Shown: piece by piece, positions 1 through 64,000 of the stretch
How positions within the stretch are numbered: position 1 is the first letter of the stretch
Layout of the letters: each line of letters starts with the position of its first letter
Source of the DNA: Klebsiella phage 150049
Sequence record: OP045498.1
Direction: 5' to 3' (one strand)
DNA: 64,000 bases
The notes under the pieces: generated by a model
Database searches by the model: none
What the model was told of the DNA's origin: nothing
What the model saw: only the letters and a program-made list of their open reading frames with translations
Made by a program: the position numbers and the translations under genes

Positions 1-241
1 GCTTGATAACTTCATCAAGAACTCCGAATAAGCGGTCACGATTACGGAAGCCACTTTCCATAAAGATATCGTTGAGATAGTTTTTAACTTCCCCACGATT
101 CATTATATCACGGAATGCAATCTCGGACATTCCAAGACTACGAGCGGCGGCAGGAACATCACTACCGCACTGTAAATAGGCTTCAATAACATCCATGCCT
201 TCGGGAGACATGAGATCGGGAACTAATACATCATTTGCCAT
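1..241 (-). CDS. HTH-containing protein, 5' part only (gene continues beyond window start)
   Basis: ATG at 241 preceded by AGGAGG; translation [10 protein letters not shown]...[18 protein letters not shown] has a helix-turn-helix-like segment; truncated by window edge. Confidence 0.35.
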
Positions 242-251
242 ATATCCTCCT

Positions 252-2033
252 TTAGGTTAGGCGTTGAACTGTTACACGTAGTCTTGGCAAGAAAACAGCT
301 GCCGCTTCTGCAGCGTGAATGATAACACCCAACTCAACGTTGCCATTACCAAGGTTTTTAATAGTATAAATATATCCGTTCCTACGGAAAGCAAACTCAT
401 CAGGCCTACTAGCCCAAGTTTGTGTATAACTATAGGAAGTTGTACTGTGATAAGGTACTAGATATCCAGGTGGCAGAGTAAGAATCTGGTGGAATACACC
501 ATCACCAGCTGTATAACTTTGTTGACGTCTACCTTGTACCTGCCAAGCGCTACCGCCGTAAGTACGCACAGGCATTCCAGCAGTATTAAGATTACCCATA
601 ATAACTTCAGTAGTTAATATAACAGTAGAGTGAGCATTTGGTAATCCCAACCAAACTGTGGCCAAAGGTGTGTAGAAGTCACCAGCACCAGGGTAGGATG
701 GAGTTATATCGTCCCCTACATAAGTACTTGCAACGTTGCCTGGGAATAACCTGAGGGGTACAGTACTAGGACTCCACACAGGTCCATGTTCATTACCAAT
801 GGAGTTGGTATTAGTATCTACATACCATTGTTTACCTACACCAAATTTATATAAGCTAATTTGAGAAGCTGCACCCCCATAGTTAACAGGAGACCACAAC
901 CCGCCATTACTAGAGCCGATAAATTCACATCGTGCAGTATTATCACCAAAAACTCCGGTATACGCAGCGTTATTACCAACATACTCCATATCAGGGCGAT
1001 AGCCTAAGTTTCCGAAAGCATTCTGGTTAATAAATTTATAGCCTGTATTTGGTAGGCTAACACCTTTAATAGTAAAGTTAGATGGAGATATTAGGATATC
1101 TGAACCGGTAAATGGATTACCAGAAACTCCCATACTACCATTAGAATAGCGCAGATTTAGCACATACCAAATAACCTTAGTTGGCGTAACGTTATACCAG
1201 TCCTGTACATATACCTTTCTAGCAGACTGAGCAGCCATATTAGAAGTAGAACCTCTACAAACATATATTTTTTCTGGGTATGCAGGAGATTGGTAAAGAA
1301 CGTTTACGTTATCTGGTAGTACGCCTTTTTTACCTGCGAAGCCACGAATATTAGAACTACAAACATAAAACCAATCATGGCCTCTACCAGCAGAACCAAT
1401 AGGCGCCTGCCAGTTAGGTTCCCAATAATCTGCGTTACCACCATCTAAAGGAACAGTAGAGACACCGGTTGGAAAACCCATAAGACTCCAGGCTCTGGCA
1501 ATGGCTTCACCAGCAGAAACACCACCAGGTCTAAAGATCTGGAAACCAGAGGACTGTAGTAAACTGCCTCCAGAACCTTGCCGAGCAATAGATTCCTCAT
1601 GACCAAGACCACCATTATAGATATAGGTACCATGAGCTAAACTATCACCGATCGCAAAAGCAGATGTTACAGATAATTCAGCACCAGCACGTGGTGGGTC
1701 TTCAAAGAATGATAAGAACTGGCCAACCTGAGATTGAGTACCATTGAGGAATCCTCTATGGGTACCATTAATCTCAATAGCAGTTAATATAACTCTACCC
1801 GGATCATTGGATTTAATATTTATAATATCCCAAGGCATCTGAGTAACAAAGTATCCATTACCTGCATTACCTAGAGCCGCTTCATAAGTCCCATCAACCA
1901 GGACGAAAGGCATATCTGAGTGAAAGATACTATTAGTATTTGGAGAGTAGTGTTCACCAGTATCACCACCATTAGCAGCGTTTAGCGATAATACAGTTTT
2001 ACCATCACTAAATTTTCCTGCGAAAAAACTCAT
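252..2033 (-). CDS. Gly/Asn/Ser/Trp-rich 593 aa protein, possible tail fiber/receptor-binding structural protein
   Basis: Long ORF; composition typical of phage fibre tips; T4 late-promoter-like TATAAATA about 55 nt upstream on coding strand. Confidence 0.4.
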
Positions 2034-2116
2034 ACAATCTCCTTCTTTAAAAATGTATTTGCTTAGATCCCTCTATTTTGCTATAATATATTTATAAATT
2101 AAACAGAGGAACGATT

Positions 2117-2383
2117 ATGAAAAAGTTACTAGCTATCGTAGTTGCAGCAGTAGTGTTGACGGGTTGTGTACCAGCTCCCGAGCCATTTTGTAAGGCATAT
2201 GTGAAGTCTTATGGTCATGTTGGTGAAGAACACTATGCTTTAGATATTCGAGAAGCACGTACTGTAGGCTACCGATTCCCTAAAACTCAGTTACGCACTA
2301 AGTTTGGGTGGTGGGATTTGTCACAGTTTGATCTCAAATATGGCGATTGCAAATTTAAACTAGAACAATCTGGTCACTTGTAA
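2117..2383 (+). CDS. small lipoprotein
   Basis: Signal peptide with lipobox LTGC; preceded by early promoter cassette and RBS GAGG. Confidence 0.6.
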   Translation: MKKLLAIVVAAVVLTGCVPAPEPFCKAYVKSYGHVGEEHYALDIREARTVGYRFPKTQLRTKFGWWDLSQFDLKYGDCKFKLEQSGHL

Positions 2384-2457
2384 TTAGTATAAAGTAAAAA
2401 GATCTCGAAGTAAACAAAAATTTTTATTTCTGGGATGAGGTACAGGTAGCAAACACA

Positions 2458-2772
2458 ATGCAAGATGTAGAAAAGTCCTTTCAGGAACCTGTTAACTTTG
2501 AAATAGATCCCAGGACTAAAGCAATACATGATGCGATTAACGAAATCATTCAAGACGTCATAGAAGATACAATAGAAGACGTGATGGGAACATCCTTCTT
2601 ACTAGAAGAGTCCGGCTTCGATGAAGTAATGGATCTTATCGGGACAGTCATAATGGTTCGTGCAATTGCTAGGATATTCCAAATACCAGGACTACAGGAG
2701 AAGCAAAGAGATGTCAGACGACAACAGAAGAAAGAACAGACGCGGGGAAGTGTACGAAAGTTGGATAAATAG
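2458..2772 (+). CDS. hypothetical acidic protein
   Basis: ORF in plus-strand operon 2117-3406. Confidence 0.45.
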   Translation: MQDVEKSFQEPVNFEIDPRTKAIHDAINEIIQDVIEDTIEDVMGTSFLLEESGFDEVMDLIGTVIMVRAIARIFQIPGLQEKQRDVRRQQKKEQTRGSVRKLDK

Positions 2773-2845
2773 TTTCGGATTCGGAACTGTATTATTCTTT
2801 ATCTTTGTACTCTTTTGGTTAGCAGCTATGGCGGGGTGGTTATAA
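2711..2845 (+). CDS. small membrane protein (overlapping ORF)
   Basis: AGGAG RBS 10 nt upstream of ATG 2711; C-terminal TM segment; overlaps previous CDS in another frame. Confidence 0.25.
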   Translation: MSDDNRRKNRRGEVYESWINSFGFGTVLFFIFVLFWLAAMAGWL

Positions 2846-2949
2846 TGGAAGTAGTAATTATTGCTTTACTAGTTGTGGTAATTATCGGGCAGTGCATTCT
2901 AGATAACCACTTAGCTCGTATCGAACGTAAGCTGCGGGGAGATAAATAA
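2845..2949 (+). CDS. 34 aa single-TM peptide
   Basis: ATG 2845, stop TAA 2947-2949; hydrophobic core. Confidence 0.3.
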   Translation: MEVVIIALLVVVIIGQCILDNHLARIERKLRGDK

Positions 2950-3194
2950 TGTTTAGCTTTGTAGCTATCTTCATTATCGGGGTGCTTGCGGGAATCTTCG
3001 GAACACTCGGGGCTATTAACAAGCATCGGGAATATGTTGCGGGAGTATCGCGGGAGCTTTCGGAAAGGGAGCGGAGGTTTGCGGAGAAACGTGCGGAGTT
3101 TGAGCGGGAGTGGTCGGATGGATCTCGGGCATCGCGGAGGAGATTTCGTATGTCAGAATCGGGGGATAAGCCAGTAGATAGGAGAAGCTCATGA
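2949..3194 (+). CDS. membrane-anchored charged protein
   Basis: N-terminal TM then Arg/Glu-rich tail; TAATG overlap with previous ORF. Confidence 0.45.
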   Translation: MFSFVAIFIIGVLAGIFGTLGAINKHREYVAGVSRELSERERRFAEKRAEFEREWSDGSRASRRRFRMSESGDKPVDRRSS

Positions 3195-3406
3195 AAGAAT
3201 TCGGGCGGTTTTTCGGGGAGTTTGAGATAACTCAAGAAGAACTAGAAAAGATGGGCATCACTCAGGAGTTGCTACAGGTTCTTCCTAAGTCTTCGGAAAT
3301 TCCAGAAGGATTTATGAGATTTGATGAAGCTATTGAGTATATCAATAATCTTGTTAAGACTGACCCTCTATGGCAGTCCATTCTCAAGCAGTCAGTCCAT
3401 AAATAG
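3191..3406 (+). CDS. hypothetical protein
   Basis: ATGA overlap with previous; followed by terminator hairpin. Confidence 0.45.
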   Translation: MKEFGRFFGEFEITQEELEKMGITQELLQVLPKSSEIPEGFMRFDEAIEYINNLVKTDPLWQSILKQSVHK

Positions 3407-3511
3407 CGCTAATTTGACTTTTGCCAAATCTCATAAGATTACACATGAAGGTGTGCCCAGAGGTTCCCTAGATGAGAATGAGTCTCATTACCGCCCCGGT
3501 ACTTAGCAAGC

Positions 3512-3551
3512 TAATAGTCACACCATGTTATCGTTACACAGTGTGACTATT
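3512..3551 (+). terminator. rho-independent terminator
   Basis: stem AGTCACAC...GTGTGACT followed by T-run after plus-strand operon. Confidence 0.6.
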
Positions 3552-3564
3552 TTATTTTTAATTG

Positions 3565-4299
3565 TTAGGCAACTTTTAATTTATCAATGAATTGTTGCGG
3601 AGTGGTACTATATTCCGCGCGTTCTTCCTCGGTCATACCTTCCCAACACATTTTTAAACGTTCGGCTAGGAATTGATAATCGTTATCATCATCTAACGAT
3701 TCATCAATAAAGGTTTCACCGATCAATGTTACCCCGATTGATAGGATATCATTAACGGCTTGAGCGTCCAGCGTTTTAAATCCAGCACTTGCCGCCGCTG
3801 ATAATACACCTTTATGATCATCAATCATCGTAAAATCAGCGTTAGGATATAGCTGTTTAAACAGTTCAAAGTAATAAGACTTATATACAGCGTCTTTGCT
3901 GTGATATATTTCGCTAACCTTACCCGCTTCAAAGTATTTATGTAATGTATCGCGGGAAAATACGCGAATATTACTATTTCCGCGCCCTCTTAGACTTTGT
4001 TTACGCAAGAAATAATAATCAGATTTACCCATTAAGCGAGCGGTACAAATAAGGTTTAAGGTATTGGGATCATTCATACATTGGCGCATATATTCAACCA
4101 ATGGCAATAAAGAATCCTGCATAATTAAATCATGCTTGCAGGCTTCGCGGGAATATTTATTTAAATCTAAATTCCCATTATCATCAAAACAAGGCCCGAC
4201 ACGGTGCATTGAGTTAATGATTGTACCGTCTAAATCCCAAATCATAACGCGGGAAATATGCGGGAAAGTGCGGGTAATATTCATGTTGACTTGATTCAT
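3565..4299 (-). CDS. HAD-superfamily phosphatase (possible nucleotidase)
   Basis: Motif I IWDLDGTII (DxDGT), motif II ICTAR, motif IV MIDDHKG. Confidence 0.6.
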   Translation of the reverse strand: MNQVNMNITRTFPHISRVMIWDLDGTIINSMHRVGPCFDDNGNLDLNKYSREACKHDLIMQDSLLPLVEYMRQCMNDPNTLNLICTARLMGKSDYYFLRKQSLRGRGNSNIRVFSRDTLHKYFEAGKVSEIYHSKDAVYKSYYFELFKQLYPNADFTMIDDHKGVLSAAASAGFKTLDAQAVNDILSIGVTLIGETFIDESLDDDNDYQFLAERLKMCWEGMTEEERAEYSTTPQQFIDKLKVA

Positions 4300-4335
4300 T
4301 TGTTACATTCTCCATTTAAGGGATTTAGGTTAATT

Positions 4336-4372
4336 CAATCTTGCCAGCTAATTATATTGGATTAGCTGGCAA
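4336..4372 (-). terminator. 12-bp perfect inverted repeat hairpin
   Basis: TTGCCAGCTAAT tatattgg ATTAGCTGGCAA downstream of CDS 4387-4779. Confidence 0.4.
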
Positions 4373-4386
4373 TGTTCAATTAACTA

Positions 4387-4779
4387 TTAGTTAGTGAGGC
4401 CATACGCTAGCGCGTCACCGATAAAGCTAAGATCTTCACCATGTACGCTAGAGCGAATCCCCGCGCAAGTGTAAACCATCGCGCTAGCTTCGGGATTGCA
4501 GACCGGACACGGCTTAACAACTGCAAACGCTAGACCGGATTTAAGCGCATCAATAATAATTGTTTGCACTGTCAAAGTATCAGCGTAAACGCCTTTTGCT
4601 TTTGTATGGCTTGCCACTTTGCCGGTATCATAAGCAAAGGTAGTAACCTGCAAAGCGTCGTTATAATTCAGCAAATCAAAATTAACTTGCCCCGCCTCGA
4701 CGTGATAACGTTCACCATTAGAATAAACTAAAACGATGGAAGAAGTAGCACGATCAAAAGGAATGTTTTGGTTTTTCAT
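4387..4779 (-). CDS. hypothetical protein
   Basis: ORF with RBS; GC-richer block. Confidence 0.5.
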   Translation of the reverse strand: MKNQNIPFDRATSSIVLVYSNGERYHVEAGQVNFDLLNYNDALQVTTFAYDTGKVASHTKAKGVYADTLTVQTIIIDALKSGLAFAVVKPCPVCNPEASAMVYTCAGIRSSVHGEDLSFIGDALAYGLTN

Positions 4780-4815
4780 GTTTATGACTCCAGATTATTT
4801 AATTACGGGATTAAT

Positions 4816-5073
4816 TTATTTAATTGCAATTGTTAATTGATACGGCGTTAATTCGCCGTTATTAGTAATACTTTGATCATCTAACCATTCCATAAAGTCA
4901 GAATAATCATTAAACGTTAATACGTCATTATCACGGGTATCAACTGCAATAATACAACCTGTATTCGTCGGACTAGCCAACATATAATCGAATTGGTATA
5001 CCTTGCCGCATTCCATATCATCCGGCGTTATATACTGCTTTTTATCCAGTGTTTTAGGTAATACAATATTCAT
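4816..5073 (-). CDS. hypothetical protein
   Basis: ORF. Confidence 0.5.
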   Translation of the reverse strand: MNIVLPKTLDKKQYITPDDMECGKVYQFDYMLASPTNTGCIIAVDTRDNDVLTFNDYSDFMEWLDDQSITNNGELTPYQLTIAIK

Positions 5074-5125
5074 TTAATAAACCTTTTATTAATGGCGGTA
5101 TATTTCAACCGCCGATTAAATTTAA

Positions 5126-6790
5126 TTATGCAAAGAATTTACCGTTCTTAAAGTCAATCAATGTTCTTTGACCGTTTGCATAGGTAATTAAATGCGTTTG
5201 CGTCCAGCTTGACGCGCCCACGTTGTAGCCCATATCAAGGGAACCAGCAACGCCAGCGGTATAAACGCCGCCGTAAATGCTAGCCGTGTGAGTGTGACCA
5301 GTGTTAAGGCGTCCAAGTTTCTTAAACTGCTTAGGATTGCCCCGACTGCCGTTAATGCCATTGTGACCATGTACGCCGCATTCAATGCCAGCGATTTTAA
5401 ACGACTGGTCAGTAGTCAGGAAAATAGCGTTAAATTCGCATCCTGCGACGTTCCGCAAGGCGTAATCTAGCACGTTAAAGGTATCATCCTTTTCAGCAAT
5501 AGCGGCGTAAATCGCAGCGTTTAGACGGTGATACAATTCCGCGTTTGCGGGATCGTCTTTGATGTTAGCATTACGATCATCCAGCCAACGAGATAACGCT
5601 AGATCATGGTTAGATTCAACAATGATTGTTTGAGAGAAATCACGCTCCATAGATTCCAACACGCGACCGGTATCGATAAGATCATCTAGAACTTTGTCAC
5701 GTCCGGCGGCGTATTGTTTAGCAAGGAATACACCACTAGCGCGGTTATGATGATTGCGGGATGTAAAATCGTGCACGTCATGGACAAACTGATATTTAGG
5801 CTTGAGAATATCAAGCAAGCTGTTTTCACTAGCCCATGACGCAACGGCGCATTCATCATCTAATTTTTCGGCGTGAATATCACCATATTGCAAGCCTAAA
5901 ACGTGTCCAGACGTTTCATAACATCCGGCAGGAGTAGCGCAAATATTCAAATCATAAAACATTCCGCTTTCGTCCATTGTTTCAAGCTGGCGCACAAAAA
6001 ATTCGCCGTCGTCGTCAAACTCCACCAGCAAAGCGCCGAAATTATGCAGCGCCTCGGCTTTTTGACCTGCTTTCTGCTGAATGTAGTTTTTAAGCGTAGC
6101 CGTTCCGGTTGAATACATACGGCGCACTACTTCACCTTTTAACGCTGGCACACTTTCAGCGGTAATTTTAGCGTGACCAATTGCCAGACCTTCAATATTT
6201 AAAGCCGTGGCGGTTTCTGCGAATCCTGAAAGCGGATAGTCTGCCGTTGGTAACACGTTAATTTCAGCCATGAAAGCAAAACGGCGATTATTTAAAAATA
6301 CGTTTTTCTCGCAAATATATTTATTAAATGCGGGATCGTATTTAATGCCTTCGTTACCTTCTCCATTCTGGAAGCCGTTTTTATTGTAAATGAATTTACT
6401 AACCAGCAATTCACCGCCGATATATTCAGCGAATTTTTCCAGACTTGCTAAAAAGTTTTTATGCGGGAAAGTATTATTTTGAATCGACGTTAGAATAAAA
6501 CGGCGACCGGATTTAACTTCCCACTGTTCCACGGTACTAGAAACAATTCCCGCCGCTTCGGGGCGATCATCATTTTTAATCGCCTTTTCAGCTTTTGCCG
6601 CTTTCGGTTTTGCTGGCTTATTTGCTTCCAACCAGTCGCAAATTGCGGTTGAATGTTTCGTTGTATCGTAAACAGCTTTTGATATATCGTCGCAAACTTC
6701 CAGCTTAGTAGCGCGTAAACGTTTACCGTAGAAATTAAAATCAGCGGCAAGTTTAACGATCTGGGCTTGTTTTTCTGCGGAAATATTCAT
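5126..6790 (-). CDS. calcineurin-like metallophosphoesterase with large N-terminal extension
   Basis: C-terminal half carries GDIHAE, SNHD, VHGHNG and GHTHT phosphoesterase motifs; Lys/Ala-rich linker; GC about 50%. Confidence 0.55.
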   Translation of the reverse strand: MNISAEKQAQIVKLAADFNFYGKRLRATKLEVCDDISKAVYDTTKHSTAICDWLEANKPAKPKAAKAEKAIKNDDRPEAAGIVSSTVEQWEVKSGRRFILTSIQNNTFPHKNFLASLEKFAEYIGGELLVSKFIYNKNGFQNGEGNEGIKYDPAFNKYICEKNVFLNNRRFAFMAEINVLPTADYPLSGFAETATALNIEGLAIGHAKITAESVPALKGEVVRRMYSTGTATLKNYIQQKAGQKAEALHNFGALLVEFDDDGEFFVRQLETMDESGMFYDLNICATPAGCYETSGHVLGLQYGDIHAEKLDDECAVASWASENSLLDILKPKYQFVHDVHDFTSRNHHNRASGVFLAKQYAAGRDKVLDDLIDTGRVLESMERDFSQTIIVESNHDLALSRWLDDRNANIKDDPANAELYHRLNAAIYAAIAEKDDTFNVLDYALRNVAGCEFNAIFLTTDQSFKIAGIECGVHGHNGINGSRGNPKQFKKLGRLNTGHTHTASIYGGVYTAGVAGSLDMGYNVGASSWTQTHLITYANGQRTLIDFKNGKFFA

Positions 6791-6899
6791 AACTAATTCA
6801 ACTCCTATAAAGGGATAAAGATTAAAGCTGGCAATATTGCCAAATATAACGCCTTGCCTGAAGTGAGGACAATTTAAAAGGCGTTATAATTTGCAACAT

Positions 6900-7124
6900 T
6901 TAATTAAGCGGCATTAAACTAGAACAAAAGCCAAATACAATGCCAATTGTAAGAAAGATAATTGACAGATATTTTTGAATGTTCGCGTTTTTGCGGAAAT
7001 TATTTGCGGCGTAAACGTTATTAATTCCGATTATTGCTAGAATTGACCGCGTATAATTCAGAATAAAAGCGGCGGCAATAATAAATAAACCTAAAATAAA
7101 CGCTTCGCTAGGATAAAAGATCAA
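6900..7124 (-). CDS. small multi-TM membrane protein (TTG start)
   Basis: AAGGAG 7 nt upstream of TTG; hydrophobic throughout. Confidence 0.4.
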   Translation of the reverse strand: MIFYPSEAFILGLFIIAAAFILNYTRSILAIIGINNVYAANNFRKNANIQKYLSIIFLTIGIVFGFCSSLMPLN

Positions 7125-7174
7125 GATTATTCTCCTTTAAGGGATAGCGGGGAATATTCCCCGCTAATTAAAAT

Positions 7175-7591
7175 TTATTCACCTGCGGCCTGTTTTACTT
7201 CCTCCGCTACGCCTAACAATTGCGCTACAGCGTCCAGAGTTTCAAGTTTAGCACTTTCAAGGCTTGCCAGATCGTCGGCATCTTTTACGATACCTGAATC
7301 AATGGCGTGTTTAGCGATGACGCGCACATAGTGAGCTTTACGGACACTAGACCCGCCGCCAACTTTACGCGGTTTATCGCTTTTCTGGTAGGCTTTTGCG
7401 CTTGTCAGTTTAGAACGTACAGAAACAGGACTTGCAGCGCCAACGGCGGCGGCAATTTCTTTTAAGCCGTCACTATTCGCAAACTCAATCCCGCTTTTAG
7501 CGACCATTTCAGAATACATAGAAACAGCCTTTTCGGTGTTTTCTTCGTTCCAAGAGAATTTTGCGGTTTTTTCGGTTTTAACGTTAGACAT
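7175..7591 (-). CDS. hypothetical protein
   Basis: ORF, flanked by GC-rich hairpin 7148-7167. Confidence 0.5.
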   Translation of the reverse strand: MSNVKTEKTAKFSWNEENTEKAVSMYSEMVAKSGIEFANSDGLKEIAAAVGAASPVSVRSKLTSAKAYQKSDKPRKVGGGSSVRKAHYVRVIAKHAIDSGIVKDADDLASLESAKLETLDAVAQLLGVAEEVKQAAGE

Positions 7592-7691
7592 AATTTAATA
7601 CTCCATTCAATTATTAATTAAGGGATTATGATTAACTAATGTTAATCCATATATTCCCCATATTTCAGGGGAATATAAAAGTAACACTAAT

Positions 7692-7943
7692 TTATGCTAT
7701 AGCTTGCCATTTATCATCTTTCTGAATGATCTTTACAACGTCGCCAGATTTAACGCGAACATTATAAATAGGCTTGCCGTTGTTACTGCGTTCCGTTTCC
7801 GCATAGACCGCTTCAATCTTATCAAAGGGATCAAGCGCCGCACCTTTGATACGTTCGGCTTTTCCGGTTAATTCATCAGTTTTAGTTACAAAAGGAATGA
7901 AAACAGATTGACCTACTTTCGGCGCGGTAATAACGTTTTGCAT
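7692..7943 (-). CDS. hypothetical protein
   Basis: ORF with RBS. Confidence 0.5.
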   Translation of the reverse strand: MQNVITAPKVGQSVFIPFVTKTDELTGKAERIKGAALDPFDKIEAVYAETERSNNGKPIYNVRVKSGDVVKIIQKDDKWQAIA

Positions 7944-8107
7944 TTTTAATACTCCGGTTTATTGGGGATTATTCCACAATAGCGCCTCGATACTTTGAAA
8001 CGCTATTAGATTATAATCCGCTAGGAGTTAGCCTAAACATTACCGTTATCCAAATTTTTAAAGAGCAGTTACTACGGGGAACATCTTAAAACCTATCGGC
8101 TAGCGTG

Positions 8108-8326
8108 TCAAGCGTTTTTTAAACTTTTTTCGATTTGATGTGAGTTATATAAATCAATCATTATATTACGCCACACCATTTCCAGACCTTGCTGCTTACC
8201 TTTCTTGTATTGCTTGAATCTGTATTTTACAGATCGTTGCGCTACTGTCAACAAATTTTTTGTTCTGCTATCTAATGCGCTAGCAGGTTTTGCACTAATC
8301 ACTAAAGCGTTTTTTGATTTGATCAT
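8108..8326 (-). CDS. small basic protein flanked by 24-bp inverted repeats
   Basis: Lys/Arg-rich 72 aa; inverted repeats GGGAACATCTTAAARCCTATCGGC at 8076-8100 and 8359-8382. Confidence 0.45.
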   Translation of the reverse strand: MIKSKNALVISAKPASALDSRTKNLLTVAQRSVKYRFKQYKKGKQQGLEMVWRNIMIDLYNSHQIEKSLKNA

Positions 8327-9070
8327 ATCTGCGATTCCTTATAATGTATAAGTTTACCGCCGATAGGCTTTAAGATGTTCCCTAATTTTTAAAGAGCGTG
8401 GCGGTAAACTTCCCCGCCGTTGTAATCTGGCCTTTCGTTTCCGTCTTGCCGTCCTACGAGATAAATAATAGCAAATTAAGCGAAAGAGACAAGCGTATTT
8501 TTGTAAAGAAGTGTAAAGACAAACGCCACCGCACCACGTCCAGCGGCGCACTAAATTTAATGAAACGGGCGCGCGAATAACACCAAAACAACCATTTTAG
8601 CAAGTAATTTTTTCATTTATATCTGCTCTAGGGTACTTGACAAAATCTAAAATCCTCGTGGTGACGATAACGGCTAGTAGGCAATGCACTTGCCTAGCTT
8701 TTCCTTTGATGCGCTTAGAATCGCTTACAGAGCGTTTTAGACCCTGTTAATAACTTATACAAAAAGCAAAAATGAAATTTAATGAGTTATCCACTTGATT
8801 TTTCAAAAAAGTATTTTCTGCTGTTATTTTTCATTGACAAATAAGTTTAGACGTGCATTGATTGGTTAGCAGACTAATAATCCCTAGGATGATAATCACG
8901 CTGGTGGATTGTAACAGCCGAAATAGTTAGCAGACTATTAATACTCTAAAAACCTATTAGCCAACTAACTATTTCATATTATATAATATACTTATAAATT
9001 AAAGAGAAATAATAACTATAAGAAACTATCGGCTAAGTAAGAACCACTATCATTTAGGTTATTCACAAAG

Positions 9071-9129
9071 TTATCCACAGCACAAAATAACTTGACGCAA
9101 TAGGCGACGTTTTGGTGACTTATCCACAG
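9071..9129 (+). promoter_or_regulatory. two consensus DnaA boxes (TTATCCACA)
   Basis: Boxes at 9071-9079 and 9121-9129, plus a TTATCCACT copy near 8786. Confidence 0.5.
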
Positions 9130-9151
9130 ACTTATATACAGGTTATCCTAC

Positions 9152-9167
9152 TGTATAAATATACAGG
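9152..9167. promoter_or_regulatory. LexA-box-like palindrome CTGTATAAATATACAG (left copy)
   Basis: CTGT-N8(AT-rich)-ACAG form of the gammaproteobacterial SOS box; identical copy at 12735-12750. Confidence 0.45.
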
Positions 9168-9415
9168 GTAAAAGGGTAGCAGTAACAACCGCAATCAAAT
9201 TTAAGCGGCCTAGAACGCATTCTAAGCGGTTTTCTCACTGCTACCCTTATTATAATAAAGCCTTGTGTACGCTTACAGAGAGCTAGAAATAGAAAACGCG
9301 CGGTTATCATAAAAACAGGCAGTAAGCAAGAAATAAAAAACCTTTTCTTTTTTCTTGCCCCTAGCGAACAATTATCTATATCATTCACTCACCGATTAAC
9401 GAGGGAGACAAAGAA

Positions 9416-10411
9416 ATGTCTACTGTAAGAATTGCAGTACCAGCAAACGCCACTATTATTAAGGGTAGTTTGCGCAACCTGCTAGACGGATCAAGTCCAG
9501 CAAGCCTACAACATACGGCGGCAATGGTTGAAAAGATTCACGATGATATTTTAGATAATAATGATACTCATTATTGTTTAAGTGATTTCACACAACTACT
9601 AGACCCTACCCGCGTTCTAGTGCTTTACAACCGTGACTATCACATCATGCGAAATCAGCGGGGAAGCGATATTGATTTTATCATTGTAGGTCACGACGAA
9701 AAAAGCTATATTGCCCGTGGTTACAATGTACAAGAAAAGGAAATGGTTTTCGCTACTCGCGTAAATGGTATTAATTCCAGCGATGTAGAAGATTTACTAT
9801 CTAGTATTTGGGGCGAATTGACAAGCGCCATTAAACGTGCTGATAGTGACGCAATCGAAACAACTGGCGTATTGTGTTTTGAACGCGCTAGCGGTAACAT
9901 GTTGATCCCTAACGATTATTTAGGGTATGGGAATGAATCAAACATTGCAAACGCTGGATTTACACTAAAACCAGTTGACAACGTAGCAAAACAGGCTGTA
10001 AACTCTCAAACTTCAAGCGCAAATGCGCAAACTACTGAAAATAAAGGAAATATTATGTCTAAAGTATCTTCTATCGTTGCTGCTAACAAATCCGCCGTTG
10101 TAAACGCTGCTAAACTGGAAGCGGGTAAAATTGCATTGACTCAAATTACAAAAGTAGCGGCTAAAAAAGCGCCGTTTATGATTAAAGGTTATATTGATAC
10201 TCCGATTGGTCGCGTAGTGATCGCTAACCTGTTAAGCGTAGCGGTTGACCAGTACGCCCCGACTAACGCAAAAGCTAAAGCGGTAGCAGGCGCGGCAATG
10301 GAAGCGGCAATGTTGGAAATGGTGCAGAGTTTCAATATTGCTGAAATGATCGATGAAATGGTAAAAGGTATTGACATTTCTACCTTTACCCAAAGCGCCG
10401 AAACAGAATAA
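9416..10411 (+). CDS. hypothetical 331 aa protein with Ala/Lys-rich C-terminal region
   Basis: First gene of the plus-strand island; RBS GAGGGAG; no family recognised. Confidence 0.55.
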   Translation: MSTVRIAVPANATIIKGSLRNLLDGSSPASLQHTAAMVEKIHDDILDNNDTHYCLSDFTQLLDPTRVLVLYNRDYHIMRNQRGSDIDFIIVGHDEKSYIARGYNVQEKEMVFATRVNGINSSDVEDLLSSIWGELTSAIKRADSDAIETTGVLCFERASGNMLIPNDYLGYGNESNIANAGFTLKPVDNVAKQAVNSQTSSANAQTTENKGNIMSKVSSIVAANKSAVVNAAKLEAGKIALTQITKVAAKKAPFMIKGYIDTPIGRVVIANLLSVAVDQYAPTNAKAKAVAGAAMEAAMLEMVQSFNIAEMIDEMVKGIDISTFTQSAETE

Positions 10412-10419
10412 TAATTACT

Positions 10420-10448
10420 AGCGGGGATTATTTCCCCGCTTTACTATT
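10420..10448 (+). terminator. rho-independent terminator
   Basis: AGCGGGG attattt CCCCGCT followed by T-rich tract. Confidence 0.55.
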
Positions 10449-10475
10449 TCCCTGTTAATTGTTAGGAGACTAATT

Positions 10476-10970
10476 ATGTCAGAAGAAAAATATGGCTTTT
10501 CGCTAGAAAGTGTGAATGAAGCTAAACACGATATGATCGTTTTAGTTGATTGTCATACTGGCTATTGCGGGGAGGGCTGGACGGAGGAACATTTTGTTCC
10601 CGCTGGCTGTGATCTGGACGCTTTCGCAAACGAACACGCATATGATAATGCTTCTCGTTTCGGTAGCGATGGGGAAGAAGATGAAGAAACAGGGGAATGG
10701 ATTGAAAATGATAATGTATATGCGAGTCTTTATCATTATCAATTGAGTAAGTCCGGTACTTATGTAAATGGCGGCGATCCTATTAATACCGTTATGAAAC
10801 TAATTATTAAACACGGTGGCGCGGAAATAATTGGTAACAAGGCGTTATTATACGCAAATCGATTAAAACAGCTTGTTTATATTCCTGATAATTCCCGTTG
10901 GGATGAATATGCCGTTTTACAGAAAGAATTAAAACGCTGTTTCAACATTGAAGCGTTAGAAATAGTCTAA
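10476..10970 (+). CDS. hypothetical acidic protein
   Basis: ORF with RBS AGGAG. Confidence 0.55.
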   Translation: MSEEKYGFSLESVNEAKHDMIVLVDCHTGYCGEGWTEEHFVPAGCDLDAFANEHAYDNASRFGSDGEEDEETGEWIENDNVYASLYHYQLSKSGTYVNGGDPINTVMKLIIKHGGAEIIGNKALLYANRLKQLVYIPDNSRWDEYAVLQKELKRCFNIEALEIV

Positions 10971-11076
10971 TGTAAAGTTTTGTAAAGGTCGCCTATGTTG
11001 GCGGCCTTTTTTGTTATAATGCCTTTACACCGAAACGGTGGATTGAAAATTTCCCTGATTTCTAGGAGGCGTTAAA

Positions 11077-11307
11077 ATGGTTGCTTTCTCTTCTTCTGAC
11101 TCTCTTTTCACTGGTAAAGGTTGGGTGTCTAATCGCTGGATTATTGATCAGATGGTTTCTGAATTTGGGATTGGTAAAACTTATGTTACCATTCAGGCGC
11201 TTTATGATAATGATAAGATTGACCAGCAAACCGCCGGATTTTTGCTGGACACGTTGAAATCAGAACATTGCACCAAAAAGCAAGCGGCGAAAATTGTTTT
11301 AATGTAA
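11077..11307 (+). CDS. hypothetical protein
   Basis: RBS AGGAGG upstream. Confidence 0.45.
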   Translation: MVAFSSSDSLFTGKGWVSNRWIIDQMVSEFGIGKTYVTIQALYDNDKIDQQTAGFLLDTLKSEHCTKKQAAKIVLM

Positions 11308-11312
11308 ATAAT

Positions 11313-11340
11313 AACGGGGCGTTACTTTCGCCCCTCATTC
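11313..11340 (+). terminator. hairpin terminator (weak T tract)
   Basis: GGGGCG ttactttc GCCCC. Confidence 0.35.
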
Positions 11341-11356
11341 CCTTACTAGGAGTCAT

Positions 11357-11573
11357 GCAAATGTTAAAGAATGTTTCCCTTGCCCGTTCTAAAGGTTTTA
11401 AGCTGGTGGATGTTAACACGTTTGAGCGTCCAGATTGTAAAATCGAATATGTAGCACGCAACAAAAACGCGTTTCGTGTTACTGAAAAGAAATTTGACAA
11501 GCGCGGAAATTTGGTAGCCGAAACGGTTAAACACTTTGCCACCTTTTACGCTGCTTTTCGTGGGGTATTATGA
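11357..11573 (+). CDS. hypothetical protein
   Basis: TAGGAG RBS before ATG 11357 (inner start of ORF 11268-11573). Confidence 0.45.
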
Positions 11574-11682
11574 GATCCTTATATATTGCTCTAGCGTTTG
11601 CTACCGTTGGCGTTGTTTGCTCATTCGCTGCATTTGTTTTAAAAATGTACCTGATATTTTCCCAGCTTTAGGAGCTTGACAA

Positions 11683-12027
11683 ATGGTTATATACGAGGGT
11701 AATCGTTTTGTTACTAATTGCCGTCCGGCATTATTAGCAAGCTATTTAAATCAGCTTTCACCAGTTTATAAAGGCGTGGTTAATATCTATGAAGGCAAAG
11801 CACATTATAAGATTAATGCCGTTGTTGCTCGCGAGCTTGCCTTCCAGTTTCTTACTTTTGGCGCATGTGATGTACAGGTTATGGGTGAGCCATTAGTAGC
11901 AGAAAATGAAAATGAATTTATTGACATTTTCCGCAAAGTATGTACAGAGCGCCTGATTATGAAAGGCGCATATATTCAATCAACCGCTGAAAGTATCGAA
12001 ACAGCGTTTCGAAAGGTGGCGCAATGA
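11683..12027 (+). CDS. hypothetical protein
   Basis: ORF. Confidence 0.5.
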   Translation: MVIYEGNRFVTNCRPALLASYLNQLSPVYKGVVNIYEGKAHYKINAVVARELAFQFLTFGACDVQVMGEPLVAENENEFIDIFRKVCTERLIMKGAYIQSTAESIETAFRKVAQ

Positions 12028-12224
12028 CTAAAGATGAAGCGTTAGAAAAAATGAAACAAGGTTTCAAAGTTAGTAATCAATATTTTACTAGCGATGAATT
12101 TTTGTACATGAAAGAAAACGGCGTGATCATGTCGGAAGATGGTTACAATTTTAATGATTGGTTTTTCAATATTCGCAAGGGGGAGGAATGGAAGCTAGAC
12201 GGTTGGAGCGTTTACCGTGAATAG
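12024..12224 (+). CDS. hypothetical protein
   Basis: ATGA overlap with previous ORF. Confidence 0.45.
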   Translation: MTKDEALEKMKQGFKVSNQYFTSDEFLYMKENGVIMSEDGYNFNDWFFNIRKGEEWKLDGWSVYRE

Positions 12225-12347
12225 CTGGTGGCGAAAAACACAAAGCCATAAATCTAATAATACCGCTGGGAAACATTCCCAGCGTTTACGATTTGGTAAT
12301 GGCTTTACAATGATATTGATAATCATTCTCATTCTAGGAGCAATGGC

Positions 12348-12587
12348 ATGGCTGTAAGAATTTTACGATATGTAGAACGTAAAGAAACCGATATTATGCA
12401 ACATCATTTAACTGATGGGCAATACGCGCAATTTTTAGAAATGCGGAAAAGCGGAGCTAGTACGGCGGCGCTAGGGGCGTGGATCAATTCAGTCTCAACG
12501 TGTACGCATTTTGACTCATATGGATATACGCCAGCCGAAACCGTCCAGATCTTTGACGACTACGAGAAGGAATACATAGCAGACTAA
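12348..12587 (+). CDS. hypothetical protein
   Basis: ORF followed by terminator. Confidence 0.5.
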   Translation: MAVRILRYVERKETDIMQHHLTDGQYAQFLEMRKSGASTAALGAWINSVSTCTHFDSYGYTPAETVQIFDDYEKEYIAD

Positions 12588-12593
12588 TAATAA

Positions 12594-12624
12594 CGGGGCG
12601 CAACTACCGGCCCCGCCTTTTCTG
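12594..12624 (+). terminator. rho-independent terminator
   Basis: CGGGGC gcaactacc GCCCCG then CCTTTTCTG. Confidence 0.55.
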
Positions 12625-12734
12625 CCTGCAAACAAATTTCCCCTTATTAAAATACCTCCTCCAAAAATAAACGCGTTAGGATGCGTTACAGAGCGTTTTA
12701 GAGCTATATTAGAGTTATTCACTACGCAGGAATA

Positions 12735-12750
12735 CTGTATAAATATACAG
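12735..12750. promoter_or_regulatory. LexA-box-like palindrome CTGTATAAATATACAG (right copy)
   Basis: Identical 16-mer to 9152-9167; lies inside a ~50-bp imperfect inverted repeat of 9121-9167 that also contains GTTGATAA/TGTGGATAA DnaA-box-like elements (12834-12842). Confidence 0.45.
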
Positions 12751-12867
12751 TAGAATAACCTGTTGATAAGTCTGTTGATAACGCCTCAAAATCGCTAGGA
12801 TTTTGTCAAGTCAAATCGTGCTGTTAATAAACCTGTGGATAACTTAAATAACAGTGTTTCTCACTTC

Positions 12868-13020
12868 GCTTTCTAAATGCAAATCATTCTCATTATGCGA
12901 CTCATTCGCATTCCGCCAATCAAATGATAACCATTCTCATTCCTCTTTCTAAACGCGAATCATTCTCATTCGCATTCAACTTCTCAAATGCGAATCAATC
13001 TCATTATCATTCGCATTTCG
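12868..13020. repeat. three ~26-bp direct repeats (TTCTAAAtGCgAATCAtTCTCATT family)
   Basis: Visible tandem-like copies of aatcattctcatt / cattcgcatt units. Confidence 0.55.
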
Positions 13021-13056
13021 GCAGGCAGGGCATTTTCATTTTTGCCCTGCGCTTTT

Positions 13057-13796
13057 GTGCAAATCCGACATTTGCCCCCACGGATTACGTGCCAGCGTGC
13101 ATGTGCGAATCCGACAATTTTTGGTAGTGTGCAAATCCGATGGGAAATATTTTTATAGTGTGCAAATACGACAATGAATTTTCCTAAAAACTCGGGCAGA
13201 CTCGTGCTGCGCACAAATCCAGCCGTATATGTGCAAATACGACATGAAATTTCTAGGAATGAGATGTGCAGATCCTACAAGATTTTTGTGACTTCGATGA
13301 TAGGGTGTGTGATTGTGTGGGTTTGGGGAGAAGTGCGAATCCGATGAGATTTTGGGAGGAACTACGGGAGGAGCAGCGGTGATGGTGCTTTAGCACCGGT
13401 TTGCTGCGTTTTTGGGGGTAATGCGGGATGTTTTGGCTAGAATTGAGATTAGGGGAGATTATGCGAAATTTTATTAGCAAAATAGGGCAAAATAGCTTGA
13501 CAAGTGAAAATTCCTGTGGCTCTAAAAACTCAGGCAATCATGGGCCTTCGGCCCGAAATAATGCTGCTATTTTCAGTGTTCCTAAAAACTTTGGAGACTC
13601 CTATCAATGTGCAAATCCGACCATAAATTTCTAGAAACACAGTGTGCAAATCCGATAGTAATTTCCAGAAATGTGTTTTGGAAAAATGTCTACTAGAAAT
13701 AACCGCCCTGTATTAAACCGCCCTGTATTAAACCGCCTATTGCTGGAGTTTTTAGGAACAGGAGAAACTGCCCTATAACATGTGCAAATACGACAG
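13057..13796. repeat. iteron array: about 11 copies of 14-mer GTGCAAATCCGACA-like, irregular 25-71 bp spacing
   Basis: Copies start at 13057, 13103, 13128, 13160, 13209 (degenerate), 13231, 13266, 13333, 13609, 13645 and 13783; interleaved TTCCTAGAAAC-like motifs and a 16-bp tandem (aaccgccctgtatta) at 13712-13755. Confidence 0.6.
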
Positions 13797-14148
13797 GATT
13801 TTCCTAGAAACTTAGGAGTCTACTAGAAAGTGTTGTGCCATCCTAGGAAGAGCGGCGGCAACAAGTGTATCATCTTGAATGTAAATTATGTGGACAAAAG
13901 TTTTACCTTTTATTTAAATATAAGATCCCCCAATCTCGTAAGTCTGCTGCTCTAGGCGTTCAAGATCTGTATGCTAATCCCGTGATAACTGCTGCAGAAT
14001 ACATCCTAACGCCAGAGGCGCTGGTGTACTCTTCGAGTTGGGATAGCAATAATCTTGTTGCCTAGAGCTAAAAACAGAAGTTGTTTTTAATCTATGAGAT
14101 TATTATAACATGTGCCTTAATGAGTTGTCAAGAAGATTTTGTTAACGT

Positions 14149-14880
14149 TTATTCCTTCCGCTTGTATTTGAGAACGATACCCTTCGAGACCATGAAGAGG
14201 AAAGTTGCAAGATAGGAATGTGGGGATTTTAGCGCATCATAATCTACAGTCCCGAAAGAACCTTCGCCAAAAACTTCGGAGTTCTCAAAGGTTGGTAGTA
14301 AACGTGCTAATCCGACAGCTCCTAGAATCTTAAAGAATTGATCCCAGTCATTTAACATTGCTTTATGTGCAGACTGTAAGATTAACGGCATCTCTATTTT
14401 CTTTTCGAGACATAGATGAACCTGCGCAATCGTAGAAGCAATCCCTAGCAATACTTCATCTTTTGTATAAGGGAAGCCTTCTTCTTTTCTTTGGAGTCTA
14501 GGAAGATGATCATATTCACAACGTTTAGGTGGAATAAACTTTTCATCAGGATAGAGTTCTAATGCAACCTTAACATTCCCTTCTCTAAATGTAGGAAGTT
14601 CCTGATCCGCAAATACATGGTATGAATTTGCTTTGAACCCTACAATATTATCACCAACAGAATTGATGATCTTTCTCATTGCAATATAAGCGGGAGATAA
14701 TGTTACGAAATTTTCTTCTTTATTATATTTAACAATTCCAGCTTCTGTGTAAGCTGCGGGATGAAACTCAGAACAGAATGCTACTGCGTGAGCTTCATCT
14801 GGAGTTAGCTCAGAAACACATTTACCATCTGCATTTCTAGCTAACTTAATAATAGTCTTTAAGTTCTCACTAATACTCAT
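14149..14880 (-). CDS. hypothetical protein
   Basis: ORF. Confidence 0.55.
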   Translation of the reverse strand: MSISENLKTIIKLARNADGKCVSELTPDEAHAVAFCSEFHPAAYTEAGIVKYNKEENFVTLSPAYIAMRKIINSVGDNIVGFKANSYHVFADQELPTFREGNVKVALELYPDEKFIPPKRCEYDHLPRLQRKEEGFPYTKDEVLLGIASTIAQVHLCLEKKIEMPLILQSAHKAMLNDWDQFFKILGAVGLARLLPTFENSEVFGEGSFGTVDYDALKSPHSYLATFLFMVSKGIVLKYKRKE

Positions 14881-15227
14881 ATATCCCAGGCCTGATCTCC
14901 AGTGGACTTTTTAACTGGTCTTTCTTTTAATGTTATGACTCTATCTATAGCGGGATCTAATTTAATCCATATTAGATTTAGTTGAGCAACAATATGGGAC
15001 ATGTTTCTAGCTGTGAAAGGTATATCTTTTGGCAGCCTAAATACTAGCTCTTTGAGATCATTCATTAAATGAGCATCAGCAAAGAATAAGTACGATAGCC
15101 TTTCCACACGTTCATATTCATCCTCTTTAATTTCAAAGATCCCAATAGTTTCTTCGTTATTAAAAGACTTTTCATTGAGAAAAGCCACCTTGCAGTGGCC
15201 TATAGTAAATTCAGTAACTAGTTCCAT
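14877..15227 (-). CDS. hypothetical protein
   Basis: ATGA overlap. Confidence 0.5.
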   Translation of the reverse strand: MELVTEFTIGHCKVAFLNEKSFNNEETIGIFEIKEDEYERVERLSYLFFADAHLMNDLKELVFRLPKDIPFTARNMSHIVAQLNLIWIKLDPAIDRVITLKERPVKKSTGDQAWDI

Positions 15228-15883
15228 TAATTAAAACCCTTACTATTAGTCAGATCAACAAGAGCTTCCATAACAGCATCAGCTAAGCTCTCATTCCTAC
15301 TAGATGGTGTACTCAAATGAATAGTGTATGAGTTCCTAGAAACTCCAGAGTCCTCGAACTGTTTCTGTGCTATCTCTTGGAACTTCTCGGTAGATCCCGT
15401 ACCACCATCTGCAATCTTTAGAGCATCAATTTTAGTACCGATTACCATTCCATTAGCTAGAATGGGTTCTCCACTAGCTTCCCCAAACTTATATGATTGC
15501 GTATTACTTACCACGCCACCACAAGGAACATTGTGCATATCCGACATTAATCTTTTATCAGAATTAGTCAGTGCAGTAATATGCCAAGGGTCATTACGAG
15601 GAATAGTTGTAGTACTCGGGCGATTCACTTCAGTCTTCACGAGTTTGTATCCTGCATCGATCAGTGCATTAATCAGATTATCAGCCGGGATGCGAGCTGT
15701 GCCAAAGATCTTACGAGCATTCATGAGCTTAGCCTGAAACTCTTTGCAAGCCTGAAGATCAATGTGCAAAAACGACAGTTGCATAGATTTAAACTGTACT
15801 GTAGCAGTCAGATCTTTAAAGCTGTAATCCCATGTGTCGAGTTCATGATCTGCAACTACTTTAATGGTTTGTTGTGTAAACAT
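15227..15883 (-). CDS. hypothetical protein
   Basis: ORF. Confidence 0.55.
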   Translation of the reverse strand: MFTQQTIKVVADHELDTWDYSFKDLTATVQFKSMQLSFLHIDLQACKEFQAKLMNARKIFGTARIPADNLINALIDAGYKLVKTEVNRPSTTTIPRNDPWHITALTNSDKRLMSDMHNVPCGGVVSNTQSYKFGEASGEPILANGMVIGTKIDALKIADGGTGSTEKFQEIAQKQFEDSGVSRNSYTIHLSTPSSRNESLADAVMEALVDLTNSKGFN

Positions 15884-16068
15884 TATCTATTCTCCAGTTT
15901 ATCTAACAGCTTACGAGCTGCGATATTATGTTGTTTAATTTCTCGGTTAAGAATCTGATTCTCACTATCTAATTCTAGATTCTTAACATTGAGGCGACTA
16001 CATACAATTATCAAGCCTAGAATAGTTAAGAGTGAGCCGCCTAGTAGTACAAGAAGTAATGTTTCCAT
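15883..16068 (-). CDS. small membrane protein
   Basis: TM helix; 1-nt overlaps between adjacent ORFs. Confidence 0.4.
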   Translation of the reverse strand: METLLLVLLGGSLLTILGLIIVCSRLNVKNLELDSENQILNREIKQHNIAARKLLDKLENR

Positions 16069-16301
16069 TATTTGATTCCCATGTAACGTTTAAGATATAC
16101 TATGAAGTCTTCTGCTGTATGTTCTAGGCTACCTTGGGCCACGAATAGCTTGAGAGATTCACGTTGTAATTTAAGAGTAGCCACCTCTCCACGTAACTTT
16201 GTTAGATCCTCTGCTAATTCTCTGGCTCTACGCATAATAACGAAAGATACGAGTATTACTATGAATAACATAACTACTAAGACGCTTGCTACAATTTCCA
16301 T
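16068..16301 (-). CDS. small membrane protein
   Basis: N-terminal TM. Confidence 0.4.
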   Translation of the reverse strand: MEIVASVLVVMLFIVILVSFVIMRRARELAEDLTKLRGEVATLKLQRESLKLFVAQGSLEHTAEDFIVYLKRYMGIK

Positions 16302-16588
16302 TAGTTACTCCAAATTAACATCCAACTCTTATCAAAATTAGATGCTCTATTAATTAATTCGCCCATAGAAACATTATTGTCGTCTATGGCTTCTTGTACA
16401 AACTCTTTACCAAAATCATCTAATAAGTATTCTGTATCATTTATAATAATCTTATAGAGGGTTGGGACTAAAGGATGTTGATGATTAAGTGGATTCTCAT
16501 TAACAGTTATCTCATGCCTTCCCCACGTCGTCTTGAACAGTTTGTGGGATAGTAGAGCTAAGGGGTTTGACCAGACTACGTACTCCAT
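16301..16588 (-). CDS. hypothetical protein
   Basis: AGGAG RBS; overlaps the next upstream gene by 77 nt. Confidence 0.4.
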   Translation of the reverse strand: MEYVVWSNPLALLSHKLFKTTWGRHEITVNENPLNHQHPLVPTLYKIIINDTEYLLDDFGKEFVQEAIDDNNVSMGELINRASNFDKSWMLIWSN

Positions 16589-17030
16589 CTTTCTTTAACT
16601 CCTGTTTTAACTTTTGATCTTTATTATACCAAATTATATGCTCACCGTCAACTACAAATTTGTGGAAAGGTGCTGGTACGGTGTACACTCCATATTCTGT
16701 TAAGCGTGTCACAACTTTATGAGCACATAATCGGCAACCGTGTCCTTCTAAGTGAGACCGTGCAGTTTGCAAGAAGTAGCCATCATGATCTGGGCAATAG
16801 ATCTCAACCTGCTGCTGCATAGTTCTATACTTAACTCTTTCATATCCAAAGAACTTACCATGTGCTTCTACAGCTCTCCTGATAAAGATAAGATTAAGTG
16901 CATCTTGCTGGAAGTCTGGATGAAGTTGTTTGAGCTTAGTTCTATTAATAGATCCATCTGATTTAGTGAATCTATTTATGGGGAATTGTAATGCTTCCTC
17001 ATAAAGTAATTCGTTTATTTTATCTCTCAT
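16512..17030 (-). CDS. Cys/His-rich protein, possible zinc-finger/HNH-like nuclease
   Basis: CPDHDGY...GHGCRLCAH motif; start placed at ATG 17030, downstream of terminator hairpin 17040-17066. Confidence 0.4.
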   Translation of the reverse strand: MRDKINELLYEEALQFPINRFTKSDGSINRTKLKQLHPDFQQDALNLIFIRRAVEAHGKFFGYERVKYRTMQQQVEIYCPDHDGYFLQTARSHLEGHGCRLCAHKVVTRLTEYGVYTVPAPFHKFVVDGEHIIWYNKDQKLKQELKKDGVRSLVKPLSSTIPQTVQDDVGKA

Positions 17031-17039
17031 AGTATACAC

Positions 17040-17066
17040 GAAAGGCCAGAACAATTAAGTCCTGGC
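17040..17066 (-). terminator. hairpin terminator
   Basis: AGGCCAG ... CTGGCCT followed by TTCGTGT on the minus strand. Confidence 0.45.
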
Positions 17067-17074
17067 CTCTAGGA

Positions 17075-17458
17075 TTAGTGAAGTTGCTTGCCGTTTAAGG
17101 CCATATCAGCAGTTTCCAGAAGAGATTCAGTAATCTCACGAGAAACTAGATATTCATCAATTGAGTGGCGGCGTTTATAGGCATAAGCATTAACAATCAG
17201 ATCTAGAGCACCGAGAACATCATGAACAGTTACTTCTTCATCATTATCTAGCTCTTCTTGGGTAATCTCGATTAACTGGCCAACTGCCATTAAAAGCCCA
17301 AGAATATCTGCTGTTTCACCTGCCACCAGCGGATTAGCACATCCTACTGTAAGATCGAAAGCATGATTGACAATTGACTGCCCATCAACGCTTCCTTCCT
17401 CAATCTGCTTCTCCAACTGCTTCATCTGCTCTAGCACTGGATTTTTCTTTTGTGTCAT
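17075..17458 (-). CDS. hypothetical acidic protein
   Basis: Start at ATG 17458 with AGGAAAT RBS. Confidence 0.45.
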   Translation of the reverse strand: MTQKKNPVLEQMKQLEKQIEEGSVDGQSIVNHAFDLTVGCANPLVAGETADILGLLMAVGQLIEITQEELDNDEEVTVHDVLGALDLIVNAYAYKRRHSIDEYLVSREITESLLETADMALNGKQLH

Positions 17459-17867
17459 GGTAAAGATTTCCTGTATCAGTTGGAAGGAATGCCGACTGTG
17501 CTTTCGGCGGATGTTGTTTAGCAATCCAGTTGAGGATCAGTACACGGCTAGGAACGATATCGGTGTTATACCAGAAGTCATGAATCCAATGTCGTGCATC
17601 TTCGAACTTACCGAACTTATACGCTTTCTTAAACAGTTCAAAACCAAAACAATCAGGTGCAAAATCTACATCACGATAAGGAATTACCTTAGAACCGGTG
17701 AGATCTTGAATCGCTGCATTAATCTCTGTATGCGAGAACTTCGTCTCATGGAAAGTATTAAAGAAGCGGTAATTAAAACGTCCGTTCGTTTCGACAAACA
17801 ACTGGATGAATAGATCATTAAATTGGCCATCAAACCAGTAATTCTGTAATCTTTGCAGTGCTGTCAT
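17400..17867 (-). CDS. hypothetical protein
   Basis: ORF; 3' end overlaps next gene by 58 nt. Confidence 0.45.
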   Translation of the reverse strand: MTALQRLQNYWFDGQFNDLFIQLFVETNGRFNYRFFNTFHETKFSHTEINAAIQDLTGSKVIPYRDVDFAPDCFGFELFKKAYKFGKFEDARHWIHDFWYNTDIVPSRVLILNWIAKQHPPKAQSAFLPTDTGNLYHDTKEKSSARADEAVGEAD

Positions 17868-18064
17868 TTACGAACTCCATTTATTGCTGCGATAACGCCT
17901 TCATACATGAAAGGAAGAACTTGTGAAATGTGGAAATCTTGAACTGTCCAACCAGCTTCTTGATACATAATGTTAATGATTGCACAACTTAACATAAAAG
18001 CTGGTAAAATTATAAAATACTCCCAAATGGATTGGGAGAGCTTAGAACTAAGAAGTCTTAGCAT
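17864..18064 (-). CDS. small membrane protein
   Basis: Hydrophobic ORF. Confidence 0.35.
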   Translation of the reverse strand: MLRLLSSKLSQSIWEYFIILPAFMLSCAIINIMYQEAGWTVQDFHISQVLPFMYEGVIAAINGVRK

Positions 18065-18163
18065 TGTTTTTAAGTCTCCGTATTACTTTGGCCTGCTCAA
18101 CGATTATGAAAACGGCAACCACTAAACCGAAGATTAGGATTGCCGTAACAGTTGTTAAATCAA

Positions 18164-18496
18164 TCAAGGTAGACGCCAAACGTAATGGGCTGTCCAAAGT
18201 GTTTCTGGTTCATCGTCATGATGCATCACTAAGGACTCTGGAGAATAACTATTAGCTAGTTCTTTACGAACCATCTCACGTTCTTCACCAGTTTCAATAT
18301 TTTTAACAATCACTTTCATATTAAGAGGAGTTAACTCAGAAAGCGGTCGCCATAAGTCTTCCAGATCTGTTTTAGTTTTATTCTGGATAGATTGAAGGAC
18401 TTCTAGTGTCTGGGGGTCTACGTTAATAAACCCACGTTCAGTAACAAAACCTAGAAACTCGTCCAGCAGGGTTAATTCACTAAAATTAAGCTTCAT
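18164..18496 (-). CDS. hypothetical protein
   Basis: ORF. Confidence 0.5.
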   Translation of the reverse strand: MKLNFSELTLLDEFLGFVTERGFINVDPQTLEVLQSIQNKTKTDLEDLWRPLSELTPLNMKVIVKNIETGEEREMVRKELANSYSPESLVMHHDDEPETLWTAHYVWRLP

Positions 18497-18731
18497 CTTT
18501 CAGAATGTCCTCGATCAGGTCAGAAGATTGCTGTAGTTCGTCTACAATGCGTTTTACGTCAGTTTTTGTCACTTTACCTGCCAACATCGTGAACAACATA
18601 GCAACAATGATGATAGGAACTGGCAGAACAAATAGTGCTACTTTACCAACGTTCTTTGGAGTCCAGGTGTGATACTTAGTAACCAGAACACCAATAATAA
18701 CCAGATAAAAAGCTAAGATAATTAACATCAT
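18486..18731 (-). CDS. membrane protein
   Basis: Two TM segments. Confidence 0.45.
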   Translation of the reverse strand: MMLIILAFYLVIIGVLVTKYHTWTPKNVGKVALFVLPVPIIIVAMLFTMLAGKVTKTDVKRIVDELQQSSDLIEDILKDEA

Positions 18732-19009
18732 TTCTTAATCTCCGTGATTACCTGAGCGCGCAGGACTTTAATAGGAAGTTTAGTGTTACCAACAAGAGCT
18801 TCAACATTCTTTAGCTTTTCTTTAAGAAGATCTGAACGTCTTTGCGTGTCTTCGATATCTTTTTCAGCAGCTATATATTTTTCCCAAAGCGCATTATTGG
18901 TGGCCTTCATTGCTTCCATATTTTTATTAGCATTAAGAATGCCAATGATTCCACCAATTGCTGCTAAAGTCGTGAGAACCAGCAATCCAATTAAAATTTC
19001 TGTAATCAT
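18728..19009 (-). CDS. membrane-anchored coiled-coil protein
   Basis: N-terminal TM. Confidence 0.45.
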   Translation of the reverse strand: MITEILIGLLVLTTLAAIGGIIGILNANKNMEAMKATNNALWEKYIAAEKDIEDTQRRSDLLKEKLKNVEALVGNTKLPIKVLRAQVITEIKK

Positions 19010-19404
19010 TTAAATACTCCGTTGCCACATTCAATATATGGGCTTATAGTTCTATAAAACGTGATTTTTTCTAAAGATTGGTCTATTGATTTACAAAATC
19101 TTTTGGCCTCTTCAATTTGATGCTTTATTTCTTCCAAGTCTTTCATAACGTGTGCATCTTTTACTTCAGCACCGGAATATTTTGAGAGAGCTATATCAAA
19201 CTCTGCTTGATTAAGCACAAGGTTTGCTTCTGCGAGCATTTTATTACGTTTTGCTTGTTCTTTGATTTCCGGGCTAATGTACACTTGTTCAAGAGCTTCT
19301 TTCTTCTCATGCTGATTAAGCATGAAGTCACTAACACCGAGTGTGATAGCTAGAGAGACTAGGGCATTCAGCCCTAGTACAAGTAAGAATTTTCCATTAG
19401 TCAT
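19006..19404 (-). CDS. membrane-anchored protein
   Basis: N-terminal TM. Confidence 0.5.
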   Translation of the reverse strand: MTNGKFLLVLGLNALVSLAITLGVSDFMLNQHEKKEALEQVYISPEIKEQAKRNKMLAEANLVLNQAEFDIALSKYSGAEVKDAHVMKDLEEIKHQIEEAKRFCKSIDQSLEKITFYRTISPYIECGNGVFK

Positions 19405-19673
19405 TATTTCTTACCTTTCAGTTGCTTAACTTCACGCTCAAAAGATGCTGCACGACGTTCGGCAGTTGCTTGATGCTCTTTCGCAAAACGTGCTTCCTGT
19501 TTTGCGAGGTTGAATGCCATAGCATTCTTGTTCAGAGAATCGTACATCTTTTTCATTGCCGGAATAGACATCTTCATGAGCTGACCTTCAAAACCCTGCA
19601 TATCGAGGAGAATTGCCAGAACGTTAGCCATTTCAGTTTTAGTCATGTTTTCCATTAGAATTTCCTCTCTCAT
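19404..19673 (-). CDS. hypothetical protein
   Basis: Preceded by early promoter cassette. Confidence 0.5.
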   Translation of the reverse strand: MREEILMENMTKTEMANVLAILLDMQGFEGQLMKMSIPAMKKMYDSLNKNAMAFNLAKQEARFAKEHQATAERRAASFEREVKQLKGKK

Positions 19674-19730
19674 TAATTTATGAACTTATTATACAGAATT
19701 TTAAAGCTAAAAGCAACTGAATTTTTTATT
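19661..19730 (-). promoter_or_regulatory. early promoter cassette
   Basis: Minus-strand -35 TTGCTT-like and -10 TATAAT with 17-bp spacer, then ATAAATTAATGAGAGAGG leader and RBS. Confidence 0.6.
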
Positions 19731-19733
19731 TAC

Positions 19734-20165
19734 TTACCAATCGTTAACGAAACCTGAGAACTCAGAAGCAAATACTAACTCAAATTTCTCAGCAATTTCA
19801 GGATGATCCTTACAGATCAGTTCAATGCACTTCTCAGGTTCCATACCATCTTCTTCAGGATCACCGTAATACTTGTCCCAAAGATCATCAGGAATAACTT
19901 GCTCAGCTAGATCTTGGAAGTTCACTAACTGATAGCGTGGAGTATCCTCATTAATAAAGATCTCATGCAATTCCTCAGATACTTCTCCTTTATAATCGGA
20001 AATTAGCAGAGCATTGCAAGCAAAACATTCCCACATCATCAAACGCTCAGAAATCGGGTTCGATTTGTCTTGAACATAGGACTGAAAGACTGCCTTAAAA
20101 GTAGCTTTAACTTGCTCAAACTTATCTGCTGTTGCGATTAAAAGTGCTTTATCAATCTTTTGCAT
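19734..20165 (-). CDS. hypothetical acidic protein
   Basis: ORF with cassette upstream. Confidence 0.5.
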   Translation of the reverse strand: MQKIDKALLIATADKFEQVKATFKAVFQSYVQDKSNPISERLMMWECFACNALLISDYKGEVSEELHEIFINEDTPRYQLVNFQDLAEQVIPDDLWDKYYGDPEEDGMEPEKCIELICKDHPEIAEKFELVFASEFSGFVNDW

Positions 20166-20235
20166 TTTGATTCCTTCTCATCAATTTATAAAGTAATTAT
20201 ACAGAAAACTAAGCATTTTAGCAACTGAATTTTTA
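20166..20235 (-). promoter_or_regulatory. early promoter cassette
   Basis: Same conserved cassette. Confidence 0.55.
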
Positions 20236-20326
20236 TAATAAAAGGCCTAAGCCTAGGCCTATAAAGAAAGAGATAAGAACTACTATCCCTATTGCTATAA
20301 ATATCTCACGAGCCATGCCATCAAAA

Positions 20327-20917
20327 TCAAACATTGATATCTCCCCTCAATACCGCTACCACATCTTCATCGATTTGGAGTACTTCACCAGTAGTGCAGT
20401 TAACCACTTTATCATAGCTTGTGAACTTGCCAGACACAATATCCTCTAAAGGAATAGGAGTCTTGCTCATCTCAAAAGAGACGTTGATATAACGTGGGTC
20501 ACGCACAGAATTGGTGTGCACATGTCCGTGAATGTTCAGCTTACCACGAAGTTCCTCTGGGTGTAAAGGACAGTGAGACAGCCAGAACTTCTTGCCACCA
20601 CCTGTTTGCTTACCTAGAGCCTGAATATCGTCATAAACGTCTACAAGATCTTTAATACGTAGACCCTGACGCTCTGCATCGTGGTTTCCCATAATTAGCT
20701 GGTTAGGCACGTTGTGGATAACCGACTTCAACTTGGCCAACCCTTCTCGCCCCACGGCACTATCTCCTAGCAGCACAAGTTTTGTACGCTTGCCAATGTG
20801 CTTGGACAAAGTATCTAGGATATACTCATCGTGCTCTTTCATGTTCTTAAACCAGGGGCGAAAACGAAGAATCCCTGGGTGGTCTAAGTGGAGTTCACTC
20901 CAGAATTTAACTTTCAT
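20327..20917 (-). CDS. metallophosphoesterase (calcineurin-like)
   Basis: GDSAVG, GNHD and GHVH motifs. Confidence 0.6.
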   Translation of the reverse strand: MKVKFWSELHLDHPGILRFRPWFKNMKEHDEYILDTLSKHIGKRTKLVLLGDSAVGREGLAKLKSVIHNVPNQLIMGNHDAERQGLRIKDLVDVYDDIQALGKQTGGGKKFWLSHCPLHPEELRGKLNIHGHVHTNSVRDPRYINVSFEMSKTPIPLEDIVSGKFTSYDKVVNCTTGEVLQIDEDVVAVLRGDINV

Positions 20918-21123
20918 TATTTATCCCTTACACATGTGGATGTAATAGTATAACTATCGTAGAATATACCTTTTGTGAGTCCAATTTGAATACTGGAATA
21001 ATCTAGCTCACCTCCAGCTACATCACATAAGTGTTTTGTATCTTCTGCAGTAAATCTCATATTATCATCGTAGGAATCACATCCAGCTAGTATTAGTACT
21101 GATAATAGTAGTAATCTCTTCAT
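20917..21123 (-). CDS. small lipoprotein
   Basis: Lipobox LAGC. Confidence 0.45.
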   Translation of the reverse strand: MKRLLLLSVLILAGCDSYDDNMRFTAEDTKHLCDVAGGELDYSSIQIGLTKGIFYDSYTITSTCVRDK

Positions 21124-21491
21124 TACAGAACTTCCTCCGCATATTTATTCCAACCCTGACAATAACTACTAATACCACGAAGTTTGAATATTTCATCATA
21201 AACCTCATGGTGCTCTTTCGCTTCTTGATATCCTTTGTCAAGTTCTTCCTGTCGTGCTTGCTCAAAACCAACACGATTCTCTAGCATTTTCCAGACTTCT
21301 TCGTACTCTGGCCAATCATGCTCTACCACGACGGTTTTGAGATCTTCTTTACCACGTTGTGCTCGACTATACCATAGTTTGGACAAGATATGTTCCAAAG
21401 TGGTAAAGTTACTTTGAGTGATATGCCCTAATTCTAGGGCTTTCTCAATATCAGACAGCTTTATAACTACATAACGTTCTTCACGTTCCAT
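21123..21491 (-). CDS. hypothetical protein
   Basis: ORF. Confidence 0.5.
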   Translation of the reverse strand: MEREERYVVIKLSDIEKALELGHITQSNFTTLEHILSKLWYSRAQRGKEDLKTVVVEHDWPEYEEVWKMLENRVGFEQARQEELDKGYQEAKEHHEVYDEIFKLRGISSYCQGWNKYAEEVL

Positions 21492-22354
21492 TATAGAATC
21501 CTCTGTACACCACAGCTATCATCTTTGTCAGTGGTAAATGTCATAATCTTACCAGCTTCATCATTAACTTGCGCAACCGTCAACTGCCCGTTGAAAACAC
21601 CGCCAGTATCGAGATAAACACGGTTCTTGTACAGAATTGGGTAAGGAACACCAGTGTGTCCGTGGAATACGAAATCCACACTCTCAACTTCTGGTACTTC
21701 CACAGTCAATTCATCTTTAAATCCTGCATAACGCTGGAAGTATGGATGCTCCGCACCTTGTTTAGACAGATGAAAACCAATTTCTTGAATTACATCACGA
21801 TCCCATAGATACGGCTCAATGTAATAGCTAGGATGATCATTAGGATCATTTTCACTTGCAGCGATATGATCAATAATATCATCCCAATTAGGTGTATGTA
21901 CATCGAATCCAGCATCTTTATACTGAAACGGTATTCCGCCATGAACAACACCGTATTTCTTGCCACGATGGAGTACGGTCATGAATACAGGCATTTTAGC
22001 TGCCATATCTTCTGCGATACCTTTAATTGTATCGGTATCCAGATCATTCATTGCCCACATTCCACCATTATACATCCAGTTGGTATAATCCCCGGCAATC
22101 ATAAACTGATCATGGTTGCCACGAACGCTACGGAAGCGTGGGTTATATAAGAATTTGGCTAGAACCTGTAAGTTCTGCGGGCCACGGTCAATTAAGTCGC
22201 CAACACAGACAACATAGTCACGCTTTTCTTTATATCCTGCTAGTTTAAGAGCATCTTCCAGCATATCATTACAGCCGTGAATATCTCCTACGAAGAACAG
22301 GTTAACATCGTCTGGTACTACTAACATTTCGTGCAGGTTAAATTCTTTTTTCAT
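21491..22354 (-). CDS. Ser/Thr protein phosphatase (PPP family, lambda-PPase-like)
   Basis: GDIHG, GDLIDRGP and GNHD motifs; ATG 22354 forms an ATGA overlap with the upstream gene. Confidence 0.65.
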   Translation of the reverse strand: MKKEFNLHEMLVVPDDVNLFFVGDIHGCNDMLEDALKLAGYKEKRDYVVCVGDLIDRGPQNLQVLAKFLYNPRFRSVRGNHDQFMIAGDYTNWMYNGGMWAMNDLDTDTIKGIAEDMAAKMPVFMTVLHRGKKYGVVHGGIPFQYKDAGFDVHTPNWDDIIDHIAASENDPNDHPSYYIEPYLWDRDVIQEIGFHLSKQGAEHPYFQRYAGFKDELTVEVPEVESVDFVFHGHTGVPYPILYKNRVYLDTGGVFNGQLTVAQVNDEAGKIMTFTTDKDDSCGVQRIL

Positions 22355-22734
22355 TATCGAGTCATCCAATTAGTGTGTTTTTCAGCTTCTGTATCATTTG
22401 GCTCAAAGACAACGTGACAGTCTACTACTTCCCAGAAAGATTGACGGATGATAGCATTTTGTTCTGCAATATCCAATCCTTCCCATTCTTCAAGTGTTTC
22501 TAGATCTGTATCAACTTCGGTATCACAGCCCACCAGCCCCAAAGTAACAACAATAGTAACACGGCCTTCACGTTCTTCGGGATAAACTTCAGCATATTCC
22601 CAAGCAGCCTGTTCAACATAGTATTCTTGCTCCGATTTAGACAAAGAGTTATACTTTTCTTCTGTGATTCCCATCTCTACAGCACGAGTACCACAGACCA
22701 CGTTGTTATGTATTATAAGATATGCGTAATTCAA
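22354..22734 (-). CDS. hypothetical acidic protein
   Basis: ORF; cassette upstream. Confidence 0.5.
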   Translation of the reverse strand: MNYAYLIIHNNVVCGTRAVEMGITEEKYNSLSKSEQEYYVEQAAWEYAEVYPEEREGRVTIVVTLGLVGCDTEVDTDLETLEEWEGLDIAEQNAIIRQSFWEVVDCHVVFEPNDTEAEKHTNWMTR

Positions 22735-22800
22735 TGTGATACTCCCCTCATCAATTTATACATATATTATATCAAAATTTTTAGCAGAAAGCAAGTAATA
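22735..22800 (-). promoter_or_regulatory. early promoter cassette
   Basis: Conserved cassette. Confidence 0.55.
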
Positions 22801-22836
22801 AAAAACCCAGATCAGCTAAGATCTGGGTTAGATTTA

Positions 22837-23127
22837 TTAATCTTCTGGATTATCTTCCAGGAAGTTTTTGATTGCGTCATGCATAGTTTCTTTACGAAGT
22901 TGACGACCAATCAGAATGTGGTTGGCTTCCACACGACCATTAGGGAGACGATCTGCTAGAACTACTACAGGAACCTGACGAACGCCAAATTTCTGCATAA
23001 GTTCTGTGTTATCAGTCTCTTTATGAACTTCTAGACTGTAGTCCTGTACTACTTTATCGAATACAGGCTCGAAAAGTTTACAAGGATTGCAGGTAGATCC
23101 CTTCAGTAGATATACTAATTTACTCAT
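22837..23127 (-). CDS. thioredoxin/glutaredoxin-like protein
   Basis: CNPC active-site motif; size as T4 NrdC-like redoxins. Confidence 0.55.
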   Translation of the reverse strand: MSKLVYLLKGSTCNPCKLFEPVFDKVVQDYSLEVHKETDNTELMQKFGVRQVPVVVLADRLPNGRVEANHILIGRQLRKETMHDAIKNFLEDNPED

Positions 23128-23530
23128 GTTTATTAATGGCCTCCAAAAATGCCTTCATCACTTTAACAGTTGCAGTGCTAAGATCTAAGGTAGCACCTAA
23201 GCACTCAGATACAGCAGCCTGATAAGGGGCTTTTAGCCTGCCTTCCGGTACTTGTACTTTCTTATAGGTTTTCTTCTTGACTTTATCCAGCATCGTTTCA
23301 AGAACATTGAGAGGCAACTTCTGACCTTCAATATTCACGCCAAGCTCTTCCATTAGCATGGTATTTAAGTCAATACGAGTAAGTTTCTTGCCCTTGCTAG
23401 ACATACGAATTCCCGCCTTTTTCTCAAGTTTTGCACGCTCTGGTGAATCGAGGTCACGTAATGCGATGTTCAATTCATACGGAGCCATATTGTAATGGTT
23501 AGCCATCTGAGTATAGTAACGATCTGACAT
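23120..23530 (-). CDS. hypothetical protein
   Basis: ORF. Confidence 0.5.
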   Translation of the reverse strand: MSDRYYTQMANHYNMAPYELNIALRDLDSPERAKLEKKAGIRMSSKGKKLTRIDLNTMLMEELGVNIEGQKLPLNVLETMLDKVKKKTYKKVQVPEGRLKAPYQAAVSECLGATLDLSTATVKVMKAFLEAINKHE

Positions 23531-23600
23531 TTGTGAAACTCCTCTGATTCAATTTATACAAATATTATATAAAAATTTCAGCGGAAAGTCAACTACTTTT
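23531..23600 (-). promoter_or_regulatory. early promoter cassette
   Basis: Conserved cassette. Confidence 0.55.
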
Positions 23601-23605
23601 TTATA

Positions 23606-24022
23606 TTAATGTGCTTGATGTGGGAATCTCTTCCTAACTAAGTACATAGTTATTGGATATATTGAATACATAAGTATAGGGGAGAAAAGGGTGAAATAAG
23701 CCGTGACTCCCCCAGCTAACATCAGTGGTATCAATGCTAGAGTAAGGGCCATAAGAATCATACCGAATGAGACAGCCAGGGCTACTGTGATGCAGTTCTC
23801 TAACTCCATCCAAAGCCAACAATATTTCGTATTCCTCTGGCAGTTGCATTTGCAAACGCCGAATGTGCCCATAATTATATACTCTAGCCCATGAACGACT
23901 TTCTTTAATGTATCATTTTGGGTAACTAGTGCGACAACAGTGAGAATTATCATTAATATGAAAACTACTAGGCTTATTTTCCATATTCCTAGTAATATCA
24001 TGGTGAATAGTTCTGCAAACAT
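23606..24022 (-). CDS. multi-TM membrane protein
   Basis: 4 predicted TM helices. Confidence 0.45.
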   Translation of the reverse strand: MFAELFTMILLGIWKISLVVFILMIILTVVALVTQNDTLKKVVHGLEYIIMGTFGVCKCNCQRNTKYCWLWMELENCITVALAVSFGMILMALTLALIPLMLAGGVTAYFTLFSPILMYSIYPITMYLVRKRFPHQAH

Positions 24023-24097
24023 GGCTTTCTCCTATCATTAAGTTTTTAAAGCCCCCTTTGCTTTAAAAGGCGGGAATTACCCCGCCTTGATTTATTA

Positions 24098-24511
24098 TCA
24101 GACTAATTCTACGTGACCACCGTCGTAAGTACCACGATCGATCTCATCATGATAATCACCAGAACTATTCCAGTCGGCACCAAAACGAAGTTTGACACCA
24201 AGTTCCTTACCAGCTTGTTCAAAAGCCTTCTTAACAGCCCAAAATGCTTCCAGATCTTTCCAATCAATCTTACCATTAATATATGGTGCAAAATCGATAG
24301 CGTCTCCCGTTACATGTTTACTCTTGCTAGGGTCTTTCAAAAATGAAGTACCATTAGCAATGTTTTGGGCACTTTGTGCTACTGTACGAATACCTTGTAC
24401 GATTGTGAAATCATACGGAGATAGTTCTAAAGCCCTACGAGCTACCTTTTGTAGCTCGGGCTTAACAGTTGCTAATTGTTTTTCGCTATTTTTACCAAAT
24501 TTAAAACTCAT
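24098..24511 (-). CDS. endolysin, peptidase M15 family (L-alanyl-D-glutamate peptidase type)
   Basis: 137 aa; SKHVTGDAID ... DYHDE ... GGHVEL metal-binding pattern; immediately downstream of the holin. Confidence 0.6.
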   Translation of the reverse strand: MSFKFGKNSEKQLATVKPELQKVARRALELSPYDFTIVQGIRTVAQSAQNIANGTSFLKDPSKSKHVTGDAIDFAPYINGKIDWKDLEAFWAVKKAFEQAGKELGVKLRFGADWNSSGDYHDEIDRGTYDGGHVELV

Positions 24512-25164
24512 ATAGATCTACCTAATGATCTTTGCTGCGGTGAGCAAAGCTTTGTTAAGTACTCATTAAATTGTTCCGAGTCAGCTGTATCTACGGGTTT
24601 ATCCTTCCAGGCAATACCTATGTATCCAGCATAGATATTATTTAGATTGAAATACGGACAAGTGTAGACGTAATTAAAAGTAACGTTCTTAAACGCGGGT
24701 ATATTTGACCCCATATATTTATTTACTTTTACACTTAAATCCGAAGCGTAGTTAAAGCCTTCCAGGTGACGTCTATAAAGTTCAGACGTCTTGTTTACTG
24801 CTTTATCGGCCAAGTCAGCCCTATCCAATTGCGCATTGCTTTCCCATGCAATAATGTTCGAATAATCGTTTATAGCATCGGGTTTATACTTGACTACAAA
24901 AACAGCATCCGCACCCGTCTGAGAGAAAAGGACCATGCTCTTTTCTCGTGCTACATTAGGAAAGTTATCTATCCTTTGGGTTTGAACATCCTGTAAAACC
25001 GCAGACGTGGAGAAAGTCTTTAAAAATGACATCACCTCGCTAGTGTTACTTACAAACAAGAAAATAATGACAGCAACTAAGATAGTTAGCAGACGTTTTA
25101 GTAGCGAAGCTGGATCTTTCGCTTCTTGGAGCAGTACCGTTAATAGTTGTAGAAACTTTTCCAC
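24508..25164 (-). CDS. t: holin (T4 t-type)
   Basis: 218 aa; single N-terminal TM; C-terminal YTCPYFNLNNIYAG ... LGRSI matches the T4 holin T periplasmic domain. Confidence 0.8.
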   Translation of the reverse strand: MEKFLQLLTVLLQEAKDPASLLKRLLTILVAVIIFLFVSNTSEVMSFLKTFSTSAVLQDVQTQRIDNFPNVAREKSMVLFSQTGADAVFVVKYKPDAINDYSNIIAWESNAQLDRADLADKAVNKTSELYRRHLEGFNYASDLSVKVNKYMGSNIPAFKNVTFNYVYTCPYFNLNNIYAGYIGIAWKDKPVDTADSEQFNEYLTKLCSPQQRSLGRSI

Positions 25165-25215
25165 TTGTAACCTCCTCTAACCATTACCATTATACTAATT
25201 CTAGAGGAAAATTAC
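25165..25215 (-). promoter_or_regulatory. sigma70-like promoter for t
   Basis: Minus strand TTGTAA-17-TATAAT. Confidence 0.45.
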
Positions 25216-25280
25216 AACGTGTTTTTAAAGATCACTTCTGGAGCATAATTTTTTGTCGTTGTCAAGAAGAATTTTAGGCA

Positions 25281-25318
25281 AAAGAAAAGCCAGAGTCGTT
25301 AAACTCTGGCTTAAAACT
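25281..25318 (-). terminator. rho-independent terminator
   Basis: GCCAGAGT ttaacg ACTCTGGC followed by TTTTCTTTT on the minus strand. Confidence 0.55.
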
Positions 25319-25320
25319 AC

Positions 25321-25920
25321 TTACACTTCTCCATGTTCTTCTGGATGCGGAGCTTGAGCTTTACTATATTGCTCTTTGCGATAATTCGCCAAAATTTCAA
25401 TACGCTTATTGATTTCTTTGCTGTTGAGGTAGATATTCTTATTCTCTTTTACCATATCCTCGATCTCGTCAATAGAGAAGAACGGAAAGTAAACATCGAG
25501 CATCATATCTTCTACAAACTGGTTGTAAGATTCATAGGCTTTCTTGATTTCTTGACCTTTCTCACAGAATCCGCCAGAGAACGTATGTCCCATAAGCGTA
25601 GCATGTGGATGTACAACCCAACCATGGCAAGACAGGAAGATTGTGCAGTAAGCAGAAGCACTAGGACCGAGCAGGTGTCCAATAACCGTTCCACGACAGT
25701 TAGCGATTAGGTTAGATAGTTGTGCAGCAGTATCAACGTAACCACCAGGCCCATTAATCATCAGATTAATTTCATCATCTTCACCAGCCTGCATCAGTAT
25801 CATGGATAGGTCACGATACTCATCTGGTGAACCTAATTCTTCGTCAAAGAAAAAGGTATATTCGTTAGATTGGCGAACAGTGTGAAACAGGTTAGTCTTT
25901 TCTTCTTTCTTGTTAGTCAT
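25321..25920 (-). CDS. ClpP-like serine peptidase
   Basis: INGPGG motif, catalytic-Ser context GPSASAY and His context VVHPH align with ClpP. Confidence 0.55.
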   Translation of the reverse strand: MTNKKEEKTNLFHTVRQSNEYTFFFDEELGSPDEYRDLSMILMQAGEDDEINLMINGPGGYVDTAAQLSNLIANCRGTVIGHLLGPSASAYCTIFLSCHGWVVHPHATLMGHTFSGGFCEKGQEIKKAYESYNQFVEDMMLDVYFPFFSIDEIEDMVKENKNIYLNSKEINKRIEILANYRKEQYSKAQAPHPEEHGEV

Positions 25921-25932
25921 AGTGATCCTTAA

Positions 25933-26685
25933 TTATCCAACTAGTGGTTCTAGCTCTAAGTCACAGAAGTGGTACACGTCGGTACGAAGTGCATCAAGTC
26001 CGTTGAAGGTATTCTCAAATTTATGAGAAATGTATTTTTCAGGAATACCGCTTTCAGACGGATGATCTGTCTCGATGCGATACTTATTAGTAATACCAGA
26101 TTCAACCTTAATAAGCATGGAATCCATATCTAGAGTATTGGTTTCCATGATTAGCTCTCCCTCATTGGGGAAACGCACATCGGTAACGATTGCGACGTCT
26201 GGGTCGTCTTTATCGATGGATTGCTCCAGAATTATGAGCCAAATGCGTTCATGCACCAGCTGCCTTCCTAACTCAGTACCTACAAGCTGTAGCATTTTTC
26301 TTGGGGAGATAAATACGCTATACAGCGCATCATCAGCTTGCCCAATTAACTGCTGAGGATCAAGGTATTTTCCTTCAAAAATCGGCCAAACGTACGAGAA
26401 GTCCTCAAACTTATCGATACCATACTTAAACCATACGTCTCTAGCTCGCTCCAATTGAGATTGTGTGACCGTAAACCATTGGTCAATCTCTTTTCCCCTG
26501 CGCTCTCCCAGAAACTCTGGAGTTACCCCGAGGATTACGGATGCAAGTTCGTAAACGGGTTTAGCAAAACTGTAACGACGGGATAAACACGTTGGGAACG
26601 TGTCATTACACCAGTCAATCATTAATTCTGCAACGGTATCTTTTCCCGCACCAGCCTCACCATGTAAACCGACTAATACTGACAT
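25933..26685 (-). CDS. 1: deoxynucleoside monophosphate kinase
   Basis: P-loop GEAGAGKDT; overall resemblance to T4 gp1 (LQLVGTELG, VTDVRFPNE). Confidence 0.55.
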   Translation of the reverse strand: MSVLVGLHGEAGAGKDTVAELMIDWCNDTFPTCLSRRYSFAKPVYELASVILGVTPEFLGERRGKEIDQWFTVTQSQLERARDVWFKYGIDKFEDFSYVWPIFEGKYLDPQQLIGQADDALYSVFISPRKMLQLVGTELGRQLVHERIWLIILEQSIDKDDPDVAIVTDVRFPNEGELIMETNTLDMDSMLIKVESGITNKYRIETDHPSESGIPEKYISHKFENTFNGLDALRTDVYHFCDLELEPLVG

Positions 26686-27038
26686 TAATCTTTCCTATTT
26701 GTAATGGGTGGATAGTAAACTAAGCAACGTTTTTCTTGTAAATCTTGACGATAGAAGCAAACCATACCGGTCAGTCGTGAAATGTAAGAGTAAACTGCTT
26801 CCTCGCATTTTGCTTTTGCATTCCAATCTTTGTAAGGTACAACAACTACTACGCCATCTTCACCATTTGTAGCTAATTTCTTTTCGAATTTGAAATCAAA
26901 GCTACACGGCTGAAGTCCTTTAGGCCAGTCAACATGAGCTTGCTTTAACTCATGAGATGGCTCTGGTTTTATTTCTTCTGCACAGCCTGTGATTGTGATT
27001 GCGGCTGCGAGCAGTACTCCAAGTTTCCAGTTAAACAT
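26685..27038 (-). CDS. o-spanin-like lipoprotein
   Basis: Lipobox ITGC; overlaps the i-spanin-like ORF. Confidence 0.45.
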   Translation of the reverse strand: MFNWKLGVLLAAAITITGCAEEIKPEPSHELKQAHVDWPKGLQPCSFDFKFEKKLATNGEDGVVVVVPYKDWNAKAKCEEAVYSYISRLTGMVCFYRQDLQEKRCLVYYPPITNRKD

Positions 27039-27418
27039 GCTAATCTTTCCTCGAACTCTTTATTCTGCTTTTTAGCAATTAATGTTACCAATCCAGGCTT
27101 TGCAGCGATAACATCCTGACGACTAAGAGCTTTATCTAACTGCTTAATCTTTTTGTCTAGATCTGCTTGCGAAATATTATTCATTGTGAAGTACTGATTC
27201 ATTAGAGTCTCACGAAGTTCACTCTCAGTTTTCACTTTATTAAGAGAAGTCTCTAGAGTGGAGATCTTTTTAGTCGCAACTGCAAGATCTCCCGCTAAAG
27301 TTTCAACCTTATTTACTAAATGATAAGCACCGAATCCGATACCTATCGCAAGACCAGCTCCCAGGATATACCACTTACCTTGCCATATTCCTGAAAGAAG
27401 TTTTTGTATCAAATCCAT
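26969..27418 (-). CDS. i-spanin-like protein (N-terminal TM plus coiled coil)
   Basis: Architecture of Rz/pseT.3-type spanins. Confidence 0.45.
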   Translation of the reverse strand: MDLIQKLLSGIWQGKWYILGAGLAIGIGFGAYHLVNKVETLAGDLAVATKKISTLETSLNKVKTESELRETLMNQYFTMNNISQADLDKKIKQLDKALSRQDVIAAKPGLVTLIAKKQNKEFEERLACLTGNLEYCSQPQSQSQAVQKK

Positions 27419-28073
27419 GTGCTGCTAACCTGTCTTTATCTGATACGGTAATCATATCAGGCTCACCAGTTCCTAGTACACCGAAGATATACTGTTCGAG
27501 AACTTGGTGTAAACGGTATAAGTTACTTTCAATTTCCTGCCACGGAATACCTGACTGGTGGAAACGAATGTTTGTCTGAATTACGAAGTTACGAACATCA
27601 TCGTTATCGTTCTTCTTAATACCTTTCACATACGCAATTGGTACGCGCAGTTCAGATAAGATACGTTCTGCTTTAGGTTTTGCTTCAACCAACATATCTC
27701 GCATGGTTTCACGAACATCACCACGATTCTTATCTAGTAAGTAAGAACGGGCATGTAATCCCATTTCTTCCATTTTATCAAATACAGCATCGATGTTGAA
27801 CGTTTTGAAACTGAATGCCGGATGCCAGCAGGACAGCTCATGTAACCAGTAAACTTCACCTGCAATAAATAGCGGATTTACTGAGTATTCGAAATCACCA
27901 CGGAAGGATAAGGAACCCTCACGAAACACCTGACGATTATGAACAATATTCTTTTCTACATCGTCAGTTACTTTTACCAGCAGCTCTTCAGTTTTACGCT
28001 CCCAGACACGATCTGGATCAAATAAACTATTCTGCAAATCGTATACATCATTGAACTTTGAAATGATTCTCAT
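27375..28073 (-). CDS. hypothetical protein
   Basis: ORF. Confidence 0.5.
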   Translation of the reverse strand: MRIISKFNDVYDLQNSLFDPDRVWERKTEELLVKVTDDVEKNIVHNRQVFREGSLSFRGDFEYSVNPLFIAGEVYWLHELSCWHPAFSFKTFNIDAVFDKMEEMGLHARSYLLDKNRGDVRETMRDMLVEAKPKAERILSELRVPIAYVKGIKKNDNDDVRNFVIQTNIRFHQSGIPWQEIESNLYRLHQVLEQYIFGVLGTGEPDMITVSDKDRLAAHGFDTKTSFRNMAR

Positions 28074-28150
28074 AAATTATCCTTTTGCCTCAATCTATAA
28101 ACATATTATACAATACTTGTGGCATCTGAGCAACTGAAATTTTATTACAA
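28074..28150 (-). promoter_or_regulatory. early promoter cassette
   Basis: Conserved cassette. Confidence 0.5.
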
Positions 28151-28218
28151 AAATAGCCCAGTCGCAAAATTGCAGGCTGGGCTTTGTCATTATTATTCTT
28201 GCTAGGAGGTGATTATCA

Positions 28219-28608
28219 TCACTCTTGTTTACTTAATTCTCTAGCACGACGTAGCGATCCAGCGGTTCTCCATAATTTAATGTCGTCAACAACTTCTTTG
28301 TAGGGAGCAATAGTAAGACCTAGCGGCCCCGCTACCAACAGTCCAAAGAAACCAATTACACGCATGTAAAGCAAGCATTCTTTGGGAGTCATTGACTGGA
28401 CAGCCTGTCTTTCCTCAGCACTGTCGAACTCGTGTTCTTGATCGTCTAAACGTAGGTACTTAATAAACCATTCAGCAGAATATTCATCCAGATGACGAAT
28501 AACTGCAATAGCATAGCCTAAACCAATAATAAACCATGCTGCTACAATGAATAAAATAAAGCTCATGATATCTCCAATTAAAGTTGAGGTCAGCGACCAA
28601 CTCACCAC
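28219..28608 (-). CDS. membrane protein
   Basis: TM helices. Confidence 0.45.
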   Translation of the reverse strand: MVSWSLTSTLIGDIMSFILFIVAAWFIIGLGYAIAVIRHLDEYSAEWFIKYLRLDDQEHEFDSAEERQAVQSMTPKECLLYMRVIGFFGLLVAGPLGLTIAPYKEVVDDIKLWRTAGSLRRARELSKQE

Positions 28609-28682
28609 TTACCGCACTAAGGGGCACGACTCCCTTATCCGTAACAGTTGCAGGTGACGCAACTCGGTCCTACGCGAGTTCT

Positions 28683-28967
28683 TTACTTGCTCTGCATTTC
28701 AGCACGGAACTTTTTCATCTTACGAGTTTTACGGAAGAAGAAATAAGTAGCTACTGGCCCGAACAAGGTGTCCATGATAAGCATACCTGACATAATGAAT
28801 TTGAACATCTTTTCATCGTCAAATTCTGCTAATTCTGGTGGACGATATTTGTTTATAACATAAAGAATAACATCTTTATTTTTAGAGATATACAGATCAT
28901 CAATCAGACTGTAAATCGCGACAACCGCACCAATAACAAACCACAAAGCAAATGGAGAGATAATCAT
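28683..28967 (-). CDS. membrane protein
   Basis: TM helices. Confidence 0.45.
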   Translation of the reverse strand: MIISPFALWFVIGAVVAIYSLIDDLYISKNKDVILYVINKYRPPELAEFDDEKMFKFIMSGMLIMDTLFGPVATYFFFRKTRKMKKFRAEMQSK

Positions 28968-29257
28968 TTAAGATCCTTTTCGTCAATTAAAATAGTAACA
29001 AATAATGGTACACAACCTGGGCATAAATCTTTGCCAAACTTTTCCATTACATCCCAAAGTGGTAAAGTAATCATACCATTCTTAACTCTAGGATCTGTAT
29101 ACTCAGCTATTCGTTTATTTGCAAAATCGGTAGCTAAATCTGAATTATGCTCATAGCTATAATCAGTCCAGAATTTAGTGTGATCCTTTCTAAGATACTC
29201 TAGTACAGCATCAGTTGCTGGAATCTGTACTAGACTGTTGAGATTTAGCTCTTTCAC
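28964..29257 (-). CDS. hypothetical protein
   Basis: ATGA overlap. Confidence 0.45.
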   Translation of the reverse strand: MKELNLNSLVQIPATDAVLEYLRKDHTKFWTDYSYEHNSDLATDFANKRIAEYTDPRVKNGMITLPLWDVMEKFGKDLCPGCVPLFVTILIDEKDLK

Positions 29258-29630
29258 GTTCTTCTCTCCGACGTTTGCGTTCTTTCATCATGTAAGCTGC
29301 TACAACCTCATGGTAGTAGTCGTTAATGTTGCCTTCTGGCAAGAAATGTTTAATTGTTTCTAGCTGGCAGATAACACGGTAAAGATGTTTATTTGGTAGA
29401 CATAATTTCATGCCCATAACAAATCCAGAGAAGCCTGGAACACTGAACATGGGTTGGGCTTCTACGTTACCCTCGGGATTGATACTAAGTTCAATCGAGA
29501 TACCCATTTTCATACTATAAAGCTGGCAACCTTCACCATTACCAAATCTTGACCAAACAGTGAAGTCCTCATCAATTTGATCTTGGATTTCTTCGACTGC
29601 ATGTTTAATTCTAGGGTCTAAATTACTCAT
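29211..29630 (-). CDS. hypothetical protein
   Basis: Start chosen at ATG 29630 with AAGGTGA RBS. Confidence 0.4.
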   Translation of the reverse strand: MSNLDPRIKHAVEEIQDQIDEDFTVWSRFGNGEGCQLYSMKMGISIELSINPEGNVEAQPMFSVPGFSGFVMGMKLCLPNKHLYRVICQLETIKHFLPEGNINDYYHEVVAAYMMKERKRRREERERAKSQQSSTDSSN

Positions 29631-29922
29631 CTTCACCTTCAAAGCCGCAGTCATAACGGCAAGTAAAAGAATCAGAACTATTAGTACGTTGAGTAGTGAT
29701 TTCACCACGTTTGCTAACAGTAACAGCCGGAGTAGAGAAGTTTTTATTAGTATAGATTTCTACTTTACCATTACGTTCTTTAACATCACGTACTTTACCA
29801 TATTCGGTGGTAATGCCGTTCTGTTGAACTTTAACATTACCATTTTTCATAGAAACTTTGGTAGATGCCAGAGAACCGAAACTAACTGCTGAAATTACCA
29901 GAGCAATAATAAACTTATTCAT
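29623..29922 (-). CDS. secreted small protein
   Basis: Start ATG 29922 with GAGGAAG RBS; signal peptide MNKFIIALVISAVSFGSLAS. Confidence 0.4.
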   Translation of the reverse strand: MNKFIIALVISAVSFGSLASTKVSMKNGNVKVQQNGITTEYGKVRDVKERNGKVEIYTNKNFSTPAVTVSKRGEITTQRTNSSDSFTCRYDCGFEGEDE

Positions 29923-30196
29923 CAGGATCTTCCTCATTACAGTCACGGCATACATCATAATCGTTGTAAGAATGTTCGTGCGCTTCACACCACCAGCCAC
30001 ATTCGTCACACAGAAAGATTTCGGTCTTTTCAATGGCTTGGCCTAGTAATTCGTCGGCTTCGTCATGTGTAATCTTCAGGCTACAAACATCAGCTACTTG
30101 TTGAACAATCAGACTCCCTACTTTGTGGTAGGACATGCAGGTTCCCTGTGCATCATGCTCAAGGACGTGGATAGCACAGTCTAAGCGATTTTTCAT
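29915..30196 (-). CDS. Cys-rich small protein
   Basis: CDECGWWC and CRDC pairs; cassette upstream. Confidence 0.45.
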   Translation of the reverse strand: MKNRLDCAIHVLEHDAQGTCMSYHKVGSLIVQQVADVCSLKITHDEADELLGQAIEKTEIFLCDECGWWCEAHEHSYNDYDVCRDCNEEDPDE

Positions 30197-30262
30197 TTCA
30201 AAGCCCTCTCATCAATTTATATAAATATTATATCAAAAGGAGAGGGTTTTAGCAAATGAATT
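30197..30262 (-). promoter_or_regulatory. early promoter cassette
   Basis: Minus strand TTGCTA-17-TATAAT then ATTTATATAAATTGATGAGAGGG ATG. Confidence 0.6.
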
Positions 30263-30272
30263 ATTTACGAAA

Positions 30273-30626
30273 TTAGTCGTAGCACCACCATAACCCGCGC
30301 TTACGCAGGTCATGATCGCGATTATAGTCGTAATTTTCTGGATCTTTCATCACATGGTGAAGTTCGTAACGGTTTCCCTGACGAACCATTTTGTTAGAAT
30401 GCCACTTAACATTCCTACTAACAGAATCCCAATTGTACCCATCCTTTTTCTCATATTTAATGATATCGTCTTGTAATTCCTTTTCAATTTCTTCTCTAGT
30501 GTACGGGACTGCCGGTTCTTTCAAGGCGAAGAAACGACGATTGTACCCAAGAGTAAAGTTGAATTTAGAACGATGTGCATCACGCCAGTGACGATCACCA
30601 GATTGTTTACGATATGTACGGCTCAT
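30273..30626 (-). CDS. hypothetical basic protein
   Basis: ORF. Confidence 0.5.
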   Translation of the reverse strand: MSRTYRKQSGDRHWRDAHRSKFNFTLGYNRRFFALKEPAVPYTREEIEKELQDDIIKYEKKDGYNWDSVSRNVKWHSNKMVRQGNRYELHHVMKDPENYDYNRDHDLRKRGLWWCYD

Positions 30627-30684
30627 ATTACCTCCATTAAGTCTTTTAAATTAACTTAATGTGGGCGAACTTCAAAATATAACA

Positions 30685-30870
30685 TCAGTAATCTCCGTTG
30701 TCGTTGTATACTACCCCACTGCTCGGGAGTTCTTCTACTGTCACATCCTCGAATTCTATAGAACTTCTATGGTTTCTAGCCAGTTCGATTGCTTCTTCTG
30801 CAGTTTCTGCAACGACAATAGCTGTACCACCTAACCACAGGCCGCTATAGTTCACTTTAAAAATTTTCAT
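30685..30870 (-). CDS. hypothetical small protein
   Basis: ORF. Confidence 0.4.
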   Translation of the reverse strand: MKIFKVNYSGLWLGGTAIVVAETAEEAIELARNHRSSIEFEDVTVEELPSSGVVYNDNGDY

Positions 30871-30934
30871 TTCGAAAATCCTACATACAAGAAAACCCCA
30901 GACTACTTATTCAATAGCTGGGGTTTATTATTAA

Positions 30935-31234
30935 TTAGATAATTTCGACAATATCCTGAGTTACAAAACCGTCGAATTCATCAGAGATACCACCTGTAAA
31001 GGTGATGCCCATAATCATTGCATCCATCTTTTTAATCTCCGAGATTTTCATACCTGCTTTACTATTCTTATAGTATTTGCGAGGATTCCCACACATCCAA
31101 CAAGAACAGATGCAAGGAGTGGTAGTGATAATGCCTAACCGCTTAGGACTTTCTTCATGTGGGAAGACTGTCCAATACTTTTTGCGATTGTTTTTCACAC
31201 GTTGCCGGTGATGGCGTCTTAATGCTCGATCCAC
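30935..31234 (-). CDS. Cys-rich small protein
   Basis: CICSCWMC cluster. Confidence 0.45.
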   Translation of the reverse strand: MDRALRRHHRQRVKNNRKKYWTVFPHEESPKRLGIITTTPCICSCWMCGNPRKYYKNSKAGMKISEIKKMDAMIMGITFTGGISDEFDGFVTQDIVEII

Positions 31235-31315
31235 ACATTTCTCCTAAAACTTGGGAGATAAATGGAGTTTGCTCGACTACCTTGCGTAGCTGGGAGAAAT
31301 CGTATCCAAACCCCA

Positions 31316-31684
31316 TTATATCGCCTGAGTAAATGTACGACTAATAACGTCGTTCTGTTGTTCACGCGTCAATGCGTTAAATCGAACAGCATAGCCAGAG
31401 ACACGGATGGTCAACTGAGGATATTTTTCAGGATGTTTCTGTGCATCCAAAAGCTGATCACGGCTTAACACATTGACATTTAGGTGCTGACCACCCTCGA
31501 CTTGAGGAACCACTTCCACATCTACAATGCGAAAGGCCTCAGGGTCAAAGTGAGGTGTGATACCTTCTAGATCTTCGACTAGAACTTTCTGTTTAAGTTC
31601 ACCATCTTTAGAATATAGTTGAATGATCTGATTGTTATGAACAATGTTAATTACGCCAGACTTAAGACTTTGATATGCTTTCAT
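31316..31684 (-). CDS. grcA: autonomous glycyl radical cofactor (GrcA/YfiD-like)
   Basis: C-terminus [12 protein letters not shown]...[36 protein letters not shown] nearly identical to the E. coli GrcA glycyl-radical motif. Confidence 0.8.
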
Positions 31685-31867
31685 TAGATCTCCCTGATGT
31701 TAGAATTTGGCTCAGCTTTTTGTTAACCCAGAAGCAAGATAAAAACTGGGAGGCAGGCTGTTTATTAAGTGAATACCCGATAATCGCTCGTAGTCCGGCT
31801 TGTGGATTGATAGTCCCATTCAGTTTAATAAACACAGAGATCTGGCACAAAGGCCTGATCTTATCTT

Positions 31868-31943
31868 TGGTAGTTAGTAGTGGATTTGAACCACTGTAGT
31901 CGCTCCGTATGAAGGAGGTGCATAACCGCTCTGCCAACTAACT
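31868..31943 (-). tRNA. tRNA-Met/Ile2 (CAT)
   Basis: CCA-encoded; T-arm AGTGG TTCAAAT CCACT; anticodon loop TTCATAC. Confidence 0.6.
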
Positions 31944-31949
31944 ATAATT

Positions 31950-32025
31950 TGGTACTCCGACTTGGGATCGAACCAAGATTTGACGATTATCGGTCGCCTG
32001 TTCTAACCTGTTGAACTATCAGAGC
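31950..32025 (-). tRNA. tRNA-Ile (GAT)
   Basis: T-arm CTTGG TTCGATC CCAAG; anticodon loop CCGATAA. Confidence 0.7.
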
Positions 32026-32026
32026 A

Positions 32027-32320
32027 TTACATCATTTCATCTAAGTAAGAAGTATACTGGTATTTAGCTTCACCAGTCTTATCTACTTCTACCTCAGTTC
32101 GTGGTACTTTACGAACTAGACCGTGAATCATCTTATAGTTAATAGACTTAGATGGTTCGTGATCTTTTGGAAAGACTTGTTTAACCGTTACTACTTTGAA
32201 GCCTTCACGAGGTGTTAATACAACAACTTGATCACCTTCTTTAATTTTCCAGGACTCAGGAAATTCGTAAGTGTAGCGTTGACCACCAGTTTGGAACACG
32301 ACAGAAAGATAACGTTTCAT
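32027..32320 (-). CDS. hypothetical protein
   Basis: ORF with cassette upstream. Confidence 0.5.
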   Translation of the reverse strand: MKRYLSVVFQTGGQRYTYEFPESWKIKEGDQVVVLTPREGFKVVTVKQVFPKDHEPSKSINYKMIHGLVRKVPRTEVEVDKTGEAKYQYTSYLDEMM

Positions 32321-32385
32321 TTGGTTTCCCTCTCATTAATTTATATAAATATTATAACAAGAAATAAGAGAGAAGGCAAATGAAT
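32321..32385 (-). promoter_or_regulatory. early promoter cassette
   Basis: Conserved cassette. Confidence 0.55.
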
Positions 32386-32395
32386 TTTTTAAATT

Positions 32396-32470
32396 TGGTG
32401 CTCCCACCAGGAATCGAACCCGGTTCAGATGCTTACAAGGCAACTGCATCGCCAGCAATGCTTTAGGAGC
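32396..32470 (-). tRNA. tRNA-Thr (TGT)
   Basis: T-arm CGGGT TCGATTC; anticodon loop CTTGTAA. Confidence 0.65.
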
Positions 32471-32636
32471 ATTAACCCGTTATTTCAACGGGATTTCTTT
32501 TTCAAATACAGGAGACTTATCAGACATTACTGTCATAGCCAACTGCTGTAAGAATTCGAAGGAGAGTTTTAAACGTTCTTCACCCAACTCAACCTCAACA
32601 CACTTCATTTGCTTATCAACCTTTAGCTTTAGATTA

Positions 32637-32858
32637 TCAGCCATCTTCGGGTTCTCTTTGCTCAGCTATTGCTAGCCAGTCTGGTAAAAGAAACTTAGTA
32701 CGAAATTCTTCATATGTTTCTTCTGGATGAAAGCTATAGCCTTGTTTTTCATCATTTAATAAAACCGAACCATCTTCTTGCTCATAAGCTCGATATGTTT
32801 CACCAATAATTAAAACTCGTCTATTGGGGTTTTTATTACGAAACTCAAAAACGTCCAT
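32637..32858 (-). CDS. hypothetical protein
   Basis: ORF. Confidence 0.45.
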   Translation of the reverse strand: MDVFEFRNKNPNRRVLIIGETYRAYEQEDGSVLLNDEKQGYSFHPEETYEEFRTKFLLPDWLAIAEQREPEDG

Positions 32859-32874
32859 AACGTTTCCTTATATT

Positions 32875-32949
32875 TGGTGCGGGATACGAGAGTCGAACTC
32901 GTGTCTACTGGTTGGAAGCCAGTTATTCTAGCCACTGAACTAATCACGC
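32875..32949 (-). tRNA. tRNA-Gly (TCC)
   Basis: Anticodon arm ACTGG CTTCCAA CCAGT. Confidence 0.7.
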
Positions 32950-32955
32950 ATAAAT

Positions 32956-33031
32956 TGGCTGGAGAAGGAGGAATCGAACCTACCATTAACGGAGTCAAAG
33001 GCCGTTGTGCTAACCGTTACACTACTCTCCA
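32956..33031 (-). tRNA. tRNA-Gln (TTG)
   Basis: Anticodon loop CTTTGAC; T-loop TTCGATT. Confidence 0.6.
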
Positions 33032-33037
33032 ATTGTT

Positions 33038-33113
33038 TGGCTGGGATGCCACGGATCGAACGTGGAACCTTCGGAGTCAGAGGCCGACGATCTGCCAATT
33101 GATCTACATCCCA
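33038..33113 (-). tRNA. tRNA-Gln (CTG)
   Basis: Anticodon loop CTCTGAC; T-arm CCACG TTCGATC CGTGG. Confidence 0.6.
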
Positions 33114-33121
33114 ATAATTTT

Positions 33122-33322
33122 TTATTCTACAGGAACCGTGGCGATTGGATCAGGTTCTTCTAGACGTTTACCATTATGATCAACACGAATAATACCACAA
33201 CCCTCACAGATTACAACAGCACCATAGCCTTCTTTAACTTCGGCTTCTGTAATCAGACCAGAAAGATCACCAGTATCTTTGCCCCACATATCGATAGAGC
33301 ATTCTTTGCAGAAATCAGCCAT
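33122..33322 (-). CDS. zinc-ribbon small protein
   Basis: CKEC ... CEGC pairs. Confidence 0.45.
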   Translation of the reverse strand: MADFCKECSIDMWGKDTGDLSGLITEAEVKEGYGAVVICEGCGIIRVDHNGKRLEEPDPIATVPVE

Positions 33323-33346
33323 ATTTTATTTCCTGTTTAAGTTAAT

Positions 33347-33421
33347 TGGTGCATCCTCAGGGAATCGAACCCCGATCGTAAAGTTCGTAGCTTTACATTC
33401 TTTCCGTTGAAATAAGGACGC
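33347..33421 (-). tRNA. tRNA-Arg (ACG)
   Basis: Anticodon arm TAAAG CTACGAA CTTTA. Confidence 0.7.
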
Positions 33422-33427
33422 AATATT

Positions 33428-33504
33428 TGGGGTGGCTAGTGGAATTCGAATCCACATAGGCCTGATTCACAATCAGGATCATTAACCAATTATGATATAG
33501 CCAC
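33428..33504 (-). tRNA. tRNA-His (GTG)
   Basis: Perfect acceptor GTGGCTA/TAGCCAC; anticodon loop TTGTGAA; T-arm GTGGA TTCGAAT TCCAC. Confidence 0.75.
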
Positions 33505-33867
33505 AATTGAAAACCATTGAGGAGTAGCGAACTCTCTACACTAGAAGCTTGCATGCTCATACCTAGTGATTAGACCTAGCAAATAGGCGCTACAAGTAAC
33601 GACCCTAAGTGGTAGACTCAAACAGACAATGATTTTCAATTGTGGCGGCTCTCCGAAACTCATCACACTAACAACTAGTTGATTACTTCTGGATTCTCGC
33701 CCAGAAAATTCTCTAGAAAGGTGCACCGTTACTCTTTGAGCCATTGATGATGGGATGGTCTCTCATCCCCACTAACTACTTAATCCTTACGATTCGTCGG
33801 TTAGCACGAGCAGCAACCCTTCATATATAATTTATAGTGCCCAGAAGGTCATTAGAAGCACTTTATC

Positions 33868-33999
33868 AAGAAGTAGAAGGACTCGAACCTTCAAGAGATA
33901 GACCATTTATCTCAGCCTCGTTTTCGGGTATCTTATGAGGAGTGGATGTTCCCCTTACGCCCTTTAGGAAGCCCCGTCTACCGATTCCGGCATACTTCA
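33868..33999 (-). ncRNA. aberrant ~132-nt tRNA-like element (possible interrupted or decayed tRNA)
   Basis: Perfect D-arm CCCG GAATCGGTAGA CGGG and perfect T-arm GAAGG TTCGAGT CCTTC with pairing acceptor arms TGAAGTA/TACTTCT, but about 80 nt between D- and T-arms and no CCA. Confidence 0.3.
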
Positions 34000-34030
34000 A
34001 GATTCTGCTAGTCCGAGTCATGCTCTAGCA

Positions 34031-34372
34031 TCAAATGCTCGGTGTTAGTGGTTTCCAAAGTTTAGCAAACTTTAAAACATTTGGTATATCGTTAGAACTT
34101 ACTGGCATAACTACTAAACAGCTGGGTTCTGCGTTACAAATAGTACGCTCAAATCCTTTACTACACTCTAGCGTAGACAGAATCTTCTTAAATTCTTTCT
34201 TGTTAACCTTAATAACTACCTTAAAGAAGCAGTTGTCAAACCAATCCTTATATCTAGGATCATCCTGAAATTTAACATGAGCATTTAAAACAGAGTGTGC
34301 CACTAGAGTCGGCACCATATAATCAGGGGCTTCATCTAATACTGCAATATACATCTTACTATAAGTACTCAT
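34031..34372 (-). CDS. hypothetical protein
   Basis: ORF. Confidence 0.5.
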   Translation of the reverse strand: MSTYSKMYIAVLDEAPDYMVPTLVAHSVLNAHVKFQDDPRYKDWFDNCFFKVVIKVNKKEFKKILSTLECSKGFERTICNAEPSCLVVMPVSSNDIPNVLKFAKLWKPLTPSI

Positions 34373-34387
34373 ACTGTTCCTTATAAT

Positions 34388-34477
34388 TTGGAGGAAGGTA
34401 ATGGAGTCGAACCATCACCATATCGCTACAGCGGGCAGGTTTTCAAGACCTGTTACATACCACTATGTCCTACCTTC
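34388..34477 (-). tRNA. tRNA-Ser (TGA), class II
   Basis: Long variable arm CGCT GT AGCG; anticodon arm CAGGT CTTGAAA ACCTG. Confidence 0.7.
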
Positions 34478-34484
34478 CAGTTGT

Positions 34485-34577
34485 TTGGCGGAAGAAGAGA
34501 GATTCGAACTCTCAAGCCTGCTTTCACAAGTCAGCCACTTTCCAAGCGGTTTTCGTCACCAAGTCGATTTGCTCTTC
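34485..34577 (-). tRNA. tRNA-Ser (GGA), class II
   Basis: T-arm GAGAG TTCGAAT CTCTC; 3-bp D-stem; anticodon loop TTGGAAA; long variable arm. Confidence 0.5.
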
Positions 34578-34736
34578 CGTAGATCTCAGGATTAAATCAT
34601 AAACTTCATTAGCGGATACTGGAAGTATGAGATTATACATCTTTTGGTCATACCTCTGACCATACTCTATAAACACATACTCTTTAGTTAATGTATTAAC
34701 AGCTAACCAGATATCAGTTATAGGAGTTTTCATCAT
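34524..34736 (-). CDS. hypothetical small protein
   Basis: ORF; 3' end overlaps the tRNA-Ser(GGA) call by about 50 nt, so one of the two calls may be offset. Confidence 0.3.
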   Translation of the reverse strand: MMKTPITDIWLAVNTLTKEYVFIEYGQRYDQKMYNLILPVSANEVYDLILRSTEEQIDLVTKTAWKVADL

Positions 34737-34752
34737 GAGTTAATCCAATGTT

Positions 34753-34833
34753 TGGTAGGGATGGAGGGACTCGAACCCACACCCGAAGACTAGAACCTAA
34801 ATCTAGCGCGTCTGCCAATTTCGCCACATCCCC
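34753..34833 (-). tRNA. tRNA-Leu (TAG), class II
   Basis: Anticodon arm CTAGA TTTAGGT TCTAG; variable arm; T-loop TTCGAGT. Confidence 0.6.
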
Positions 34834-34840
34834 ATTTTAT

Positions 34841-35059
34841 TTAGTTAGAAATAAATAATAATCCCGCAACAATGGAACCTACGCCACTGAATACCATTAT
34901 CAGCATAGCTTCTAAGCTGATAAAGCGGACAGTATATGGAGCGCCCCAAGAATAATCAGTAAAGAAAGTTTTCTTTTCTTTAGCTAAATCTTTAACAGTT
35001 CTAAAATAGATAGCTAGTGCTAAAGCTGCAAGAACTACAGAGGTTGCTAAGAATACCAT
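34841..35059 (-). CDS. small membrane protein
   Basis: Two TM segments. Confidence 0.4.
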   Translation of the reverse strand: MVFLATSVVLAALALAIYFRTVKDLAKEKKTFFTDYSWGAPYTVRFISLEAMLIMVFSGVGSIVAGLLFISN

Positions 35060-35078
35060 ATTATTTCCTTAATTTGTT

Positions 35079-35154
35079 TGGTGGAGTCACTCAGAATTGA
35101 ACTGAGTTCCACTGCTTGCAAGGCAGTAAGTTTAACCAAATAACCTATGACCCC
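35079..35154 (-). tRNA. tRNA-Ala (TGC)
   Basis: G3:U70 pair; anticodon arm ACTGC CTTGCAA GCAGT. Confidence 0.7.
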
Positions 35155-35159
35155 GAATT

Positions 35160-35233
35160 TGGTGGAGAAAGAGGGAGTTGAACCCTCGTCTTCTGCGTGC
35201 AAAGCAGATGTTCTACCATTAAACTATATCCCC
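35160..35233 (-). tRNA. tRNA-Ala (TGC), second copy
   Basis: G3:U70; anticodon arm TCTGC TTTGCAC GCAGA identical to E. coli tRNA-Ala. Confidence 0.75.
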
Positions 35234-35560
35234 AAAATCTTTTAGTTTACTAAGGCTATTAGCTCGGTGTGCGTAATACCCTCGGCAATTAGCCATGCGA
35301 GGATACCCGCTCTCCACAAACCCGATACACTATTCAGTTGCCGCTGAATCTAGTGGACTAATCTAGAACTTCTTGCAAAGTATCCCCCGCCATTAGGGGT
35401 CTAATTGCAACCGTGCTTTTTGGCAGCCAGTCCTAGGTCGAGCTAATACCTTAGTGAACTAAATTGATGGATATCAGACTAATTTTGCTACGGCGTTTAT
35501 CCTGAGGATCTCTTTTTCGGTAGCTCTGCTAGTGTAGACGTCATACACCTGATATCTAGG

Positions 35561-35640
35561 CAGCTATTTTCACATCAATTTATATAAATATTATAACAAG
35601 AAATTAAGCATCAAGCAAGTACATTTTTAGCAATTTCTTG
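35561..35640 (-). promoter_or_regulatory. early promoter cassette
   Basis: Conserved cassette upstream of CDS 35611-35970. Confidence 0.5.
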
Positions 35641-35970
35641 TAGTTCCTTAACGTCACTAACGAAAAGGTAGTCAGAGCTTCCAGAGTGCATACTCTGCAT
35701 AACCACACCACCATCCGGTGCATCTTCTTTCAAAGTAATACCTAACCAGAACTCGGCAAAACTAGGTGTTACCTCACCTTGACTTGCCTTGAACACATCG
35801 CCTTCTGTAATCTCTTGACCAGTGGAGAGTCCCATGTATGGTACGTTCAGATCAATATCTTTGTAGAATTCAGCTAGATCTTGCTCGAAATCCCAACCTT
35901 TAGAGATAGCGAACTCCATTGTTACATGACCGAAATAGCCTTGAACCTTGCTTGATAATTGCATTTGCAA
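35611..35970 (-). CDS. hypothetical protein
   Basis: ORF. Confidence 0.5.
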   Translation of the reverse strand: MQMQLSSKVQGYFGHVTMEFAISKGWDFEQDLAEFYKDIDLNVPYMGLSTGQEITEGDVFKASQGEVTPSFAEFWLGITLKEDAPDGGVVMQSMHSGSSDYLFVSDVKELQEIAKNVLA

Positions 35971-35989
35971 TTCCTTATTTTGAGTTAAT

Positions 35990-36063
35990 TGGTACTCGGT
36001 GATAGAATCGAACTATCGCAACCGCCGTGTAAAGACGGGGTTCTCCCATTAAACTAACCGAGC
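35990..36063 (-). tRNA. tRNA-Val (TAC)
   Basis: Anticodon arm CCGTC TTTACAC GGCGG; T-arm GATAG TTCGATT CTATC. Confidence 0.75.
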
Positions 36064-36196
36064 AAAAGACGTCCTATAATATAGGCTTCAACTACAAATT
36101 CACAGAAACCTGCTAAAAACATACCTATTGTAAAATCGGCAGAGAATACATAGGAATCTTTTATTTTCTGCTTCATTAAGTAAAACCAGATAGTCA

Positions 36197-36514
36197 TTAA
36201 AATCTCTCCATTCTAAAGCCAATGAAGTAAGGTGCATTACATGGAACATGCTTAAGATCTTTAAGAGTAATTTTACGTCCTAAGCGTCGTTCCATACAAG
36301 TGAAACATAGAACAATATCTTTGGGCTGCTCTTTTCTTATCTGATCCCAGACCCAATCTTCAACCATACACATTTCATGGTATTGTTCACAGTCTCGACA
36401 ATAATGTCGCTGATGTTCTGGTACTTTTTGATTTTTAATACACAGTTCAGTAAAGCGTTTTCCGGCTCTGCCAGACATTTCTGATATTGTTTCTAGAACT
36501 TTGTTAATATTCAT
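36197..36514 (-). CDS. Cys/His-rich protein
   Basis: HYCRDCEQYHEMC ... CFTCMERR. Confidence 0.5.
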   Translation of the reverse strand: MNINKVLETISEMSGRAGKRFTELCIKNQKVPEHQRHYCRDCEQYHEMCMVEDWVWDQIRKEQPKDIVLCFTCMERRLGRKITLKDLKHVPCNAPYFIGFRMERF

Positions 36515-36531
36515 AACAAATTCCTTTAAAT

Positions 36532-36610
36532 TGGTAGACCGCCTGGGACTCGAACCCAGAACCTTCCGGTTAAAAGCCGGGTGCTGCTAAACCAATTGAG
36601 CTAGCGATCT
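36532..36610 (-). tRNA. tRNA-Lys (TTT)
   Basis: Anticodon hairpin CCGG CTTTTAA CCGG; T-arm CTGGG TTCGAGT CCCAG; D-region 3 nt longer than canonical. Confidence 0.55.
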
Positions 36611-36612
36611 AT

Positions 36613-36777
36613 TTAGTACATATATACTTCTTTAATAGAGTAGACTTTTAAGTAAGGATGATTAATACCAAATTCCGCCATCACTTCGTTTTCATCTTTA
36701 CCGTAATGGGCTAGTGGATACTTCTTACGATCTTTGCTAGAACGTAGATCACTTACTTTTAAACGAAATAATTTCAT
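36613..36777 (-). CDS. 54 aa small protein between tRNAs
   Basis: AGAAGGA RBS before ATG 36777; stop at 36613. Confidence 0.35.
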   Translation of the reverse strand: MKLFRLKVSDLRSSKDRKKYPLAHYGKDENEVMAEFGINHPYLKVYSIKEVYMY

Positions 36778-36798
36778 TTCGAAATCCTTCTATTAAAT

Positions 36799-36876
36799 TG
36801 GAAGCGGGTGTAGGAATCGAACCTACCTCTTTCTAGCTTATGAGACTAGCGATCTCTACCAGAGATCTAACCCGCA
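36799..36876 (-). tRNA. tRNA-Met (CAT)
   Basis: D-arm GATC TCTGGTAGA GATC; anticodon arm CTAGT CTCATAA GCTAG. Confidence 0.65.
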
Positions 36877-36882
36877 ATTGTT

Positions 36883-36960
36883 TGGTCTCCGTGGGAGGAT
36901 TTGAACCCCCGACCCTACCGCCCCAAACGGAACGCTCTGGCCAAACTGAGCTACACGGAG
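36883..36960 (-). tRNA. tRNA-Pro (TGG)
   Basis: Perfect acceptor CTCCGTG/CACGGAG; anticodon loop TTTGGGG as in E. coli tRNA-Pro. Confidence 0.75.
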
Positions 36961-36963
36961 AAT

Positions 36964-37030
36964 ATTCTTTGTTAACTCACTTTATAAAATATATTATACA
37001 GATATTTAAGCATAATAGCAAATGAGTTTT
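36964..37030 (-). promoter_or_regulatory. early promoter cassette driving tRNA transcription (no RBS or ATG)
   Basis: Cassette -35/-10 immediately upstream of the tRNA-Pro 5' end. Confidence 0.5.
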
Positions 37031-37272
37031 TAATAAATTTACTTATTGCGTAGGCCACCTCACGCTTCAAACGCTCTGCTGACAAAGAAGTTTGCGAGAC
37101 TTCTCTTAAATGCCAGAATAGACCCGCCGATCTATCGGAACCTACTCAATAAGTAAACTTTCGTTTACCTACACCTACCTGGTCGGGAGGATTTTCAGCG
37201 ACTAGAACCGGCCGGAAACTCATCGCCTTGTTTATCTAGGAGTCCGTTCTCTAGGAAGCAGAAACCTAAATT

Positions 37273-37346
37273 TGGTGCGGTCGGAGGGAATCGAACCCTC
37301 AACTTTTGGTTGGCAACCAAAAATTATACCTTTTAACTACGAACGC
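37273..37346 (-). tRNA. tRNA-Gly (GCC)
   Basis: Anticodon arm TTTGG TTGCCAA CCAAA. Confidence 0.7.
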
Positions 37347-37355
37347 ATAATAAGT

Positions 37356-37477
37356 CAATCTAGGCAGGACTTGAACCTGCTATCACTTGTGCGGATTTAC
37401 GAGAACCATTCTTTCACTCGAATCGAACGAGCTTCTACCCTCGGCAAGCTGGTGTCCCCTCTCCACCACGCTAGAAT
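37356..37477 (-). ncRNA. aberrant ~122-nt tRNA-like element with two T-arm-like hairpins
   Basis: GCAGG TTCAAGT CCTGC and GCTCG TTCGATT CGAGT hairpins; acceptor-like arms ATTCTAG/CTAGATT pair 6/7; no canonical cloverleaf. Confidence 0.25.
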
Positions 37478-37549
37478 GTTTGTTAATGAATAGAGTCCGG
37501 TGTAGCAGTCCGTAAGGGTGCACCTACTGTAGCCTTTACTCTATTTGTT

Positions 37550-37626
37550 TGGTACTCCCAGAAGGACTTGAACCTTCAACCCTCCGCTTAAGAGGCGGTA
37601 GCTCTGACCAGTTGAGCTATGGAAGC
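37550..37626 (-). tRNA. tRNA-Lys (CTT)
   Basis: T-arm GAAGG TTCAAGT CCTTC; anticodon hairpin CCGC CTCTTAA GCGG. Confidence 0.6.
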
Positions 37627-37627
37627 A

Positions 37628-37819
37628 TTAAATCTCTTTTAAGAAATCTTTAGGAATAGTAAAACTAGGATAATCACCTGTTTCGTCTAATGTTACACTT
37701 GTATGCTCTATTCCAGTATATCGAGTATCATCTGAGGCTAAACCATAATCATGAAATTTCAATGAGTATACAGTTTGTCCTGCATGTTCACCTTTAATAA
37801 CTAAATATTTGCGTGTCAT
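37628..37819 (-). CDS. hypothetical small protein
   Basis: Start moved to ATG 37819 (AGGA RBS) to avoid tRNA-Asp. Confidence 0.4.
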   Translation of the reverse strand: MTRKYLVIKGEHAGQTVYSLKFHDYGLASDDTRYTGIEHTSVTLDETGDYPSFTIPKDFLKEI

Positions 37820-37833
37820 ACTATATCCTAAAT

Positions 37834-37910
37834 TGGCGCGACCGATGGGATTCGAACCCACATTCTCTCCCGTGACAGGGGAGTACCATTACCAAGCCAG
37901 CCCCGATCGC
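37834..37910 (-). tRNA. tRNA-Asp (GTC)
   Basis: Anticodon arm CTCCC CTGTCAC GGGAG; T-loop TTCGAAT. Confidence 0.75.
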
Positions 37911-37919
37911 ATAATTTGT

Positions 37920-38105
37920 TTACTCAGCTTTGAGTTTTTTGATAGCTTCCTCAACCTCTTTTAGAGCTTCACGACGCTCTACTTGACCTTGAAGTTCTTC
38001 AAGAAGTTCAGCTTTCAGAGCCTTAATAATATTACCACGAACCTTAATATTATTAATTAGATTATCACGATCAGCTTCTAGTCGAGCAATTGCACGAGTT
38101 GTCAT
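37920..38105 (-). CDS. small coiled-coil protein
   Basis: ORF. Confidence 0.4.
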   Translation of the reverse strand: MTTRAIARLEADRDNLINNIKVRGNIIKALKAELLEELQGQVERREALKEVEEAIKKLKAE

Positions 38106-38207
38106 ATCTATTTCCTCAGTTATTAATGAAAATGGTATCTGTGACTGAATTCGATATCAGTAATGATAGCTGGTTGGCTACCGGTTTACTTAACTCTACA
38201 CAGAATA

Positions 38208-38290
38208 TGGCGGGCCGTGTAGGATTCGAACCTACGTTGTCTTTCGACATGGATTAACAGTCCACCGCCAAACCGCTTGGCTAACGACCC
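38208..38290 (-). tRNA. tRNA-Asn (GTT) with extended variable loop
   Basis: Anticodon arm GTGGA CTGTTAA TCCAT as in E. coli tRNA-Asn, but a 13-nt variable region (83 nt total). Confidence 0.6.
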
Positions 38291-38297
38291 TAAAATT

Positions 38298-38373
38298 TGG
38301 ACGACCGCATGAGATTCGAACTCACATAAGGAGGTTTTGCAGGCCTCCGCCTAAGCCATTCAGCCAACGGTCG
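38298..38373 (-). tRNA. tRNA-Cys (GCA)
   Basis: Anticodon CTGCAAA; discriminator U73; T-arm GTGAG TTCGAAT CTCAT. Confidence 0.7.
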
Positions 38374-38551
38374 ATTTATCTTGCTTTTCGAGATTAGTAA
38401 ACTCTAGATCTTTAGAATGTCCTATAGATCTAGCATAATAGCCATCTCCAGCATCATAGCCTGACTTACCACACTCACACATCTTAAACTCTCTATAACG
38501 AGTGAAAATATGTTCAGAACCACAACACTTAAATTTAACTAACATTTTCAT
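38360..38551 (-). CDS. zinc-ribbon small protein
   Basis: CCGSEH ... CECGKS; 3' end overlaps the tRNA-Cys 5' end by 14 nt. Confidence 0.35.
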   Translation of the reverse strand: MKMLVKFKCCGSEHIFTRYREFKMCECGKSGYDAGDGYYARSIGHSKDLEFTNLEKQDKSTVG

Positions 38552-38790
38552 TTAACACGCTCCGGTAAATCTTCGAGTTTATATTGAGTAGCCACATTAG
38601 CAGCATCTAGTAACAAACCCATATGTTTAAGAATCCTAGTGATAGCCTCGCCTTCTGCTTCTTCTACAAAAGTGCGTAGTTGAATGAAGTCAATACCACC
38701 ATCCATACCAGAGAAAATGTTAAGTAAGCGAAGCATTACCAGCTTACGTTCTTTCAGTTCTTGTTCTGTCATGTTGCTTCTCCAGTTCAA
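38548..38790 (-). CDS. hypothetical protein
   Basis: ORF; cassette upstream. Confidence 0.45.
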   Translation of the reverse strand: MNWRSNMTEQELKERKLVMLRLLNIFSGMDGGIDFIQLRTFVEEAEGEAITRILKHMGLLLDAANVATQYKLEDLPERVK

Positions 38791-38860
38791 TTTATGTAAT
38801 AATTATACAGAACTTTAAGCGGTTAAGCAACTACATTTTTCAGAAATATGATGCCTTTCT
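38791..38860 (-). promoter_or_regulatory. early promoter cassette
   Basis: Conserved cassette. Confidence 0.5.
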
Positions 38861-39110
38861 TTTTCTTCTTATACTTCCACGTTAATGGATTCTGTCTATT
38901 ATGAACGCTTGAGATCTTTGTCTCGTCAAAGTTCTTCAATACCATGTAATCACAGGCCAACTGTTCTAGTGGGATGTGATCTCCGTCAAAAGCATAAACA
39001 TAAGGTTGTTGACTAGCACGATAATGATAGACTTTGTTAATTCTACGTTTCAGTGACTTATCCGCACAGTAAATAAAGAAGTTTTCAGGATGCATCAGCA
39101 TCTCCTTCAA
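38823..39110 (-). CDS. hypothetical protein
   Basis: ORF; its 3' end overlaps the cassette span upstream of CDS 38548-38790. Confidence 0.45.
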   Translation of the reverse strand: MKEMLMHPENFFIYCADKSLKRRINKVYHYRASQQPYVYAFDGDHIPLEQLACDYMVLKNFDETKISSVHNRQNPLTWKYKKKKKGIIFLKNVVA

Positions 39111-39112
39111 AT

Positions 39113-39187
39113 TGGTGCACCCTGTTCGTATCGAACGAACCTCTCAAGCTCTTCAGGCAAGCGCTAATCCATCTCAGCTAAAGGTGC
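39113..39187 (-). tRNA. tRNA-Phe (GAA), weak anticodon stem
   Basis: Acceptor and T-arm (GTTCG TTCGATA CGAAC) good; loop CTGAAGA; anticodon stem has two U-U mismatches. Confidence 0.45.
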
Positions 39188-39193
39188 AAATAT

Positions 39194-39270
39194 TGGCAAA
39201 CCTACTAGGACTCGAACCTAGACCGTACGGTTTTGGAGACCGACATGCTGTCCAGTAACACTCTAGGAAT
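39194..39270 (-). tRNA. tRNA-Trp (CCA)
   Basis: Anticodon arm TCGGT CTCCAAA ACCGT as in E. coli tRNA-Trp; acceptor has two mismatches. Confidence 0.6.
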
Positions 39271-39278
39271 GCAGAAAT

Positions 39279-39355
39279 TGGCGTCCTGTGCGGGGATCGA
39301 ACCCGCAAATCCTACCTTGAAAGGGTAGTGACTTTACCAGTTTGTCTAACAGGAC
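39279..39355 (-). tRNA. tRNA-Glu (TTC)
   Basis: Perfect acceptor GTCCTGT/ACAGGAC; anticodon arm CTACC CTTTCAA GGTAG. Confidence 0.8.
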
Positions 39356-39362
39356 TTAAATT

Positions 39363-39453
39363 TGGTGTTGGATGATGGAGTCGAACCACCCGAGACCCTT
39401 CCGAGTCGGCAGATTTACAGTCTGCTTCGCTACCTCTACGATACTAATCCAAC
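39363..39453 (-). tRNA. tRNA-Tyr (GTA), class II
   Basis: Perfect acceptor GTTGGAT/ATCCAAC; anticodon arm GCAGA CTGTAAA TCTGC identical to E. coli tRNA-Tyr; long variable arm. Confidence 0.8.
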
Positions 39454-39582
39454 ATATTTAGAAATATTCAAATACTAGTTTAAACACTTTTAAATATGTT
39501 TTCCAAATTAGATAACTATTATATCAAGTTTTGAAGGACTGAGCAAGTCAAATTTTAAAGAACTTGCTCAGTGCTATATCAG

Positions 39583-39858
39583 TTACTCGAAGCTAGGAGT
39601 GACACTCAGTTTGAATGGAAGCTCGAACACTTCTTCATAATCATCATTGAGCGTAATTACACGACCTTCTAGCTTAGTCATGGTGATTTCGATATCAGCC
39701 TTTGCATCAGGAGCCATACCAGCTTCCACACATTTAGCTTTGACTTCCGGCAGAAGTTCTACATCGTAGAAATAAAGCCATTCAATCTCACCTTCCCAGC
39801 CACCCCAGGATTTACAAACAGCACTTTCAACACCAGTTGCAGTAACACGTTTTGACAT
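39583..39858 (-). CDS. hypothetical protein
   Basis: ORF; cassette upstream. Confidence 0.45.
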   Translation of the reverse strand: MSKRVTATGVESAVCKSWGGWEGEIEWLYFYDVELLPEVKAKCVEAGMAPDAKADIEITMTKLEGRVITLNDDYEEVFELPFKLSVTPSFE

Positions 39859-39935
39859 TCGTTAACTCCTTCATCAATTTATATAACTATTATAGCAGAA
39901 ATCTTAAGTAAAAAGCAAGTACATTTTTAAAATTT
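39859..39935 (-). promoter_or_regulatory. early promoter cassette
   Basis: Conserved cassette. Confidence 0.5.
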
Positions 39936-39948
39936 CTGCTTGGAGGAG

Positions 39949-40155
39949 TTAAACTCCTGATTCTTCTGCCAGATCAAGCCCAACCAATGTGATTGCCATA
40001 ATAGCCGCGCCATGTTCTTTCTCTCCTAGCTCTTTGGCTTGAGTGAGAATATTGAGGAATTGCTTCTGAAAATCTGCAACTTCTTCTGTCATGCCTGCTT
40101 CAGCAATAATTCCTTTCAGCATAAAGCGTTGTGCCGTAATTTCAGGATTAGCCAT
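39949..40155 (-). CDS. hypothetical small protein
   Basis: ORF. Confidence 0.4.
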   Translation of the reverse strand: MANPEITAQRFMLKGIIAEAGMTEEVADFQKQFLNILTQAKELGEKEHGAAIMAITLVGLDLAEESGV

Positions 40156-40168
40156 TTATTATCTCCAG

Positions 40169-40291
40169 TTATTTAGAATGTAAGCCAAACTTAGGATCAT
40201 AGCGATCGTAAGTCGTACCATTAGTTGAAGCCTTGATGCTATGAAAACGACAGTACATAAATTTACGTAGTGCTTTCTTAATAGCTTTCAT
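40169..40291 (-). CDS. 40 aa basic peptide
   Basis: AAGGAAATAAA ATG at 40291; stop at 40169. Confidence 0.3.
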   Translation of the reverse strand: MKAIKKALRKFMYCRFHSIKASTNGTTYDRYDPKFGLHSK

Positions 40292-40306
40292 TTTATTTCC
40301 TTAATT

Positions 40307-40383
40307 TGGTAGGGGTGGTGGGATTCGAACCCACAAAACCTGAATTTTAAGTCCAGTACCTATGCCAATTCGATTACACCCCC
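40307..40383 (-). tRNA. class-I tRNA with UAA anticodon (Leu by anticodon)
   Basis: Acceptor GGGGGTG/CACCCCT; T-arm GTGGG TTCGAAT CCCAC; anticodon arm CTGGA CTTAAAA TTCAG; short variable loop is unusual for Leu. Confidence 0.5.
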
Positions 40384-40391
40384 ATGTAATC

Positions 40392-40730
40392 TTAGCGAAT
40401 CTCTAAACCCTGGAAATATCGAGGGAATGGAGAGCCAACTTCAAAATTGATGCCCCAGTTAAGTTCAACGAGTTCAGATTTATTAAGATCTAGGCCATTA
40501 CCTTCAAAGATATAGCCGTAAACCGCAGGGAACATAGCTGCTAGATCTTCCATATCGGAATGAGCATTGTGTTCTTCACGGAACTGCTCAAACTCTTCAA
40601 AGAACTTTTCTAGGAAAAACTCAGGTACGATGAACGTTACCACATCAGTAGAATCATCGGTACGATACACCGTAGCTTGGAACAAGCCAACACCTAAAAG
40701 GTTTATTGCCGGAGTAGTAAAAATATCCAT
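40392..40730 (-). CDS. hypothetical protein
   Basis: Start ATG 40730 with GAGAGAGG RBS. Confidence 0.45.
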   Translation of the reverse strand: MDIFTTPAINLLGVGLFQATVYRTDDSTDVVTFIVPEFFLEKFFEEFEQFREEHNAHSDMEDLAAMFPAVYGYIFEGNGLDLNKSELVELNWGINFEVGSPFPRYFQGLEIR

Positions 40731-40731
40731 C

Positions 40732-40917
40732 TTAGCCTCTCTCAATGTCTAGACAAATTGCATATTCAGGGTTGATACCAGTACCTTTACATGTAGGACA
40801 TTCCCATTCTCTACAGAAAATATCCCCAGGCTCTGCATCATCCTGCCTACCACCACCATGACAGTCCTTACACCGACATTCTTCTAATGCTTTCTTCATT
40901 TCATAGAATCTAGACAT
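40732..40917 (-). CDS. zinc-ribbon small protein
   Basis: CRCKDCHGG ... CPTCKG. Confidence 0.4.
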   Translation of the reverse strand: MSRFYEMKKALEECRCKDCHGGGRQDDAEPGDIFCREWECPTCKGTGINPEYAICLDIERG

Positions 40918-40935
40918 ATAGTCTCCTAGTTAATT

Positions 40936-41012
40936 GGTGGCTCCCGGAGGATTCGAACCTACCTACCTTTCGCTTATGAGGCGACGGCTCATACCAAATG
41001 AGCTTGAGAACC
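40936..41012 (-). tRNA. tRNA-Met (CAT), third CAT tRNA
   Basis: D-arm GCTC ATTTGGTAT GAGC; anticodon loop CTCATAA. Confidence 0.6.
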
Positions 41013-41017
41013 AAATT

Positions 41018-41111
41018 TGGAGGAAGATGCCAGACTCGAACTGGCACACCGTGTCTCCACAGCTACTGGCTGTTTAGCAAACAGCTCCCTTACCTTTAGG
41101 GTTAATCTTCC
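41018..41111 (-). tRNA. tRNA-Ser (GCT), class II
   Basis: Perfect acceptor GGAAGAT/ATCTTCC; anticodon arm GCTGT TTGCTAA ACAGC; long variable arm. Confidence 0.75.
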
Positions 41112-41112
41112 A

Positions 41113-41175
41113 AATTTATGAATATATTATACAGAAAATTTCGGCATTAAGCAAGTGAAATTTTACTGAACATTG
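41113..41175 (-). promoter_or_regulatory. early promoter cassette driving the tRNA cluster (no RBS or ATG)
   Basis: Cassette directly upstream of the tRNA-Ser(GCT) 5' end. Confidence 0.5.
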
Positions 41176-41459
41176 CACTGATATACCTGTTTGATACGTG
41201 TCACTGACTTCTTAGTTGGGTTGATAGAAGAACCCTGCCACCAACGTGACTCTGAGCTAAGAACAGCACTAGGAACAGCCTGCTCTTTTGGCAGAACAAT
41301 ATCAAAACACTGTTCACCCATATTATCTTTAATGTGTGACCAAATATCCAAAGTAAATCGTTCTAACTTATTACAAACCTGAACTTGACAAAGTTCCTGT
41401 TGCGGAGCAGCAAATACAGAAGTAGATACTAGAGTCAATGCAAGTACAATGCGTTTCAT
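41163..41459 (-). CDS. secreted small protein
   Basis: Signal peptide MKRIVLALTLVSTSVFAAP; its 3' end overlaps the cassette 41113-41175. Confidence 0.45.
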   Translation of the reverse strand: MKRIVLALTLVSTSVFAAPQQELCQVQVCNKLERFTLDIWSHIKDNMGEQCFDIVLPKEQAVPSAVLSSESRWWQGSSINPTKKSVTRIKQVYQCNVQ

Positions 41460-41530
41460 GTTTGATTCCTCTCTCGAATTTATAAATATATTATACAGAA
41501 ATTTTCTATATTAAGCAAGTGAAAATTTCT
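41460..41530 (-). promoter_or_regulatory. early promoter cassette inside an 18-bp perfect inverted repeat
   Basis: TATTATACAGAAATTTTC / GAAAATTTCTGTATAATA flank the -35 TTGCTT. Confidence 0.55.
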
Positions 41531-41534
41531 GTAT

Positions 41535-41565
41535 AATAGCCCTCTAAGCGAGGGCTATAACTACT
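41535..41565 (-). terminator. hairpin after pnuC
   Basis: TAGCCCTC GCTTA GAGGGCTA. Confidence 0.4.
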
Positions 41566-42258
41566 TTATTTGTTAACGCGTACAAAGTATCCTTTATAAG
41601 CTCCAAGAATAGAGTTGCCTAAGAATACTAGCCACATTGCTAGGATTGCGTAAGATGCACCTGTAGATTGAGCAGTTACAAGCCAAATGTACACAGTACC
41701 AATGTTAATAGCAATCCAAATCAGCCATTGTTCAGCATATTGTTTGACCATAAGCCACATAGCAATCACACTACCAACCGCAGTAAATGCGTCAAGCATT
41801 GGGAATGGATCAGCGGTAGTAGCAAGGAAGCTGCCATATCCTAAAGTAGCTACTGCTAGAACCCCTAGAGTCAGCAAAGCTTGAGCTTTGCTCAGAATCT
41901 TAGTTGGAACATCTGGCAGATTACTTGGCTTATTTTTATGCCATAAGTACATTCCATAAAACTGCATAGGAACATAGTATAGCAGGTTTAGTGCAGCGTT
42001 ACCATAAAGATCTGCATTTAAAGCCGTAATACCATAGGTAAGAACTCCAACTAAGCCCCAAATATAGTTGGAAACACGTCCTTTTGCAACCAGAATAACA
42101 CAAACCACGTTGGTTATTGCAGTAGCCCAATCTAGAGCTGTACCATTATAGTTTGCTAAACTAATAAAGGCGACTGCTATAAACAGCCACAGATATTCCA
42201 AAGGTTTCCAGTTTTTAAAGTCATTTACAAGATAGTTAGTCATATTAAAACTCTCCAA
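41566..42258 (-). CDS. pnuC: PnuC-family nicotinamide riboside transporter
   Basis: 230 aa, about 7 TM helices, W/Y-rich PnuC-like pattern; adjacent to the nadR-like gene. Confidence 0.65.
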   Translation of the reverse strand: MESFNMTNYLVNDFKNWKPLEYLWLFIAVAFISLANYNGTALDWATAITNVVCVILVAKGRVSNYIWGLVGVLTYGITALNADLYGNAALNLLYYVPMQFYGMYLWHKNKPSNLPDVPTKILSKAQALLTLGVLAVATLGYGSFLATTADPFPMLDAFTAVGSVIAMWLMVKQYAEQWLIWIAINIGTVYIWLVTAQSTGASYAILAMWLVFLGNSILGAYKGYFVRVNK

Positions 42259-43300
42259 CGTTAAAGTGATGAATCAGCCAGTCTACTGCGTTTACTGCTT
42301 CGTCCATACGAACCTTATAGTCCGGGGAGTCAATATATACAGTACGCCCTTCTGGGAACTGATTAGGAAATTCTTTCTTCATCTGCTCGAACAGTTCAGA
42401 AGTAATTGAACGATCGGAGTTAATACGTAAACCATCATCTACCCACTTAACAGTAGGTGCTAAAACTATAACTAAATCATAATGCTCTTCTTTAGCAATA
42501 GCTGTTACAACCGGATTTTTACGATGCTCGTAAAGTCTGTGATAAAACTCTGTAATGAAAGCATTTGTGTCTACAAACATGATCTTATTTGCAGTACGTT
42601 CTGCCTCAAACTCTAGCTCTTTGTGCCTGAATGCAATTTTATTATAGTCCTCGCTAGTCAGGAGTTCTTCATTACCAACTAGATCAACTTCGCAGTAAGT
42701 ACGACCATATTCTTCTACCCACGAAGTATTATATAATTTCGCAAGGTACTTTGTTAAAGTTGTTTTGCCGGAGCTTTCAGTACCAATGATAACAACCTTA
42801 CGCACGTAGTCTTTACGAACTACGCTAGGTAGGAATTCCCAATACTTCATAAGATCATTACGAATCATAGTAGCTGAGATTGGAACACGAGTCCGATCAG
42901 AGTCTACAATATAATGTCCAAACTTCGGCAGATATTTCTTATATTCTGCATCATAGTCTATTTCGCTAGAGAAAATGGTAATTTCAGGCAAATGGCCATA
43001 ATTATCATTCAGGATTCTAGCATATTCTGGCCAACCGTTTGGGTACTCTGGAATATCATCTTCAATAATGTACTCTACCGAAACATGCTCGATATCAGCA
43101 TAAGTTTGCTCAAGCCAACGCAGTCGATTCTTTAACTGCAAGACTTCCTGATCACGTGTGTTTTGTTTATCCAGCCAGCGATTATCATGACTAACTACAA
43201 CAATAACTCGCTCACACATAGTTGCTGCTGTATTAATTAAGTTAATATGACCACGCGTTAATGGTGCGAACTTACCAATTACTAGACCAGTCTTAATCAT
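42245..43300 (-). CDS. nadR: NadR-like bifunctional NMN adenylyltransferase / ribosylnicotinamide kinase (no HTH domain)
   Basis: N-terminal GKFAPLTRGH (HxGH nucleotidyltransferase); C-terminal P-loop IIGTESSGKTTL; start ATG 43300 with cassette RBS. Confidence 0.7.
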   Translation of the reverse strand: MIKTGLVIGKFAPLTRGHINLINTAATMCERVIVVVSHDNRWLDKQNTRDQEVLQLKNRLRWLEQTYADIEHVSVEYIIEDDIPEYPNGWPEYARILNDNYGHLPEITIFSSEIDYDAEYKKYLPKFGHYIVDSDRTRVPISATMIRNDLMKYWEFLPSVVRKDYVRKVVIIGTESSGKTTLTKYLAKLYNTSWVEEYGRTYCEVDLVGNEELLTSEDYNKIAFRHKELEFEAERTANKIMFVDTNAFITEFYHRLYEHRKNPVVTAIAKEEHYDLVIVLAPTVKWVDDGLRINSDRSITSELFEQMKKEFPNQFPEGRTVYIDSPDYKVRMDEAVNAVDWLIHHFNVGEF

Positions 43301-43375
43301 ATTTGATTCCTCTCTCAAATTTATAAATATATTATACAGAGAATTTAGCATTCAAGCAATTGAATTTTTAAACTT
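43301..43375 (-). promoter_or_regulatory. early promoter cassette
   Basis: Conserved cassette. Confidence 0.55.
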
Positions 43376-43484
43376 TTTAGTGGAAAATCGCAGGGCACTT
43401 AAGGGTAGCAGGTGAGTGGTGAGGTCCAGAAATTGTTACCCCAACAGAAATTCGGGGGCAATTTTTAAAGACCCCTTGACATTT

Positions 43485-43556
43485 TCGCTGGGGTAGTGTA
43501 AAGTATATGTTATGGATGAGTGATCAAAGAGACACACAATTTCTATATACTAGGAG
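43485..43556 (+). promoter_or_regulatory. sigma70-like promoter TTGACA-17-TAAAGT
   Basis: Upstream of plus-strand operon 43557-45192; RBS AGGAGG. Confidence 0.5.
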
Positions 43557-44549
43557 GTGTCAAAAATGACAGAAGAAGCAACTAAGAAACCTGAGACCGT
43601 CAGTGAAGTCGCAGCAGAACTGAGACGTCATGAGGAATCAGACAAACATAAGTGGGAGAAGGTCAAGGCCTACGAAAAGAAACATCGTGATCACGATGAT
43701 GACGATGAAGATGACGACCATGAGGGCTGTCATAAACATAGGAAACATAAAATGCAAGAACCAGTAAACGTATTCACTAGCGGCTTCCCAGGTCTGATGG
43801 GTGGTTACCCAGCAGTAGCAAATGGTGCTTTCGGCGGTGAAGGTATGGGTCTATTCGGAGCCATCCTGATTGGTGCTCTATTAACAGGCGGATTCGGTGG
43901 TTTCGGTGGTTTCGGACGTGGTGCTGGTGTTGCCGCTGAGGGAACTGCTGTGGATGCTATCCTATCTAACCAGGATACTGCAAGTATTCTAGCTGCAATC
44001 AACACTGCTCGTACCGAAGCGAATCAAGGTACTGGTGCTGTTCTGAGCGCTGTTAATGGTGTAGGTGCTGCTCAAGCTTCTAGCACTCAACAGATTCTGA
44101 CTACTGTGTATGGTACTGGTGCTAACCTGTCCAACCAGATCTGTCAGGAAACTCGTAACGTTATTCAGGGTCAGTTCGATCTTTCTCGCCAGATGGATCA
44201 AGCTTTCGCTGCTAACCAGATCGCTCGTGCACAAGACAAGTTTGACTCTGCCCAGATTGCTTTCCAGCAGTCTCTTCAGACTAACAACCAGTTTGCCGCT
44301 GTTCAGGCTCAGATGTGTGCTAACCAGAACGCTATCGAACGTCAGCTTGCTGAGTGCTGCTGCGAACTTCAGACTGCGATTGCTGGTGTAACTACTGCGC
44401 GTATCCAAGACGAACTGAATGAATGCCGTCTGCGTGAAGCAATCGCTGCAGGTAGCGGTGCAAACGGTCAGGTAATCAATCAAATCGCTGTAAGCCTGGG
44501 TGCAATTACTCAGACTCTAGCAGCTCTACAGGCTAAAGTACCAGCCTAA
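43557..44549 (+). CDS. low-complexity protein: His/Asp-rich N-terminus, Gly-rich TM-like segment, Gln/Ala-rich coiled region
   Basis: 330 aa; HRDHDDDDEDDDHEGCHKHRKHK then GGFGGFGGFG then Q/A/N-rich repeats. Confidence 0.55.
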   Translation: MSKMTEEATKKPETVSEVAAELRRHEESDKHKWEKVKAYEKKHRDHDDDDEDDDHEGCHKHRKHKMQEPVNVFTSGFPGLMGGYPAVANGAFGGEGMGLFGAILIGALLTGGFGGFGGFGRGAGVAAEGTAVDAILSNQDTASILAAINTARTEANQGTGAVLSAVNGVGAAQASSTQQILTTVYGTGANLSNQICQETRNVIQGQFDLSRQMDQAFAANQIARAQDKFDSAQIAFQQSLQTNNQFAAVQAQMCANQNAIERQLAECCCELQTAIAGVTTARIQDELNECRLREAIAAGSGANGQVINQIAVSLGAITQTLAALQAKVPA

Positions 44550-44571
44550 TCTTTAAGGGGAGGAGCCCATT

Positions 44572-44988
44572 ATGAGTAAATATGGTTTTGTGAACAACGG
44601 ATTTAATCAACCAATGGGCTCTCAGCAGCCCATTCCGGGTCTGGATAACCCTTACCTACAACAGTTGCAACAGCGTTTAGCAGAAGCGCAACAGATGCAG
44701 CAGCAACTCCAGCAAAACCCTGGAAGTGTGAGTCCTATGCAAATGATGCAGCAAATGAGCGGGCAGTCGCAAATGCCTCAACAAATGCAGCAACAGGTGC
44801 CTCAGCAGCAAGTTCAGCAACAAACCCAACAACCGCAGGTTTCTGCGGAAGGACAGGCAGTACTAGCCCTTTTCGAAGACTTCGCAAAGACAGAGGATGG
44901 GAAACAGCTTGTATCACTTATGGGTAAGTTTAATAGCTTCTGCCAAAGCCAAGTTGCAAAAGCTCAAAATGGCGGTAATAACTCCTAA
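44572..44988 (+). CDS. Gln-rich (prion-like) protein
   Basis: QQLQQRLAEAQQMQQQLQQN...QQMQQQVPQQQVQQQTQQPQ. Confidence 0.5.
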   Translation: MSKYGFVNNGFNQPMGSQQPIPGLDNPYLQQLQQRLAEAQQMQQQLQQNPGSVSPMQMMQQMSGQSQMPQQMQQQVPQQQVQQQTQQPQVSAEGQAVLALFEDFAKTEDGKQLVSLMGKFNSFCQSQVAKAQNGGNNS

Positions 44989-44997
44989 GGAGGAATT

Positions 44998-45192
44998 ATG
45001 TGTTGCAGAAAATCTGTTTCGTGCTGCCCAATACCTGTAGCACGTTGTTGCTCTCCAGCAATGTTTACACAAATACCGGTGTTCAATCCGTTTACCTTTA
45101 AGCCTACTCTTATCCTGCCCCCTAGAGTAGATTTTCAGTCAAGATTGGTCTCCCGTATGGGTGGTTGTTGTAACAAGAGAGTATGGTTCTAA
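44998..45192 (+). CDS. Cys-rich small protein (CC, CC, CC pairs)
   Basis: MCCRKSVSCCPIPVARCC ... GGCCNK. Confidence 0.4.
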   Translation: MCCRKSVSCCPIPVARCCSPAMFTQIPVFNPFTFKPTLILPPRVDFQSRLVSRMGGCCNKRVWF

Positions 45193-45200
45193 ACCAAAAA

Positions 45201-45233
45201 ACAAAAGCCCCTGCCGAAAGGTAAGGGGCTTTT
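45201..45233 (+). terminator. rho-independent terminator
   Basis: AAAAGCCCCT gccgaaaggta AGGGGCTTTTTCTTTT. Confidence 0.65.
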
Positions 45234-45251
45234 TCTTTTGCCTTAAATACA

Positions 45252-45290
45252 GAAAAGCCCGCGCTCTCGAAGGAAACGCGGGCTTGGTTC
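45252..45290 (-). terminator. rho-independent terminator (convergent)
   Basis: AGCCCGCG ... CGCGGGCT followed by TTTTCTGTATTT on the minus strand. Confidence 0.55.
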
Positions 45291-45308
45291 GAAGATTACG
45301 TGTAACTA

Positions 45309-46253
45309 TTACTTGTTACGCATATCCATGATCATTTGACCATCGTAGCCAGTACCGACAACAGTCTGTGGTACACCACCTTGGTATTTTTCAGCACGAA
45401 GCATTTCAACTTCCAGCTGCTTCCAACGAATCATTTCAGGAGTAATGGTACGTTGCAGAGCGGCGTTAGCTTCAGCTTCTTTCTTAGCTGCGTACAGTTT
45501 AGCATCTGCGTCACGTTCGTTAGCTACTGCCATGTTTTCACGAGCGGAACGATCTGCCTCAGCTTGCTTAACTTTCTGCTGTGCTTCTTGTTCAACACGA
45601 GCCAGTTCAGCTTTTGCAGCGTTAACTTGTTCTTCACGAACTTTGGTGTTCTGTACCTGTTCCATGATTACCGGTGGCAGAGTAATATCCTGAAGGAATA
45701 CTTGCTTAACGGTGTAACCATAAGGACGCGCATACTCTTCTACTTCTTGCTGAATAGCGGTTTGCAGTTGAGCCTGAATCTTAGCGTCGAACAGATCTTG
45801 TGCTTTTGGTACAGACTTACCAAACTCACGAATCGTAGACAGCATCTTCTCTTCAACGTACTTGTTCAGAGCTTGATCCTGAGTACCTGCGTTAACACGG
45901 TTCATAGGAGCTTTAGCACCATCAAACTGCAACATAACGGTAATGTCAACAGTAGACTTAAACTTATCCTGGCTAGGAACCTGAAGTTTATCCAGTTTCA
46001 TGGAAATATCTTTCGTACTAAAAGTATCAAAAGAAGCAAATGGGTTAACAATATGGAAGCCTGGCAGTACAGGGTTCGGGCTAACTTTACCCAGGAAGGT
46101 TTGAGTCTTAACAGTACCATCCTGAACAACTGTGTAGGAATTGAGAGCCAGAATAAGAGCGCCAAGACCAACTACAGCACCAACACCCCAACGTTTAATA
46201 GTACGAATTACTTTTTGATCGGAAGTCAGTTCTTTAGTGTTTTTAGTAAACAT
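45309..46253 (-). CDS. SPFH/band-7 (prohibitin/HflC-like) membrane protein
   Basis: N-terminal TM then a PHB-like domain and coiled coil. Confidence 0.6.
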   Translation of the reverse strand: MFTKNTKELTSDQKVIRTIKRWGVGAVVGLGALILALNSYTVVQDGTVKTQTFLGKVSPNPVLPGFHIVNPFASFDTFSTKDISMKLDKLQVPSQDKFKSTVDITVMLQFDGAKAPMNRVNAGTQDQALNKYVEEKMLSTIREFGKSVPKAQDLFDAKIQAQLQTAIQQEVEEYARPYGYTVKQVFLQDITLPPVIMEQVQNTKVREEQVNAAKAELARVEQEAQQKVKQAEADRSARENMAVANERDADAKLYAAKKEAEANAALQRTITPEMIRWKQLEVEMLRAEKYQGGVPQTVVGTGYDGQMIMDMRNK

Positions 46254-46264
46254 ATATTTCCTTA

Positions 46265-46465
46265 TTATTTAGAAGAGTTAGCTACTACAGTTACTTTAGT
46301 TGCAGAAATAAACAGGCTAGCATCCACAGCAAATTCAGGAGCTTTGATATCTCCGTTATGAAATATGACTATACCGGAGACTACTTCAAATGCTAGCGCT
46401 GTAACATCGGTGGTATTTACTTGTGAATGTTCACCTACTACTTTTACTATATATCGTGTTTTCAC
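46265..46465 (-). CDS. hypothetical small protein
   Basis: ORF. Confidence 0.35.
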   Translation of the reverse strand: MKTRYIVKVVGEHSQVNTTDVTALAFEVVSGIVIFHNGDIKAPEFAVDASLFISATKVTVVANSSK

Positions 46466-46491
46466 TTTATTTTCCTAGCAGTTAATAAAAT

Positions 46492-46566
46492 TGGCCGAGG
46501 TGACAGGATTCGAACCTGCATAAAGGAATTTAGAAGACTCCTGCCTATCCCTTAGACTACACCCCG
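46492..46566 (-). tRNA. tRNA-Arg (TCT)
   Basis: T-arm GCAGG TTCGAAT CCTGT; anticodon loop CTTCTAA. Confidence 0.75.
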
Positions 46567-46569
46567 TTT

Positions 46570-47640
46570 AGGTATTTTTAAGAACTCTTATAAAAGCTCT
46601 TAAAGATACCCGACGGTAGGTAGGGTCAGCCCCCTCAGATTAAGCTCTGCAGCCCTTCCGTCAGACAATATCTTCCAGTTTAAGTCAGGGTGACTTTGTG
46701 GTTATGTTCTCCGTATGTGAAGAACTCGGTTAGGCTTAGGTCATGACTCCCAGCCTACTGCTGCCGCTCAACAGGAATTATCGCGAATTACCTGTACTAT
46801 TGGGCACCATTAGTGCCATCTCTCATGTCAGCGTTTCCCACTCTCATATTCACGCGGTCTGTTAGAATCGCACCTCCGATTTTCGATGCGAAGCTGGATG
46901 CCTAGTCTCAGGTTAAACGGGGCACACACTAGGCAGTGATCCCGAGTTCCGAGTTTGGTTGAGGCCGTCAGGTTTCCTCGTGGTTTAGCTGTTTCGATTC
47001 TAACCTAATACTGATCAGGTGGCGTACCTCCTGAACCGTCATAGTATGTACTCCAGCAGCGAATGCTTATCCGGTATAAGCCCGAGTTATCCGATTCTTT
47101 CCAGAAGGAGCAGTAAAGCTCAATGTCAGCCTGTGAGCATCTGGCAGTGTTATCACATAAGTCAGTTCGACACCCCACATTTTAGTGCCTGGTAGATCCC
47201 GAATGAAGCCCTCAGTCGTTAGACCTCCATCATTCATCAAAGATTTACGCTACCCACTATTCGATGGACAATCGCCGCATTGTGGTATACATACGTTTTC
47301 ACTTGCATCCTAGACGGGTCAGCGTTGAAAGTTATATGGGTTTCTCAAGCCCAACCTTCAGTCTTCTACCCCTGGGACACGCACCGTATTTCACACTGTG
47401 CCTAGCTCCTGTTGAGACCCATCGTTTTGTATAAATTAGAGAAGAGTTTAGAGGAGAGGTTTCAGACGCCTCATTTTACAAGAAGTCTCGAACCTATATT
47501 CGTTACTCTAGTCACTTGGCCGGATATACCGGACTGGACTCGGAACTCTAACAGGTGATCATTCTTAACCCACCGACTCTATTCAGTGTCAGAAGCTATC
47601 ACTAGGTGAATCGCTAAAGCTCACTCAGCGTAATCGGCTC
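46570..47640 (-). ncRNA. 1.07 kb ORF-free, GC-enriched segment transcribed from an early cassette promoter into tRNA-Arg; candidate large structured ncRNA (alternatively a decayed gene)
   Basis: No ORF of 60 aa or more in any frame; GC visibly higher than flanks; cassette promoter at 47641-47700 lacks RBS and ATG and points into this segment. Confidence 0.3.
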
Positions 47641-47700
47641 GCTGTTCTCTAATTTATGAATCTATTATACAGAATTTTGGAACGTTTAGCAAATCAATTT
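47641..47700 (-). promoter_or_regulatory. early promoter cassette (no downstream ORF)
   Basis: Minus strand TTGCTA-17-TATAAT then AGATTCATAAATTAGAGAACAGC. Confidence 0.5.
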
Positions 47701-48144
47701 TTAATTAAATTCGCCAGCAACCTGAGCAGCAATGCCACCATCGTAACGACCAGGAAACTCTTCCTTAATCGCTTTCATCAGCATACCCTTTGTAATCCCA
47801 GGATTCAACTTAACTAATTCTGCAAAGTATTTGCGAATCTCAGAATCAGATAACTGAGGCGGCAGATACTGTTGTAGCCATTTGTTCAGTATATATTCAT
47901 ACTGAGCAGACTGCAAGCTATAATTATCAAGGTCTTGACCGTGAAGTTTAGCTTTTGTCTGATTAATGCTTTTCAGTTGAGCTTTTAGATAAGATACAAA
48001 CTGTTCAGAAGTAATGAAGTCTTTATCAACACGCTGAAGATCTCCGATTATAGTCTGGTAGCTTTTAGCTACTTCTTTATCAGAACCATCAACCTTAGAT
48101 TCCTGCAAAGCCCTACGCAAAACATCTAGAATATTCTCTTCCAT
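47701..48144 (-). CDS. GatB/YqeY-domain protein
   Basis: C-terminal ELVKLNPGITKGMLMKAIKEEFPGRYDGGIAAQVAGEF resembles the YqeY family. Confidence 0.5.
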   Translation of the reverse strand: MEENILDVLRRALQESKVDGSDKEVAKSYQTIIGDLQRVDKDFITSEQFVSYLKAQLKSINQTKAKLHGQDLDNYSLQSAQYEYILNKWLQQYLPPQLSDSEIRKYFAELVKLNPGITKGMLMKAIKEEFPGRYDGGIAAQVAGEFN

Positions 48145-48314
48145 TATTTAATTCCCAGTGCTTGGTTAAAAGATTGTTCTGTCATAACTGCCGAGACTTT
48201 AGCGAAATCAAACTTCTTAGGGTTTGTAGTAATTTCAGCAACGTTAGTAGTTTTAACTGTTTTCGTAGTACGGATACCACGAGTATTAACACCAATAATT
48301 ACAACTGATTTCAT
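48144..48314 (-). CDS. 56 aa small protein
   Basis: Cassette RBS GAGAGG before ATG 48314; TAATG overlap with the next gene. Confidence 0.3.
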   Translation of the reverse strand: MKSVVIIGVNTRGIRTTKTVKTTNVAEITTNPKKFDFAKVSAVMTEQSFNQALGIK

Positions 48315-48382
48315 ATTTCGCTTCCTCTCATTAATTTATGAAAGTATTATACAGAAATTTAAGGCTTTAAGCAATCGAATTT
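48314..48382 (-). promoter_or_regulatory. early promoter cassette
   Basis: Conserved cassette. Confidence 0.5.
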
Positions 48383-48832
48383 TTAAGTTTTCTTAACCAC
48401 AGGCTTGTAGAACGTATGGCCTTGAATCTTCGTTGTTTTCTTAAACTTCTTTGTCCAGTACGGTTTATCTTTACCACTATGGAAGTATAACGCTCCATGT
48501 GTTGGATCTTGTGGTAAATCAACGTAGTATATCACTCTAGCTAAATTCTTAGCAACTTGCCAAGCCTCATCGGTTTTATCAACTTTTGGTCTCTTGGCCA
48601 CCCAAGAGAACTGGTTAGACTGATATACTACTTTACAGTAAGAATCAGGAAAAGTACCAGAGTTAACACGGTTTTTAGTAACCTGTGCAACTGCGATCAT
48701 TCCTTTAGTGCCCTCACCTCGTGCTTCGAAGTAGATATTTTTTGCAATGCAATCAATCTGCTTTGAGTCGTAGGTCGCATGACTATTGAAGCTATAGGTT
48801 AGGGCAGCTATTAAAAGCAAAGCTGCCTTCAT
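48383..48832 (-). CDS. secreted SleB-like cell-wall hydrolase (Hydrolase_2 family)
   Basis: Signal peptide; NIYFEARGE signature; start ATG 48832 with GGAG RBS. Confidence 0.6.
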   Translation of the reverse strand: MKAALLLIAALTYSFNSHATYDSKQIDCIAKNIYFEARGEGTKGMIAVAQVTKNRVNSGTFPDSYCKVVYQSNQFSWVAKRPKVDKTDEAWQVAKNLARVIYYVDLPQDPTHGALYFHSGKDKPYWTKKFKKTTKIQGHTFYKPVVKKT

Positions 48833-48837
48833 TTTAT

Positions 48838-49155
48838 TTACTCCGGCCAATCGTACTCAATACGATTAGGGCTTTCTTGATACCCTTCGTCTAAGAGATC
48901 ATTACGCATGGTCTCTTTAGCTACTGGGTTCGAGGTTACTAGTACCACTTTCTTGGGTCTCTGACCAAATTCTAGGAGTAAACGAAGAATTTGATAACCT
49001 TCCATACCATCTACAGCCAGATCGTTATCCATATAAACGAAATGACCTGTGGTATCGGTTTTATTCAGAAACTCAACAGCGGCTTCTGGGGTTCGAATGA
49101 TAATATCCATCCCATGCAGGTCACGAACATCATCAATCAGAATATGAAAAATCAT
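48838..49155 (-). CDS. hypothetical protein
   Basis: ORF with cassette upstream. Confidence 0.45.
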   Translation of the reverse strand: MIFHILIDDVRDLHGMDIIIRTPEAAVEFLNKTDTTGHFVYMDNDLAVDGMEGYQILRLLLEFGQRPKKVVLVTSNPVAKETMRNDLLDEGYQESPNRIEYDWPE

Positions 49156-49230
49156 AATAGCCTCGTCTCATCAATTTAAAAATATATTATATAGAAAACT
49201 AAACTAATTAGCAAATACATTTTTAAATTG
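49156..49230 (-). promoter_or_regulatory. early promoter cassette
   Basis: Conserved cassette. Confidence 0.5.
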
Positions 49231-49594
49231 AGAGACTAGTAAACCGATAAACAGCCTAGAGGCGCCACAGGCCATATCTTATGAGCCATGTACCTTTGAT
49301 CTAGGGTTTGAATCATCAACGAATACTTTGCATCTTTTAGCTTTAGAAGGTTAGAAGTTTGAGTGCTTTTAACTTTTCAGCTTTCATACTTGAGCGTTGA
49401 TCTTTGAAGTTGTGTTGGTACTACCAACGACCGTTTTTACAGTTCAGCTTAAGAGGCTGGTGTAATAAACATAATCTCCAATAGATTATACTTTATAGTA
49501 TGGTCAGCGGTCTTATTTAACCTCGTATTTCAACCGCTGCTGCGAGGTAAGATGCTTGGGCTTTCGTCTACCGATTTACTAGTCTTTTAAATTA

Positions 49595-50233
49595 TTACTC
49601 TACTTCGATAAAAGTAGAGGCGTTGGACTCAGACAGAACAAAGTCAACGTTGGTTGCAAAGTCCTGGTATTCTTCGTCGTGTTGCTTGATCAGCTTTTCC
49701 AGCTCCAGCGGATCGATCAGGAACGGAGTGTTCTTGAGTTCCAGCAGGTTAAGCTGCATCTTAACTTCATCCTCGGAAGTCTTCTTGTCGCGGGTAGCCA
49801 TGGTATCCTGCAAACGCTCATACTTGGCATCAAACTGAGCCTTCTGAGTGTTAAACTTAACAGTAGCAGCATGGAACTGCTTACGCATGTTAGCCAGCAA
49901 CTGAGCTTTGAGTTCCATAGAACGCTTAGCTTCGATTGCTTCCGCAACAGTCATAGAGCGGGAACCGATCTCTACAACAGTTTCAGCATTGCTCTTGATC
50001 AGCGCTGCTTTCAGCTGATCACGCTGGGACATCATATCCAGCAGAGACTGGAAATCAGTCTTAATACGAGTAGACAGAGCATCTACTTCGATTGCAGCGC
50101 CAACGACAACTTGGTTCTTGTCCTTACCTTCACCAACAGCGATCAAAAGCTGTTGTTCAGTAGCTTTACGGATTTTAGCTTCCAGAGACTTGATAGTTGC
50201 CAGAGCACGAGTTTTAGAGATACGAGTAGTCAT
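49595..50233 (-). CDS. hypothetical coiled-coil protein
   Basis: Start at ATG 50233 (AAGGAAG RBS); the upstream extension in the ORF track lacks an RBS. Confidence 0.5.
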   Translation of the reverse strand: MTTRISKTRALATIKSLEAKIRKATEQQLLIAVGEGKDKNQVVVGAAIEVDALSTRIKTDFQSLLDMMSQRDQLKAALIKSNAETVVEIGSRSMTVAEAIEAKRSMELKAQLLANMRKQFHAATVKFNTQKAQFDAKYERLQDTMATRDKKTSEDEVKMQLNLLELKNTPFLIDPLELEKLIKQHDEEYQDFATNVDFVLSESNASTFIEVE

Positions 50234-50288
50234 TATTTGCTTCCTTATATGAAGTTTGAGATTTGAATTTGTTTTAAAAAACGGTCTA

Positions 50289-50471
50289 TTACAGACCGAT
50301 TGCCAGCAGAGTGCGCAGAACAGTATCAGAACTGTTATCAATATTCGGATTGGCGCGATTCAGTACGTTAAAGATTTTCTGGATGCCGGACTGACGTTCA
50401 GCCATACGACGCAGACCCAGGTTACGTTTTGCTACTTTACCATTTTTACGGACGTTTTTAGATACTGGCAT
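50289..50471 (-). CDS. small basic protein
   Basis: AAAGGAAA RBS; cassette upstream. Confidence 0.4.
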   Translation of the reverse strand: MPVSKNVRKNGKVAKRNLGLRRMAERQSGIQKIFNVLNRANPNIDNSSDTVLRTLLAIGL

Positions 50472-50541
50472 AATTGTTTTCCTTTTGTTGTTCTCTCAAA
50501 TTTATGAATATATTATACAGAATTTTGGAGCTGAAAGCAAA
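50472..50541 (-). promoter_or_regulatory. early promoter cassette
   Basis: Minus strand TTGCTT-17-TATAAT then ATATTCATAAATTTGAGAGAACA. Confidence 0.55.
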
Positions 50542-51243
50542 TCAAATTTTGATTTTTTCGATCATGACGGCTACACAATAACTTTCAACTAAAGCATCGA
50601 ATGCTGGATCATGCTTCACAGGATAGATTCCATAACGAATGGTGTCCATCTTTTCCATTTTAGCTTTTGCCCAACTAGCACCTTCGGCTTCTAGATCTTT
50701 ATAGCTATAACCAGCTTGCATCCACTGATTACGGAAAGATCGAACGTTACCTAAGTTCCAGAATTTCCACGGAACTATTTCTTCATGGGTTCCGGCATGG
50801 AACGTATTTGCAGAGTAGATTGTCATATCAAACTCTGGGCCATTGCCGTAATACAGAGCATTATCTCCTAGAGACAATTCCATAATGTTCTGAGCCATAG
50901 AGAAGGCAGCATAATTAGAGCCTACGTCATTAGTGCAGTGATGCTTACCATCACGGAAGGCAATCAGTTTAGGATTACGACCATTTAGAGCCTCCATAAT
51001 ATGGAGCGCAGATGGACTGTTTTTAGCTTGATCCATCCAGAATGCAATAGTAGAGGCAGTTACCTTAGCACCCGCATTAAGCTGATCTTGAACGTCTAGA
51101 GTAACGAATACCAGATCAGGATCTTTATCAATTCCGTGCATCGCTACAAAAGCGAAAGAAGGCATTGCAATATGAGTAGTACCGCAATTTCCTGGAGTAC
51201 CTAGAGATTCAATGTCCAGCATACCAAAGGGCTTGAATTTCAT
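50542..51243 (-). CDS. dexA: DEDD-type exonuclease, T4 DexA-like
   Basis: N-terminal LDIESLGT (Exo I motif D-x-E); size and layout like T4 exonuclease A. Confidence 0.55.
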   Translation of the reverse strand: MKFKPFGMLDIESLGTPGNCGTTHIAMPSFAFVAMHGIDKDPDLVFVTLDVQDQLNAGAKVTASTIAFWMDQAKNSPSALHIMEALNGRNPKLIAFRDGKHHCTNDVGSNYAAFSMAQNIMELSLGDNALYYGNGPEFDMTIYSANTFHAGTHEEIVPWKFWNLGNVRSFRNQWMQAGYSYKDLEAEGASWAKAKMEKMDTIRYGIYPVKHDPAFDALVESYCVAVMIEKIKI

Positions 51244-51273
51244 AATTATGTCCTTTATTGTTGTAGAAAACTA

Positions 51274-51486
51274 TTAAAGAGCTGTCTCTTTAATAGACTC
51301 CCACTGTTTGGGGTCTTTCAGAGGAAGTTCCTCTTCTTCAAACAGGTCTGTTCCATTTTCACTAACATCCCAGTTTTCTTCCATGATTTCTTCTAGAAGC
51401 TCATGTTTAGAAAGACGAGTGTAGTCTCTAGCAGACTTGTGAGTGCTAGCACGGTTAAAATCATTCTTTGCAACGAAGTTACGCAT
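51274..51486 (-). CDS. hypothetical small protein
   Basis: ORF. Confidence 0.4.
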   Translation of the reverse strand: MRNFVAKNDFNRASTHKSARDYTRLSKHELLEEIMEENWDVSENGTDLFEEEELPLKDPKQWESIKETAL

Positions 51487-51527
51487 AGTTTCTCCAAATA
51501 AGAGGGGCTTTCGCCCCCTGATTTAAA

Positions 51528-51743
51528 TTACTTGCCCAGCAGTTTAAGGATATTTTCCTTAATAGTTTGAGCAGATTTTTCACTCTTATTGGTTTCAGCC
51601 AGTTTCAGAGCGAGTTCTTCCTGCTGTTTCTGAATATCAGCAGCAGTTTTCTGGTCAGCTTCAATACGAGCTTGAAGTTCATCAGTAATAGTGGTAAAGG
51701 AAGCAACGATTTCAGTAACGGAACGTGGTTTCTTAGAGAACAT
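51528..51743 (-). CDS. hypothetical small protein
   Basis: ORF. Confidence 0.4.
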   Translation of the reverse strand: MFSKKPRSVTEIVASFTTITDELQARIEADQKTAADIQKQQEELALKLAETNKSEKSAQTIKENILKLLGK

Positions 51744-51804
51744 AAAAATATCCTTAATTAGTCAGAGAAAGAGTTAGTATATGGGGCTTTCGCCCCATCA
51801 ATCA

Positions 51805-52323
51805 TTACTTCGCTTTACGCTTGCGAGTAGGTTTAGCGGATTTACGATCAGAAGCACCAGTAAACTTAATACCGATACCGTAGCACAGAGCGCGAACGTT
51901 GTCACGGCTATACTCTACACCGAAAATATTCGGTTTAACGGAGCCAAACTGTCCACGGGATTCGCGCATTACATCAGCCATTGGCTTACGCTTCTGATTG
52001 ACTGCTTTTTCGTAGTCTTTCAGAGCCATACCGTTGCGGGCGAACATCTCAGCACCGCCGTTAAAGCTCAGAGTTACCGGTACAGACTTATGACCTTCAC
52101 CCTTGATGAACACAACCTGCTTAGTAGCAGTTGCGCGAGTAGAGTTCTTGGCCTTCGGCTTCTGGCGAACCGGAGCCGCAGACTTCAGGGCAGTCTGAGC
52201 CTGAGCATCAGTAGGATGCTTACGCAGATGACGTTCCAGACGAGCCTTACGATTGGCTTCGGTCTGAGCGAAAGTTTTAACTGCCGGAGCTGCCTGAGTT
52301 TTTGCGTTTTTCTGCTTAGCCAT
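51805..52323 (-). CDS. basic Lys/Ala/Arg-rich protein, possible nucleic-acid binding
   Basis: pI clearly basic; cassette upstream. Confidence 0.5.
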   Translation of the reverse strand: MAKQKNAKTQAAPAVKTFAQTEANRKARLERHLRKHPTDAQAQTALKSAAPVRQKPKAKNSTRATATKQVVFIKGEGHKSVPVTLSFNGGAEMFARNGMALKDYEKAVNQKRKPMADVMRESRGQFGSVKPNIFGVEYSRDNVRALCYGIGIKFTGASDRKSAKPTRKRKAK

Positions 52324-52406
52324 TATTTGTTTTCCTTTTTGTTGATCAATTTATGAGATATATTATACGAAATTTTGAAGCGTTTAGCAAATGAATTTTT
52401 TAAAAA
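52324..52406 (-). promoter_or_regulatory. early promoter cassette
   Basis: Conserved cassette. Confidence 0.5.
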
Positions 52407-52685
52407 TTATCTGCCGATCATCTTAGCTTGTTCCTCACTGGAAACGTACTGATAACCACCCTTGTTATATGCAGGAGCAGTACACAGTTTCTTGCGCTCA
52501 ATTTCTTCTTGAGCTTTGCGTTCCCTTTCGGCTAATTCTTCATCTAGATAAACTAGACGTTGCTCCGGAGGTGGTGGAAGCCTAGTTTCTGGCTCACCAA
52601 TATTTGCCTTTCTGATCTGACGCGGGGATTGTGCGCGTTTTCTCAAAGGTTTAAATCCTAATGAATTTGAGTTGTAAATTCGCAT
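52407..52685 (-). CDS. hypothetical protein
   Basis: RBS GAGGGC can pair with upstream AAAGCCCTC (9-bp inverted repeat spanning the promoter). Confidence 0.45.
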   Translation of the reverse strand: MRIYNSNSLGFKPLRKRAQSPRQIRKANIGEPETRLPPPPEQRLVYLDEELAERERKAQEEIERKKLCTAPAYNKGGYQYVSSEEQAKMIGR

Positions 52686-52761
52686 AAAGCCCTCCTCACT
52701 TTCAATACGAATATTATACTAAATTCGAGGGCTTTAAGCAAGTGAATTTTTAATTTATTTA
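52686..52761 (-). promoter_or_regulatory. early promoter cassette flanked by 9-bp inverted repeat
   Basis: AAAGCCCTC ... GAGGGCTTT. Confidence 0.5.
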
Positions 52762-53238
52762 TTACATCTCAGCAAGTTCTTGCTCAGTAATTACAGTATT
52801 GCATAGAGCATCAACTTCTTCATTACCACGAATACCTGAGTGACCTTTGACCTTAACAAAGGTTGGGTTAGTATCATGGAAATTAATATACTGTTGAGTT
52901 AGTTTAAATGCTTCTTGCCAGAGTTCTAGATTAAGAGGAGTTTCACCATCTCCCTTCTTCCAGCCTTTCTTCTGCCAAGACCACATCCAGCTTTCCATAC
53001 CATTTTTGCAGTAAGCAGAATCAGTGTAGATAATTACTGGACGATTATCTTTCTTAGTAGACCAACGAAGAACTTCTACAATTGCAGTAAGTTCCATTTC
53101 GTTATTAGTAGTTTTAGGGCTGAAGCCAGATTTAGAGCCAATACGATCATCATTATCATTATAGACAACGAATCCCCACGCACCTAAACCAGGATTGCCT
53201 TTACATGCACCATCTGTATATATGTGGAAAACCGACAT
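52762..53238 (-). CDS. rnhA: ribonuclease HI
   Basis: IYTDGACKGNPGLGAWG ... TDSAYC ... GHSGIRGNEEVDAL: canonical RNase H1 DEDD motifs. Confidence 0.8.
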   Translation of the reverse strand: MSVFHIYTDGACKGNPGLGAWGFVVYNDNDDRIGSKSGFSPKTTNNEMELTAIVEVLRWSTKKDNRPVIIYTDSAYCKNGMESWMWSWQKKGWKKGDGETPLNLELWQEAFKLTQQYINFHDTNPTFVKVKGHSGIRGNEEVDALCNTVITEQELAEM

Positions 53239-53507
53239 TATTTACTCCAATCAATTTCAAGCCAAAAACCTTCACGCTGTTCATACTTAGCTTCTACAAC
53301 ATAACCTAGTTTGCTAAGTTTTTGCATGACGCTATTTCTAGCGTTTTCTGAGTATTCAGTTAATCCCTGGATGTGACAGTTAAATTCTTTATCTTTAATA
53401 GCTTTGTCAATCTCTACGGCAATAAGTGATTCTAGGTCAATTACTTCCTTTTTAATGCTAGCAATAGTATTTTGTTTTGCTTCTAAAGCAGATAAAAGAA
53501 TAGACAT
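53238..53507 (-). CDS. hypothetical protein
   Basis: ATGA overlap. Confidence 0.45.
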   Translation of the reverse strand: MSILLSALEAKQNTIASIKKEVIDLESLIAVEIDKAIKDKEFNCHIQGLTEYSENARNSVMQKLSKLGYVVEAKYEQREGFWLEIDWSK

Positions 53508-53509
53508 AT

Positions 53510-54088
53510 TTATTCTCCAGTTACTAAAACATCATGTTGAGAAGATACACCACACATATAATCTGCACAATGCGTAAAAGCCAGATCAATGATTTCAAAT
53601 ATATCATCTACATCTAAATCTGTGGCTCGACAATCCGCAATAGCTAAACCTGTACGAATACTGGAAAGTACATCTTCTCCTCCACAGCCTACACCGGCAT
53701 ATTCAACTTCTAGAATAGAAGCATTAGATTGGAAAATAAAGATTCTTCCTTTGTAGAGCATAATAAATTGTCCCAGATTAGGTTCAGCATATTTTTCATT
53801 TTTCTTTTCGCCAAAATCTTTCTGGTTAAACATATCACGTAATTTAGGTACTATTTCCGTATATAAATATTTATCATCGGAAATATCTGCTAAACGTGGT
53901 GGTACAGTAAAGCTATGCTCTAGTAATTGTCCCATGTAGAAGGAACTAGTGTATCCGAAGTACAAATCATCAGAGATTTTGAATACTTTCGGATTTTTAA
54001 CCAGCAGTTTCGTATAGCCATTAGAACCCATACGATCACCAGCTAAGTATACTTTATCTTTATATTTAAATGCTACTATGGCTGTCAT
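53510..54088 (-). CDS. Ntn-hydrolase, HslV/proteasome beta-subunit-like peptidase
   Basis: Met-Thr N-terminus (MTAIVAFKYKDKVYLAGDRMGS), conserved Lys region, later AGVGCGGE resembling the HslV GSGG loop. Confidence 0.5.
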   Translation of the reverse strand: MTAIVAFKYKDKVYLAGDRMGSNGYTKLLVKNPKVFKISDDLYFGYTSSFYMGQLLEHSFTVPPRLADISDDKYLYTEIVPKLRDMFNQKDFGEKKNEKYAEPNLGQFIMLYKGRIFIFQSNASILEVEYAGVGCGGEDVLSSIRTGLAIADCRATDLDVDDIFEIIDLAFTHCADYMCGVSSQHDVLVTGE

Positions 54089-54186
54089 TATTAAATCCTT
54101 CTGTCAAATTAGAAGTATATTATATTTGAATTTCACTCAGTAAGCAAATGAAATTTAAATATAATAGCCCCGAAGGGCTATTTGAA
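54089..54186 (-). promoter_or_regulatory. early promoter cassette with hairpin
   Basis: Cassette plus TAGCCCC GAA GGGGCTA hairpin. Confidence 0.5.
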
Positions 54187-54540
54187 TTAGATTATAATCA
54201 AGATTATTAGGGCGTATGTCAGATAATGCAGTAACTGATCAAATCCTAAAGCTATCCAAAACTTAGCATCGCTTATAGCGTATTTACAGCGTTGTGCTTT
54301 CCAATAATCTATAATAAAGTGTAGAATTAATTCCATAATAGCTAAAGCTATAGACATTCCTGGTGATGTGAATAGGATTAGAATTGCAAATGTTAATCCA
54401 GCATGTACTAGTGAATGGGTTAATAATGGAAGTTTCCACCCTATTTTATGCGTCTTTCTTAGCATATATGGTGTTTGGAGTGGATAATCGGCCATAAAAT
54501 GTTTTAGAAAGAATATGACAAATAATAGTATAATTAACAT
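54187..54540 (-). CDS. multi-TM membrane protein
   Basis: Hydrophobic, His-containing. Confidence 0.45.
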   Translation of the reverse strand: MLIILLFVIFFLKHFMADYPLQTPYMLRKTHKIGWKLPLLTHSLVHAGLTFAILILFTSPGMSIALAIMELILHFIIDYWKAQRCKYAISDAKFWIALGFDQLLHYLTYALIILIII

Positions 54541-54543
54541 ATG

Positions 54544-55398
54544 TTACACCGTAAATGGATATGCAATAGCAGGATGGTGTTCATAGCCACGAACAGTAAA
54601 ATCATCCTTACTTACCCACGTTAATACATCATCCAAAGTTCTAATATTTGGATTGATTTCTAAAGTAGGAGATGCAAAAGGTTCACGATCGAATTGCTTG
54701 TGTTCCATCAGAACATTATACTGATCTTCATAGATATGAAGATTGATAATCTTTTGACGAGCAATACCTGGCTTAAGACCTGTAATCTGTGCCATAATAG
54801 CTAGAAGTGCATAGCATTGCACCATATTAAATACTTGGCCCAGCAAGAAATCATTAGACCTCTGGAAAGAGTTTAGGTATAGTGTATCACCTAAAATAGA
54901 GAATTGATGGGTATGCATACACGGACGTAGGCATCCTTTACGAAATTCCCCAGGGTTCCAAAAAGTTAAAATTTCTCCACGATCGTCAATCCCTCTTTTC
55001 AAATTATGATAGACTTTGGCTAACTGATCAAATACCATACCATCAGAATTAGTCCAATGACGTCCTTGAACACCATAGACTCGTCCCATATCATCCTCGC
55101 CTTTACGGAATGGATTACCTAGCCAGGCAATATTTTCATTTGCATTAGCATTCCATGTATTAACACCAATAGCGCGGAATTGTGCTGCTGAGTCGTACCC
55201 ACGGAGATATCCTATCATTTCCATTATTGCTTGTTTAGCAAATGCTTTACGAGTAGTTACTAGCGGCAGTTCTCCTGCTCCTACGTTAAAGGTAAAGTCT
55301 GCATCAATAATGGTTAGGCAACGAACCCCTGTTCTAGGATTCGTTACCCATACACCCTCTTCAAGAATACGTTTTCCAGTTTCAATATATTGCTTCAT
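54544..55398 (-). CDS. td: thymidylate synthase
   Basis: 284 aa ThyA: [13 protein letters not shown] ... CMHTHQF ... HIYEDQ catalytic motifs; uninterrupted. Confidence 0.9.
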
Positions 55399-55925
55399 TT
55401 AAATATCACCAATTCTTGTAAGAATGAAAGTGTTTTATCTGCATTCTGTCCTGCCACATAGTCCATTCTAGTTGCCATTGAATTAGTTAAAGTAATGTGA
55501 TGATGAAGATGTACATCAGCAGATAATGGTGTGGCTGAAGTAATAGTAGAGATATACGCCATATCTAGATGATTTTTGACATACATTTCAAGAAGCAGAG
55601 TTGCTCCCCCTAATACTACAGTTACCTCTTCCTTGAGAAAATCAGGCAGACGGTATCCAATGTTGCTTATGCGTGTAGCTGATCCTACAGAGTTAGGTAG
55701 TGGTCTATTTGCATAAATAAATAGGTCAGAATCTCCTAGTATTCTTTTTTGCAGAGTCTCAGGGAAGGCTAACCAAGTTCCTGCTCCTACAATAATATTA
55801 TCAGGTGCTAGAGAATCCAAAGTAGCATAGAAAGTATTTAGTTCTTCTTTGAAAGAACCCCAAGGGAGTTTACCATTGAGGCCGAACTCCCCATTCGGCC
55901 CAGTTGCATAGATTGCTGCTATCAT
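55395..55925 (-). CDS. frd: dihydrofolate reductase
   Basis: [23 protein letters not shown] ... IVGAGTW resembles T4 Frd and bacterial DHFR; ATGA overlap with td. Confidence 0.7.
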
Positions 55926-57070
55926 TAGAACATACCCTCAAATTCGTTGCCAAGATCTTTCAGAGTATCAGCAGAGGTTTCAGTTACCTGACCTACACGA
56001 TATGCTGCACCAATCTGAATCTCTTGCGGAGCAGGTTGTAAAGATGTAGTATCCAACCAGTTCATAATCCACGGAATAGGGTTCTTAGTAATTACAGGTA
56101 AGTGGCTTGGCCATTCTACACCAATGTGCATAAATGCGTTACGTCCTACAAAGTAAAGGTATTCTTCAAGCAATTCTGCGTTCAAACCAATCAGACTGCG
56201 GCCTTTAAAGATAAAGTGGCCCCATTCAATCTCAGTTTTCAGAGTTTTTAGGAGTTGTGCTGGTGCTTTAGCTAATGCTTCGTCTACCAGATCTTTATCA
56301 AACTGCTGGAACATAATCTGGATGATAGCTTTAGACATTTGAGTATGTAGAGCTTCATCTTTAGCGATTAATTGCAGGTTCTTAGCAATACCTTGCAGAA
56401 TATCGTTCTCTGCTAGAGCAAAGGTACATGCAAAGGATGCGTAGAACTGCATTGCTTCCAGACCGTAGATTGCAAAGTAAGCATCTAACAGCTTAGCCTG
56501 AGTTTCACGTTTAACTTCAGGGAACTCAGTTTCTGGATAAGTATTATCACCACGATGATCACGTACTGCAAGGAAATACTGACCTAACAGATACAATTCA
56601 TCAAACAGTTCAACAGAATCTGCGATACGTGCAAATGCTTCTTGGTTTTTAGTTACAGAATCAATAAATTCTGCTGGATCAGTCAGAACGTTACGAATAA
56701 TATTACTATACGCACGGCTGTGCAGATCTTCGAAGTAGCTCCACTGCTTGAGCATACCCTCCAATTCAGGACGGCTTACAAGCGGCATAATAGCTGCTTC
56801 AGGAGCACGGCTAATGAAAGAATCTGTTTGAGTCTGCCATGCTAAGTTCAGGAGAGTAATTTCCTGAATATCACGCGGAAGGTTTGGCCATTGTTTCTTA
56901 TCGGCTTCCAGACTGATTTCAGTTTCAGTCCAAAATTGAGAACGTTGCAGAAGTGCTAGACGCTCAAGTTCAGGATGTGCTACACGAACGTAATCTGCGA
57001 TACCAAGAGAATCGCCCAGGAAAAGGTCAGCGTTAGTATGATCCCAATTCAGGTTTAGTAAAGTAGTCAT
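55925..57070 (-). CDS. nrdB: ribonucleotide reductase class Ia beta subunit
   Basis: 381 aa NrdB-type di-iron/tyrosyl radical protein. Confidence 0.9.
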   Translation of the reverse strand: MTTLLNLNWDHTNADLFLGDSLGIADYVRVAHPELERLALLQRSQFWTETEISLEADKKQWPNLPRDIQEITLLNLAWQTQTDSFISRAPEAAIMPLVSRPELEGMLKQWSYFEDLHSRAYSNIIRNVLTDPAEFIDSVTKNQEAFARIADSVELFDELYLLGQYFLAVRDHRGDNTYPETEFPEVKRETQAKLLDAYFAIYGLEAMQFYASFACTFALAENDILQGIAKNLQLIAKDEALHTQMSKAIIQIMFQQFDKDLVDEALAKAPAQLLKTLKTEIEWGHFIFKGRSLIGLNAELLEEYLYFVGRNAFMHIGVEWPSHLPVITKNPIPWIMNWLDTTSLQPAPQEIQIGAAYRVGQVTETSADTLKDLGNEFEGMF

Positions 57071-57176
57071 TGATTTTCCTCTTTCTCACTATTTCAGGAA
57101 TATTATAGCAAATCTGGTAGCGATTAGCAAGTAAAATTTCAAAGAAAAAGGAGACCCGAAGATCTCCTTGTTTTTA
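57071..57176 (-). promoter_or_regulatory. early promoter cassette (nrdB)
   Basis: Cassette-like TATAAT and AAGCAA elements plus hairpin GGAGATCTTCGGGTCTCC. Confidence 0.4.
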
Positions 57177-59507
57177 TTACAGGTTACAACCACCTGATGC
57201 ACAACCTGCTGCTTCTTCACCAGCTCCACCACCATTTTCAGTGTTGAAGTTAGCGTAGTACCAAGTTTTCCAGCCGTACTTAACAGCAGTCATGAAATCA
57301 CGAACTACTACTGGACCAGGAATGATTTCATTCTCAAACTTGGTGTAGTCATAGTACATATTCGTACTGATAGACTGACTGAAGAATTTCTGCATGGTTG
57401 CTACCCATTTGATCCACTCGATACGATCTACATCATAAGCCAGTTTATAACTCATTAATGTATCCCAATCGGTTGCACCTGGAGCAATTGCAATTACTTT
57501 ATTCACTGCACTACCCTTGATAGATACAATCTTACGAGGCGGCTCGATAGAGTTAGTAACACCTAGCAGTACAGAGGAACTTTCACCCGGCATCTGAGCA
57601 GTCAGAACAGAGTTGCGCATACCATATTTCAGAATATCTGCACGTAGAGATTCCCAATCCATTTCTAGACCTACAGTTACCAGTTCATCAACAGTTTTCT
57701 TGTACGTGTCGATTACCAGAGTTCCTTTGGATGGTTTAGTACGATTAAACCAGTCACATGCACCTTGTTCTTTAGCCAGACGTACAGAGGCTTTGTGCAG
57801 GAAGTAGGACAGCTTTTCAGCTTCACGGTGAATCCAGTTACGGGCTTCAACACCTTCGTAAGCCAAACCTTCTGCTGCCATTGCACCTGCCGCGTTCATC
57901 AGACCAATACCAACGTTACGACGTTTCTTAGCCGTGTATTCCATGGTTGGGAATGGGTAGTCCTGAATCTCGATGATTGTATCAACGAATTTCAGAAGGA
58001 TGTAGCAAGTTTTCTCCCATTCAGCTAGAGATTCCATGCGACCTAGTACAACACCACCTAAGTTACACAAAGATACTTCACCAATATCTTCTGGACGCAT
58101 ATCGTCTAACTGATCTTGGGTCTTATACAGTTCCGTAATGTGATGGAATGGACGGGTTGGCTGAGTAATTTCAACACAAAGGTTGGTCATACGAATCGGG
58201 TCAAGGAAGTTACCATGACGGTTAGATTCACCAATGTGATGAGCATACATACGCCCTGTTTCCATACGGATACGTAACCAAGTATCTAGGATTTCTTTTG
58301 CAGAGATTCTAGGAGCTGCTGGAATTGTTTTTCCTTCGTGGTCGATCTTTGTAAGAGATGCCACACGTTTCTCCGCTGCCACGTAGATTTCTTCAAACTT
58401 AGCCTCATCTTCACCATAAAACGCTTCATGAACTTCTGGTGCGTAGAAGTAGGACATTAGCGTAATATCTTCGTTTTTCAGGTAACGTTTTAACAGAAGG
58501 TTGTTAAAGCTCAGAGAATAATCCATCTTATCGATTTTATTCTCGTCTGTAGCACGTTGCTGCTTAACCTGCATCAACTGAATGATTTCAGGATCGAAGT
58601 ATGGATAAGACACAGTAGCAGAACCGCCACGGGTTTGCTGAGTGTTAGCTTTTACTGAACGGTCAATGTGTCGATAATATGGCAGTTTTCCGGAATGCGG
58701 GAATGCCCCATTTCGCACCGGATCAGCAATTGATCGGCTTTCAAGATGATACCCGATTCCCGCTCTGGCTGCGACCATTTTGAAGACGATATGCTCGGCT
58801 GTGTCGATTGAATCGAGGGTATCAGTACTATCAACAAGACAACAAGAAGCAAAACCGCGGTCACTAGAGCGCAGGCCAACCAGTGGCGGCGTAGGAACGT
58901 TGATTTTGTGGAGCGACATTGCATTGTAGAGGTCGATTGCATCTAGAATTGTCCAGTTAGGTTGAGATAACATCGCCATTGCCATACCCATGTAGGCAAA
59001 CTGCGGGGTTTCATAAATTTCACCAGTTGCAATATTACGACGGGAATACTTGTCGAAGAACTGTTTCAGTCCACCACTGGTGAATAAACGATCACGATCA
59101 TGATCAATAACTTGATTAAGAGCTTCAAATTGTTCATCGGTAATCCATGCACTCATGTCTTCCCAAGCTCCAACACTAACCATATGATCGTGGAAGAAAC
59201 GCAGAGAAGGAGGCTCGAAGGAATCATATAGACGTTTACGCATCTGCGCAAGACGTAATTCCTTAGCCGGCACGTCATATGCTGGGTTATCTTTGATAAG
59301 ACCTTCAGCGGCTTTAATTAACGCATCCATTAGGGTGTCGGAGTCTACAACACCTTTAGGTAGAGTTTTTTGAGCAGCCATAGTGATGGATGACCAGCTT
59401 ACATCAACTGTTTTGCAGCCATACACTGCCCAACCATTGAGTTTTTCAGGAGCAAAGTCTTCTACAGTACCGTCACGTTTAATTACTTTTTCTATGCGAT
59501 GGCTCAT
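57177..59507 (-). CDS. nrdA: ribonucleotide reductase class Ia alpha subunit
   Basis: 776 aa; ATP-cone start MSHRIEKVIKRDGT; start at ATG 59507 with AAAGGAAA RBS. Confidence 0.9.
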   Translation of the reverse strand: MSHRIEKVIKRDGTVEDFAPEKLNGWAVYGCKTVDVSWSSITMAAQKTLPKGVVDSDTLMDALIKAAEGLIKDNPAYDVPAKELRLAQMRKRLYDSFEPPSLRFFHDHMVSVGAWEDMSAWITDEQFEALNQVIDHDRDRLFTSGGLKQFFDKYSRRNIATGEIYETPQFAYMGMAMAMLSQPNWTILDAIDLYNAMSLHKINVPTPPLVGLRSSDRGFASCCLVDSTDTLDSIDTAEHIVFKMVAARAGIGYHLESRSIADPVRNGAFPHSGKLPYYRHIDRSVKANTQQTRGGSATVSYPYFDPEIIQLMQVKQQRATDENKIDKMDYSLSFNNLLLKRYLKNEDITLMSYFYAPEVHEAFYGEDEAKFEEIYVAAEKRVASLTKIDHEGKTIPAAPRISAKEILDTWLRIRMETGRMYAHHIGESNRHGNFLDPIRMTNLCVEITQPTRPFHHITELYKTQDQLDDMRPEDIGEVSLCNLGGVVLGRMESLAEWEKTCYILLKFVDTIIEIQDYPFPTMEYTAKKRRNVGIGLMNAAGAMAAEGLAYEGVEARNWIHREAEKLSYFLHKASVRLAKEQGACDWFNRTKPSKGTLVIDTYKKTVDELVTVGLEMDWESLRADILKYGMRNSVLTAQMPGESSSVLLGVTNSIEPPRKIVSIKGSAVNKVIAIAPGATDWDTLMSYKLAYDVDRIEWIKWVATMQKFFSQSISTNMYYDYTKFENEIIPGPVVVRDFMTAVKYGWKTWYYANFNTENGGGAGEEAAGCASGGCNL

Positions 59508-59628
59508 TTGGCTTTCCTTTTTGTAGTTATCAGGATTTAGGAAATAGTTTACTTTATTATCAGTCATTTGGCAAATAAAATTTTCTGATAGAAAAGGCCC
59601 GAGTATTTTCATACCCAGGCCTTCTATA

Positions 59629-59871
59629 TTACCAGTCTAGTTTTTCGGCTTGATTAATTACTTTTGCTTTCGCATTCGCCCTCAGAAGAATATCTACTGA
59701 TGTTGAAAGTTCATTATAATTAAAAGGCCGATTTGGATTAGAGGCTACAATTTTCCACGCTAGGGTAGTCTTAGGACTTTCTTCCCCTTCCTTACGTGTA
59801 ATCATATTAGCAGCACTCAATGAAGTACGGTGGATCTTAGTTTTGCGGTGCAGATGTACGACGTTTCCCAT
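59629..59871 (-). CDS. hypothetical small protein
   Basis: ORF. Confidence 0.4.
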   Translation of the reverse strand: MGNVVHLHRKTKIHRTSLSAANMITRKEGEESPKTTLAWKIVASNPNRPFNYNELSTSVDILLRANAKAKVINQAEKLDW

Positions 59872-59872
59872 A

Positions 59873-60625
59873 TTACACCTTCCCCATATCCTTAAAGATA
59901 TCGTAGAATGCTTTAGACTCTGGTGAGCGAACGTTGTCGATCAGTTCGATCATAGAGAAAGGAGAGTTTTCGTACTTCTCATAGACTTCCATAAGAAGTG
60001 CTAGACCTGAATCACCCTTGATGTCTTTCTGAGCTATATCTCCACAGATAATTAAACGACAATCTTGTCCTACACGAGTCAAAAGACAGATCATTGCTTC
60101 AACGGAGATATTCTGAGCTTCATCGACAATTACATAGGAGTTGTTGAAAGTTCGGCCACGGGCATGTTCGATAGCCAGGAATTTAATTTTCTGACGTTCG
60201 ACATATCCTTTGTAGGCGTGATCACCGATTGCCCATTTCATGCCATCGGCTATTGGTTCCAACCAAGGCTCTAGCTTTTCTGCCAGATCACCTGGGAGCA
60301 TACCAAGAGATTTACCTAGAGGTTCGTTCGGACGCACGAGGATCACTTGCTCAATATCTGAGTGAATGTCTACGAGTTCCTGAGCTGCAAGAACGGACGG
60401 AATAAAGGTTTTACCAGTACCTGGTTCACCAATACCCACAGTCACTGTGTTGTTCTTGATCATATTGATATATGATTTTTGCTCACGGTTTTTACCAACT
60501 AGGGATTTAGCAACTGGATTGGCGTAATCACCAGAGAAATCTGCTTGAATTACGTTACTCTCATACTTGTTGCCACGCTTTCTTGAACCATTGCGGTTCT
60601 CTCTTTTTTGACGTGCTTTTCCCAT
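59873..60625 (-). CDS. phoH: PhoH-like ATPase
   Basis: Walker A GEPGTGKT, Walker B VIVDEAQN; start ATG 60625 with TAGGAG RBS. Confidence 0.8.
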   Translation of the reverse strand: MGKARQKRENRNGSRKRGNKYESNVIQADFSGDYANPVAKSLVGKNREQKSYINMIKNNTVTVGIGEPGTGKTFIPSVLAAQELVDIHSDIEQVILVRPNEPLGKSLGMLPGDLAEKLEPWLEPIADGMKWAIGDHAYKGYVERQKIKFLAIEHARGRTFNNSYVIVDEAQNISVEAMICLLTRVGQDCRLIICGDIAQKDIKGDSGLALLMEVYEKYENSPFSMIELIDNVRSPESKAFYDIFKDMGKV

Positions 60626-60634
60626 AAATAACAC

Positions 60635-60760
60635 TCCTATAGTGTACTTCGCTAACAGAGGATCAACAAAAAGATCTTGTTTATCAACTTACAAATATAT
60701 TATACCAATATATACGGGAGAAAGCAACTACAATTTTAAATAAGCCTATGATATTGCATT
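60635..60760 (-). promoter_or_regulatory. early promoter cassette (phoH)
   Basis: Minus strand TTGCTT-17-TATAAT. Confidence 0.5.
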
Positions 60761-60867
60761 TAAATAAAAAATTTGCTTGCTTTTATTGGGAGATGTATGG
60801 TACTAGATAATCATTTTATATCGCGTACACGGGTGCGTGATTATACTATTTTTAGTAGAGGTTGGCA

Positions 60868-60977
60868 AATAAAATTTTTTGACTCAGATCATGTTACAGA
60901 ACTTTATAGTAAAATATTGTTGACATCCGCCTTCGAATGAGTTATAATAGTAGTCTTAGTTAGAGAAGGAGGGTATA
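60868..60977 (+). promoter_or_regulatory. nrdD promoter region: FNR-like box TTGAC-N4-ATCAT, TATAGT -10, then consensus TTGACA-17-TATAAT promoter
   Basis: FNR half-sites at 60868-60881 centred about 42 bp upstream of a TSS predicted from TATAGT (60905-60910); second promoter TTGACA 60921-60926 / TATAAT 60943-60948. Confidence 0.45.
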
Positions 60978-62852
60978 ATGAATCGCAATGAAGAACTAAA
61001 GTATAAAGGAATGCAGTCCTTGATTCGAAACTGCAAAGAAATTATCGAAGGTTCAGCAGATGAAGAGCTGCTGTTTAATAATGCCAATAAGCCCTCAGAA
61101 CGTTTCCCTACACAAAGGGATATGCTTGCAGGGGAATTGAGTAAATATCTGATTCTGGAAGAAATGCCAATCCAGATTCGAAATGCTCACATGATTGGTG
61201 ATATTCACTTCCATGATGCTGATTACGCTGCGTTAGGTATGACTAACTGTTGCCTGGTTGCTTTGGAAGATATGTTGAAGAATGGTATGAAGGTTGGTAA
61301 TGCTGAAATCAGTACACCAAACTCTATTACTACTGCGGCTGCTATCACAGCTCAGATTATCACTCAGGTTAGTTCACATCAATATGGGGGTACTTCTGTA
61401 GACCGATTAGATGAAGTATTGGCTCCTTATGTTCGTAAGTCTTATGATAAGAATCATGCGTTTGCAAAGCGTTGGACTAAGGATGAAGCTAAAGCATCTG
61501 TAATGGCTACGGAAATGACTGAGAAAGAAGTTTACGATGCCTGTCAGGGCCTGGAGTATGAAATCAATACGATGTTCAACTCTAATGGTCAAAGTCCGTT
61601 TATTACCTTTGGTTTTGGTCTAGGAACTTCTTGGGAAGCACGTCTTGTACAGAAAGCAATACTAGAAGTACGTATGGATGGTTTGGGTATCAATAAACGT
61701 ACAGCTATCTTCCCTAAACTGGTATTTGTTTTGCGTGAGGGCGTAAACATGAAACCTGGTGATGTTAACTATGATATCAAGAAGTTAGCTATGAAATGTA
61801 CTGCTGAACGTATGTATCCTGACTACATCAGTTATGATAAGGTTGTAGAAGTTACGGGGGACTACAAAGTCTCTATGGGCTGTCGTTCGTTCCTGGCTGC
61901 TGCGGAAGATGGTGAAACTTCTGGTCGTAACAACTTAGGCGTTGTTTCCGTAAACCTTCCTCGAATCGCTATCGAAGCGGAAGGAAATATTGATCTATTC
62001 TTCGATCTGCTTGAGCTGCGTGTGGATACCGCGTTAAAAGCATTGGAGTGGAGGGTTGATCGCTTAAAATACATTCAAGCTAAAGCTGCGCCCATCCTCT
62101 ATATGTCAGGAGCCTTTGGATTACGTCTGGGGCCAGATGAATATGTATTTGATCATTTCTACAAGCGTGCTTCTGTATCTCTAGGATATATTGGTTGCCA
62201 CGAAATGTTGCAGCTCATGTTTGGTAAAGATGTAGATACAATGTCTGAGTCTTGTATCAAGTTCGTTCAACGTGTGCTACAATACATGCGTGATCGTGCT
62301 GATCAGAAGAAGGAAGAGACTCAATTAGGGTATAGTCTGTATGCTACACCATCTGAATCTCTATGTGATCGCTTCTGTCGCCTAGACCGTGAGTATTTCC
62401 CAGAGCATGAAGATATTCTGGCTAAAGGATATTACACTAATTCCCATCACCTTGATGTAGAACGTAAGGTTGCTCCAAATGTGAAGTTTGATTATGAGTC
62501 TAACTTTACTCCTATTGCTTCTGGTGGGTGCATTTCCTATGTGGAATTACCGGATATGAAACGATTCCCTGATGCACTGGAATGGGTTATTAACTATGCT
62601 GCAAGTAAAGTTCATTACTTCGGTATTAATACTCCAGTAGACTCTTGTGGGGAATGTGGGTTCTTGGGTGAAACTATAGCTTCTGAGGATGGTTTCAAAT
62701 GCCCAATTTGTGGCAATCATGATCCTGAGACTCTTGAGGTAACTCGTCGAGTTTGTGGATATCTTGGAAACCCAGGTGCTCGTCCATTTAACCCAGGTAA
62801 ACAACATGAGGTTATGGGTCGAGTGAAACATCAGGACATTCGCGCTAAATAA
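60978..62852 (+). CDS. nrdD: anaerobic ribonucleoside-triphosphate reductase
   Basis: 624 aa; C-terminal glycyl-radical motif RVCGYLG and Cys cluster CPICGNHD; uninterrupted. Confidence 0.9.
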   Translation: MNRNEELKYKGMQSLIRNCKEIIEGSADEELLFNNANKPSERFPTQRDMLAGELSKYLILEEMPIQIRNAHMIGDIHFHDADYAALGMTNCCLVALEDMLKNGMKVGNAEISTPNSITTAAAITAQIITQVSSHQYGGTSVDRLDEVLAPYVRKSYDKNHAFAKRWTKDEAKASVMATEMTEKEVYDACQGLEYEINTMFNSNGQSPFITFGFGLGTSWEARLVQKAILEVRMDGLGINKRTAIFPKLVFVLREGVNMKPGDVNYDIKKLAMKCTAERMYPDYISYDKVVEVTGDYKVSMGCRSFLAAAEDGETSGRNNLGVVSVNLPRIAIEAEGNIDLFFDLLELRVDTALKALEWRVDRLKYIQAKAAPILYMSGAFGLRLGPDEYVFDHFYKRASVSLGYIGCHEMLQLMFGKDVDTMSESCIKFVQRVLQYMRDRADQKKEETQLGYSLYATPSESLCDRFCRLDREYFPEHEDILAKGYYTNSHHLDVERKVAPNVKFDYESNFTPIASGGCISYVELPDMKRFPDALEWVINYAASKVHYFGINTPVDSCGECGFLGETIASEDGFKCPICGNHDPETLEVTRRVCGYLGNPGARPFNPGKQHEVMGRVKHQDIRAK

Positions 62853-62950
62853 TGAATCAGCCAGGTTGCTAGTCGACCTGGCTTTTATTTTATTTGCTTT
62901 CGAGCTAAAACTTATGTATAATTGATTTATAAATTTGAGAGGAGAAAGCT

Positions 62951-63232
62951 ATGAGCGAATTGCTTCCGAAAGTAGATGTTTCCCATCTTGGCGAGCCTAG
63001 TGAAGAACGTAAGGCCCTAGATTGGTTGGGCGGATTTGATTATCGTCGTGTTGTTGCAACATGGAATGATAAGAAAGTTAAGAAGTTTCGGGTACATTAT
63101 GTAGGTAAAGACAAGTGGCTCTGGATTGATTATGAAGAATCGAAGGGGTCTACTAAGGCTGTGAAAATTTATCGTATGTATGGGTATTATTATGCTCACT
63201 GTGATAAGAATGAATTTACAGTACAGAACTAA
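62951..63232 (+). CDS. hypothetical protein
   Basis: RBS GAGAGGAG; lacks a radical-SAM CxxxCxxC, so not NrdG. Confidence 0.45.
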   Translation: MSELLPKVDVSHLGEPSEERKALDWLGGFDYRRVVATWNDKKVKKFRVHYVGKDKWLWIDYEESKGSTKAVKIYRMYGYYYAHCDKNEFTVQN

Positions 63233-63241
63233 GGAACAAGA

Positions 63242-63445
63242 ATGAAAAACGTAAAACATCTTAAATATCGCTTAATTTACAACGGACGTATGGAAACAGA
63301 AGATCTAGCTCAGCTAGCGATCAATTCAGATGAAGTTACAGTTCGTGCTTTGTCCATCGAGAAGCTGCGTGCTTCTTACGAAAATCGTATTATGGAATTG
63401 GAGGAAAAACTTTATGGACTTCTTGAATCAGAATCTAAAAAGTAA
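63242..63445 (+). CDS. hypothetical small protein
   Basis: AAGGAA RBS. Confidence 0.4.
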   Translation: MKNVKHLKYRLIYNGRMETEDLAQLAINSDEVTVRALSIEKLRASYENRIMELEEKLYGLLESESKK

Positions 63446-63608
63446 TTTAGAAAATATGCTTATGGAGCAGTGGAATGCTGGGTATAATGCTGGAGTAGCT
63501 ACCTGTATTGCTGGTTTGGATATGCTTATTAAGCAAGAGAAGGTTCGCCCAGAAGAAGCAATTCTGCTCCAAAATATCATCGAAGGATTCAAGCAAGGAA
63601 TCGTATAA
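63411..63608 (+). CDS. hypothetical small protein
   Basis: GGAGG RBS before ATG 63411; overlaps the previous ORF by 35 nt. Confidence 0.35.
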   Translation, partial: FMDFLNQNLKSNLENMLMEQWNAGYNAGVATCIAGLDMLIKQEKVRPEEAILLQNIIEGFKQGIV

Positions 63609-64000
63609 TGCGTAGACTAATCGTTGTTAGTGGTGCAGGTTTGAGTGTAGATAGTGGTGTTCGTGCTTTCCGTACTGATACTGCTAGTGGGAAATCCTTG
63701 TGGGATGAGTACGATCTAGAGGAAGTATGTAGCTTGCCTAACTTTGAAGCTGGCTTCCGTCGCTTCTGTGGTGAAGATGATCCTAACTACTTCAGTGCTC
63801 GTTTCCCTGGCATTGATAAAGATGGTAACGATCTGTATCTCAAGACTCATGAGTTCTACAACATGCGTCGTCAGGAATTACAGACTGTTGAGCCTAACAT
63901 TGCCCATCTGCGAATTGCAGAATGGTTCCAGCGTTATGGTGCGGATAGCGTGAAGAACTTCACTACTAACGTTGATGACCTTCTGGAACGTGCTGGTATC
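63608..64000 (+). CDS. Sir2-family NAD-dependent protein (N-terminal part; continues beyond window end)
   Basis: VVSGAGLSVDSGVRAFR matches the sirtuin GAGxSxxSGIPxFR NAD-binding motif; TAATG overlap. Confidence 0.6.
   Translation, partial: MRRLIVVSGAGLSVDSGVRAFRTDTASGKSLWDEYDLEEVCSLPNFEAGFRRFCGEDDPNYFSARFPGIDKDGNDLYLKTHEFYNMRRQELQTVEPNIAHLRIAEWFQRYGADSVKNFTTNVDDLLERAGI

What the first reader, a model, noticed from the sequence alone, without database searches (positions are those of the whole stretch)
8580..13860. Plus-strand island bounded by ~50-bp inverted repeats carrying LexA-box-like palindromes and DnaA boxes, with an adjacent iteron array (plasmid-type origin-like architecture)
Inside a run of minus-strand early genes sits a 3.2 kb block of seven plus-strand genes (9416-12587), each with its own strong GC-clamp terminator. 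The block is flanked by near-identical inverted segments TTATC[C/A]ACAGACTTAT..ACAGGTTAT.CTACTGTATAAATATACAG at 9121-9167 and 12735-12790. Each contains the 16-mer CTGTATAAATATACAG (SOS-box form) and TTATCCACA-type DnaA boxes. A shared direct 17-mer TTACAGAGCGTTTTAGA occurs at about 8721 and 12688. Downstream is a 0.8 kb ORF-poor zone with about 11 copies of a 14-bp iteron (GTGCAAATCCGACA), three 26-bp repeats and a 16-bp tandem. DnaA boxes plus an AT-rich region plus iterons plus a gene of unknown function (331 aa, 9416-10411) is the classic layout of iteron-controlled theta replicons. T4 oriE is also iteron-based. LexA-like boxes in a virulent T4-like genome would be unusual and suggest SOS-responsive control of this module or a captured plasmid or mobile cassette. 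No cassette early promoters occur inside the island, so it is regulated differently from the surrounding early genes.
Basis: seen in the sequence. Interest (0 to 1): 0.8.

Follow-up and report, generated by a model that had tools for sequence, protein, structure and literature searches.

The report
T5-type injection-stop region, not an origin
This is the already described control region at the end of the first DNA segment that T5-like phages inject, not a plasmid-type replication origin, but its two flanking repeats each carry a near-perfect binding site for the host SOS repressor LexA, conserved across the phage family, which I did not find reported.

Summary
The repeats are real, but the window is a T5-like phage (Demerecviridae, Epseptimavirus type), not T4-like. 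Positions 8580-13860 are the right-hand third of its roughly 10.07-kb terminal repeat, the first-step-transfer (FST) DNA. The region holds the divergent pre-early control zone and a rightward operon of accessory pre-early genes. That operon is bracketed by the known 131-135-bp inverted arms IRC-spacer-IRD and IRD'-spacer-IRC', each with two pairs of DnaA boxes. By homology the terminal repeat ends at 13522|13523, in the gap between DRD copies 6 and 7. Davison (2020) described this architecture in 25 T5-like phages.

The origin or captured-plasmid reading fails:
- There is no Rep or Par protein by sequence or fold.
- The 331-aa gene is the dispensable, toxic gp011 homolog.
- The repeats are irregularly spaced.
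- T5 origins map mid-genome.

One part of the finding survives and gets stronger. The 20-mers at the inner end of each arm score 27.0 and 22.3 bits on an E. coli SOS-box matrix, as high as the best genuine boxes. Equivalent boxes occur in Erwinia, Proteus and Vibrio relatives, with CTGT/ACAG kept and the centre variable. I found no paper linking LexA to this region. LexA binding and any function are untested.

The parts
3455..13522 (.). Single (collapsed) copy of the long terminal repeat, which is the first-step-transfer DNA, about 10.07 kb.
   Evidence: The left boundary matches the unique-region/right-repeat junction of relatives that have both ends. The right boundary ...CCTGTGGCTC|TAAAAACTCAGG matches the repeat end in 8 such phages, give or take 2 nt, T5 at 10219 included. 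The receptor-binding tail gene lies at 252-2033, upstream of the repeat. dmp, A1 and A2 lie inside it.
8580..9031 (.). Non-coding zone between the leftward (A2-A1-dmp) and rightward pre-early operons. It is equivalent to T5 Repeat Regions 1 and 2.
   Evidence: Position relative to T5 and Stitch annotation. Contains the 27-mer at 8715-8741 and the inverted pair 8920-8940 / 8955-8975. It has the lowest GC of the area, 0.30.
8725..8741 (+). Direct 17-mer TTACAGAGCGTTTTAGA, copy 1.
   Evidence: Exact. The reverse-complement motif CTCTAAAACGCTCTG also sits next to the boxes of Vibrio phage Rocket24.
9032..9166 (+). Left inverted arm, equivalent to T5 IRC-spacer-IRD.
   Evidence: pair I1. Aligns with T5 6098-6228. 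Described in Davison 2020.
9059..9079 (+). DnaA-box pair TTATTCACA-aag-TTATCCACA.
9120..9140 (+). DnaA-box pair TTATCCACA-gac-TTATATACA.
9149..9168 (.). Left LexA-type box TACTGTATAAATATACAGGG, at the inner end of the arm.
   Evidence: 22.3 bits on the E. coli SOS-box matrix and 17/20 to the consensus. Conserved in relatives.
9168..9256 (.). Long imperfect hairpin next to the left box.
   Evidence: RNA fold -30.2 kcal/mol, z -6.2. Present in the Epseptimavirus-type relatives; on reading the sequences, the complementary 3' arm is not evident in most Tequintavirus flanks.
9416..10411 (+). 331-aa protein, DUF7566, homolog of T5 gp011 (T5.011).
   Evidence: Pfam PF24450, E 2.6e-135. 56% identical to T5.011. 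T5 gp011 is reported toxic and non-essential. No Rep-like fold.
10476..10970 (+). 164-aa protein of unknown function (phrog_6741). Present in only some relatives.
11077..11307 (+). 76-aa protein, T5.012 homolog.
11361..11573 (+). 70-aa homolog of the T5 nickase that acts at abasic sites left by host Ung.
   Evidence: phrog_4227, E 2.5e-50. 93% identical to T5 8086-8298.
11683..12027 (+). 114-aa protein, homolog of T5 8300-8644.
12024..12224 (+). 66-aa protein with a weak Tad2-like hit. Present in few relatives.
   Evidence: Pfam PF11195, E 0.005, below the cut-off..
12348..12587 (+). 79-aa protein of unknown function. Present in few relatives.
12686..12702 (+). Direct 17-mer, copy 2.
12733..12752 (.). 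Right LexA-type box TACTGTATAAATATACAGTA, at the inner end of the arm.
   Evidence: 27.0 bits, above all 18 reference E. coli boxes (leave-one-out maximum 25.2), and 19/20 to the consensus. The identical 20-mer occurs twice in Erwinia phage KEY.
12735..12869 (-). Right inverted arm, equivalent to T5 IRD'-spacer-IRC', the prime candidate for the injection stop signal.
   Evidence: 92.5% identical to T5 9411-9543. Davison 2020.
12761..12781 (-). DnaA-box pair TTATCAACA x2, 3 bp apart.
12822..12842 (-). DnaA-box pair TTATCCACA plus TTATTAACA, 3 bp apart.
12854..13017 (+). CATTCTCATT-type repeats, about 35-bp period. Probably the counterpart of T5 DRE/DRC (assigned by position, not checked).
   Evidence: (family D1).
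13025..13050 (+). GC-rich hairpin followed by TTTT, terminator-like. The homolog of the T5 major nick site lies just after it, at 13052|13053 on the minus strand.
   Evidence: Fold -17.6 kcal/mol. Alignment with T5, where the nick is annotated at 9748/9749.
13056..13279 (+). DRD repeats 1-6 (TGTGCAAATCCGACA), inside the terminal repeat.
13608..13795 (+). DRD repeats 7-9, just beyond the terminal-repeat end.
13701..13737 (+). 15-bp tandem AACCGCCCTGTATTA, 2.5 copies.

Best explanation
The region is the cis-acting and accessory-gene part of the first-step-transfer (FST) DNA of a T5-like phage.

**Known biology of T5 (from the literature, not shown here).** The left end of the genome enters first. 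Transfer halts after about 8%. Host RNA polymerase then expresses the pre-early genes, and A1 plus A2 allow the rest to enter.

**What the sequence shows here.**
- The + strand block is the rightward pre-early operon of dispensable host-takeover genes.
- Two 135-bp inverted arms bracket it. Reading inward, each arm is built as: DnaA-box pair, spacer, DnaA-box pair, 8-10 bp, LexA-type box.
- The injection stop signal zone follows: 35-bp repeats, a GC hairpin, the nick-site homolog, six DRD repeats, the terminal-repeat end, then three more DRD repeats.

**Inferred mechanism.**
- The arms are landing pads for abundant host DNA-binding proteins. DnaA was proposed by Davison; I add LexA.
- These proteins would load as soon as each arm enters the cell. 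The resulting nucleoprotein complex would pause or anchor the incoming DNA: a minor pause at the left arm and the main stop just after the right arm.
- The complex may also insulate the operon.
- A1/A2 would later relieve the block.

The region is not a replication origin. My estimates: identity of the region about 0.95; host proteins bind the arms about 0.7; that binding is what stops DNA transfer about 0.3.
For: **Identity of the region.**
- It is 90-95% identical to many Epseptimavirus genomes. T5 and S114 annotate the homologous stretch as the injection stop signal, and T5 and Stitch place it inside the terminal repeat.
- A2, A1, dmp and the receptor-binding protein are in the T5 order.
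- The terminal-repeat ends map at 3455 and 13522.
- The arms, the paired DnaA boxes and the DRD repeats match Davison's description of 25 phages.

**Selection on the arms.**
- The right arm is 92.5% identical to T5, whereas the 331-aa protein is only 56% identical and three of the seven genes have no T5 homolog.
- Left and right arms are no more alike within one phage (0.751) than between phages (0.748). Their shared sub-elements are therefore kept by function, not by gene conversion.

**Host-factor sites.**
- Perfect TTATCCACA boxes are strongly enriched in the arms.
- The LexA-type boxes score 27.0 and 22.3 bits, against 3.0-25.2 for 18 genuine E. coli boxes (box list from PMC3009722).
- The same composite is found in Erwinia KEY, Proteus PM135 and Vibrio D415 and Rocket24, where A2 is only 41-53% identical. 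CTGT/ACAG is kept while the centre varies.

**Two stop sites.** Davison cites Rhoades (1979), who saw a second FST band near 5.8 kb, close to the left arm.
Against: - No binding of DnaA or LexA to this DNA has been shown. Papers from 2023 and 2026 state that the function of these repeats is experimentally unstudied.
- A few phages carry one damaged LexA-type box: Stitch left, S114 right, and L008, L022, L036 and L037 left. Two intact boxes are therefore not essential.
- From my own recollection, T5 plates on recA hosts, so LexA cleavage cannot be required for second-step transfer.
- All hosts of this phage family share the same LexA motif, so host-motif co-variation cannot be used as a test.
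- The DRD repeats have no assigned binder, and this model leaves them unexplained.
Confidence: 0.85

Rival explanations
1. Iteron-controlled, plasmid-type replication origin or captured replicon. The 331-aa protein would be a Rep initiator binding the 15-mer repeats, and the DnaA boxes would help open an AT-rich region.
For: Direct 15-mer repeats (13 found against 0.11 expected) lie near DnaA boxes and a gene of unknown function. Davison also calls the DnaA-box layout reminiscent of oriC.
Against: - The gene is absent from DT57C-like and other relatives, and T5 gp011 is non-essential.
- Repeat spacing is irregular (26-343 bp).
- The repeats are 2.6 kb from the gene and straddle the terminal-repeat end.
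- GC in the zone is 0.35-0.45, not AT-rich.
- T5 origins map mid-genome, and the replication genes are not present during the FST stage.
Confidence: 0.03
2. The LexA-type boxes are true SOS operators of inward-facing promoters built into the arms, with the DnaA box as the -35 and the box covering the -10. The accessory operon, and an antisense RNA from the right arm, would then respond to the host's SOS state.
For: - The consensus scan finds TTATCA-16-TATATT on the minus strand at 12769-12742, overlapping the right box. The left arm has the mirror arrangement.
- The boxes sit exactly at the inner ends of the arms, facing the operon.
- A1-dependent host DNA breakdown, known from the literature, should trigger SOS.
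Against: - The -35 matches are poor (2-4 of 6).
- The experimentally characterised promoter of gene 011 lies just upstream of the gene (T5 6411-6489), about 185 bp from the box.
- No transcript data are available.
Confidence: 0.17
3. The palindromes and the DRD repeats are sites for phage proteins, not host proteins. Candidates are the A2 dimer, an A1/A2 nuclease cutting a palindrome (Davison's restriction model), or the terminase or end-generating machinery, since the DRD array flanks the terminal-repeat end.
For: - A2 is a dimeric DNA-binding protein, and A1/A2 are needed for second-step transfer.
- Six DRD copies lie 240-470 bp inside the repeat end and three lie 85-260 bp outside it, in every phage with defined ends.
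- The annotated T5 nick maps 4 bp before DRD 1.
Against: - The box keeps the exact host LexA specificity while A2 diverges to 41% identity.
- DnaA boxes stay at the perfect host consensus.
- No DRD copies lie near the left repeat boundary.
- Nothing is known about the sequence preference of A2 or the terminase.
Confidence: 0.2
4. The arms are recombination sites of a mobile or invertible cassette, and the flip itself is the function.
For: - The gene block between the arms is inverted in Sugarland/IME260-type phages, with breakpoints inside the arms.
- Gene content between the arms is highly variable, and the arm-to-arm distance ranges from about 1.6 to 4.1 kb.
Against: - Only one orientation is seen in all 36 close relatives.
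- No recombinase or transposase is present.
- The arms show no concerted evolution.
- The arms sit at the same genomic place in every phage.
Confidence: 0.05

Closest known systems
Injection stop signal and FST repeat regions of phage T5 (annotated in NC_005859; compared across 25 T5-like phages by Davison 2020, bioRxiv 10.1101/866236)
   Same: Same position in the terminal repeat. Same 131-135-bp inverted arms with four DnaA-box pairs 3 bp apart. Same DRD array of nine copies, same nick-site context, and same repeat-end sequence. The right arm is 92.5% identical to T5.
   Different: Only in detail. The gene content between the arms differs (164-, 66- and 79-aa genes are absent from T5), and there is no HNH insertion. 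The LexA-type reading of the palindrome at the inner arm ends is not in that paper (0 mentions of LexA or SOS).
Chromosomal DnaA-box clusters (oriC, datA)
   Same: Several high-affinity TTATCCACA boxes lie close together in a fixed arrangement.
   Different: There is no adjacent unwinding element. The boxes come in two inverted sets 3.6 kb apart. The element sits in DNA that is present before any phage replication gene has entered, and T5 origins map elsewhere.
Iteron origins of theta plasmids (pSC101, R6K, F, P1)
   Same: Direct repeats of 15 nt near DnaA boxes.
   Different: No Rep gene, irregular spacing, and the repeats straddle a genome end.
SOS operators on mobile elements (colicin operons, phage GIL01, CTX phage)
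   Same: CTGT-N8-ACAG sites of consensus quality carried on a mobile genome.
   Different: Those are temperate or plasmid systems in which the box overlaps a mapped promoter. Here the phage is virulent. The boxes flank an operon at the ends of long inverted repeats and sit 8-10 bp from DnaA boxes. No promoter overlap is established.

Membership tests
T5-type first-step-transfer / injection-stop region | Lies at the right end of a roughly 10-kb direct terminal repeat of a T5-like genome, downstream of dmp-A1-A2. | tested here: met
   Repeat boundaries at 3455 and 13522 by homology with phages that have both ends. A1, A2 and dmp identified.
T5-type first-step-transfer / injection-stop region | Inverted arms of 131-135 bp (IRC-spacer-IRD and IRD'-spacer-IRC') with DnaA boxes in pairs 3 bp apart. 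| tested here: met
   Definition taken.
T5-type first-step-transfer / injection-stop region | Array of about nine DRD repeats, other direct repeats and palindromes, and the major nick site. | tested here: met
T5-type first-step-transfer / injection-stop region | DNA transfer actually halts here and resumes with A1/A2. | not testable with these tools
   Needs infection experiments (blender or qPCR assay).
Iteron-controlled theta replicon | Adjacent gene for a Rep initiator (Rep_3 / winged-helix family). | tested here: not met
Iteron-controlled theta replicon | Regularly phased iterons next to an AT-rich unwinding element. | tested here: not met
   Spacings are 46, 26, 31, 71, 35, 343, 35 and 138 bp. 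GC is 0.35-0.45.
Iteron-controlled theta replicon | Autonomous replication and incompatibility. | not testable with these tools
   Needs cloning.
LexA (SOS) operator | Sequence matches the gammaproteobacterial LexA motif as well as genuine operators do. | tested here: met
   27.0 and 22.3 bits against 3.0-25.2 for 18 E. coli boxes; 19/20 and 17/20 to TACTGTATATATATACAGTA.
LexA (SOS) operator | Conservation pattern follows LexA specificity: half-sites fixed, centre free. | tested here: met
   Among 23 distinct 20-mers from about 40 phages, including Erwinia, Proteus and Vibrio lineages, C3, T4, A7, C16 and A17 are invariant, G5 and T6 change in one 20-mer each and G18 in three, and positions 10-11 are the most variable inside the 16-mer core.
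LexA (SOS) operator | Overlaps a promoter that it represses. | tested here: inconclusive
   Only weak promoter-like matches overlap the boxes. The mapped gene-011 promoter is about 185 bp away.
LexA (SOS) operator | LexA binds the site. | not testable with these tools
   Needs EMSA, footprinting or ChIP.

The most novel reading that the evidence does not exclude
Host LexA, together with DnaA, is recruited to both inverted arms of the first-injected DNA throughout the T5 family. This host-protein complex would be part of the long-sought mechanism that pauses DNA transfer, or would gate pre-early expression and second-step transfer according to the host's SOS state. That would make T5-like phages virulent phages with family-wide, consensus-strength SOS boxes.
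Probability: 0.25. Interest if true: 0.7.

Novelty: already known. Interest (0 to 1): 0.4.

Why it matters
As a whole the feature is ordinary for this phage family, and it should not be reported as a new origin or a captured plasmid.

The useful residue concerns an open question. Why T5 DNA transfer stops at 8% has been open since Lanni's 1968 model, and papers from 2023 and 2026 still call the repeat zone experimentally unstudied. The region can now be described as two mirror-image pads that combine perfect DnaA boxes with SOS boxes of top E. coli quality. These pads are conserved from Escherichia and Salmonella phages to Vibrio phages.

That gives a second, easily testable host candidate, because lexA(Def) and lexA(Ind-) strains, purified LexA and T5 genome-editing tools all exist.

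The evolutionary inversion of the block between the arms shows that whatever the arms do does not depend on the orientation of the genes they enclose.

Tried and rejected
- **Rfam**, E-value mode, over 8000-15000: only a chance snoRNA hit at E 0.88.
- **Protein family searches** on the seven operon proteins (Pfam, NCBIfam, PDB sequences): nothing beyond DUF7566 and a sub-threshold Tad2-like hit.
- **Earlier T5 literature**: Davison 2015 could not be retrieved. Wang 2005 and Heusterspreute 1987 are subscription papers that I did not look up. An earlier mention of the LexA likeness cannot be excluded.
- **Searches for a LexA link** to T5 or T5-like phages, and for the exact 16-mer: nothing relevant.
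- **Promoter overlapping the boxes**: matches are too weak to call.
- **Hairpin 9168-9256** as a conserved structure: strong in this phage (z -6.2), but on reading the sequences the complementary 3' arm is not evident in most Tequintavirus flanks.
- **Repeat-end motif CTAAAAACTC**: recurs four times near the end, but there are 13 such matches in the whole window, so it is weak.
- **DRD repeats as CRP or IHF sites** (by eye): no fit. The 5' part is one mismatch from the DnaA consensus, but the conserved CCGACA tail is not explained by DnaA.
- **GC skew**: no origin-like signal beyond strand-of-transcription effects.

Full report
**1. What the window is**

A megablast of 8400-14200 finds 539 phage records. 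Almost all are T5-like Demerecviridae of Salmonella, Escherichia and Klebsiella. The best hit is Escherichia phage IrmaTschudi, at 94.6% identity over 95% of the query.

In T5 (NC_005859) the homologous stretch lies inside the feature [quoted passage not shown] and ends in a feature called "injection stop signal (iss)". Salmonella phage S114 carries the same label, and phage Stitch also places the stretch inside its terminal repeat.

The neighbouring genes are in the T5 order:
- 252-2033: receptor-binding tail protein
- 3565-4299: dmp
- 5126-6790: A1, the DNA transfer protein
- 7175-7591: A2, 100% identical to an annotated A2

The genome is therefore T5-like, not T4-like. The minus-strand genes to the left of the finding are pre-early genes, not early genes.

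**2. Terminal-repeat boundaries**

I used nine IMG/VR genomes that carry both repeat copies to locate the boundaries. In eight of them the repeat ends at ...TGTGGCTC|TAAAAACTCAGG, give or take 2 nt. T5 ends there at 10219, in agreement with its annotation. The same sequence places the end in the window at 13522|13523.

The left boundary sequence ...ACACATGAAGGTGT|GCCCAG lies at 3454|3455. The window therefore holds one collapsed copy of a roughly 10.07-kb repeat. Upstream of it lies the right end of the unique region, and downstream lies the left end.

**3. Checking the observation**

All the repeats are real.
- **Inverted repeat.** It is 135 nt long, at 9032-9166 and 12735-12869, and 74% complementary.
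- **DnaA boxes.** Each arm has two pairs of DnaA-type boxes 3 bp apart. Six of the eight boxes are within one mismatch of TTATCCACA, against 0.08 expected in 270 bp.
- **Palindrome.** Each arm ends, on its inner side, in CTGTATAAATATACAG. These are the only two CTGT-N8-ACAG sites in the window.
- **Direct 17-mer.** It is exact at 8725 and 12686.
- **'Iteron'.** It is the 15-mer TGTGCAAATCCGACA. Nine copies lie at 13056-13795, all in one orientation, with further copies at 14303, 15532 and 15763. In all, 13 are found against 0.11 expected.
- **Other repeats.** They are a 35-bp unit of 2.3 copies and a 15-bp unit of 2.5 copies.
- **Hairpins.** GC-rich hairpins follow five of the seven ORFs.
- **Composition.** The zone is not AT-rich.

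**4. This architecture is already described**

Davison (bioRxiv 10.1101/866236) compared 25 T5-like phages. His main points are these:
- There are three untranslated repeat regions.
- A 131-bp IRC-spacer-IRD is mirrored by IRD'-spacer-IRC' on the other side of a poorly conserved coding block.
- There are eight DnaA boxes in pairs 3 bp apart, "reminiscent of oriC".
- There are nine DRD repeats, plus DRE and DRC repeats and many palindromes.
- He argues that the DnaA boxes are unlikely to serve replication. T5 origins map near mid-genome, and the replication genes have not entered the cell at that stage.
- He proposes that membrane-bound DnaA holds the DNA.

Later papers repeat this description and state that experiments are lacking. 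The window matches the description element by element, and its right arm is 92.5% identical to that of T5.

The nick that T5 annotates at 9748/9749 aligns to 13052|13053 in the window. That position lies between a GC hairpin (13025-13050) and the first DRD repeat.

**5. Testing the origin or captured-plasmid reading**

None of the seven proteins matches a Rep, partition or recombinase family.

A 2026 preprint reports T5 gene 011 as toxic when expressed, non-essential and of unknown function. [quoted passage not shown] The gene is absent from several relatives, namely L010/L011, L018 and L029/L034.

The repeats are irregularly spaced and lie 2.6 kb from this gene. The block is not an insertion either. 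Both arms and the repeat zone are present in 39 of the 40 relatives fetched, and the exception, L005, is truncated.

**6. The LexA-type boxes**

This part of the finding holds up better than expected.

*Scoring.* I built a position weight matrix from the 18 E. coli SOS boxes listed in Table 4 of PMC3009722.
- The right site, TACTGTATAAATATACAGTA (12733-12752), scores 27.0 bits.
- The left site, TACTGTATAAATATACAGGG (9149-9168), scores 22.3 bits.
- The 18 genuine boxes score 3.0-25.2 in leave-one-out.
- The next best site in 64 kb scores 13.3.

*Close relatives.* T5 has the identical 16-mer at both arm ends. Among 63 distinct arms from about 35 close relatives, the box is kept at about 90% or better per position. 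A few phages have one damaged copy: a 1-nt deletion in Stitch left, CTAT in S114 right, and ACAA in four others. At least one canonical copy always remains.

*Distant lineages* (A2 only 41-53% identical). The two or three best matrix hits in each 17-19-kb locus again flank the accessory operon, and most lie within about 10 nt of TTATCCACA boxes:
- Erwinia phage KEY: the identical 20-mer twice, 27.0 bits each.
- Proteus phage PM135: 25.8 and 19.2 bits.
- Vibrio phage D415: 22.4, 22.3 and 18.7 bits.
- Vibrio phage Rocket24: 25.2 bits, plus a weaker partner.

In these phages the centre of the box differs (ATATCCAT, TTTATTTA, ATATAATT) while CTGT and ACAG stay. That is the variation LexA specificity allows.

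*Literature.* No held paper links LexA or SOS boxes to T5 or T5-like FST DNA, and none contains the 16-mer. Davison 2015 could not be retrieved, and I did not look up Wang 2005 or Heusterspreute 1987, so an earlier mention cannot be excluded.

**7. How it most likely works**

*Shown by sequence:*
- The anatomy of the region.
- The consensus quality of the host-factor sites.
- Their conservation across the family.
- The absence of concerted evolution between the arms. Left-to-right identity is 0.751 within a phage and 0.748 between phages, against 0.85 left-to-left and 0.92 right-to-right. The shared sub-elements are therefore kept by selection on each arm separately.

*Inferred:* each arm is a pad for DnaA and LexA that loads as the arm enters the cell.

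*From the literature:* the measured FST end, about 7.9%, falls roughly 150 bp past the right arm. Davison cites Rhoades (1979) for a minor band near 5.8 kb, close to the left arm. Both arms would therefore act as pause sites.

*Not shown:* that either protein binds, that binding stops transfer, or how A1/A2 relieve the block.

*Alternatives:*
- The boxes could be operators of weak inward promoters.
- The palindromes could be targets of A2 or A1/A2.
- The DRD array could serve end formation or packaging rather than the stop. It has six copies inside and three outside the repeat end, and it begins 4 bp after the nick site.

From my own recollection, T5 grows on recA hosts. LexA cleavage is therefore unlikely to be required for second-step transfer, so any LexA role would be structural or modulatory.

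**8. An extra finding: an inverted cassette**

In the Klebsiella Sugarland/IME260-type phages (A2 64% identical) the whole block between the arms is inverted.
- The DUF7566 and 164-aa homologs lie on the other strand and in reverse order.
- The window's right inner flank matches DNA next to their left arm, and its left arm plus inner flank matches DNA next to their right arm.
- All 36 closer relatives keep the window's orientation.

The arms have therefore mediated, or at least tolerated, one inversion in evolution. Their role does not depend on the direction of the enclosed genes.

**9. Verdict**

- **Observation:** confirmed.
- **Interpretation as a plasmid-type origin or captured cassette in a T4-like phage:** not supported.
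- **The feature as a whole:** an already known kind of element, the T5 FST and injection stop region.
- **New lead:** the family-wide, consensus-strength LexA-type boxes paired with DnaA boxes. As far as I could search, this is unreported, and it is directly testable.

Noticed in passing
L041-L043 (Sugarland/IME260-type Klebsiella phages), compared with window 9032-12869: The whole gene block between the two inverted arms is inverted relative to the window and T5, with breakpoints inside the arms. All 36 closer relatives keep the window's orientation.
   Followed up: partly
window 14102-14131, minus strand: A perfect sigma-70 promoter (TTGACA, 18 nt, TATAAT, with an extended -10 TG) points leftward into the non-coding repeat zone. 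No convincing ORF lies downstream of it. The stretch 14081-14150 is 80% conserved even in Sugarland-type phages. It could drive a non-coding transcript across the repeat end.
   Followed up: partly
window 14303, 15532, 15763 (+ strand); equivalent distal copies in all relatives: Extra copies of the DRD 15-mer lie inside early genes on the opposite coding strand. The copy at 15532 has one mismatch. Each relative examined also has a copy 1.2-2.3 kb past the repeat end.
   Followed up: no
window 13056-13795: The DRD unit begins TGTGCAAAT. Its reverse complement ATTTGCACA is one mismatch from the DnaA consensus TTWTNCACA. The variant at 15763 is a full consensus box. The conserved CCGACA tail is not explained by DnaA.
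   Followed up: no
window 13184, 13522, 13582 (+) and 13746 (-): The sequence at the terminal-repeat end (CTAAAAACTC) recurs four times within 600 bp, once inverted. There are 13 such matches in the whole window, so the signal is weak.
   Followed up: partly
window 1-3454 and 13523 onward: The window comes from an assembly with a single collapsed terminal repeat. DNA that precedes the right repeat in complete genomes (the receptor-binding protein gene) is joined to the repeat start.
   Followed up: yes
window 12024-12224: The 66-aa pre-early ORF gives a weak Tad2-like (Thoeris anti-defence) Pfam hit at E 0.005, below the cut-off. It is present in only a few relatives.
   Followed up: no
window 9416-10411 and its database relatives: Many UniRef entries name this DUF7566 protein 'DNA N-6-adenine methyltransferase'. 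No methyltransferase family or fold was detected, so the name looks like propagated mis-annotation.
   Followed up: partly
window 9168-9256: An 89-nt hairpin directly after the left LexA-type box has z -6.2. It contains a diverged inverted copy of the 17-mer family. On reading the sequences, the complementary 3' arm is not evident in most Tequintavirus flanks.
   Followed up: partly
L047 (Vibrio phage Rocket24), near positions 210-300 and 3782: The motif CTCTAAAACGCTCTG, the reverse complement of the window's direct 17-mer, sits next to the LexA-type boxes in this distant subfamily. The 17-mer is therefore also an old conserved element with no known binder.
   Followed up: no

Follow-up and report, generated by a model that had tools for sequence, protein, structure and literature searches.

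The promoter P-N25 of bacteriophage T5 is the "T5 promoter" of the pQE vectors. The early promoters of this phage, namely, P-N25, P-N26, P-K28a, P-H207, P-D/E33, P11, P13-P15, and P16-17, were reportedly described by Gentz and Bujard in 1985. According to Klimuk et al. (2020; PMC7472727), the pre-early, early, and late genes of T5 all use the sigma-70 RNA polymerase (RNAP); the sequence ATATT in the discriminator is common to all the known T5 early promoters, and transcripts from P11 and P15A were detected by primer extension. In the same study, P11 showed "pre-early-like" kinetics; thus, the class assignment of individual promoter copies may not be uniform. N25 is escape-rate-limited according to Hsu and Han (2025; PMC12464699), who describe its native initial transcribed sequence as optimized for escape and find that swapping the region from +3 to +20 lowers the full-length RNA about 10-fold. 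A different type of repeated early promoter, the promoter-early stem-loop (PeSL), is known from the T4-type phages RB49 and phi1 (Arbiol et al. 2010, PMC2839356; Comeau et al. 2014, PMC4122927) and is defined as an AT-rich tract and a sigma-70-like promoter, followed by a Shine-Dalgarno sequence (SD) and an ATG (PMC2839356).

The window, that is, the whole 64-kb stretch of DNA analyzed here, comes from a T5-like phage (Demerecviridae, Markadamsvirinae, Epseptimavirus), being 97-98% identical to the Epseptimavirus phages PECP14 and Sepoy; it is collinear with T5, with 72-90% identity across the region. This, in turn, implies that the T4-type frame of reference adopted in the first-pass annotation was wrong. 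Scanning the window with the regular expression TTGCT-N15-19-TATAAT retrieved 24 matches vs. 0.45 expected, figures that also stand for the form TTGCT-N18-TATAAT, and an iterated position weight matrix (PWM) retrieved 25 copies scoring 44-71 bits (shuffle maximum 15.4, 20 shuffles); a conserved promoter-plus-leader unit, previously noticed in about 24 copies, is therefore repeated as described. A 26th copy, with the -10 at 39894, was found by the regular expression; its 18-nt spacer shifts the alignment and lowers its PWM score to 33.7. Of the 26 copies, 24 are on the minus strand, from 19646 to 60749, and those at 2037-2129 and 62872-62964 are on the plus strand; the former of these two had already been recognized (at 2058-2116) as the single plus-strand copy, while the latter had been overlooked. 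A scan with the generic sigma-70 consensus gave 51 matches, no more than the shuffles did (47-55); therefore, the argument stands on the extended family signature and on orthology, not on hexamer matches.

The repeat unit is about 75 bp long. From the PWM and the anatomy of each copy, the consensus is AAAAATTcAtTTGCTt-N17-(TG)TATAAT-ATATTt-ATAAATTGAtGAGAGG-...ATG, the downstream part of which can also be written as TATAAT-ATATTt-ATAAATTG; the -35, 17-bp spacer, -10, leader, and ATG are thus arranged as originally described. The A-rich upstream tract, the -35 TTGCTt, the 17-bp spacer, and TATAAT are present family-wide, with the 18-nt spacer at 39894 as the sole exception. In 20 copies, the initial transcribed sequence doubles as the source of the SD, with an ATG (in one case a TTG) at +22 to +35. 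Six copies (-10 at 35595, 36998, 39523, 41131, 47669, and 60704), not three as first counted, lack SD and ATG and feed tRNAs or non-coding RNA. The sequence ATAAATT is kept in all six, which argues that it is part of the promoter and not a translation signal. Moreover, the box formed by the discriminator and the initial transcribed sequence (ATATT-ATAAATTGA) is found in all 26 copies, and its retention in the non-coding ones is established directly by this analysis.

The same organization is found in T5, and the window copies lie in the early (second-step-transfer) region of the genome. In the T5 record (AY543070), 75-bp promoters are annotated at syntenic sites (P11, P13a/b, P14a/b, P15a/b/c, P16-17, P-D/E33, P-H207, and others), and the window copies can be aligned with them; furthermore, P-N25 reads ...AAAAAATTTATTTGCTTTCAGGAAAATTTTTCTGTATAATAGATTCATAAATTTGAGAGAGGAG, i.e., the same cassette architecture. 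For 20 out of 25 window copies, the best match is the syntenic T5 copy, with an identity of 0.69-0.97 vs. no more than 0.76 for any paralogue (paralogue mean 0.56). These data establish that the copies form one family and are orthologous to the annotated T5 promoters; they also show the copies to be old and position-bound, rather than homogenized or recently spread.

In the following description, all the copies are on the minus strand unless otherwise indicated, PWM scores are in bits, and identities refer to the T5 counterpart. The plus-strand cassette at 2037..2129 (-10 at 2082; PWM 66.0) precedes an llp-like gene for a receptor-blocking lipoprotein, with the SD at +13 and the ATG at +24 (2117), and points away from the divergent gene for the receptor-binding protein; the syntenic oad/llp gap of T5 (110349-110449) is annotated with overlapping divergent promoters. 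The copy at 19646..19738 (-10 at 19693; PWM 67.1) serves an 83-aa ORF starting at ATG 19655 (0.96 to the promoter at 16245-16319). The one at 23522..23614 (-10 at 23569; PWM 52.4) has TTGACT as its -35 and an ATG at 23530 (0.72 to 19368-19442), and that at 28063..28155 (-10 at 28110; PWM 49.8) has its ATG at 28073 (0.83 to 24443-24517). The cassettes at 38760..38852 (-10 at 38807; ATG 38772; PWM 61.0) and 39847..39939 (-10 at 39894; 18-nt spacer; ATG 39858) correspond to P14b (0.85) and, by synteny, to P15c, respectively; a nadR-like gene (ATG 43300) follows the copy at 43289..43381 (-10 at 43336; PWM 70.7), which is 0.97 identical to P15a. Further along, we found cassettes at 48304..48396 (-10 at 48351; ATG 48314; PWM 68.3; 0.92 to P-D/E33), 49144..49236 (-10 at 49191; ATG 49155; PWM 62.0; 0.92 to 43067-43141), 50470..50562 (-10 at 50517; ATG 50471, at +35; PWM 63.9; 0.96 to 44393-44467), and 52320..52412 (-10 at 52367; ATG 52323, at +33; PWM 50.6; 0.94 to P-H207).

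Several copies are associated with hairpins. A terminator hairpin (20243-20260) lies upstream of the cassette at 20154..20246 (-10 at 20201; ATG 20165; PWM 70.3; 0.87 to P-F30), and terminators lie upstream of those at 22724..22816 (-10 at 22771; terminator 22804-22829; TTG start 22734; PWM 51.6; 0.78 to 18550-18624), 57060..57152 (-10 at 57107; terminator 57148-57169; nrdB, ATG 57070; PWM 44.5; 0.69 to 50061-50135), where relatives carry an HNH gene insertion, and, on the plus strand and outside the range first annotated, 62872..62964 (-10 at 62917; ATG 62951; PWM 46.7; 0.74 to 55708-55782). Terminator-like hairpins precede the cassette at 54077..54169 (-10 at 54124; ATG 54088; PWM 48.2), which is approximately syntenic with T5 46937-47011, the identity not being diagnostic, and (at 41536-41558) that at 41448..41540 (-10 at 41495; PWM 63.3), which heads a 98-aa ORF (ATG 41459), contains an 18-nt perfect inverted repeat, and has no T5 orthologue, its nearest match being the neighboring cassette 43336 (0.76). 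Inverted repeats also occur within other copies: in that at 30185..30277 (-10 at 30232; ATG at about 30196; PWM 61.0; 0.86 to 26722-26796), the spacer sequence CCCTCTC is complementary to the SD (30200-30210 / 30240-30250; duplex -18.8 kcal/mol); that at 32309..32401 (-10 at 32356; -35 TTGCCT; ATG 32320; PWM 66.6), the orthologue of P11 (0.90), has an imperfect 33-nt palindrome centered on the -10 (-22.7 kcal/mol); and in that at 52671..52763 (-10 at 52718; ATG 52685; PWM 46.6), syntenic with T5 46337-46411, complementarity links the spacer AAAGCCCTC with GAGGGCTTT in the SD region (-23.3 kcal/mol).

As regards the six copies without SD and ATG, two precede ORF-free segments: one of 350 nt, followed by tRNA-Ala, downstream of the cassette at 35548..35640 (-10 at 35595; PWM 56.1; 0.79 to P13b, which lies upstream of the stable RNA "RNA2H"), and one of 1.09 kb, followed by tRNA-Arg, downstream of that at 47622..47714 (-10 at 47669; PWM 62.3; 0.73 to P16-17, upstream of the stable RNA "RNAX"). 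Three lead directly into tRNA genes, with tRNA-Pro beginning 26 nt past +1 of the cassette at 36951..37043 (-10 at 36998; PWM 48.2; 0.73 to P13a), tRNA-Tyr 58 nt past +1 of that at 39476..39568 (-10 at 39523; PWM 54.1; 0.79 to P14a), and tRNA-Ser 8 nt past +1 of that at 41084..41176 (-10 at 41131; PWM 62.6; syntenic with P15b). In the last one, at 60657..60749 (-10 at 60704; PWM 58.4; 0.96 to 53638-53712), neither an SD nor an ATG is adjacent, and about 60 nt of leader intervene before a phoH-like gene.

On the whole, the cassettes are very probably early-class promoters of a T5-like phage, recognized by the unmodified host sigma-70 RNAP. The repeat family is real, its members being most probably canonical T5-type early sigma-70 promoters, a class that has already been described. 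The first reading of these units as early promoters that are followed by a brief leader, an SD, and an ATG and head small minus-strand early genes and tRNA clusters was right. The window phage and T5 share the architecture from the UP A-tract to the SD and the gene-by-gene genomic position; in both, the SD-less copies drive tRNA clusters and stable RNAs, and the host sigma-70 polymerase, which T5 uses, would by analogy also serve the window phage. Conversely, T5 belongs to a genus other than Epseptimavirus; the window phage has the extra copy 41495, which accompanies a nadR-pnuC-orf98 block absent from T5, and it lacks the HNH endonuclease genes that part some T5 copies from their gene.

According to the mechanism that we propose, the host sigma-70 RNAP would recognize the promoters as soon as the second-step DNA enters the cell. 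Along each unit, it would first meet a UP-like element made of an A-tract (about -50 to -40) and the -35 TTGCTt, then an AT-rich spacer of 17 bp that often ends in TG (an extended -10), a perfect TATAAT, the discriminator ATATT, which is AT-rich, and an A at the start; next comes the initial transcribed sequence (ATAAATTGAtGAGAGG), rich in A/T and in purines. The conserved "leader" corresponds to this sequence together with the discriminator. Binding of RNAP would be so tight that promoter escape becomes rate-limiting; hence, the initial transcribed sequence would be under selection to speed escape. For the dependence on sigma-70, the position of the start, and the part that the initial transcribed sequence plays in limiting escape, we rely on the literature on T5 P-N25, P15A, and other promoters; these properties would extend to each window copy. 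Likewise, initiation by the E. coli sigma-70 holoenzyme early in infection, at an A 6-7 nt after the -10, is known for the T5 orthologues and may be expected here. Since 20 copies supply an SD and a start codon and six run into tRNAs or non-coding RNA, the genome would consist of many short early transcription units, some of them probably insulated by an upstream terminator.

The box might also have a regulatory role, a reading that overlaps with the early-promoter explanation rather than replacing it. Besides being present in every copy, non-coding ones included, the box is missing from two other promoters of the same region, that of the lysis genes (25189-25217) and that of the plus-strand module (43476-43504), and from the T5 pre-early promoter P-H22 and late promoters P-G25 and P-J5. 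It is possible, though we advance it tentatively, that the box is primarily a class-specific site through which a phage factor (gpT5.026 or D5) shuts off early promoters late in infection. The differential effect of gpT5.026, a factor that weakens the contacts of RNAP at -5/+2, is ascribed to ATATT in a proposal by Klimuk et al. (PMC7472727), and the T5 annotation lists D5 as a DNA-binding protein involved in early shut-off; on the other hand, gpT5.026 has no strong effect in vitro (PMC7472727), and the conservation is already accounted for by the way in which the initial transcribed sequence of N25 optimizes escape (PMC12464699). The more far-reaching conjecture that the box (-6 to +10) could be the long-sought cis element switching off the early class under sigma-70 (via gpT5.026 or D5) and, separately, that the promoters may occasionally act as landing pads for HNH homing endonucleases and as linkers for gene-block exchange, appears unlikely; if true, T5-like phages would switch their early class off while still on sigma-70. 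A much less probable interpretation concerns the opposite strand. T4 late promoters require gp55, gp33, and a clamp. It had been claimed that most copies read TATAAATA, the T4 late-promoter motif, on the complementary strand, with potential antisense late transcription over the early genes and a bidirectional unit at 2034-2116. The motif does occur 13 times in the window vs. 6.8 expected; however, it lies opposite only six of the 25 strong copies (2082, 30232, 32356, 35595, 41495, and 43336), and the other seven occurrences equal the chance level. In these six cassettes the octamer is a by-product of the early-promoter sequence, being simply the complement of TATTTATA, a stretch of the discriminator and the initial transcribed sequence. 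The receptor-binding protein gene, presumably late because its product is a virion structural protein, lies on the opposite strand and begins some 80 nt away from the llp cassette; it therefore needs a promoter in or near that cassette. The bidirectional unit does find a T5 counterpart in the overlapping divergent oad/llp promoters, but the T5 site reads TTTATAATAC, whose minus-strand TATAAT is a sigma-70 -10 and not TATAAATA. Furthermore, T5 uses sigma-70 for all classes (PMC7472727), and its annotated genes include no sigma factor and no gp55-type factor; its late promoters P-G25 and P-J5 consist of a -35 and a -10 (TTGATA/TTGACA-17-TATAAT/TATACT) and contain no TATAAATA, and across the 28 kb of the T5 late region the coding strand has TATAAATA only three times, never at an annotated promoter. 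T4-type late transcription from the cassettes is, in our opinion, extremely improbable.

The remaining proposal was that the repeats are PeSL-like mobile cassettes, i.e., portable patches of homology between which recombination would shuffle, insert, or delete the flanked genes, as proposed for T4-type phages, where mini-circles would form by recombination between flanking cassettes. The architecture does resemble that of PeSLs (PMC2839356): in either case, a strong early promoter of the sigma-70-like type follows an AT-rich tract and closes with an SD plus ATG at its 3' border, the repeats populate regions with many small and variable genes, and terminator hairpins adjoin a minority of the copies. 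Some gene-content differences end exactly at cassettes; for instance, a 2.1-kb nadR-pnuC-cassette-orf98 block (41141-43296) stands in place of T5.076, between P15a and P15b, and in close relatives homology often ends 7-48 nt downstream of the -10 (57100, 47653, 43297, 39494, 38769, 36978, 35573, and 30191). Overall, 22 of 128 breakpoints fall inside the cassette windows, which make up 9% of the sequence, and, in phage Seafire alone, breakpoints occur at 8/24 cassette junctions vs. 10/89 other junctions (p = 0.02). Nevertheless, breakpoints gather at gene and tRNA junctions of every kind and show no particular preference for cassettes: no excess was detected in four relatives with an identity of 96-97% over the aligned region (hits at 10/24 cassette junctions vs. 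27/89 others; p = 0.33) or among 30 T5-like loci (11/15 vs. 43/58; Fisher p = 1.0). Several cassette-adjacent events are, moreover, insertions of HNH homing endonucleases, which have their own mobility mechanism. The copies are orthologous and position-bound, and, with an identity of about 56% over 78 nt between paralogues, there is little unbroken homology on which recombination could act. A stable stem-loop, acting as a terminator or attenuator, is integral to the definition of PeSLs; here, a stem-loop is upstream in only 6-7 and internal in 4-5 of the 26 copies, and the T4-type phages are unrelated in family to the window phage. According to these data, mobility of the PeSL type is not supported, and we consider it rather improbable.

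In terms of the early-promoter reading, the hairpins are specific to single copies, with a stem-loop in about a quarter to a third of them; compared with cross-copy pairings, self-complementarity showed no family-wide excess (permutation p = 0.17), so that the embedding in hairpins originally reported holds for a minority of copies and is not a family property. In T4, hairpins occlude the RBS of e, soc, and 49 in long early transcripts (translational masking). A comparable arrangement, with the spacer or the -35 region complementary to the SD/AUG region, is present in copies 52718, 32356, 30232, and 38807; given the position of the complement, only transcripts starting upstream could fold over the RBS. 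It differs from the T4 case in being restricted to a few copies. The RBS-pairing repeat noticed at 52686-52761 is real, its arms spanning 52682-52694 / 52727-52739 (13 nt, 92%). Equally real is the perfect inverted repeat of copy 41495 (18 nt, 41489-41506 / 41521-41538), which has the -35 within its 14-nt loop. Its arms are invariant in six relatives (93-99% identical over the segment), and it is not explained by promoter function.

The description of recurrent early promoter plus leader cassettes in the window was partly confirmed, its core being a real and non-random repeat family. The full 27-mer proposed in the first-pass annotation occurs at a single site of the window, in an exact as well as in a three-mismatch search, because the copies are too divergent; thus, a gapped pattern and a position weight matrix (PWM) were used instead. 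The pattern TTGCT-N15-19-TATAAT gave 24 matches in the window versus 0.45 expected, and repeat finding places the same sites in families with 18-20 members of 45-65 nt each. The PWM, iterated over a span from -40 to +32 relative to the -10 element, scored 25 copies at 44-71 bits, the top score in 20 shuffles being 15.4; copy 39894 (copies are named by the position of their -10) is an additional member with a lower score due to a spacer one base longer. A generic sigma-70 scan of the window was uninformative (51 matches versus 47-55 in shuffles). Twenty-four copies lie on the minus strand (19646-60749), one on the plus strand at 2037-2129, and another plus-strand copy, previously overlooked, at 62872-62964. 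The consensus order is AAAAATTcAtTTGCTt, N17 often with a terminal TG, TATAAT, ATATTt, ATAAATTGAtGAGAGG, a few bases, and ATG.

These cassettes represent the long-known class of T5 early promoters, which already carries annotation in the T5 reference record and has been under biochemical study for 40 years; the basic reading as an early promoter with its leader was correct. In the reference record AY543070, 75-bp "promoter" features are found all through the early region, many with historical names (P-F30, P11, P13a/b, P14a/b, P15a/b/c, P16-17, P-D/E33, P-H207, P-N25, P-N26, and P-K28a), and the extracted sequences are identical in type to the window copies. P-N25, which reads AAGAATCATAAAAAATTTATTTGCTTTCAGGAAAATTTTTCTGTATAATAGATTCATAAATTTGAGAGAGGAGTT in T5, is the "T5 promoter" of pQE-type vectors. 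The main value of the comparison is a correction: the repeats that are so striking in the raw phage sequence are the textbook T5 early promoter set.

The window region is 97-98% identical to Escherichia phage PECP14 and to the Salmonella phages Sepoy, Sw2, and Stitch (Demerecviridae, Epseptimavirus), and T5 is collinear with it at 72-90% identity. For 20 of 25 window copies, the best T5 match is the syntenic cassette, with an identity of 0.69-0.97 over 78 nt, versus only 0.59-0.76 for the best paralogue within the window and a mean of 0.56 over paralogues. This implies that the copies are old, position-specific orthologues; the early promoter set is conserved between genera at the level of single copies. 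For copy 41495, T5 lacks a counterpart, and the closest relative is the neighbouring copy 43336 (T5 P15a). In T5-group loci there are 12-14 cassettes per 21 kb, each of them on the transcribed strand, and none was found in the more distant relatives L030, L032, and L036-L038 (anchor-gene protein identity of 76% or 25%), so that the family is not traceable beyond the T5 group.

A likeness to the promoter-early stem-loop (PeSL) elements of T4-type phages had also been proposed, with the cassettes as mobile units; the comparative prediction following from the PeSL definition of Arbiol et al. 2010 was put to the test here. Among 30 T5-like IMG/VR loci around the T5.080 homologue (33000-56500), 97 of 128 distinct homology boundaries fall at gene or tRNA junctions; these diverged loci hit cassette-bearing junctions (11/15) as often as cassette-free ones (43/58; Fisher p=1.0), the test being saturated, with about 74% of all junctions hit. 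For this reason, closer relatives were analyzed over 19400-61000 (IrmaTschudi, PECP14, Sepoy, and Seafire, 96-97% identical over the aligned region). In these four, boundaries hit 10/24 cassette junctions versus 27/89 others (odds ratio 1.6, p=0.33), which is no significant excess; taken singly, only Seafire gave p=0.02. Together with the higher identity of orthologues over paralogues, these counts do not single out the cassettes as recombination substrates, and PeSL-like mobility gains no support in this family.

Some individual events do terminate at cassettes. A 2.1-kb nadR-pnuC-cassette-orf98 block lies between P15a and P15b; at 41141-43296 the window has a nadR-like/pnuC-like NAD-salvage pair, a terminator, an extra early cassette, and a 98-aa ORF in place of T5.076. 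In several other cases, an inserted HNH homing-endonuclease gene separates a cassette from its first gene (57100/57078, 41103, and 19734). In relatives, such genes of about 500-600 bp lie exactly at this position (window 57078-57100 and 41027-41103), at nrdB in IrmaTschudi, PECP14, Seafire, and T5 (hegH) and at tRNA-Ser in Seafire, where a third one is located just upstream of the -10 of copy 19693 (19693-19734). The window phage lacks all three insertions.

The T4-specific extensions of the first-pass interpretation are not supported, and the suggestion of T4-like late promoters can be removed. The octamer TATAAATA, said to lie opposite most copies, is present at only six of the 25 strong ones; elsewhere in the window it occurs seven times, as often as expected by chance (6.8). 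It is simply the complement of TATTTATA where the discriminator of a copy reads ATATTTATAAATT or ATTTATATAAATT. T5 late promoters are of the -35/-10 type and lack it; in the 28-kb late region of T5, it occurs three times on the coding strand, never at an annotated promoter, and no sigma factor is found among the annotated T5 genes. As for the bidirectional early/late unit placed at 2034-2116, overlapping divergent promoters are indeed annotated in T5 between oad and llp; the minus-strand -10 in that gap is TATAAT in T5, and the conserved feature is therefore a sigma-70-like -10 rather than a T4 motif.

Host RNA polymerase with sigma-70 transcribes pre-early, early, and late T5 genes alike, transcripts from P11, P15A, and others have been seen by primer extension, and ATATT in the discriminator is common to all known early promoters (Klimuk et al. 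2020, PMC7472727). According to a summary of decades of work on N25, its open complex is extremely stable and promoter escape is the limiting step of initiation; full-length RNA drops about 10-fold when +3 to +20 are replaced, and the initial transcribed sequence in its native form seems to be tuned for escape (Hsu and Han 2025, PMC12464699). The present comparison catalogues 26 natural, orthologous variants of such an escape-limited promoter.

Twenty copies have a Shine-Dalgarno (SD) sequence at +10 to +22 and a start codon at +22 to +35 (ATG; TTG at 22734). The copies lacking both are six, and not three as previously counted: 36998, 39523, and 41131 feed tRNA-Pro, tRNA-Tyr, and tRNA-Ser (26, 58, and 8 nt past +1, respectively), 35595 and 47669 feed ORF-free segments of 350 nt and 1.09 kb (T5 "RNA2H" and "RNAX"), and 60704 has a leader of about 60 nt followed by a phoH-like gene. 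All six retain ATAAATT; hence, the "leader" belongs to the promoter, as discriminator plus initial transcribed sequence, and doubles as an SD source wherever a protein gene comes next.

The conserved segment from -6 to +10, of the form ATATT-ATAAATTGA, is absent from the holin/endolysin promoter (25189-25217) and the promoter of a plus-strand module (43476-43504) in the same region, as well as from T5 pre-early P-H22 and late P-G25 and P-J5. This comparison shows the transcribed-region box to be class-specific. The timing of early shut-off is still unresolved (Klimuk et al. 2020, PMC7472727); the box might be a candidate cis element for it, as already hinted at in the literature, and could help to test how T5-like phages time this event. 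The holin/endolysin promoter (TTGTAA-17-TATAAT, with GGTAAT as discriminator) is situated within the early region but has no ATATT/ATAAATT box, as in T5, which hints at a possibly different timing of the lysis genes. The three-gene plus-strand module (43410-45226) has its own promoter, TTGACA-17-TAAAGT, the orthologue of T5 P12; in Seafire and in one relative from IMG/VR, 70-78 bp take the place of the module. Two back-to-back near-consensus sigma-70 promoters without the early box (60840-60868 on the minus and 60920-60948 on the plus strand; TTGCCA/TTGACA-17-TATAAT) mark the point where transcription switches direction, and T5 annotates both counterparts (53776-53850 and 53884-53958, nrdD).

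Both inverted repeats cited earlier, at copies 41495 and 52718, are real, and further ones occur at 30200-30250 and 32316-32384. Complementarity of the spacer or -35 region with the SD/AUG region in copies 52718, 32356, and 30232 could allow the ribosome-binding site to be masked in read-through transcripts. Such sequestration does not extend to the family: pairing each upstream half with its own leader gave a mean of -10.85 kcal/mol, versus -10.38 with the leaders of other copies (permutation p=0.17). A terminator-like hairpin lies directly 5' of 6-7 of the 26 copies. The 18-nt perfect repeat at 41489-41538 is an inverted duplicate of the spacer and -10 of copy 41495, which places TGTATAAT on the plus strand, pointing into pnuC in antisense orientation. 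The repeat does not vary among six relatives, but these are too close to be informative (93-99% identical over the segment). The terminator hairpin 5' of the same copy (41536-41558) has the loop GCTTA in the window and Sepoy, its reverse complement TAAGC in four relatives (L005, L007, L035, and L039), and two substitutions at the stem-loop junction in Seafire (L041; TAACTTA); the TAAGC form indicates a loop inversion.

The window carries 29 tRNA genes on the minus strand (31868-46566), which were the only Rfam matches, with nothing in the ORF-free segments. These segments (46567-47640 and 35234-35580) lie directly 3' of SD-less cassettes and correspond to T5 "RNAX" and "RNA2H", stable RNAs of unknown function according to the T5 record; at 47178-47567, four close relatives have 127 bp instead. 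Positions 1-4000 include the beginning of the terminal repeat and two divergent genes, one for the receptor-binding protein and one for the receptor-blocking lipoprotein. Finally, at the inner boundary of the terminal repeat, the segment homologous to the "injection stop signal" of T5 contains clusters of direct repeats of 31-58 nt (12858-13005 and 13158-13810).

What the first reader, a model, noticed from the sequence alone, without database searches (positions are those of the whole stretch)
25321..25920. ClpP-like serine peptidase and (53510-54088) HslV/proteasome-like Ntn hydrolase encoded by the phage
Two different compartmentalised-protease catalytic subunits are present without cognate unfoldase genes in the window. 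They could pair with host ClpX/ClpA or HslU to retarget host proteolysis. They might also act as decoys or inhibitors of host proteases. Neither is a canonical T4 gene (the T4 prohead protease gp21 is unrelated).
Basis: partly seen in the sequence, partly recalled or inferred. Interest (0 to 1): 0.55.

Follow-up and report, generated by a model that had tools for sequence, protein, structure and literature searches.

The report
Orphan ClpP-like and HslV-like phage peptidases
A T5-like phage (not T4-like) carries two genes for barrel-type protease subunits, one ClpP-like and one proteasome/HslV-like; both keep their core catalytic residues but lack the surfaces that normally dock the ATP-driven partner machines. 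Both genes are already annotated in many phage genomes, and their function is still unknown.

Summary
Both ORFs are real and sit at the stated coordinates. 25321-25920(-) passes Pfam CLP_protease and is the orthologue of phage T5 gene T5.042. 53510-54088(-) passes Pfam Proteasome and is annotated 'peptidase HslV family' in RefSeq. The window is an Epseptimavirus (a T5 relative), not a T4-like phage.

The ClpP-like protein keeps Ser89 and His112. Its third triad residue is Asn162, where remote relatives have Asp or Glu. Four of the eight residues of the ClpX/ClpA docking pocket are polar, and the N-terminal axial loop is not conserved.

The HslV-like protein keeps Thr1, Asp17, Lys33 and Gly45 in 121 of 121 relatives. 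It has Gly-Cys-Gly instead of Gly-Ser-Gly. The HslU-contact position 28 and the basic pore residues are not conserved, and the pore loop is longer than in HslV.

No ClpX or HslU homologue is present in the window or in a closely related (about 99% identical) complete genome.

Most likely both are catalytically active peptidases that work without an unfoldase, as has been proposed for BPH. They are probably not partners of the host ClpX or HslU, and not decoys. The ClpP-like gene is core to T5-like phages. The HslV-like gene lies in a low-GC accessory insert that T5 lacks.

Both genes are known; their biology is not. Interest is modest.

The parts
25321..25920 (-). ClpP-fold serine peptidase gene (199 aa), the orthologue of T5.042. 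Catalytic codons: Ser89 at 25654-25656, His112 at 25585-25587, Asn162 at 25435-25437 (the Asp171 position of E. coli ClpP).
25287..25312 (-). Intrinsic-terminator-like hairpin (11-bp stem followed by a T run) directly after the ClpP-like stop codon. It would end the operon spanins - dNMP kinase - ClpP-like.
   Evidence: T5 has an annotated terminator at the same place.
25189..25217 (-). Promoter-like site (TTGTAA-17-TATAAT, 10 of 12) ahead of the holin gene. It would separate the holin-endolysin unit from the ClpP-like gene.
   Evidence: T5 has an annotated promoter at the same place.
25933..27418 (-). Genes upstream in the same operon: dNMP kinase (25933-26685), o-spanin (26685-27038) and i-spanin (26969-27418). 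This is context, not part of the protease.
   Evidence: The order spanin-DNMK-ClpP-like-holin T-endolysin is kept in relatives with only about 40% identity.
24098..25164 (-). Downstream lysis genes: T-type holin (24508-25164, Pfam Phage_holin_T, E=1e-114) and M15 endolysin (24098-24511). Context only.
53510..54088 (-). Proteasome/HslV-like N-terminal-threonine hydrolase gene (192 aa). Key codons: Thr1 at 54083-54085, Asp17 at 54035-54037, Lys33 at 53987-53989, Gly45 at 53954-53956, and the Cys of Gly-Cys-Gly at 53684-53686.
53238..54540 (-). Low-GC three-gene insert (32.7% GC against 40.2% for the window), lying between thymidylate synthase and RNase H. It holds a DUF3307 membrane protein (54187-54540), the HslV-like gene, and an 89-aa ORF (53238-53507). 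T5 lacks it: there thy is followed directly by rnh.

Best explanation
Both genes most likely encode catalytically active, self-assembling peptidase subunits that work without an AAA+ unfoldase. They probably do not plug into the host ClpX/ClpA or HslU.

(1) The ClpP-like protein. It belongs to a phage-specific clade of ClpP-fold serine peptidases (phrog_1827). By profile score this clade is nearer to ClpP-related head-maturation proteases than to cellular ClpP. It keeps the Ser-His pair, the oxyanion-hole positions and the handle helix. It has lost the N-terminal axial loops and the hydrophobic docking pocket. It is the last gene of an early-type operon (spanins - dNMP kinase - ClpP-like). I infer that it cleaves peptides, unfolded chains or particular phage or host proteins in the infected cell.

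(2) The HslV-like protein. It is a compact proteasome homologue of the HslV/BPH group. The active site is intact (Thr1 directly after Met, Asp17, Lys33, Gly45). There is no propeptide and no conserved HslU interface, and the pore loop is longer than in HslV. I infer that it acts as a stand-alone threonine peptidase, as is thought for BPH. It is an accessory gene, probably acquired horizontally.

Shown here: fold, family, residue conservation, absence of an unfoldase gene, gene context. Inferred: oligomeric state, activity, independence from unfoldases, substrates.
For: Family and fold.

ClpP-like residues. Ser89 and His112 are invariant even among phage relatives with 21-37% identity. Gly60 and Ala90 at the oxyanion positions are conserved, and a handle helix is predicted.

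ClpP docking pocket. E. coli Y60, Y62, F82, I90, M92, F112, L114 and L189 correspond to N52, M54, N74, H82, L84, V102, H104 and A178. H82 is invariant, N52 nearly so, and positions 74 and 104 are always polar. The N-terminus varies in length and sequence across the family, and residues 1-15 have pLDDT below 50.

NCBIfam. The protein scores 15.1 bits on the ClpP equivalog against a cut-off of 308.6. The best model is the ClpP-related head-maturation protease, at 40.7 bits.

HslV-like residues. Thr1, Asp17, Lys33 and Gly45 are present in 121 of 121 relatives, and 117 of 121 start Met-Thr. Position 28 is V/T/I/L (rarely N or R), never Lys. R35 of HslV is Phe here. R86 and R89 are not kept, and the pore loop is about 11 residues longer than in HslV.

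Precedent. BPH also lacks the HslU-interface residues, has a long pore loop, and has no known unfoldase (PMC5777263).

No partner gene. No ClpX or HslU homologue is found in the window or in the closely related genome. No AAA+ gene lies next to homologues in any of the 21 other contexts inspected.

Not the prohead protease.
Against: - No activity, assembly or binding data exist for either protein. The BF23 paper calls the function of the Clp protease 'currently unknown' (PMC10644984).
- In Listeria ClpP1, Asn at the third triad position goes with inactivity unless the ring is stacked on a ClpP2 ring (PMC9257651). The T5-clade protein might therefore be weak or inactive on its own.
- The pocket argument rests on a sequence alignment at about 18% identity. 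The blocks concerned do align without gaps.
- HslV on its own is a poor peptidase, and purified BPH showed no activity on model substrates. 'Stand-alone' may therefore still hide an unknown activator.
- The HslU-contact role of Lys28 and Arg35 is recalled from the HslVU structural literature and was not checked in a paper here.
Confidence: 0.5

Rival explanations
1. One reading: the phage subunits dock onto the host unfoldases (ClpX/ClpA for the ClpP-like protein, HslU for the HslV-like protein) and retarget host ATP-dependent proteolysis.
For: No unfoldase gene is present in the phage. Both hosts have ClpX and HslU. The catalytic residues are kept.
Against: Four of the eight docking-pocket residues are polar, and the N-terminal loops are not conserved. 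The HslV position-28 Lys and the basic pore cluster are absent throughout the family. The same families occur in phages of very different hosts, which argues against tuning to one host's unfoldase.
Confidence: 0.12
2. The ClpP-like protein behaves like Listeria ClpP1. It would form a chaperone-blind ring with a Ser-His-Asn triad that stacks on a host ClpP ring. The mixed tetradecamer would then either boost or poison host ClpXP/ClpAP.
For: It shares the two features cited for LmClpP1: an Asn triad and the lack of chaperone-binding sites. The handle motif GG(F/Y)xxKGQE resembles the ClpP motif GGYQGQATD, and the basic residue at E. coli position R170 is mostly kept.
Against: Identity to E. coli ClpP is only about 18% over 92 aligned columns, far below what paired ClpP isoforms are expected to share. 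Remote family members have Asp or Glu at the third position, so the family as a whole looks self-sufficient. The family is spread over phages of many hosts.
Confidence: 0.08
3. The ClpP-like protein is a virion- or assembly-associated protease. It would be a second maturation or processing enzyme, or would be packaged and delivered with the DNA.
For: The best profile matches after its own family are ClpP-related head-maturation proteases (phrog_1684 E=1.8e-20; NF045542 40.7 bits). The BF23 orthologue was detected in virion preparations with 3 peptides, at an intensity similar to low-copy tail proteins (PMC10644984). Several relatives have a charged C-terminal helical tail of variable length.
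Against: Those virions were only PEG-precipitated, so a large soluble complex could have co-precipitated. The gene lies in an early-type operon far from the head genes, and a dedicated prohead protease sits next to the capsid gene. In the other phage lineages inspected the gene sits among early, replication or nucleotide-metabolism genes, not head genes.
Confidence: 0.1
4. The proteins are non-catalytic decoys or inhibitors that titrate host unfoldases or proteases.
For: The triad Asp is Asn in the T5 clade, and the Gly-Ser-Gly serine is Cys.
Against: The nucleophiles and general bases are invariant across deep divergence. The surfaces a decoy would need in order to bind unfoldases are the parts that are not conserved.
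Confidence: 0.05

Closest known systems
Phage T5 gene T5.042 ('ATP-dependent protease') and BF23 ORF45 ('Clp protease')
   Same: Orthologue. It has the same length (199 aa) and the same position between dnk and the holin, with the same terminator and promoter arrangement. It has the same Ser-His-Asn residues.
   Different: Nothing of substance; identity is about 89% (P0002 class). The function of T5.042 itself is unknown.
Cellular ClpP (MEROPS S14; E. coli ClpP)
   Same: ClpP fold (rmsd about 2.5 A). It shares the Ser-His catalytic pair, the oxyanion positions, the INxPGG motif and the handle helix.
   Different: - About 18% identity.
- Fails the ClpP equivalog model (15.1 bits against 308.6).
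- Asp171 is Asn.
- No conserved N-terminal axial loop.
- The IGF/LGF docking pocket is half polar.
- Extra C-terminal charged helix.
Listeria monocytogenes ClpP1
   Same: Ser-His-Asn triad and no chaperone-docking site (PMC9257651).
   Different: LmClpP1 is a cellular paralogue that works stacked on ClpP2. The phage protein is far more divergent from any host ClpP, and its remote relatives keep Asp or Glu.
ClpP-related phage head-maturation proteases (NCBIfam NF045542; phrog_1684, phrog_94)
   Same: These are the best non-self profile matches. They are unfoldase-independent ClpP-fold enzymes of phages.
   Different: The score is below the family cut-off (40.7 against 120). The gene is not in the head module, and the genome has its own prohead protease next to the capsid gene.
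HslV (ClpQ)
   Same: Same fold. It shares Thr1 directly after Met, Asp17, Lys33 and Gly45, and a compact subunit without the C-terminal helix H5.
   Different: - About 15-20% identity.
- No match to an HslV-specific NCBIfam model in the scan.
- Gly-Cys-Gly instead of Gly-Ser-Gly.
- Lys28, Arg35, Arg86 and Arg89 are not kept.
- Longer H1-H2 and pore loops.
- No adjacent hslU.
BPH and the phage-borne proteasome homologues (AAH, CPH, PPH) of Fuchs, Alva and Lupas 2021
   Same: BPH gives the best TM-scores (0.70-0.71). Like BPH, this protein has no partner unfoldase, a lengthened pore loop and no propeptide. Phage and prophage carriage matches what that paper reports for AAH and PPH.
   Different: The pore loop has mixed Lys/Glu charge, not the acidic run of BPH. 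The protein is not PPH-like: PPH has about 140 aa and lacks helix H2, whereas this one has 192 aa with H2 predicted. Which named cluster it belongs to could not be tested.

Membership tests
Pfam CLP_protease (PF00574) superfamily | Profile score at or above the gathering cut-off | tested here: met
   30.8 bits against 20.2. A profile of the family finds 104 PDB ClpP sequences at E<=0.01, the best at 6.9e-14.
Cellular ClpP (NCBIfam TIGR00493 equivalog) | Score at or above the curated cut-off | tested here: not met
   15.1 bits against 308.6.
Cellular ClpP | Ser-His-Asp catalytic triad | tested here: not met
   Ser89 and His112 are present and invariant. The Asp171 position is Asn162 in this phage and in T5, and Asp, Glu or Gln in remote relatives.
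Cellular ClpP | Hydrophobic pocket for the unfoldase IGF/LGF loops, and a conserved N-terminal axial loop | tested here: not met
   Y60, F82, I90 and L114 correspond to N52, N74, H82 and H104. The N-terminus is variable, and residues 1-15 have pLDDT below 50.
Cellular ClpP | Assembly as two stacked heptameric rings | not testable with these tools
   Only monomer models are available. A handle helix and a GG-x-x-KGQ motif are present.
ClpP-related head-maturation protease (NF045542) | Score at or above the cut-off, and a gene in the head module | tested here: not met
   40.7 bits against 120. The gene lies between dnk and the holin, and a separate prohead protease sits next to the capsid gene.
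Pfam Proteasome (PF00227) superfamily | Profile score at or above the gathering cut-off | tested here: met
   37.8 bits against 22.4. Foldseek finds HslV, BPH and 20S beta subunits with probability 1.00.
Proteasome-type Ntn threonine peptidase | Thr1 nucleophile at the mature N-terminus, with Asp17, Lys33 and the oxyanion Gly | tested here: met
   All four residues are present in 121 of 121 relatives, and 117 of 121 start Met-Thr.
HslV | Gly-Ser-Gly motif (Ser124) | tested here: not met
   Gly-Cys-Gly here. Cys occurs in 98 and Ser in 21 of 121 relatives.
HslV | HslU interface and basic pore cluster (Lys28, Arg35; Arg86, Arg89, Lys90), and an adjacent hslU gene | tested here: not met
   Position 28 is V/T/I/L, Arg35 is Phe, and Arg86 and Arg89 are not kept. 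No hslU homologue is present. The basic cluster is cited from PMC5777263. The roles of Lys28 and Arg35 are recalled, not verified.
HslV | Match to an HslV-specific NCBIfam model | tested here: not met
   The NCBIfam scan returned only sub-threshold proteasome-beta matches (14.7 and 12.6 bits) and no HslV-named model.
BPH | Long, strongly acidic pore loop; heptameric double ring | tested here: inconclusive
   The loop is about 11 residues longer than in HslV but has mixed Lys/Glu charge. The ring symmetry cannot be tested here.
AAH / CPH / PPH clusters (Fuchs et al. 2021) | Membership of the published sequence cluster | not tested
PPH is unlikely: it has about 140 aa and no helix H2, whereas this protein has 192 aa with H2 at residues 71-89.

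The most novel reading that the evidence does not exclude
The missing ATPase may be the phage's own PhoH-like P-loop ATPase (window 59873-60634, minus strand). On this reading, PhoH together with a ClpP-like and/or HslV-like peptidase forms a previously unrecognised phage ATP-dependent proteolysis module.

The lead is positional. A PhoH gene lies within about 2.3 kb of one of these peptidase genes in seven phage lineages:
- phiPsa374, with an 8-nt overlap
- Rheinheimera Barba28A, adjacent
- Acinetobacter Ab7
- Certrevirus F1M1E
- Aeromonas 2L372D
- PBECO4
- metagenomic contig L027

By tblastn, PhoH matches only about 7% of phage records.
Probability: 0.05. Interest if true: 0.85.

Novelty: already known. 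Interest (0 to 1): 0.3.

Why it matters
Phage-encoded chambered peptidases without partners are common. ClpP-like matches occur in 1,316 of 50,697 phage records, and the HslV-like family has thousands of members in metagenomes, mostly phage- or prophage-borne among the contexts inspected. None has a demonstrated function.

Knowing whether they work alone, invade host protease complexes, or use an unconventional ATPase would bear on three things: how virulent phages remodel the host proteome, how proteasome-like enzymes work without unfoldases, and possibly the long-unexplained role of phage PhoH.

For this particular finding the practical message is that it is an ordinary, already annotated feature of T5-like genomes. 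The sequence evidence argues against the proposed hijacking of host unfoldases.

Tried and rejected
- T4-like origin: rejected. The window is 99% identical to Epseptimavirus genomes.
- ClpP-like gene as the prohead protease: rejected.
- A third protease in the window: rejected. The 'putative metallopeptidase' annotated in relatives, at 50542-51243, matches an Rv2179c-like 3'-5' exoribonuclease domain instead.
- Defence-system kinship: no PADLOC match for either protease.
- Functional data on T5.042: none found. The literature gives only 'function currently unknown' and a virion-proteomics detection.
- A broad ClpP-like alignment could not seed a scan of viral contigs because it was too divergent.
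- Assignment of the HslV-like protein to a named Fuchs cluster failed for lack of sequences.
- The link between the ClpP-like gene and lysis was considered. The order spanin-dnk-ClpP-like-holin-endolysin is conserved. I did not adopt it, because dnk shares that order, a terminator and promoter separate the gene from the holin, and the link is absent outside Demerecviridae.

Full report
**What is there.** Two ATG-initiated minus-strand ORFs sit exactly at the stated coordinates: 25321-25920 (199 aa) and 53510-54088 (192 aa). Each has an AAGGA ribosome-binding site 6-8 nt upstream. The first scores 30.8 bits on Pfam CLP_protease (cut-off 20.2) and E=5e-89 on phrog_1827 'ATP-dependent protease'. 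The second scores 37.8 bits on Pfam Proteasome (cut-off 22.4) and E=5e-21 on phrog_1040 'peptidase HslV family'.

**Which phage.** The regions around both genes are 99-99.8% identical to Epseptimavirus genomes of the family Demerecviridae, such as Salmonella phage GEC_vB_N3 and Escherichia phage IrmaTschudi. This is a T5 relative, not a T4 relative. The ClpP-like gene is the orthologue of T5.042, annotated as 'ATP-dependent protease' in the T5 reference record. The HslV-like gene is annotated 'peptidase HslV family' or 'proteasome subunit-like protein' in several records. Both genes are therefore already in the databases. A paper on the T5 relative BF23 states that the function of the Clp protease 'is currently unknown' (PMC10644984).

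**ClpP-like protein: fold and active site.**
- The AlphaFold model has mean pLDDT 81.8. Residues 1-15 and 117-121 are of low confidence.
- The model superposes on many solved ClpP structures at about 2.5 A over about 160 columns.
- It is closer still to a clade of viral proteins, with E from 1e-27 to 1e-13.
- HMMER alignments to solved ClpPs, and an alignment with the E. coli ClpP sequence taken from the K-12 genome, place Ser89 on Ser97, His112 on His122 and Asn162 on Asp171.
- Ser89 and His112 are invariant in 16 close relatives, and also in homologues from Pseudomonas, Rheinheimera, Vibrio, Acinetobacter and Enterobacter phages with 21-37% identity.
- The third position is Asn in T5 and Epseptimavirus. 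Elsewhere it is Asp, Glu or Gln.
- A Ser-His-Asn triad is known from Listeria ClpP1. That protein is inactive alone, lacks chaperone-binding sites, and works only when stacked on a ClpP2 ring (PMC9257651).

**ClpP-like protein: partner surfaces.** The eight residues of the E. coli ClpP hydrophobic pocket are a list I recall from the ClpP literature. They map as follows.

| E. coli ClpP | This protein |
|---|---|
| Y60 | N52 |
| Y62 | M54 |
| F82 | N74 |
| I90 | H82 |
| M92 | L84 |
| F112 | V102 |
| L114 | H104 |
| L189 | A178 |

The sequence blocks concerned align without gaps. Of the four polar replacements, H82 is invariant and N52 nearly so in the family, and positions 74 and 104 are always polar. 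The N-terminal segment forms the axial loops in ClpP. Here it varies widely in length and shares no conserved residue beyond Met1. NCBIfam gives 15.1 bits on the ClpP equivalog against a cut-off of 308.6. The best model is the ClpP-related head-maturation protease at 40.7 bits against 120. The protein is therefore a member of the ClpP superfamily. It is neither a cellular-type ClpP nor a bona fide head-maturation protease.

**ClpP-like gene: context.**
- The gene is the last in the run i-spanin, o-spanin, dNMP kinase, ClpP-like.
- An 11-bp-stem terminator follows at 25312-25287. A promoter-like site at 25217-25189 then precedes the T-type holin and the endolysin. T5 carries the same annotated signals.
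- The order spanin, dNMP kinase, ClpP-like, holin T, endolysin is kept in metagenomic relatives with only about 40% identity. In one of these the holin-endolysin pair is inverted and the endolysin is of a different type.
- Outside Demerecviridae the homologue sits among early, replication or nucleotide-metabolism genes: PhoH, dCMP deaminase, DNA ligase, dihydrofolate reductase, UvsX. It was never seen next to portal or capsid genes.
- The genome has its own prohead protease beside the major capsid gene.
- The BF23 orthologue was detected in virion preparations with three peptides. Those virions were only PEG-precipitated.

**HslV-like protein: fold and active site.**
- The model is confident, with pLDDT 90.5.
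- It matches HslV (E=1.9e-10) and BPH (TM 0.70-0.71).
- A family profile aligns Thr2 to Thr1, Asp18 to Asp17, Lys34 to Lys33, Gly45 to Gly45, and Gly-Cys-Gly to the Gly-Ser-Gly of Thermotoga HslV.
- In an alignment of 121 relatives, Thr1, Asp17, Lys33 and Gly45 are invariant.
- 117 of the 121 start Met-Thr, so there is no propeptide.
- The middle residue of Gly-x-Gly is Cys in 98 and Ser in 21.
- The family has a signature G-Y-T-S-S-F-x-M-G-Q after the oxyanion Gly.

**HslV-like protein: partner surfaces.**
- The position of HslV Lys28 is V, T, I or L and never Lys. Arg35 is Phe. I recall both residues as HslU contacts and did not verify this in a paper.
- The HslV basic pore cluster Arg86/Arg89/Lys90 (cited from PMC5777263) is not kept.
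- The loop after helix H2 is about 11 residues longer than in HslV.
- The BPH paper reports the same pattern for BPH, for which no partner unfoldase was found.
- The NCBIfam scan returned no HslV-specific model.

**HslV-like gene: context and distribution.**
- In T5, thymidylate synthase is followed directly by RNase H.
- Here a three-gene insert lies between them: a DUF3307 membrane protein, the HslV-like gene and an 89-aa ORF. Its GC content is 32.7% against 40.2% for the window.
- By tblastn the protein is found in 125 phage records at 90% identity or more, in none between 60 and 90%, and in 72 remote ones. The ClpP-like protein is found in 1,316 records.
- The HslV-like gene is therefore an accessory gene of part of the Epseptimavirus group.
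- A profile search found at least 5,697 relatives in the metagenomic protein collection.
- The bacterial-genome hits I inspected (Devosia, Spongiibacter, a Rhizobium etli plasmid) lie in prophages or mobile regions.
- Phage-borne proteasome homologues (PPH, AAH, CPH) were already described by Fuchs, Alva and Lupas in 2021 (PMC8665760).

**Unfoldases.** I ran tblastn with E. coli ClpX and HslU against the window and against the fetched 1-111,420 of the 115,446-bp IrmaTschudi genome. It gave only a 45-residue Walker-A match (E=0.001) inside a NadR-like gene. The annotation of that genome lists no AAA+ protease partner.

**Interpretation.** Invariant nucleophiles across deep divergence argue for real peptidases and against decoys. 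The docking surfaces are the parts that are not conserved, which argues against canonical use of host ClpX/ClpA or HslU. I therefore favour unfoldase-independent, self-compartmentalised peptidases, at confidence about 0.5. Substrates are unknown. Three rivals remain open:
- docking to host unfoldases (0.12);
- a Listeria-ClpP1-like mixed ring with host ClpP (0.08);
- a virion-associated role for the ClpP-like protein (0.10).

**A lead seen on the way.** A PhoH-like ATPase gene lies next to or within about 2.3 kb of a ClpP-like or HslV-like gene in seven phage lineages. By tblastn, PhoH matches about 7% of phage records (3,497 of 50,697). In this window PhoH (59873-60634) is 5.8 kb from the HslV-like gene and 34 kb from the ClpP-like gene. 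The proximity may only reflect clustering of auxiliary early genes in large virulent phages. I did not run a phylogenetically corrected count.

**Verdict.** The T4 framing is wrong, and the host-unfoldase hypothesis is not supported by the sequence. The feature is already known at the annotation level. Interest is modest (0.3).

Noticed in passing
window 59873-60634 (-); L004 3214-4579; L005 3198-4720; L007 1056-4627; L011 1838-4978; L017 110-3552; L018 3001-6585; L027 2048-4858: A PhoH-like ATPase gene recurs next to or within about 2.3 kb of a ClpP-like or HslV-like peptidase gene in seven phage lineages. In Pseudomonas phage phiPsa374 the two genes overlap by 8 nt. By tblastn, PhoH matches about 7% of phage records. 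This could be module-level clustering or a functional link.
   Followed up: partly
L018 2065-3594 (Escherichia phage PBECO4); L017 3001-4454 (Aeromonas phage 2L372D): In the jumbo phage PBECO4, a 202-aa 'protease' with a weak ClpP-superfamily match (Pfam 17.5 bits; hhalign probability 23%) lies 328 bp upstream of the HslV-like gene. Aeromonas phage 2L372D has two adjacent HslV-family genes of 183 and 294 aa, which hints at a two-subunit assembly.
   Followed up: partly
window 53238-54540: The HslV-like gene sits in a three-gene, low-GC insert (32.7% against 40.2%), together with a DUF3307 membrane protein and an 89-aa ORF of unknown function (phrog_13270). T5 lacks the insert and has thy directly followed by rnh. 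Erwinia phage KEY has the HslV-like gene with different small neighbours.
   Followed up: partly
window 54119-54180 (-): Upstream of the HslV-like gene there is a hairpin (AATAGCCCTTCGGGGCTATT) followed by TTGCTT-17-TATAAT. The scan tool did not list it because the first hexamer matches only 3 of 6. The gene may head its own transcription unit.
   Followed up: no
window 50542-51243 (-): This ORF is annotated 'putative metallopeptidase' in IrmaTschudi and Erwinia phage KEY. In Pfam it matches an Rv2179c-like 3'-5' exoribonuclease domain instead (31.9 bits against 27). The annotation is probably wrong.
   Followed up: partly
window 24508-25164 (-); L022 5639-6831: The T5-type holin is a T4 holin-T family protein (Pfam E=1e-114). 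In one distant relative the holin-endolysin pair is inverted and the M15 endolysin is replaced by an Amidase_3 enzyme, while the dNMP kinase and ClpP-like genes keep their place.
   Followed up: no
HslV-like family, window residues 45-54 and 134-136: The family has a signature G-Y-T-S-S-F-x-M-G-Q after the oxyanion Gly. It also has Cys (81%) rather than Ser in the Gly-x-Gly motif that contacts Thr1 in proteasomes. The effect on chemistry is unknown.
   Followed up: no
BF23 ORF45 and ORF112 (PMC10644984): The T5.042 orthologue and dihydrofolate reductase were both detected in PEG-precipitated BF23 virions, while the abundant D5 protein was not. It is not settled whether the protease is truly packaged.
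   Followed up: no
window 42668-42802 (-): The only similarity to HslU or ClpX anywhere in the phage is a Walker-A stretch inside the NadR-like nicotinamide-nucleotide adenylyltransferase gene. It is a trivial P-loop match.
   Followed up: yes
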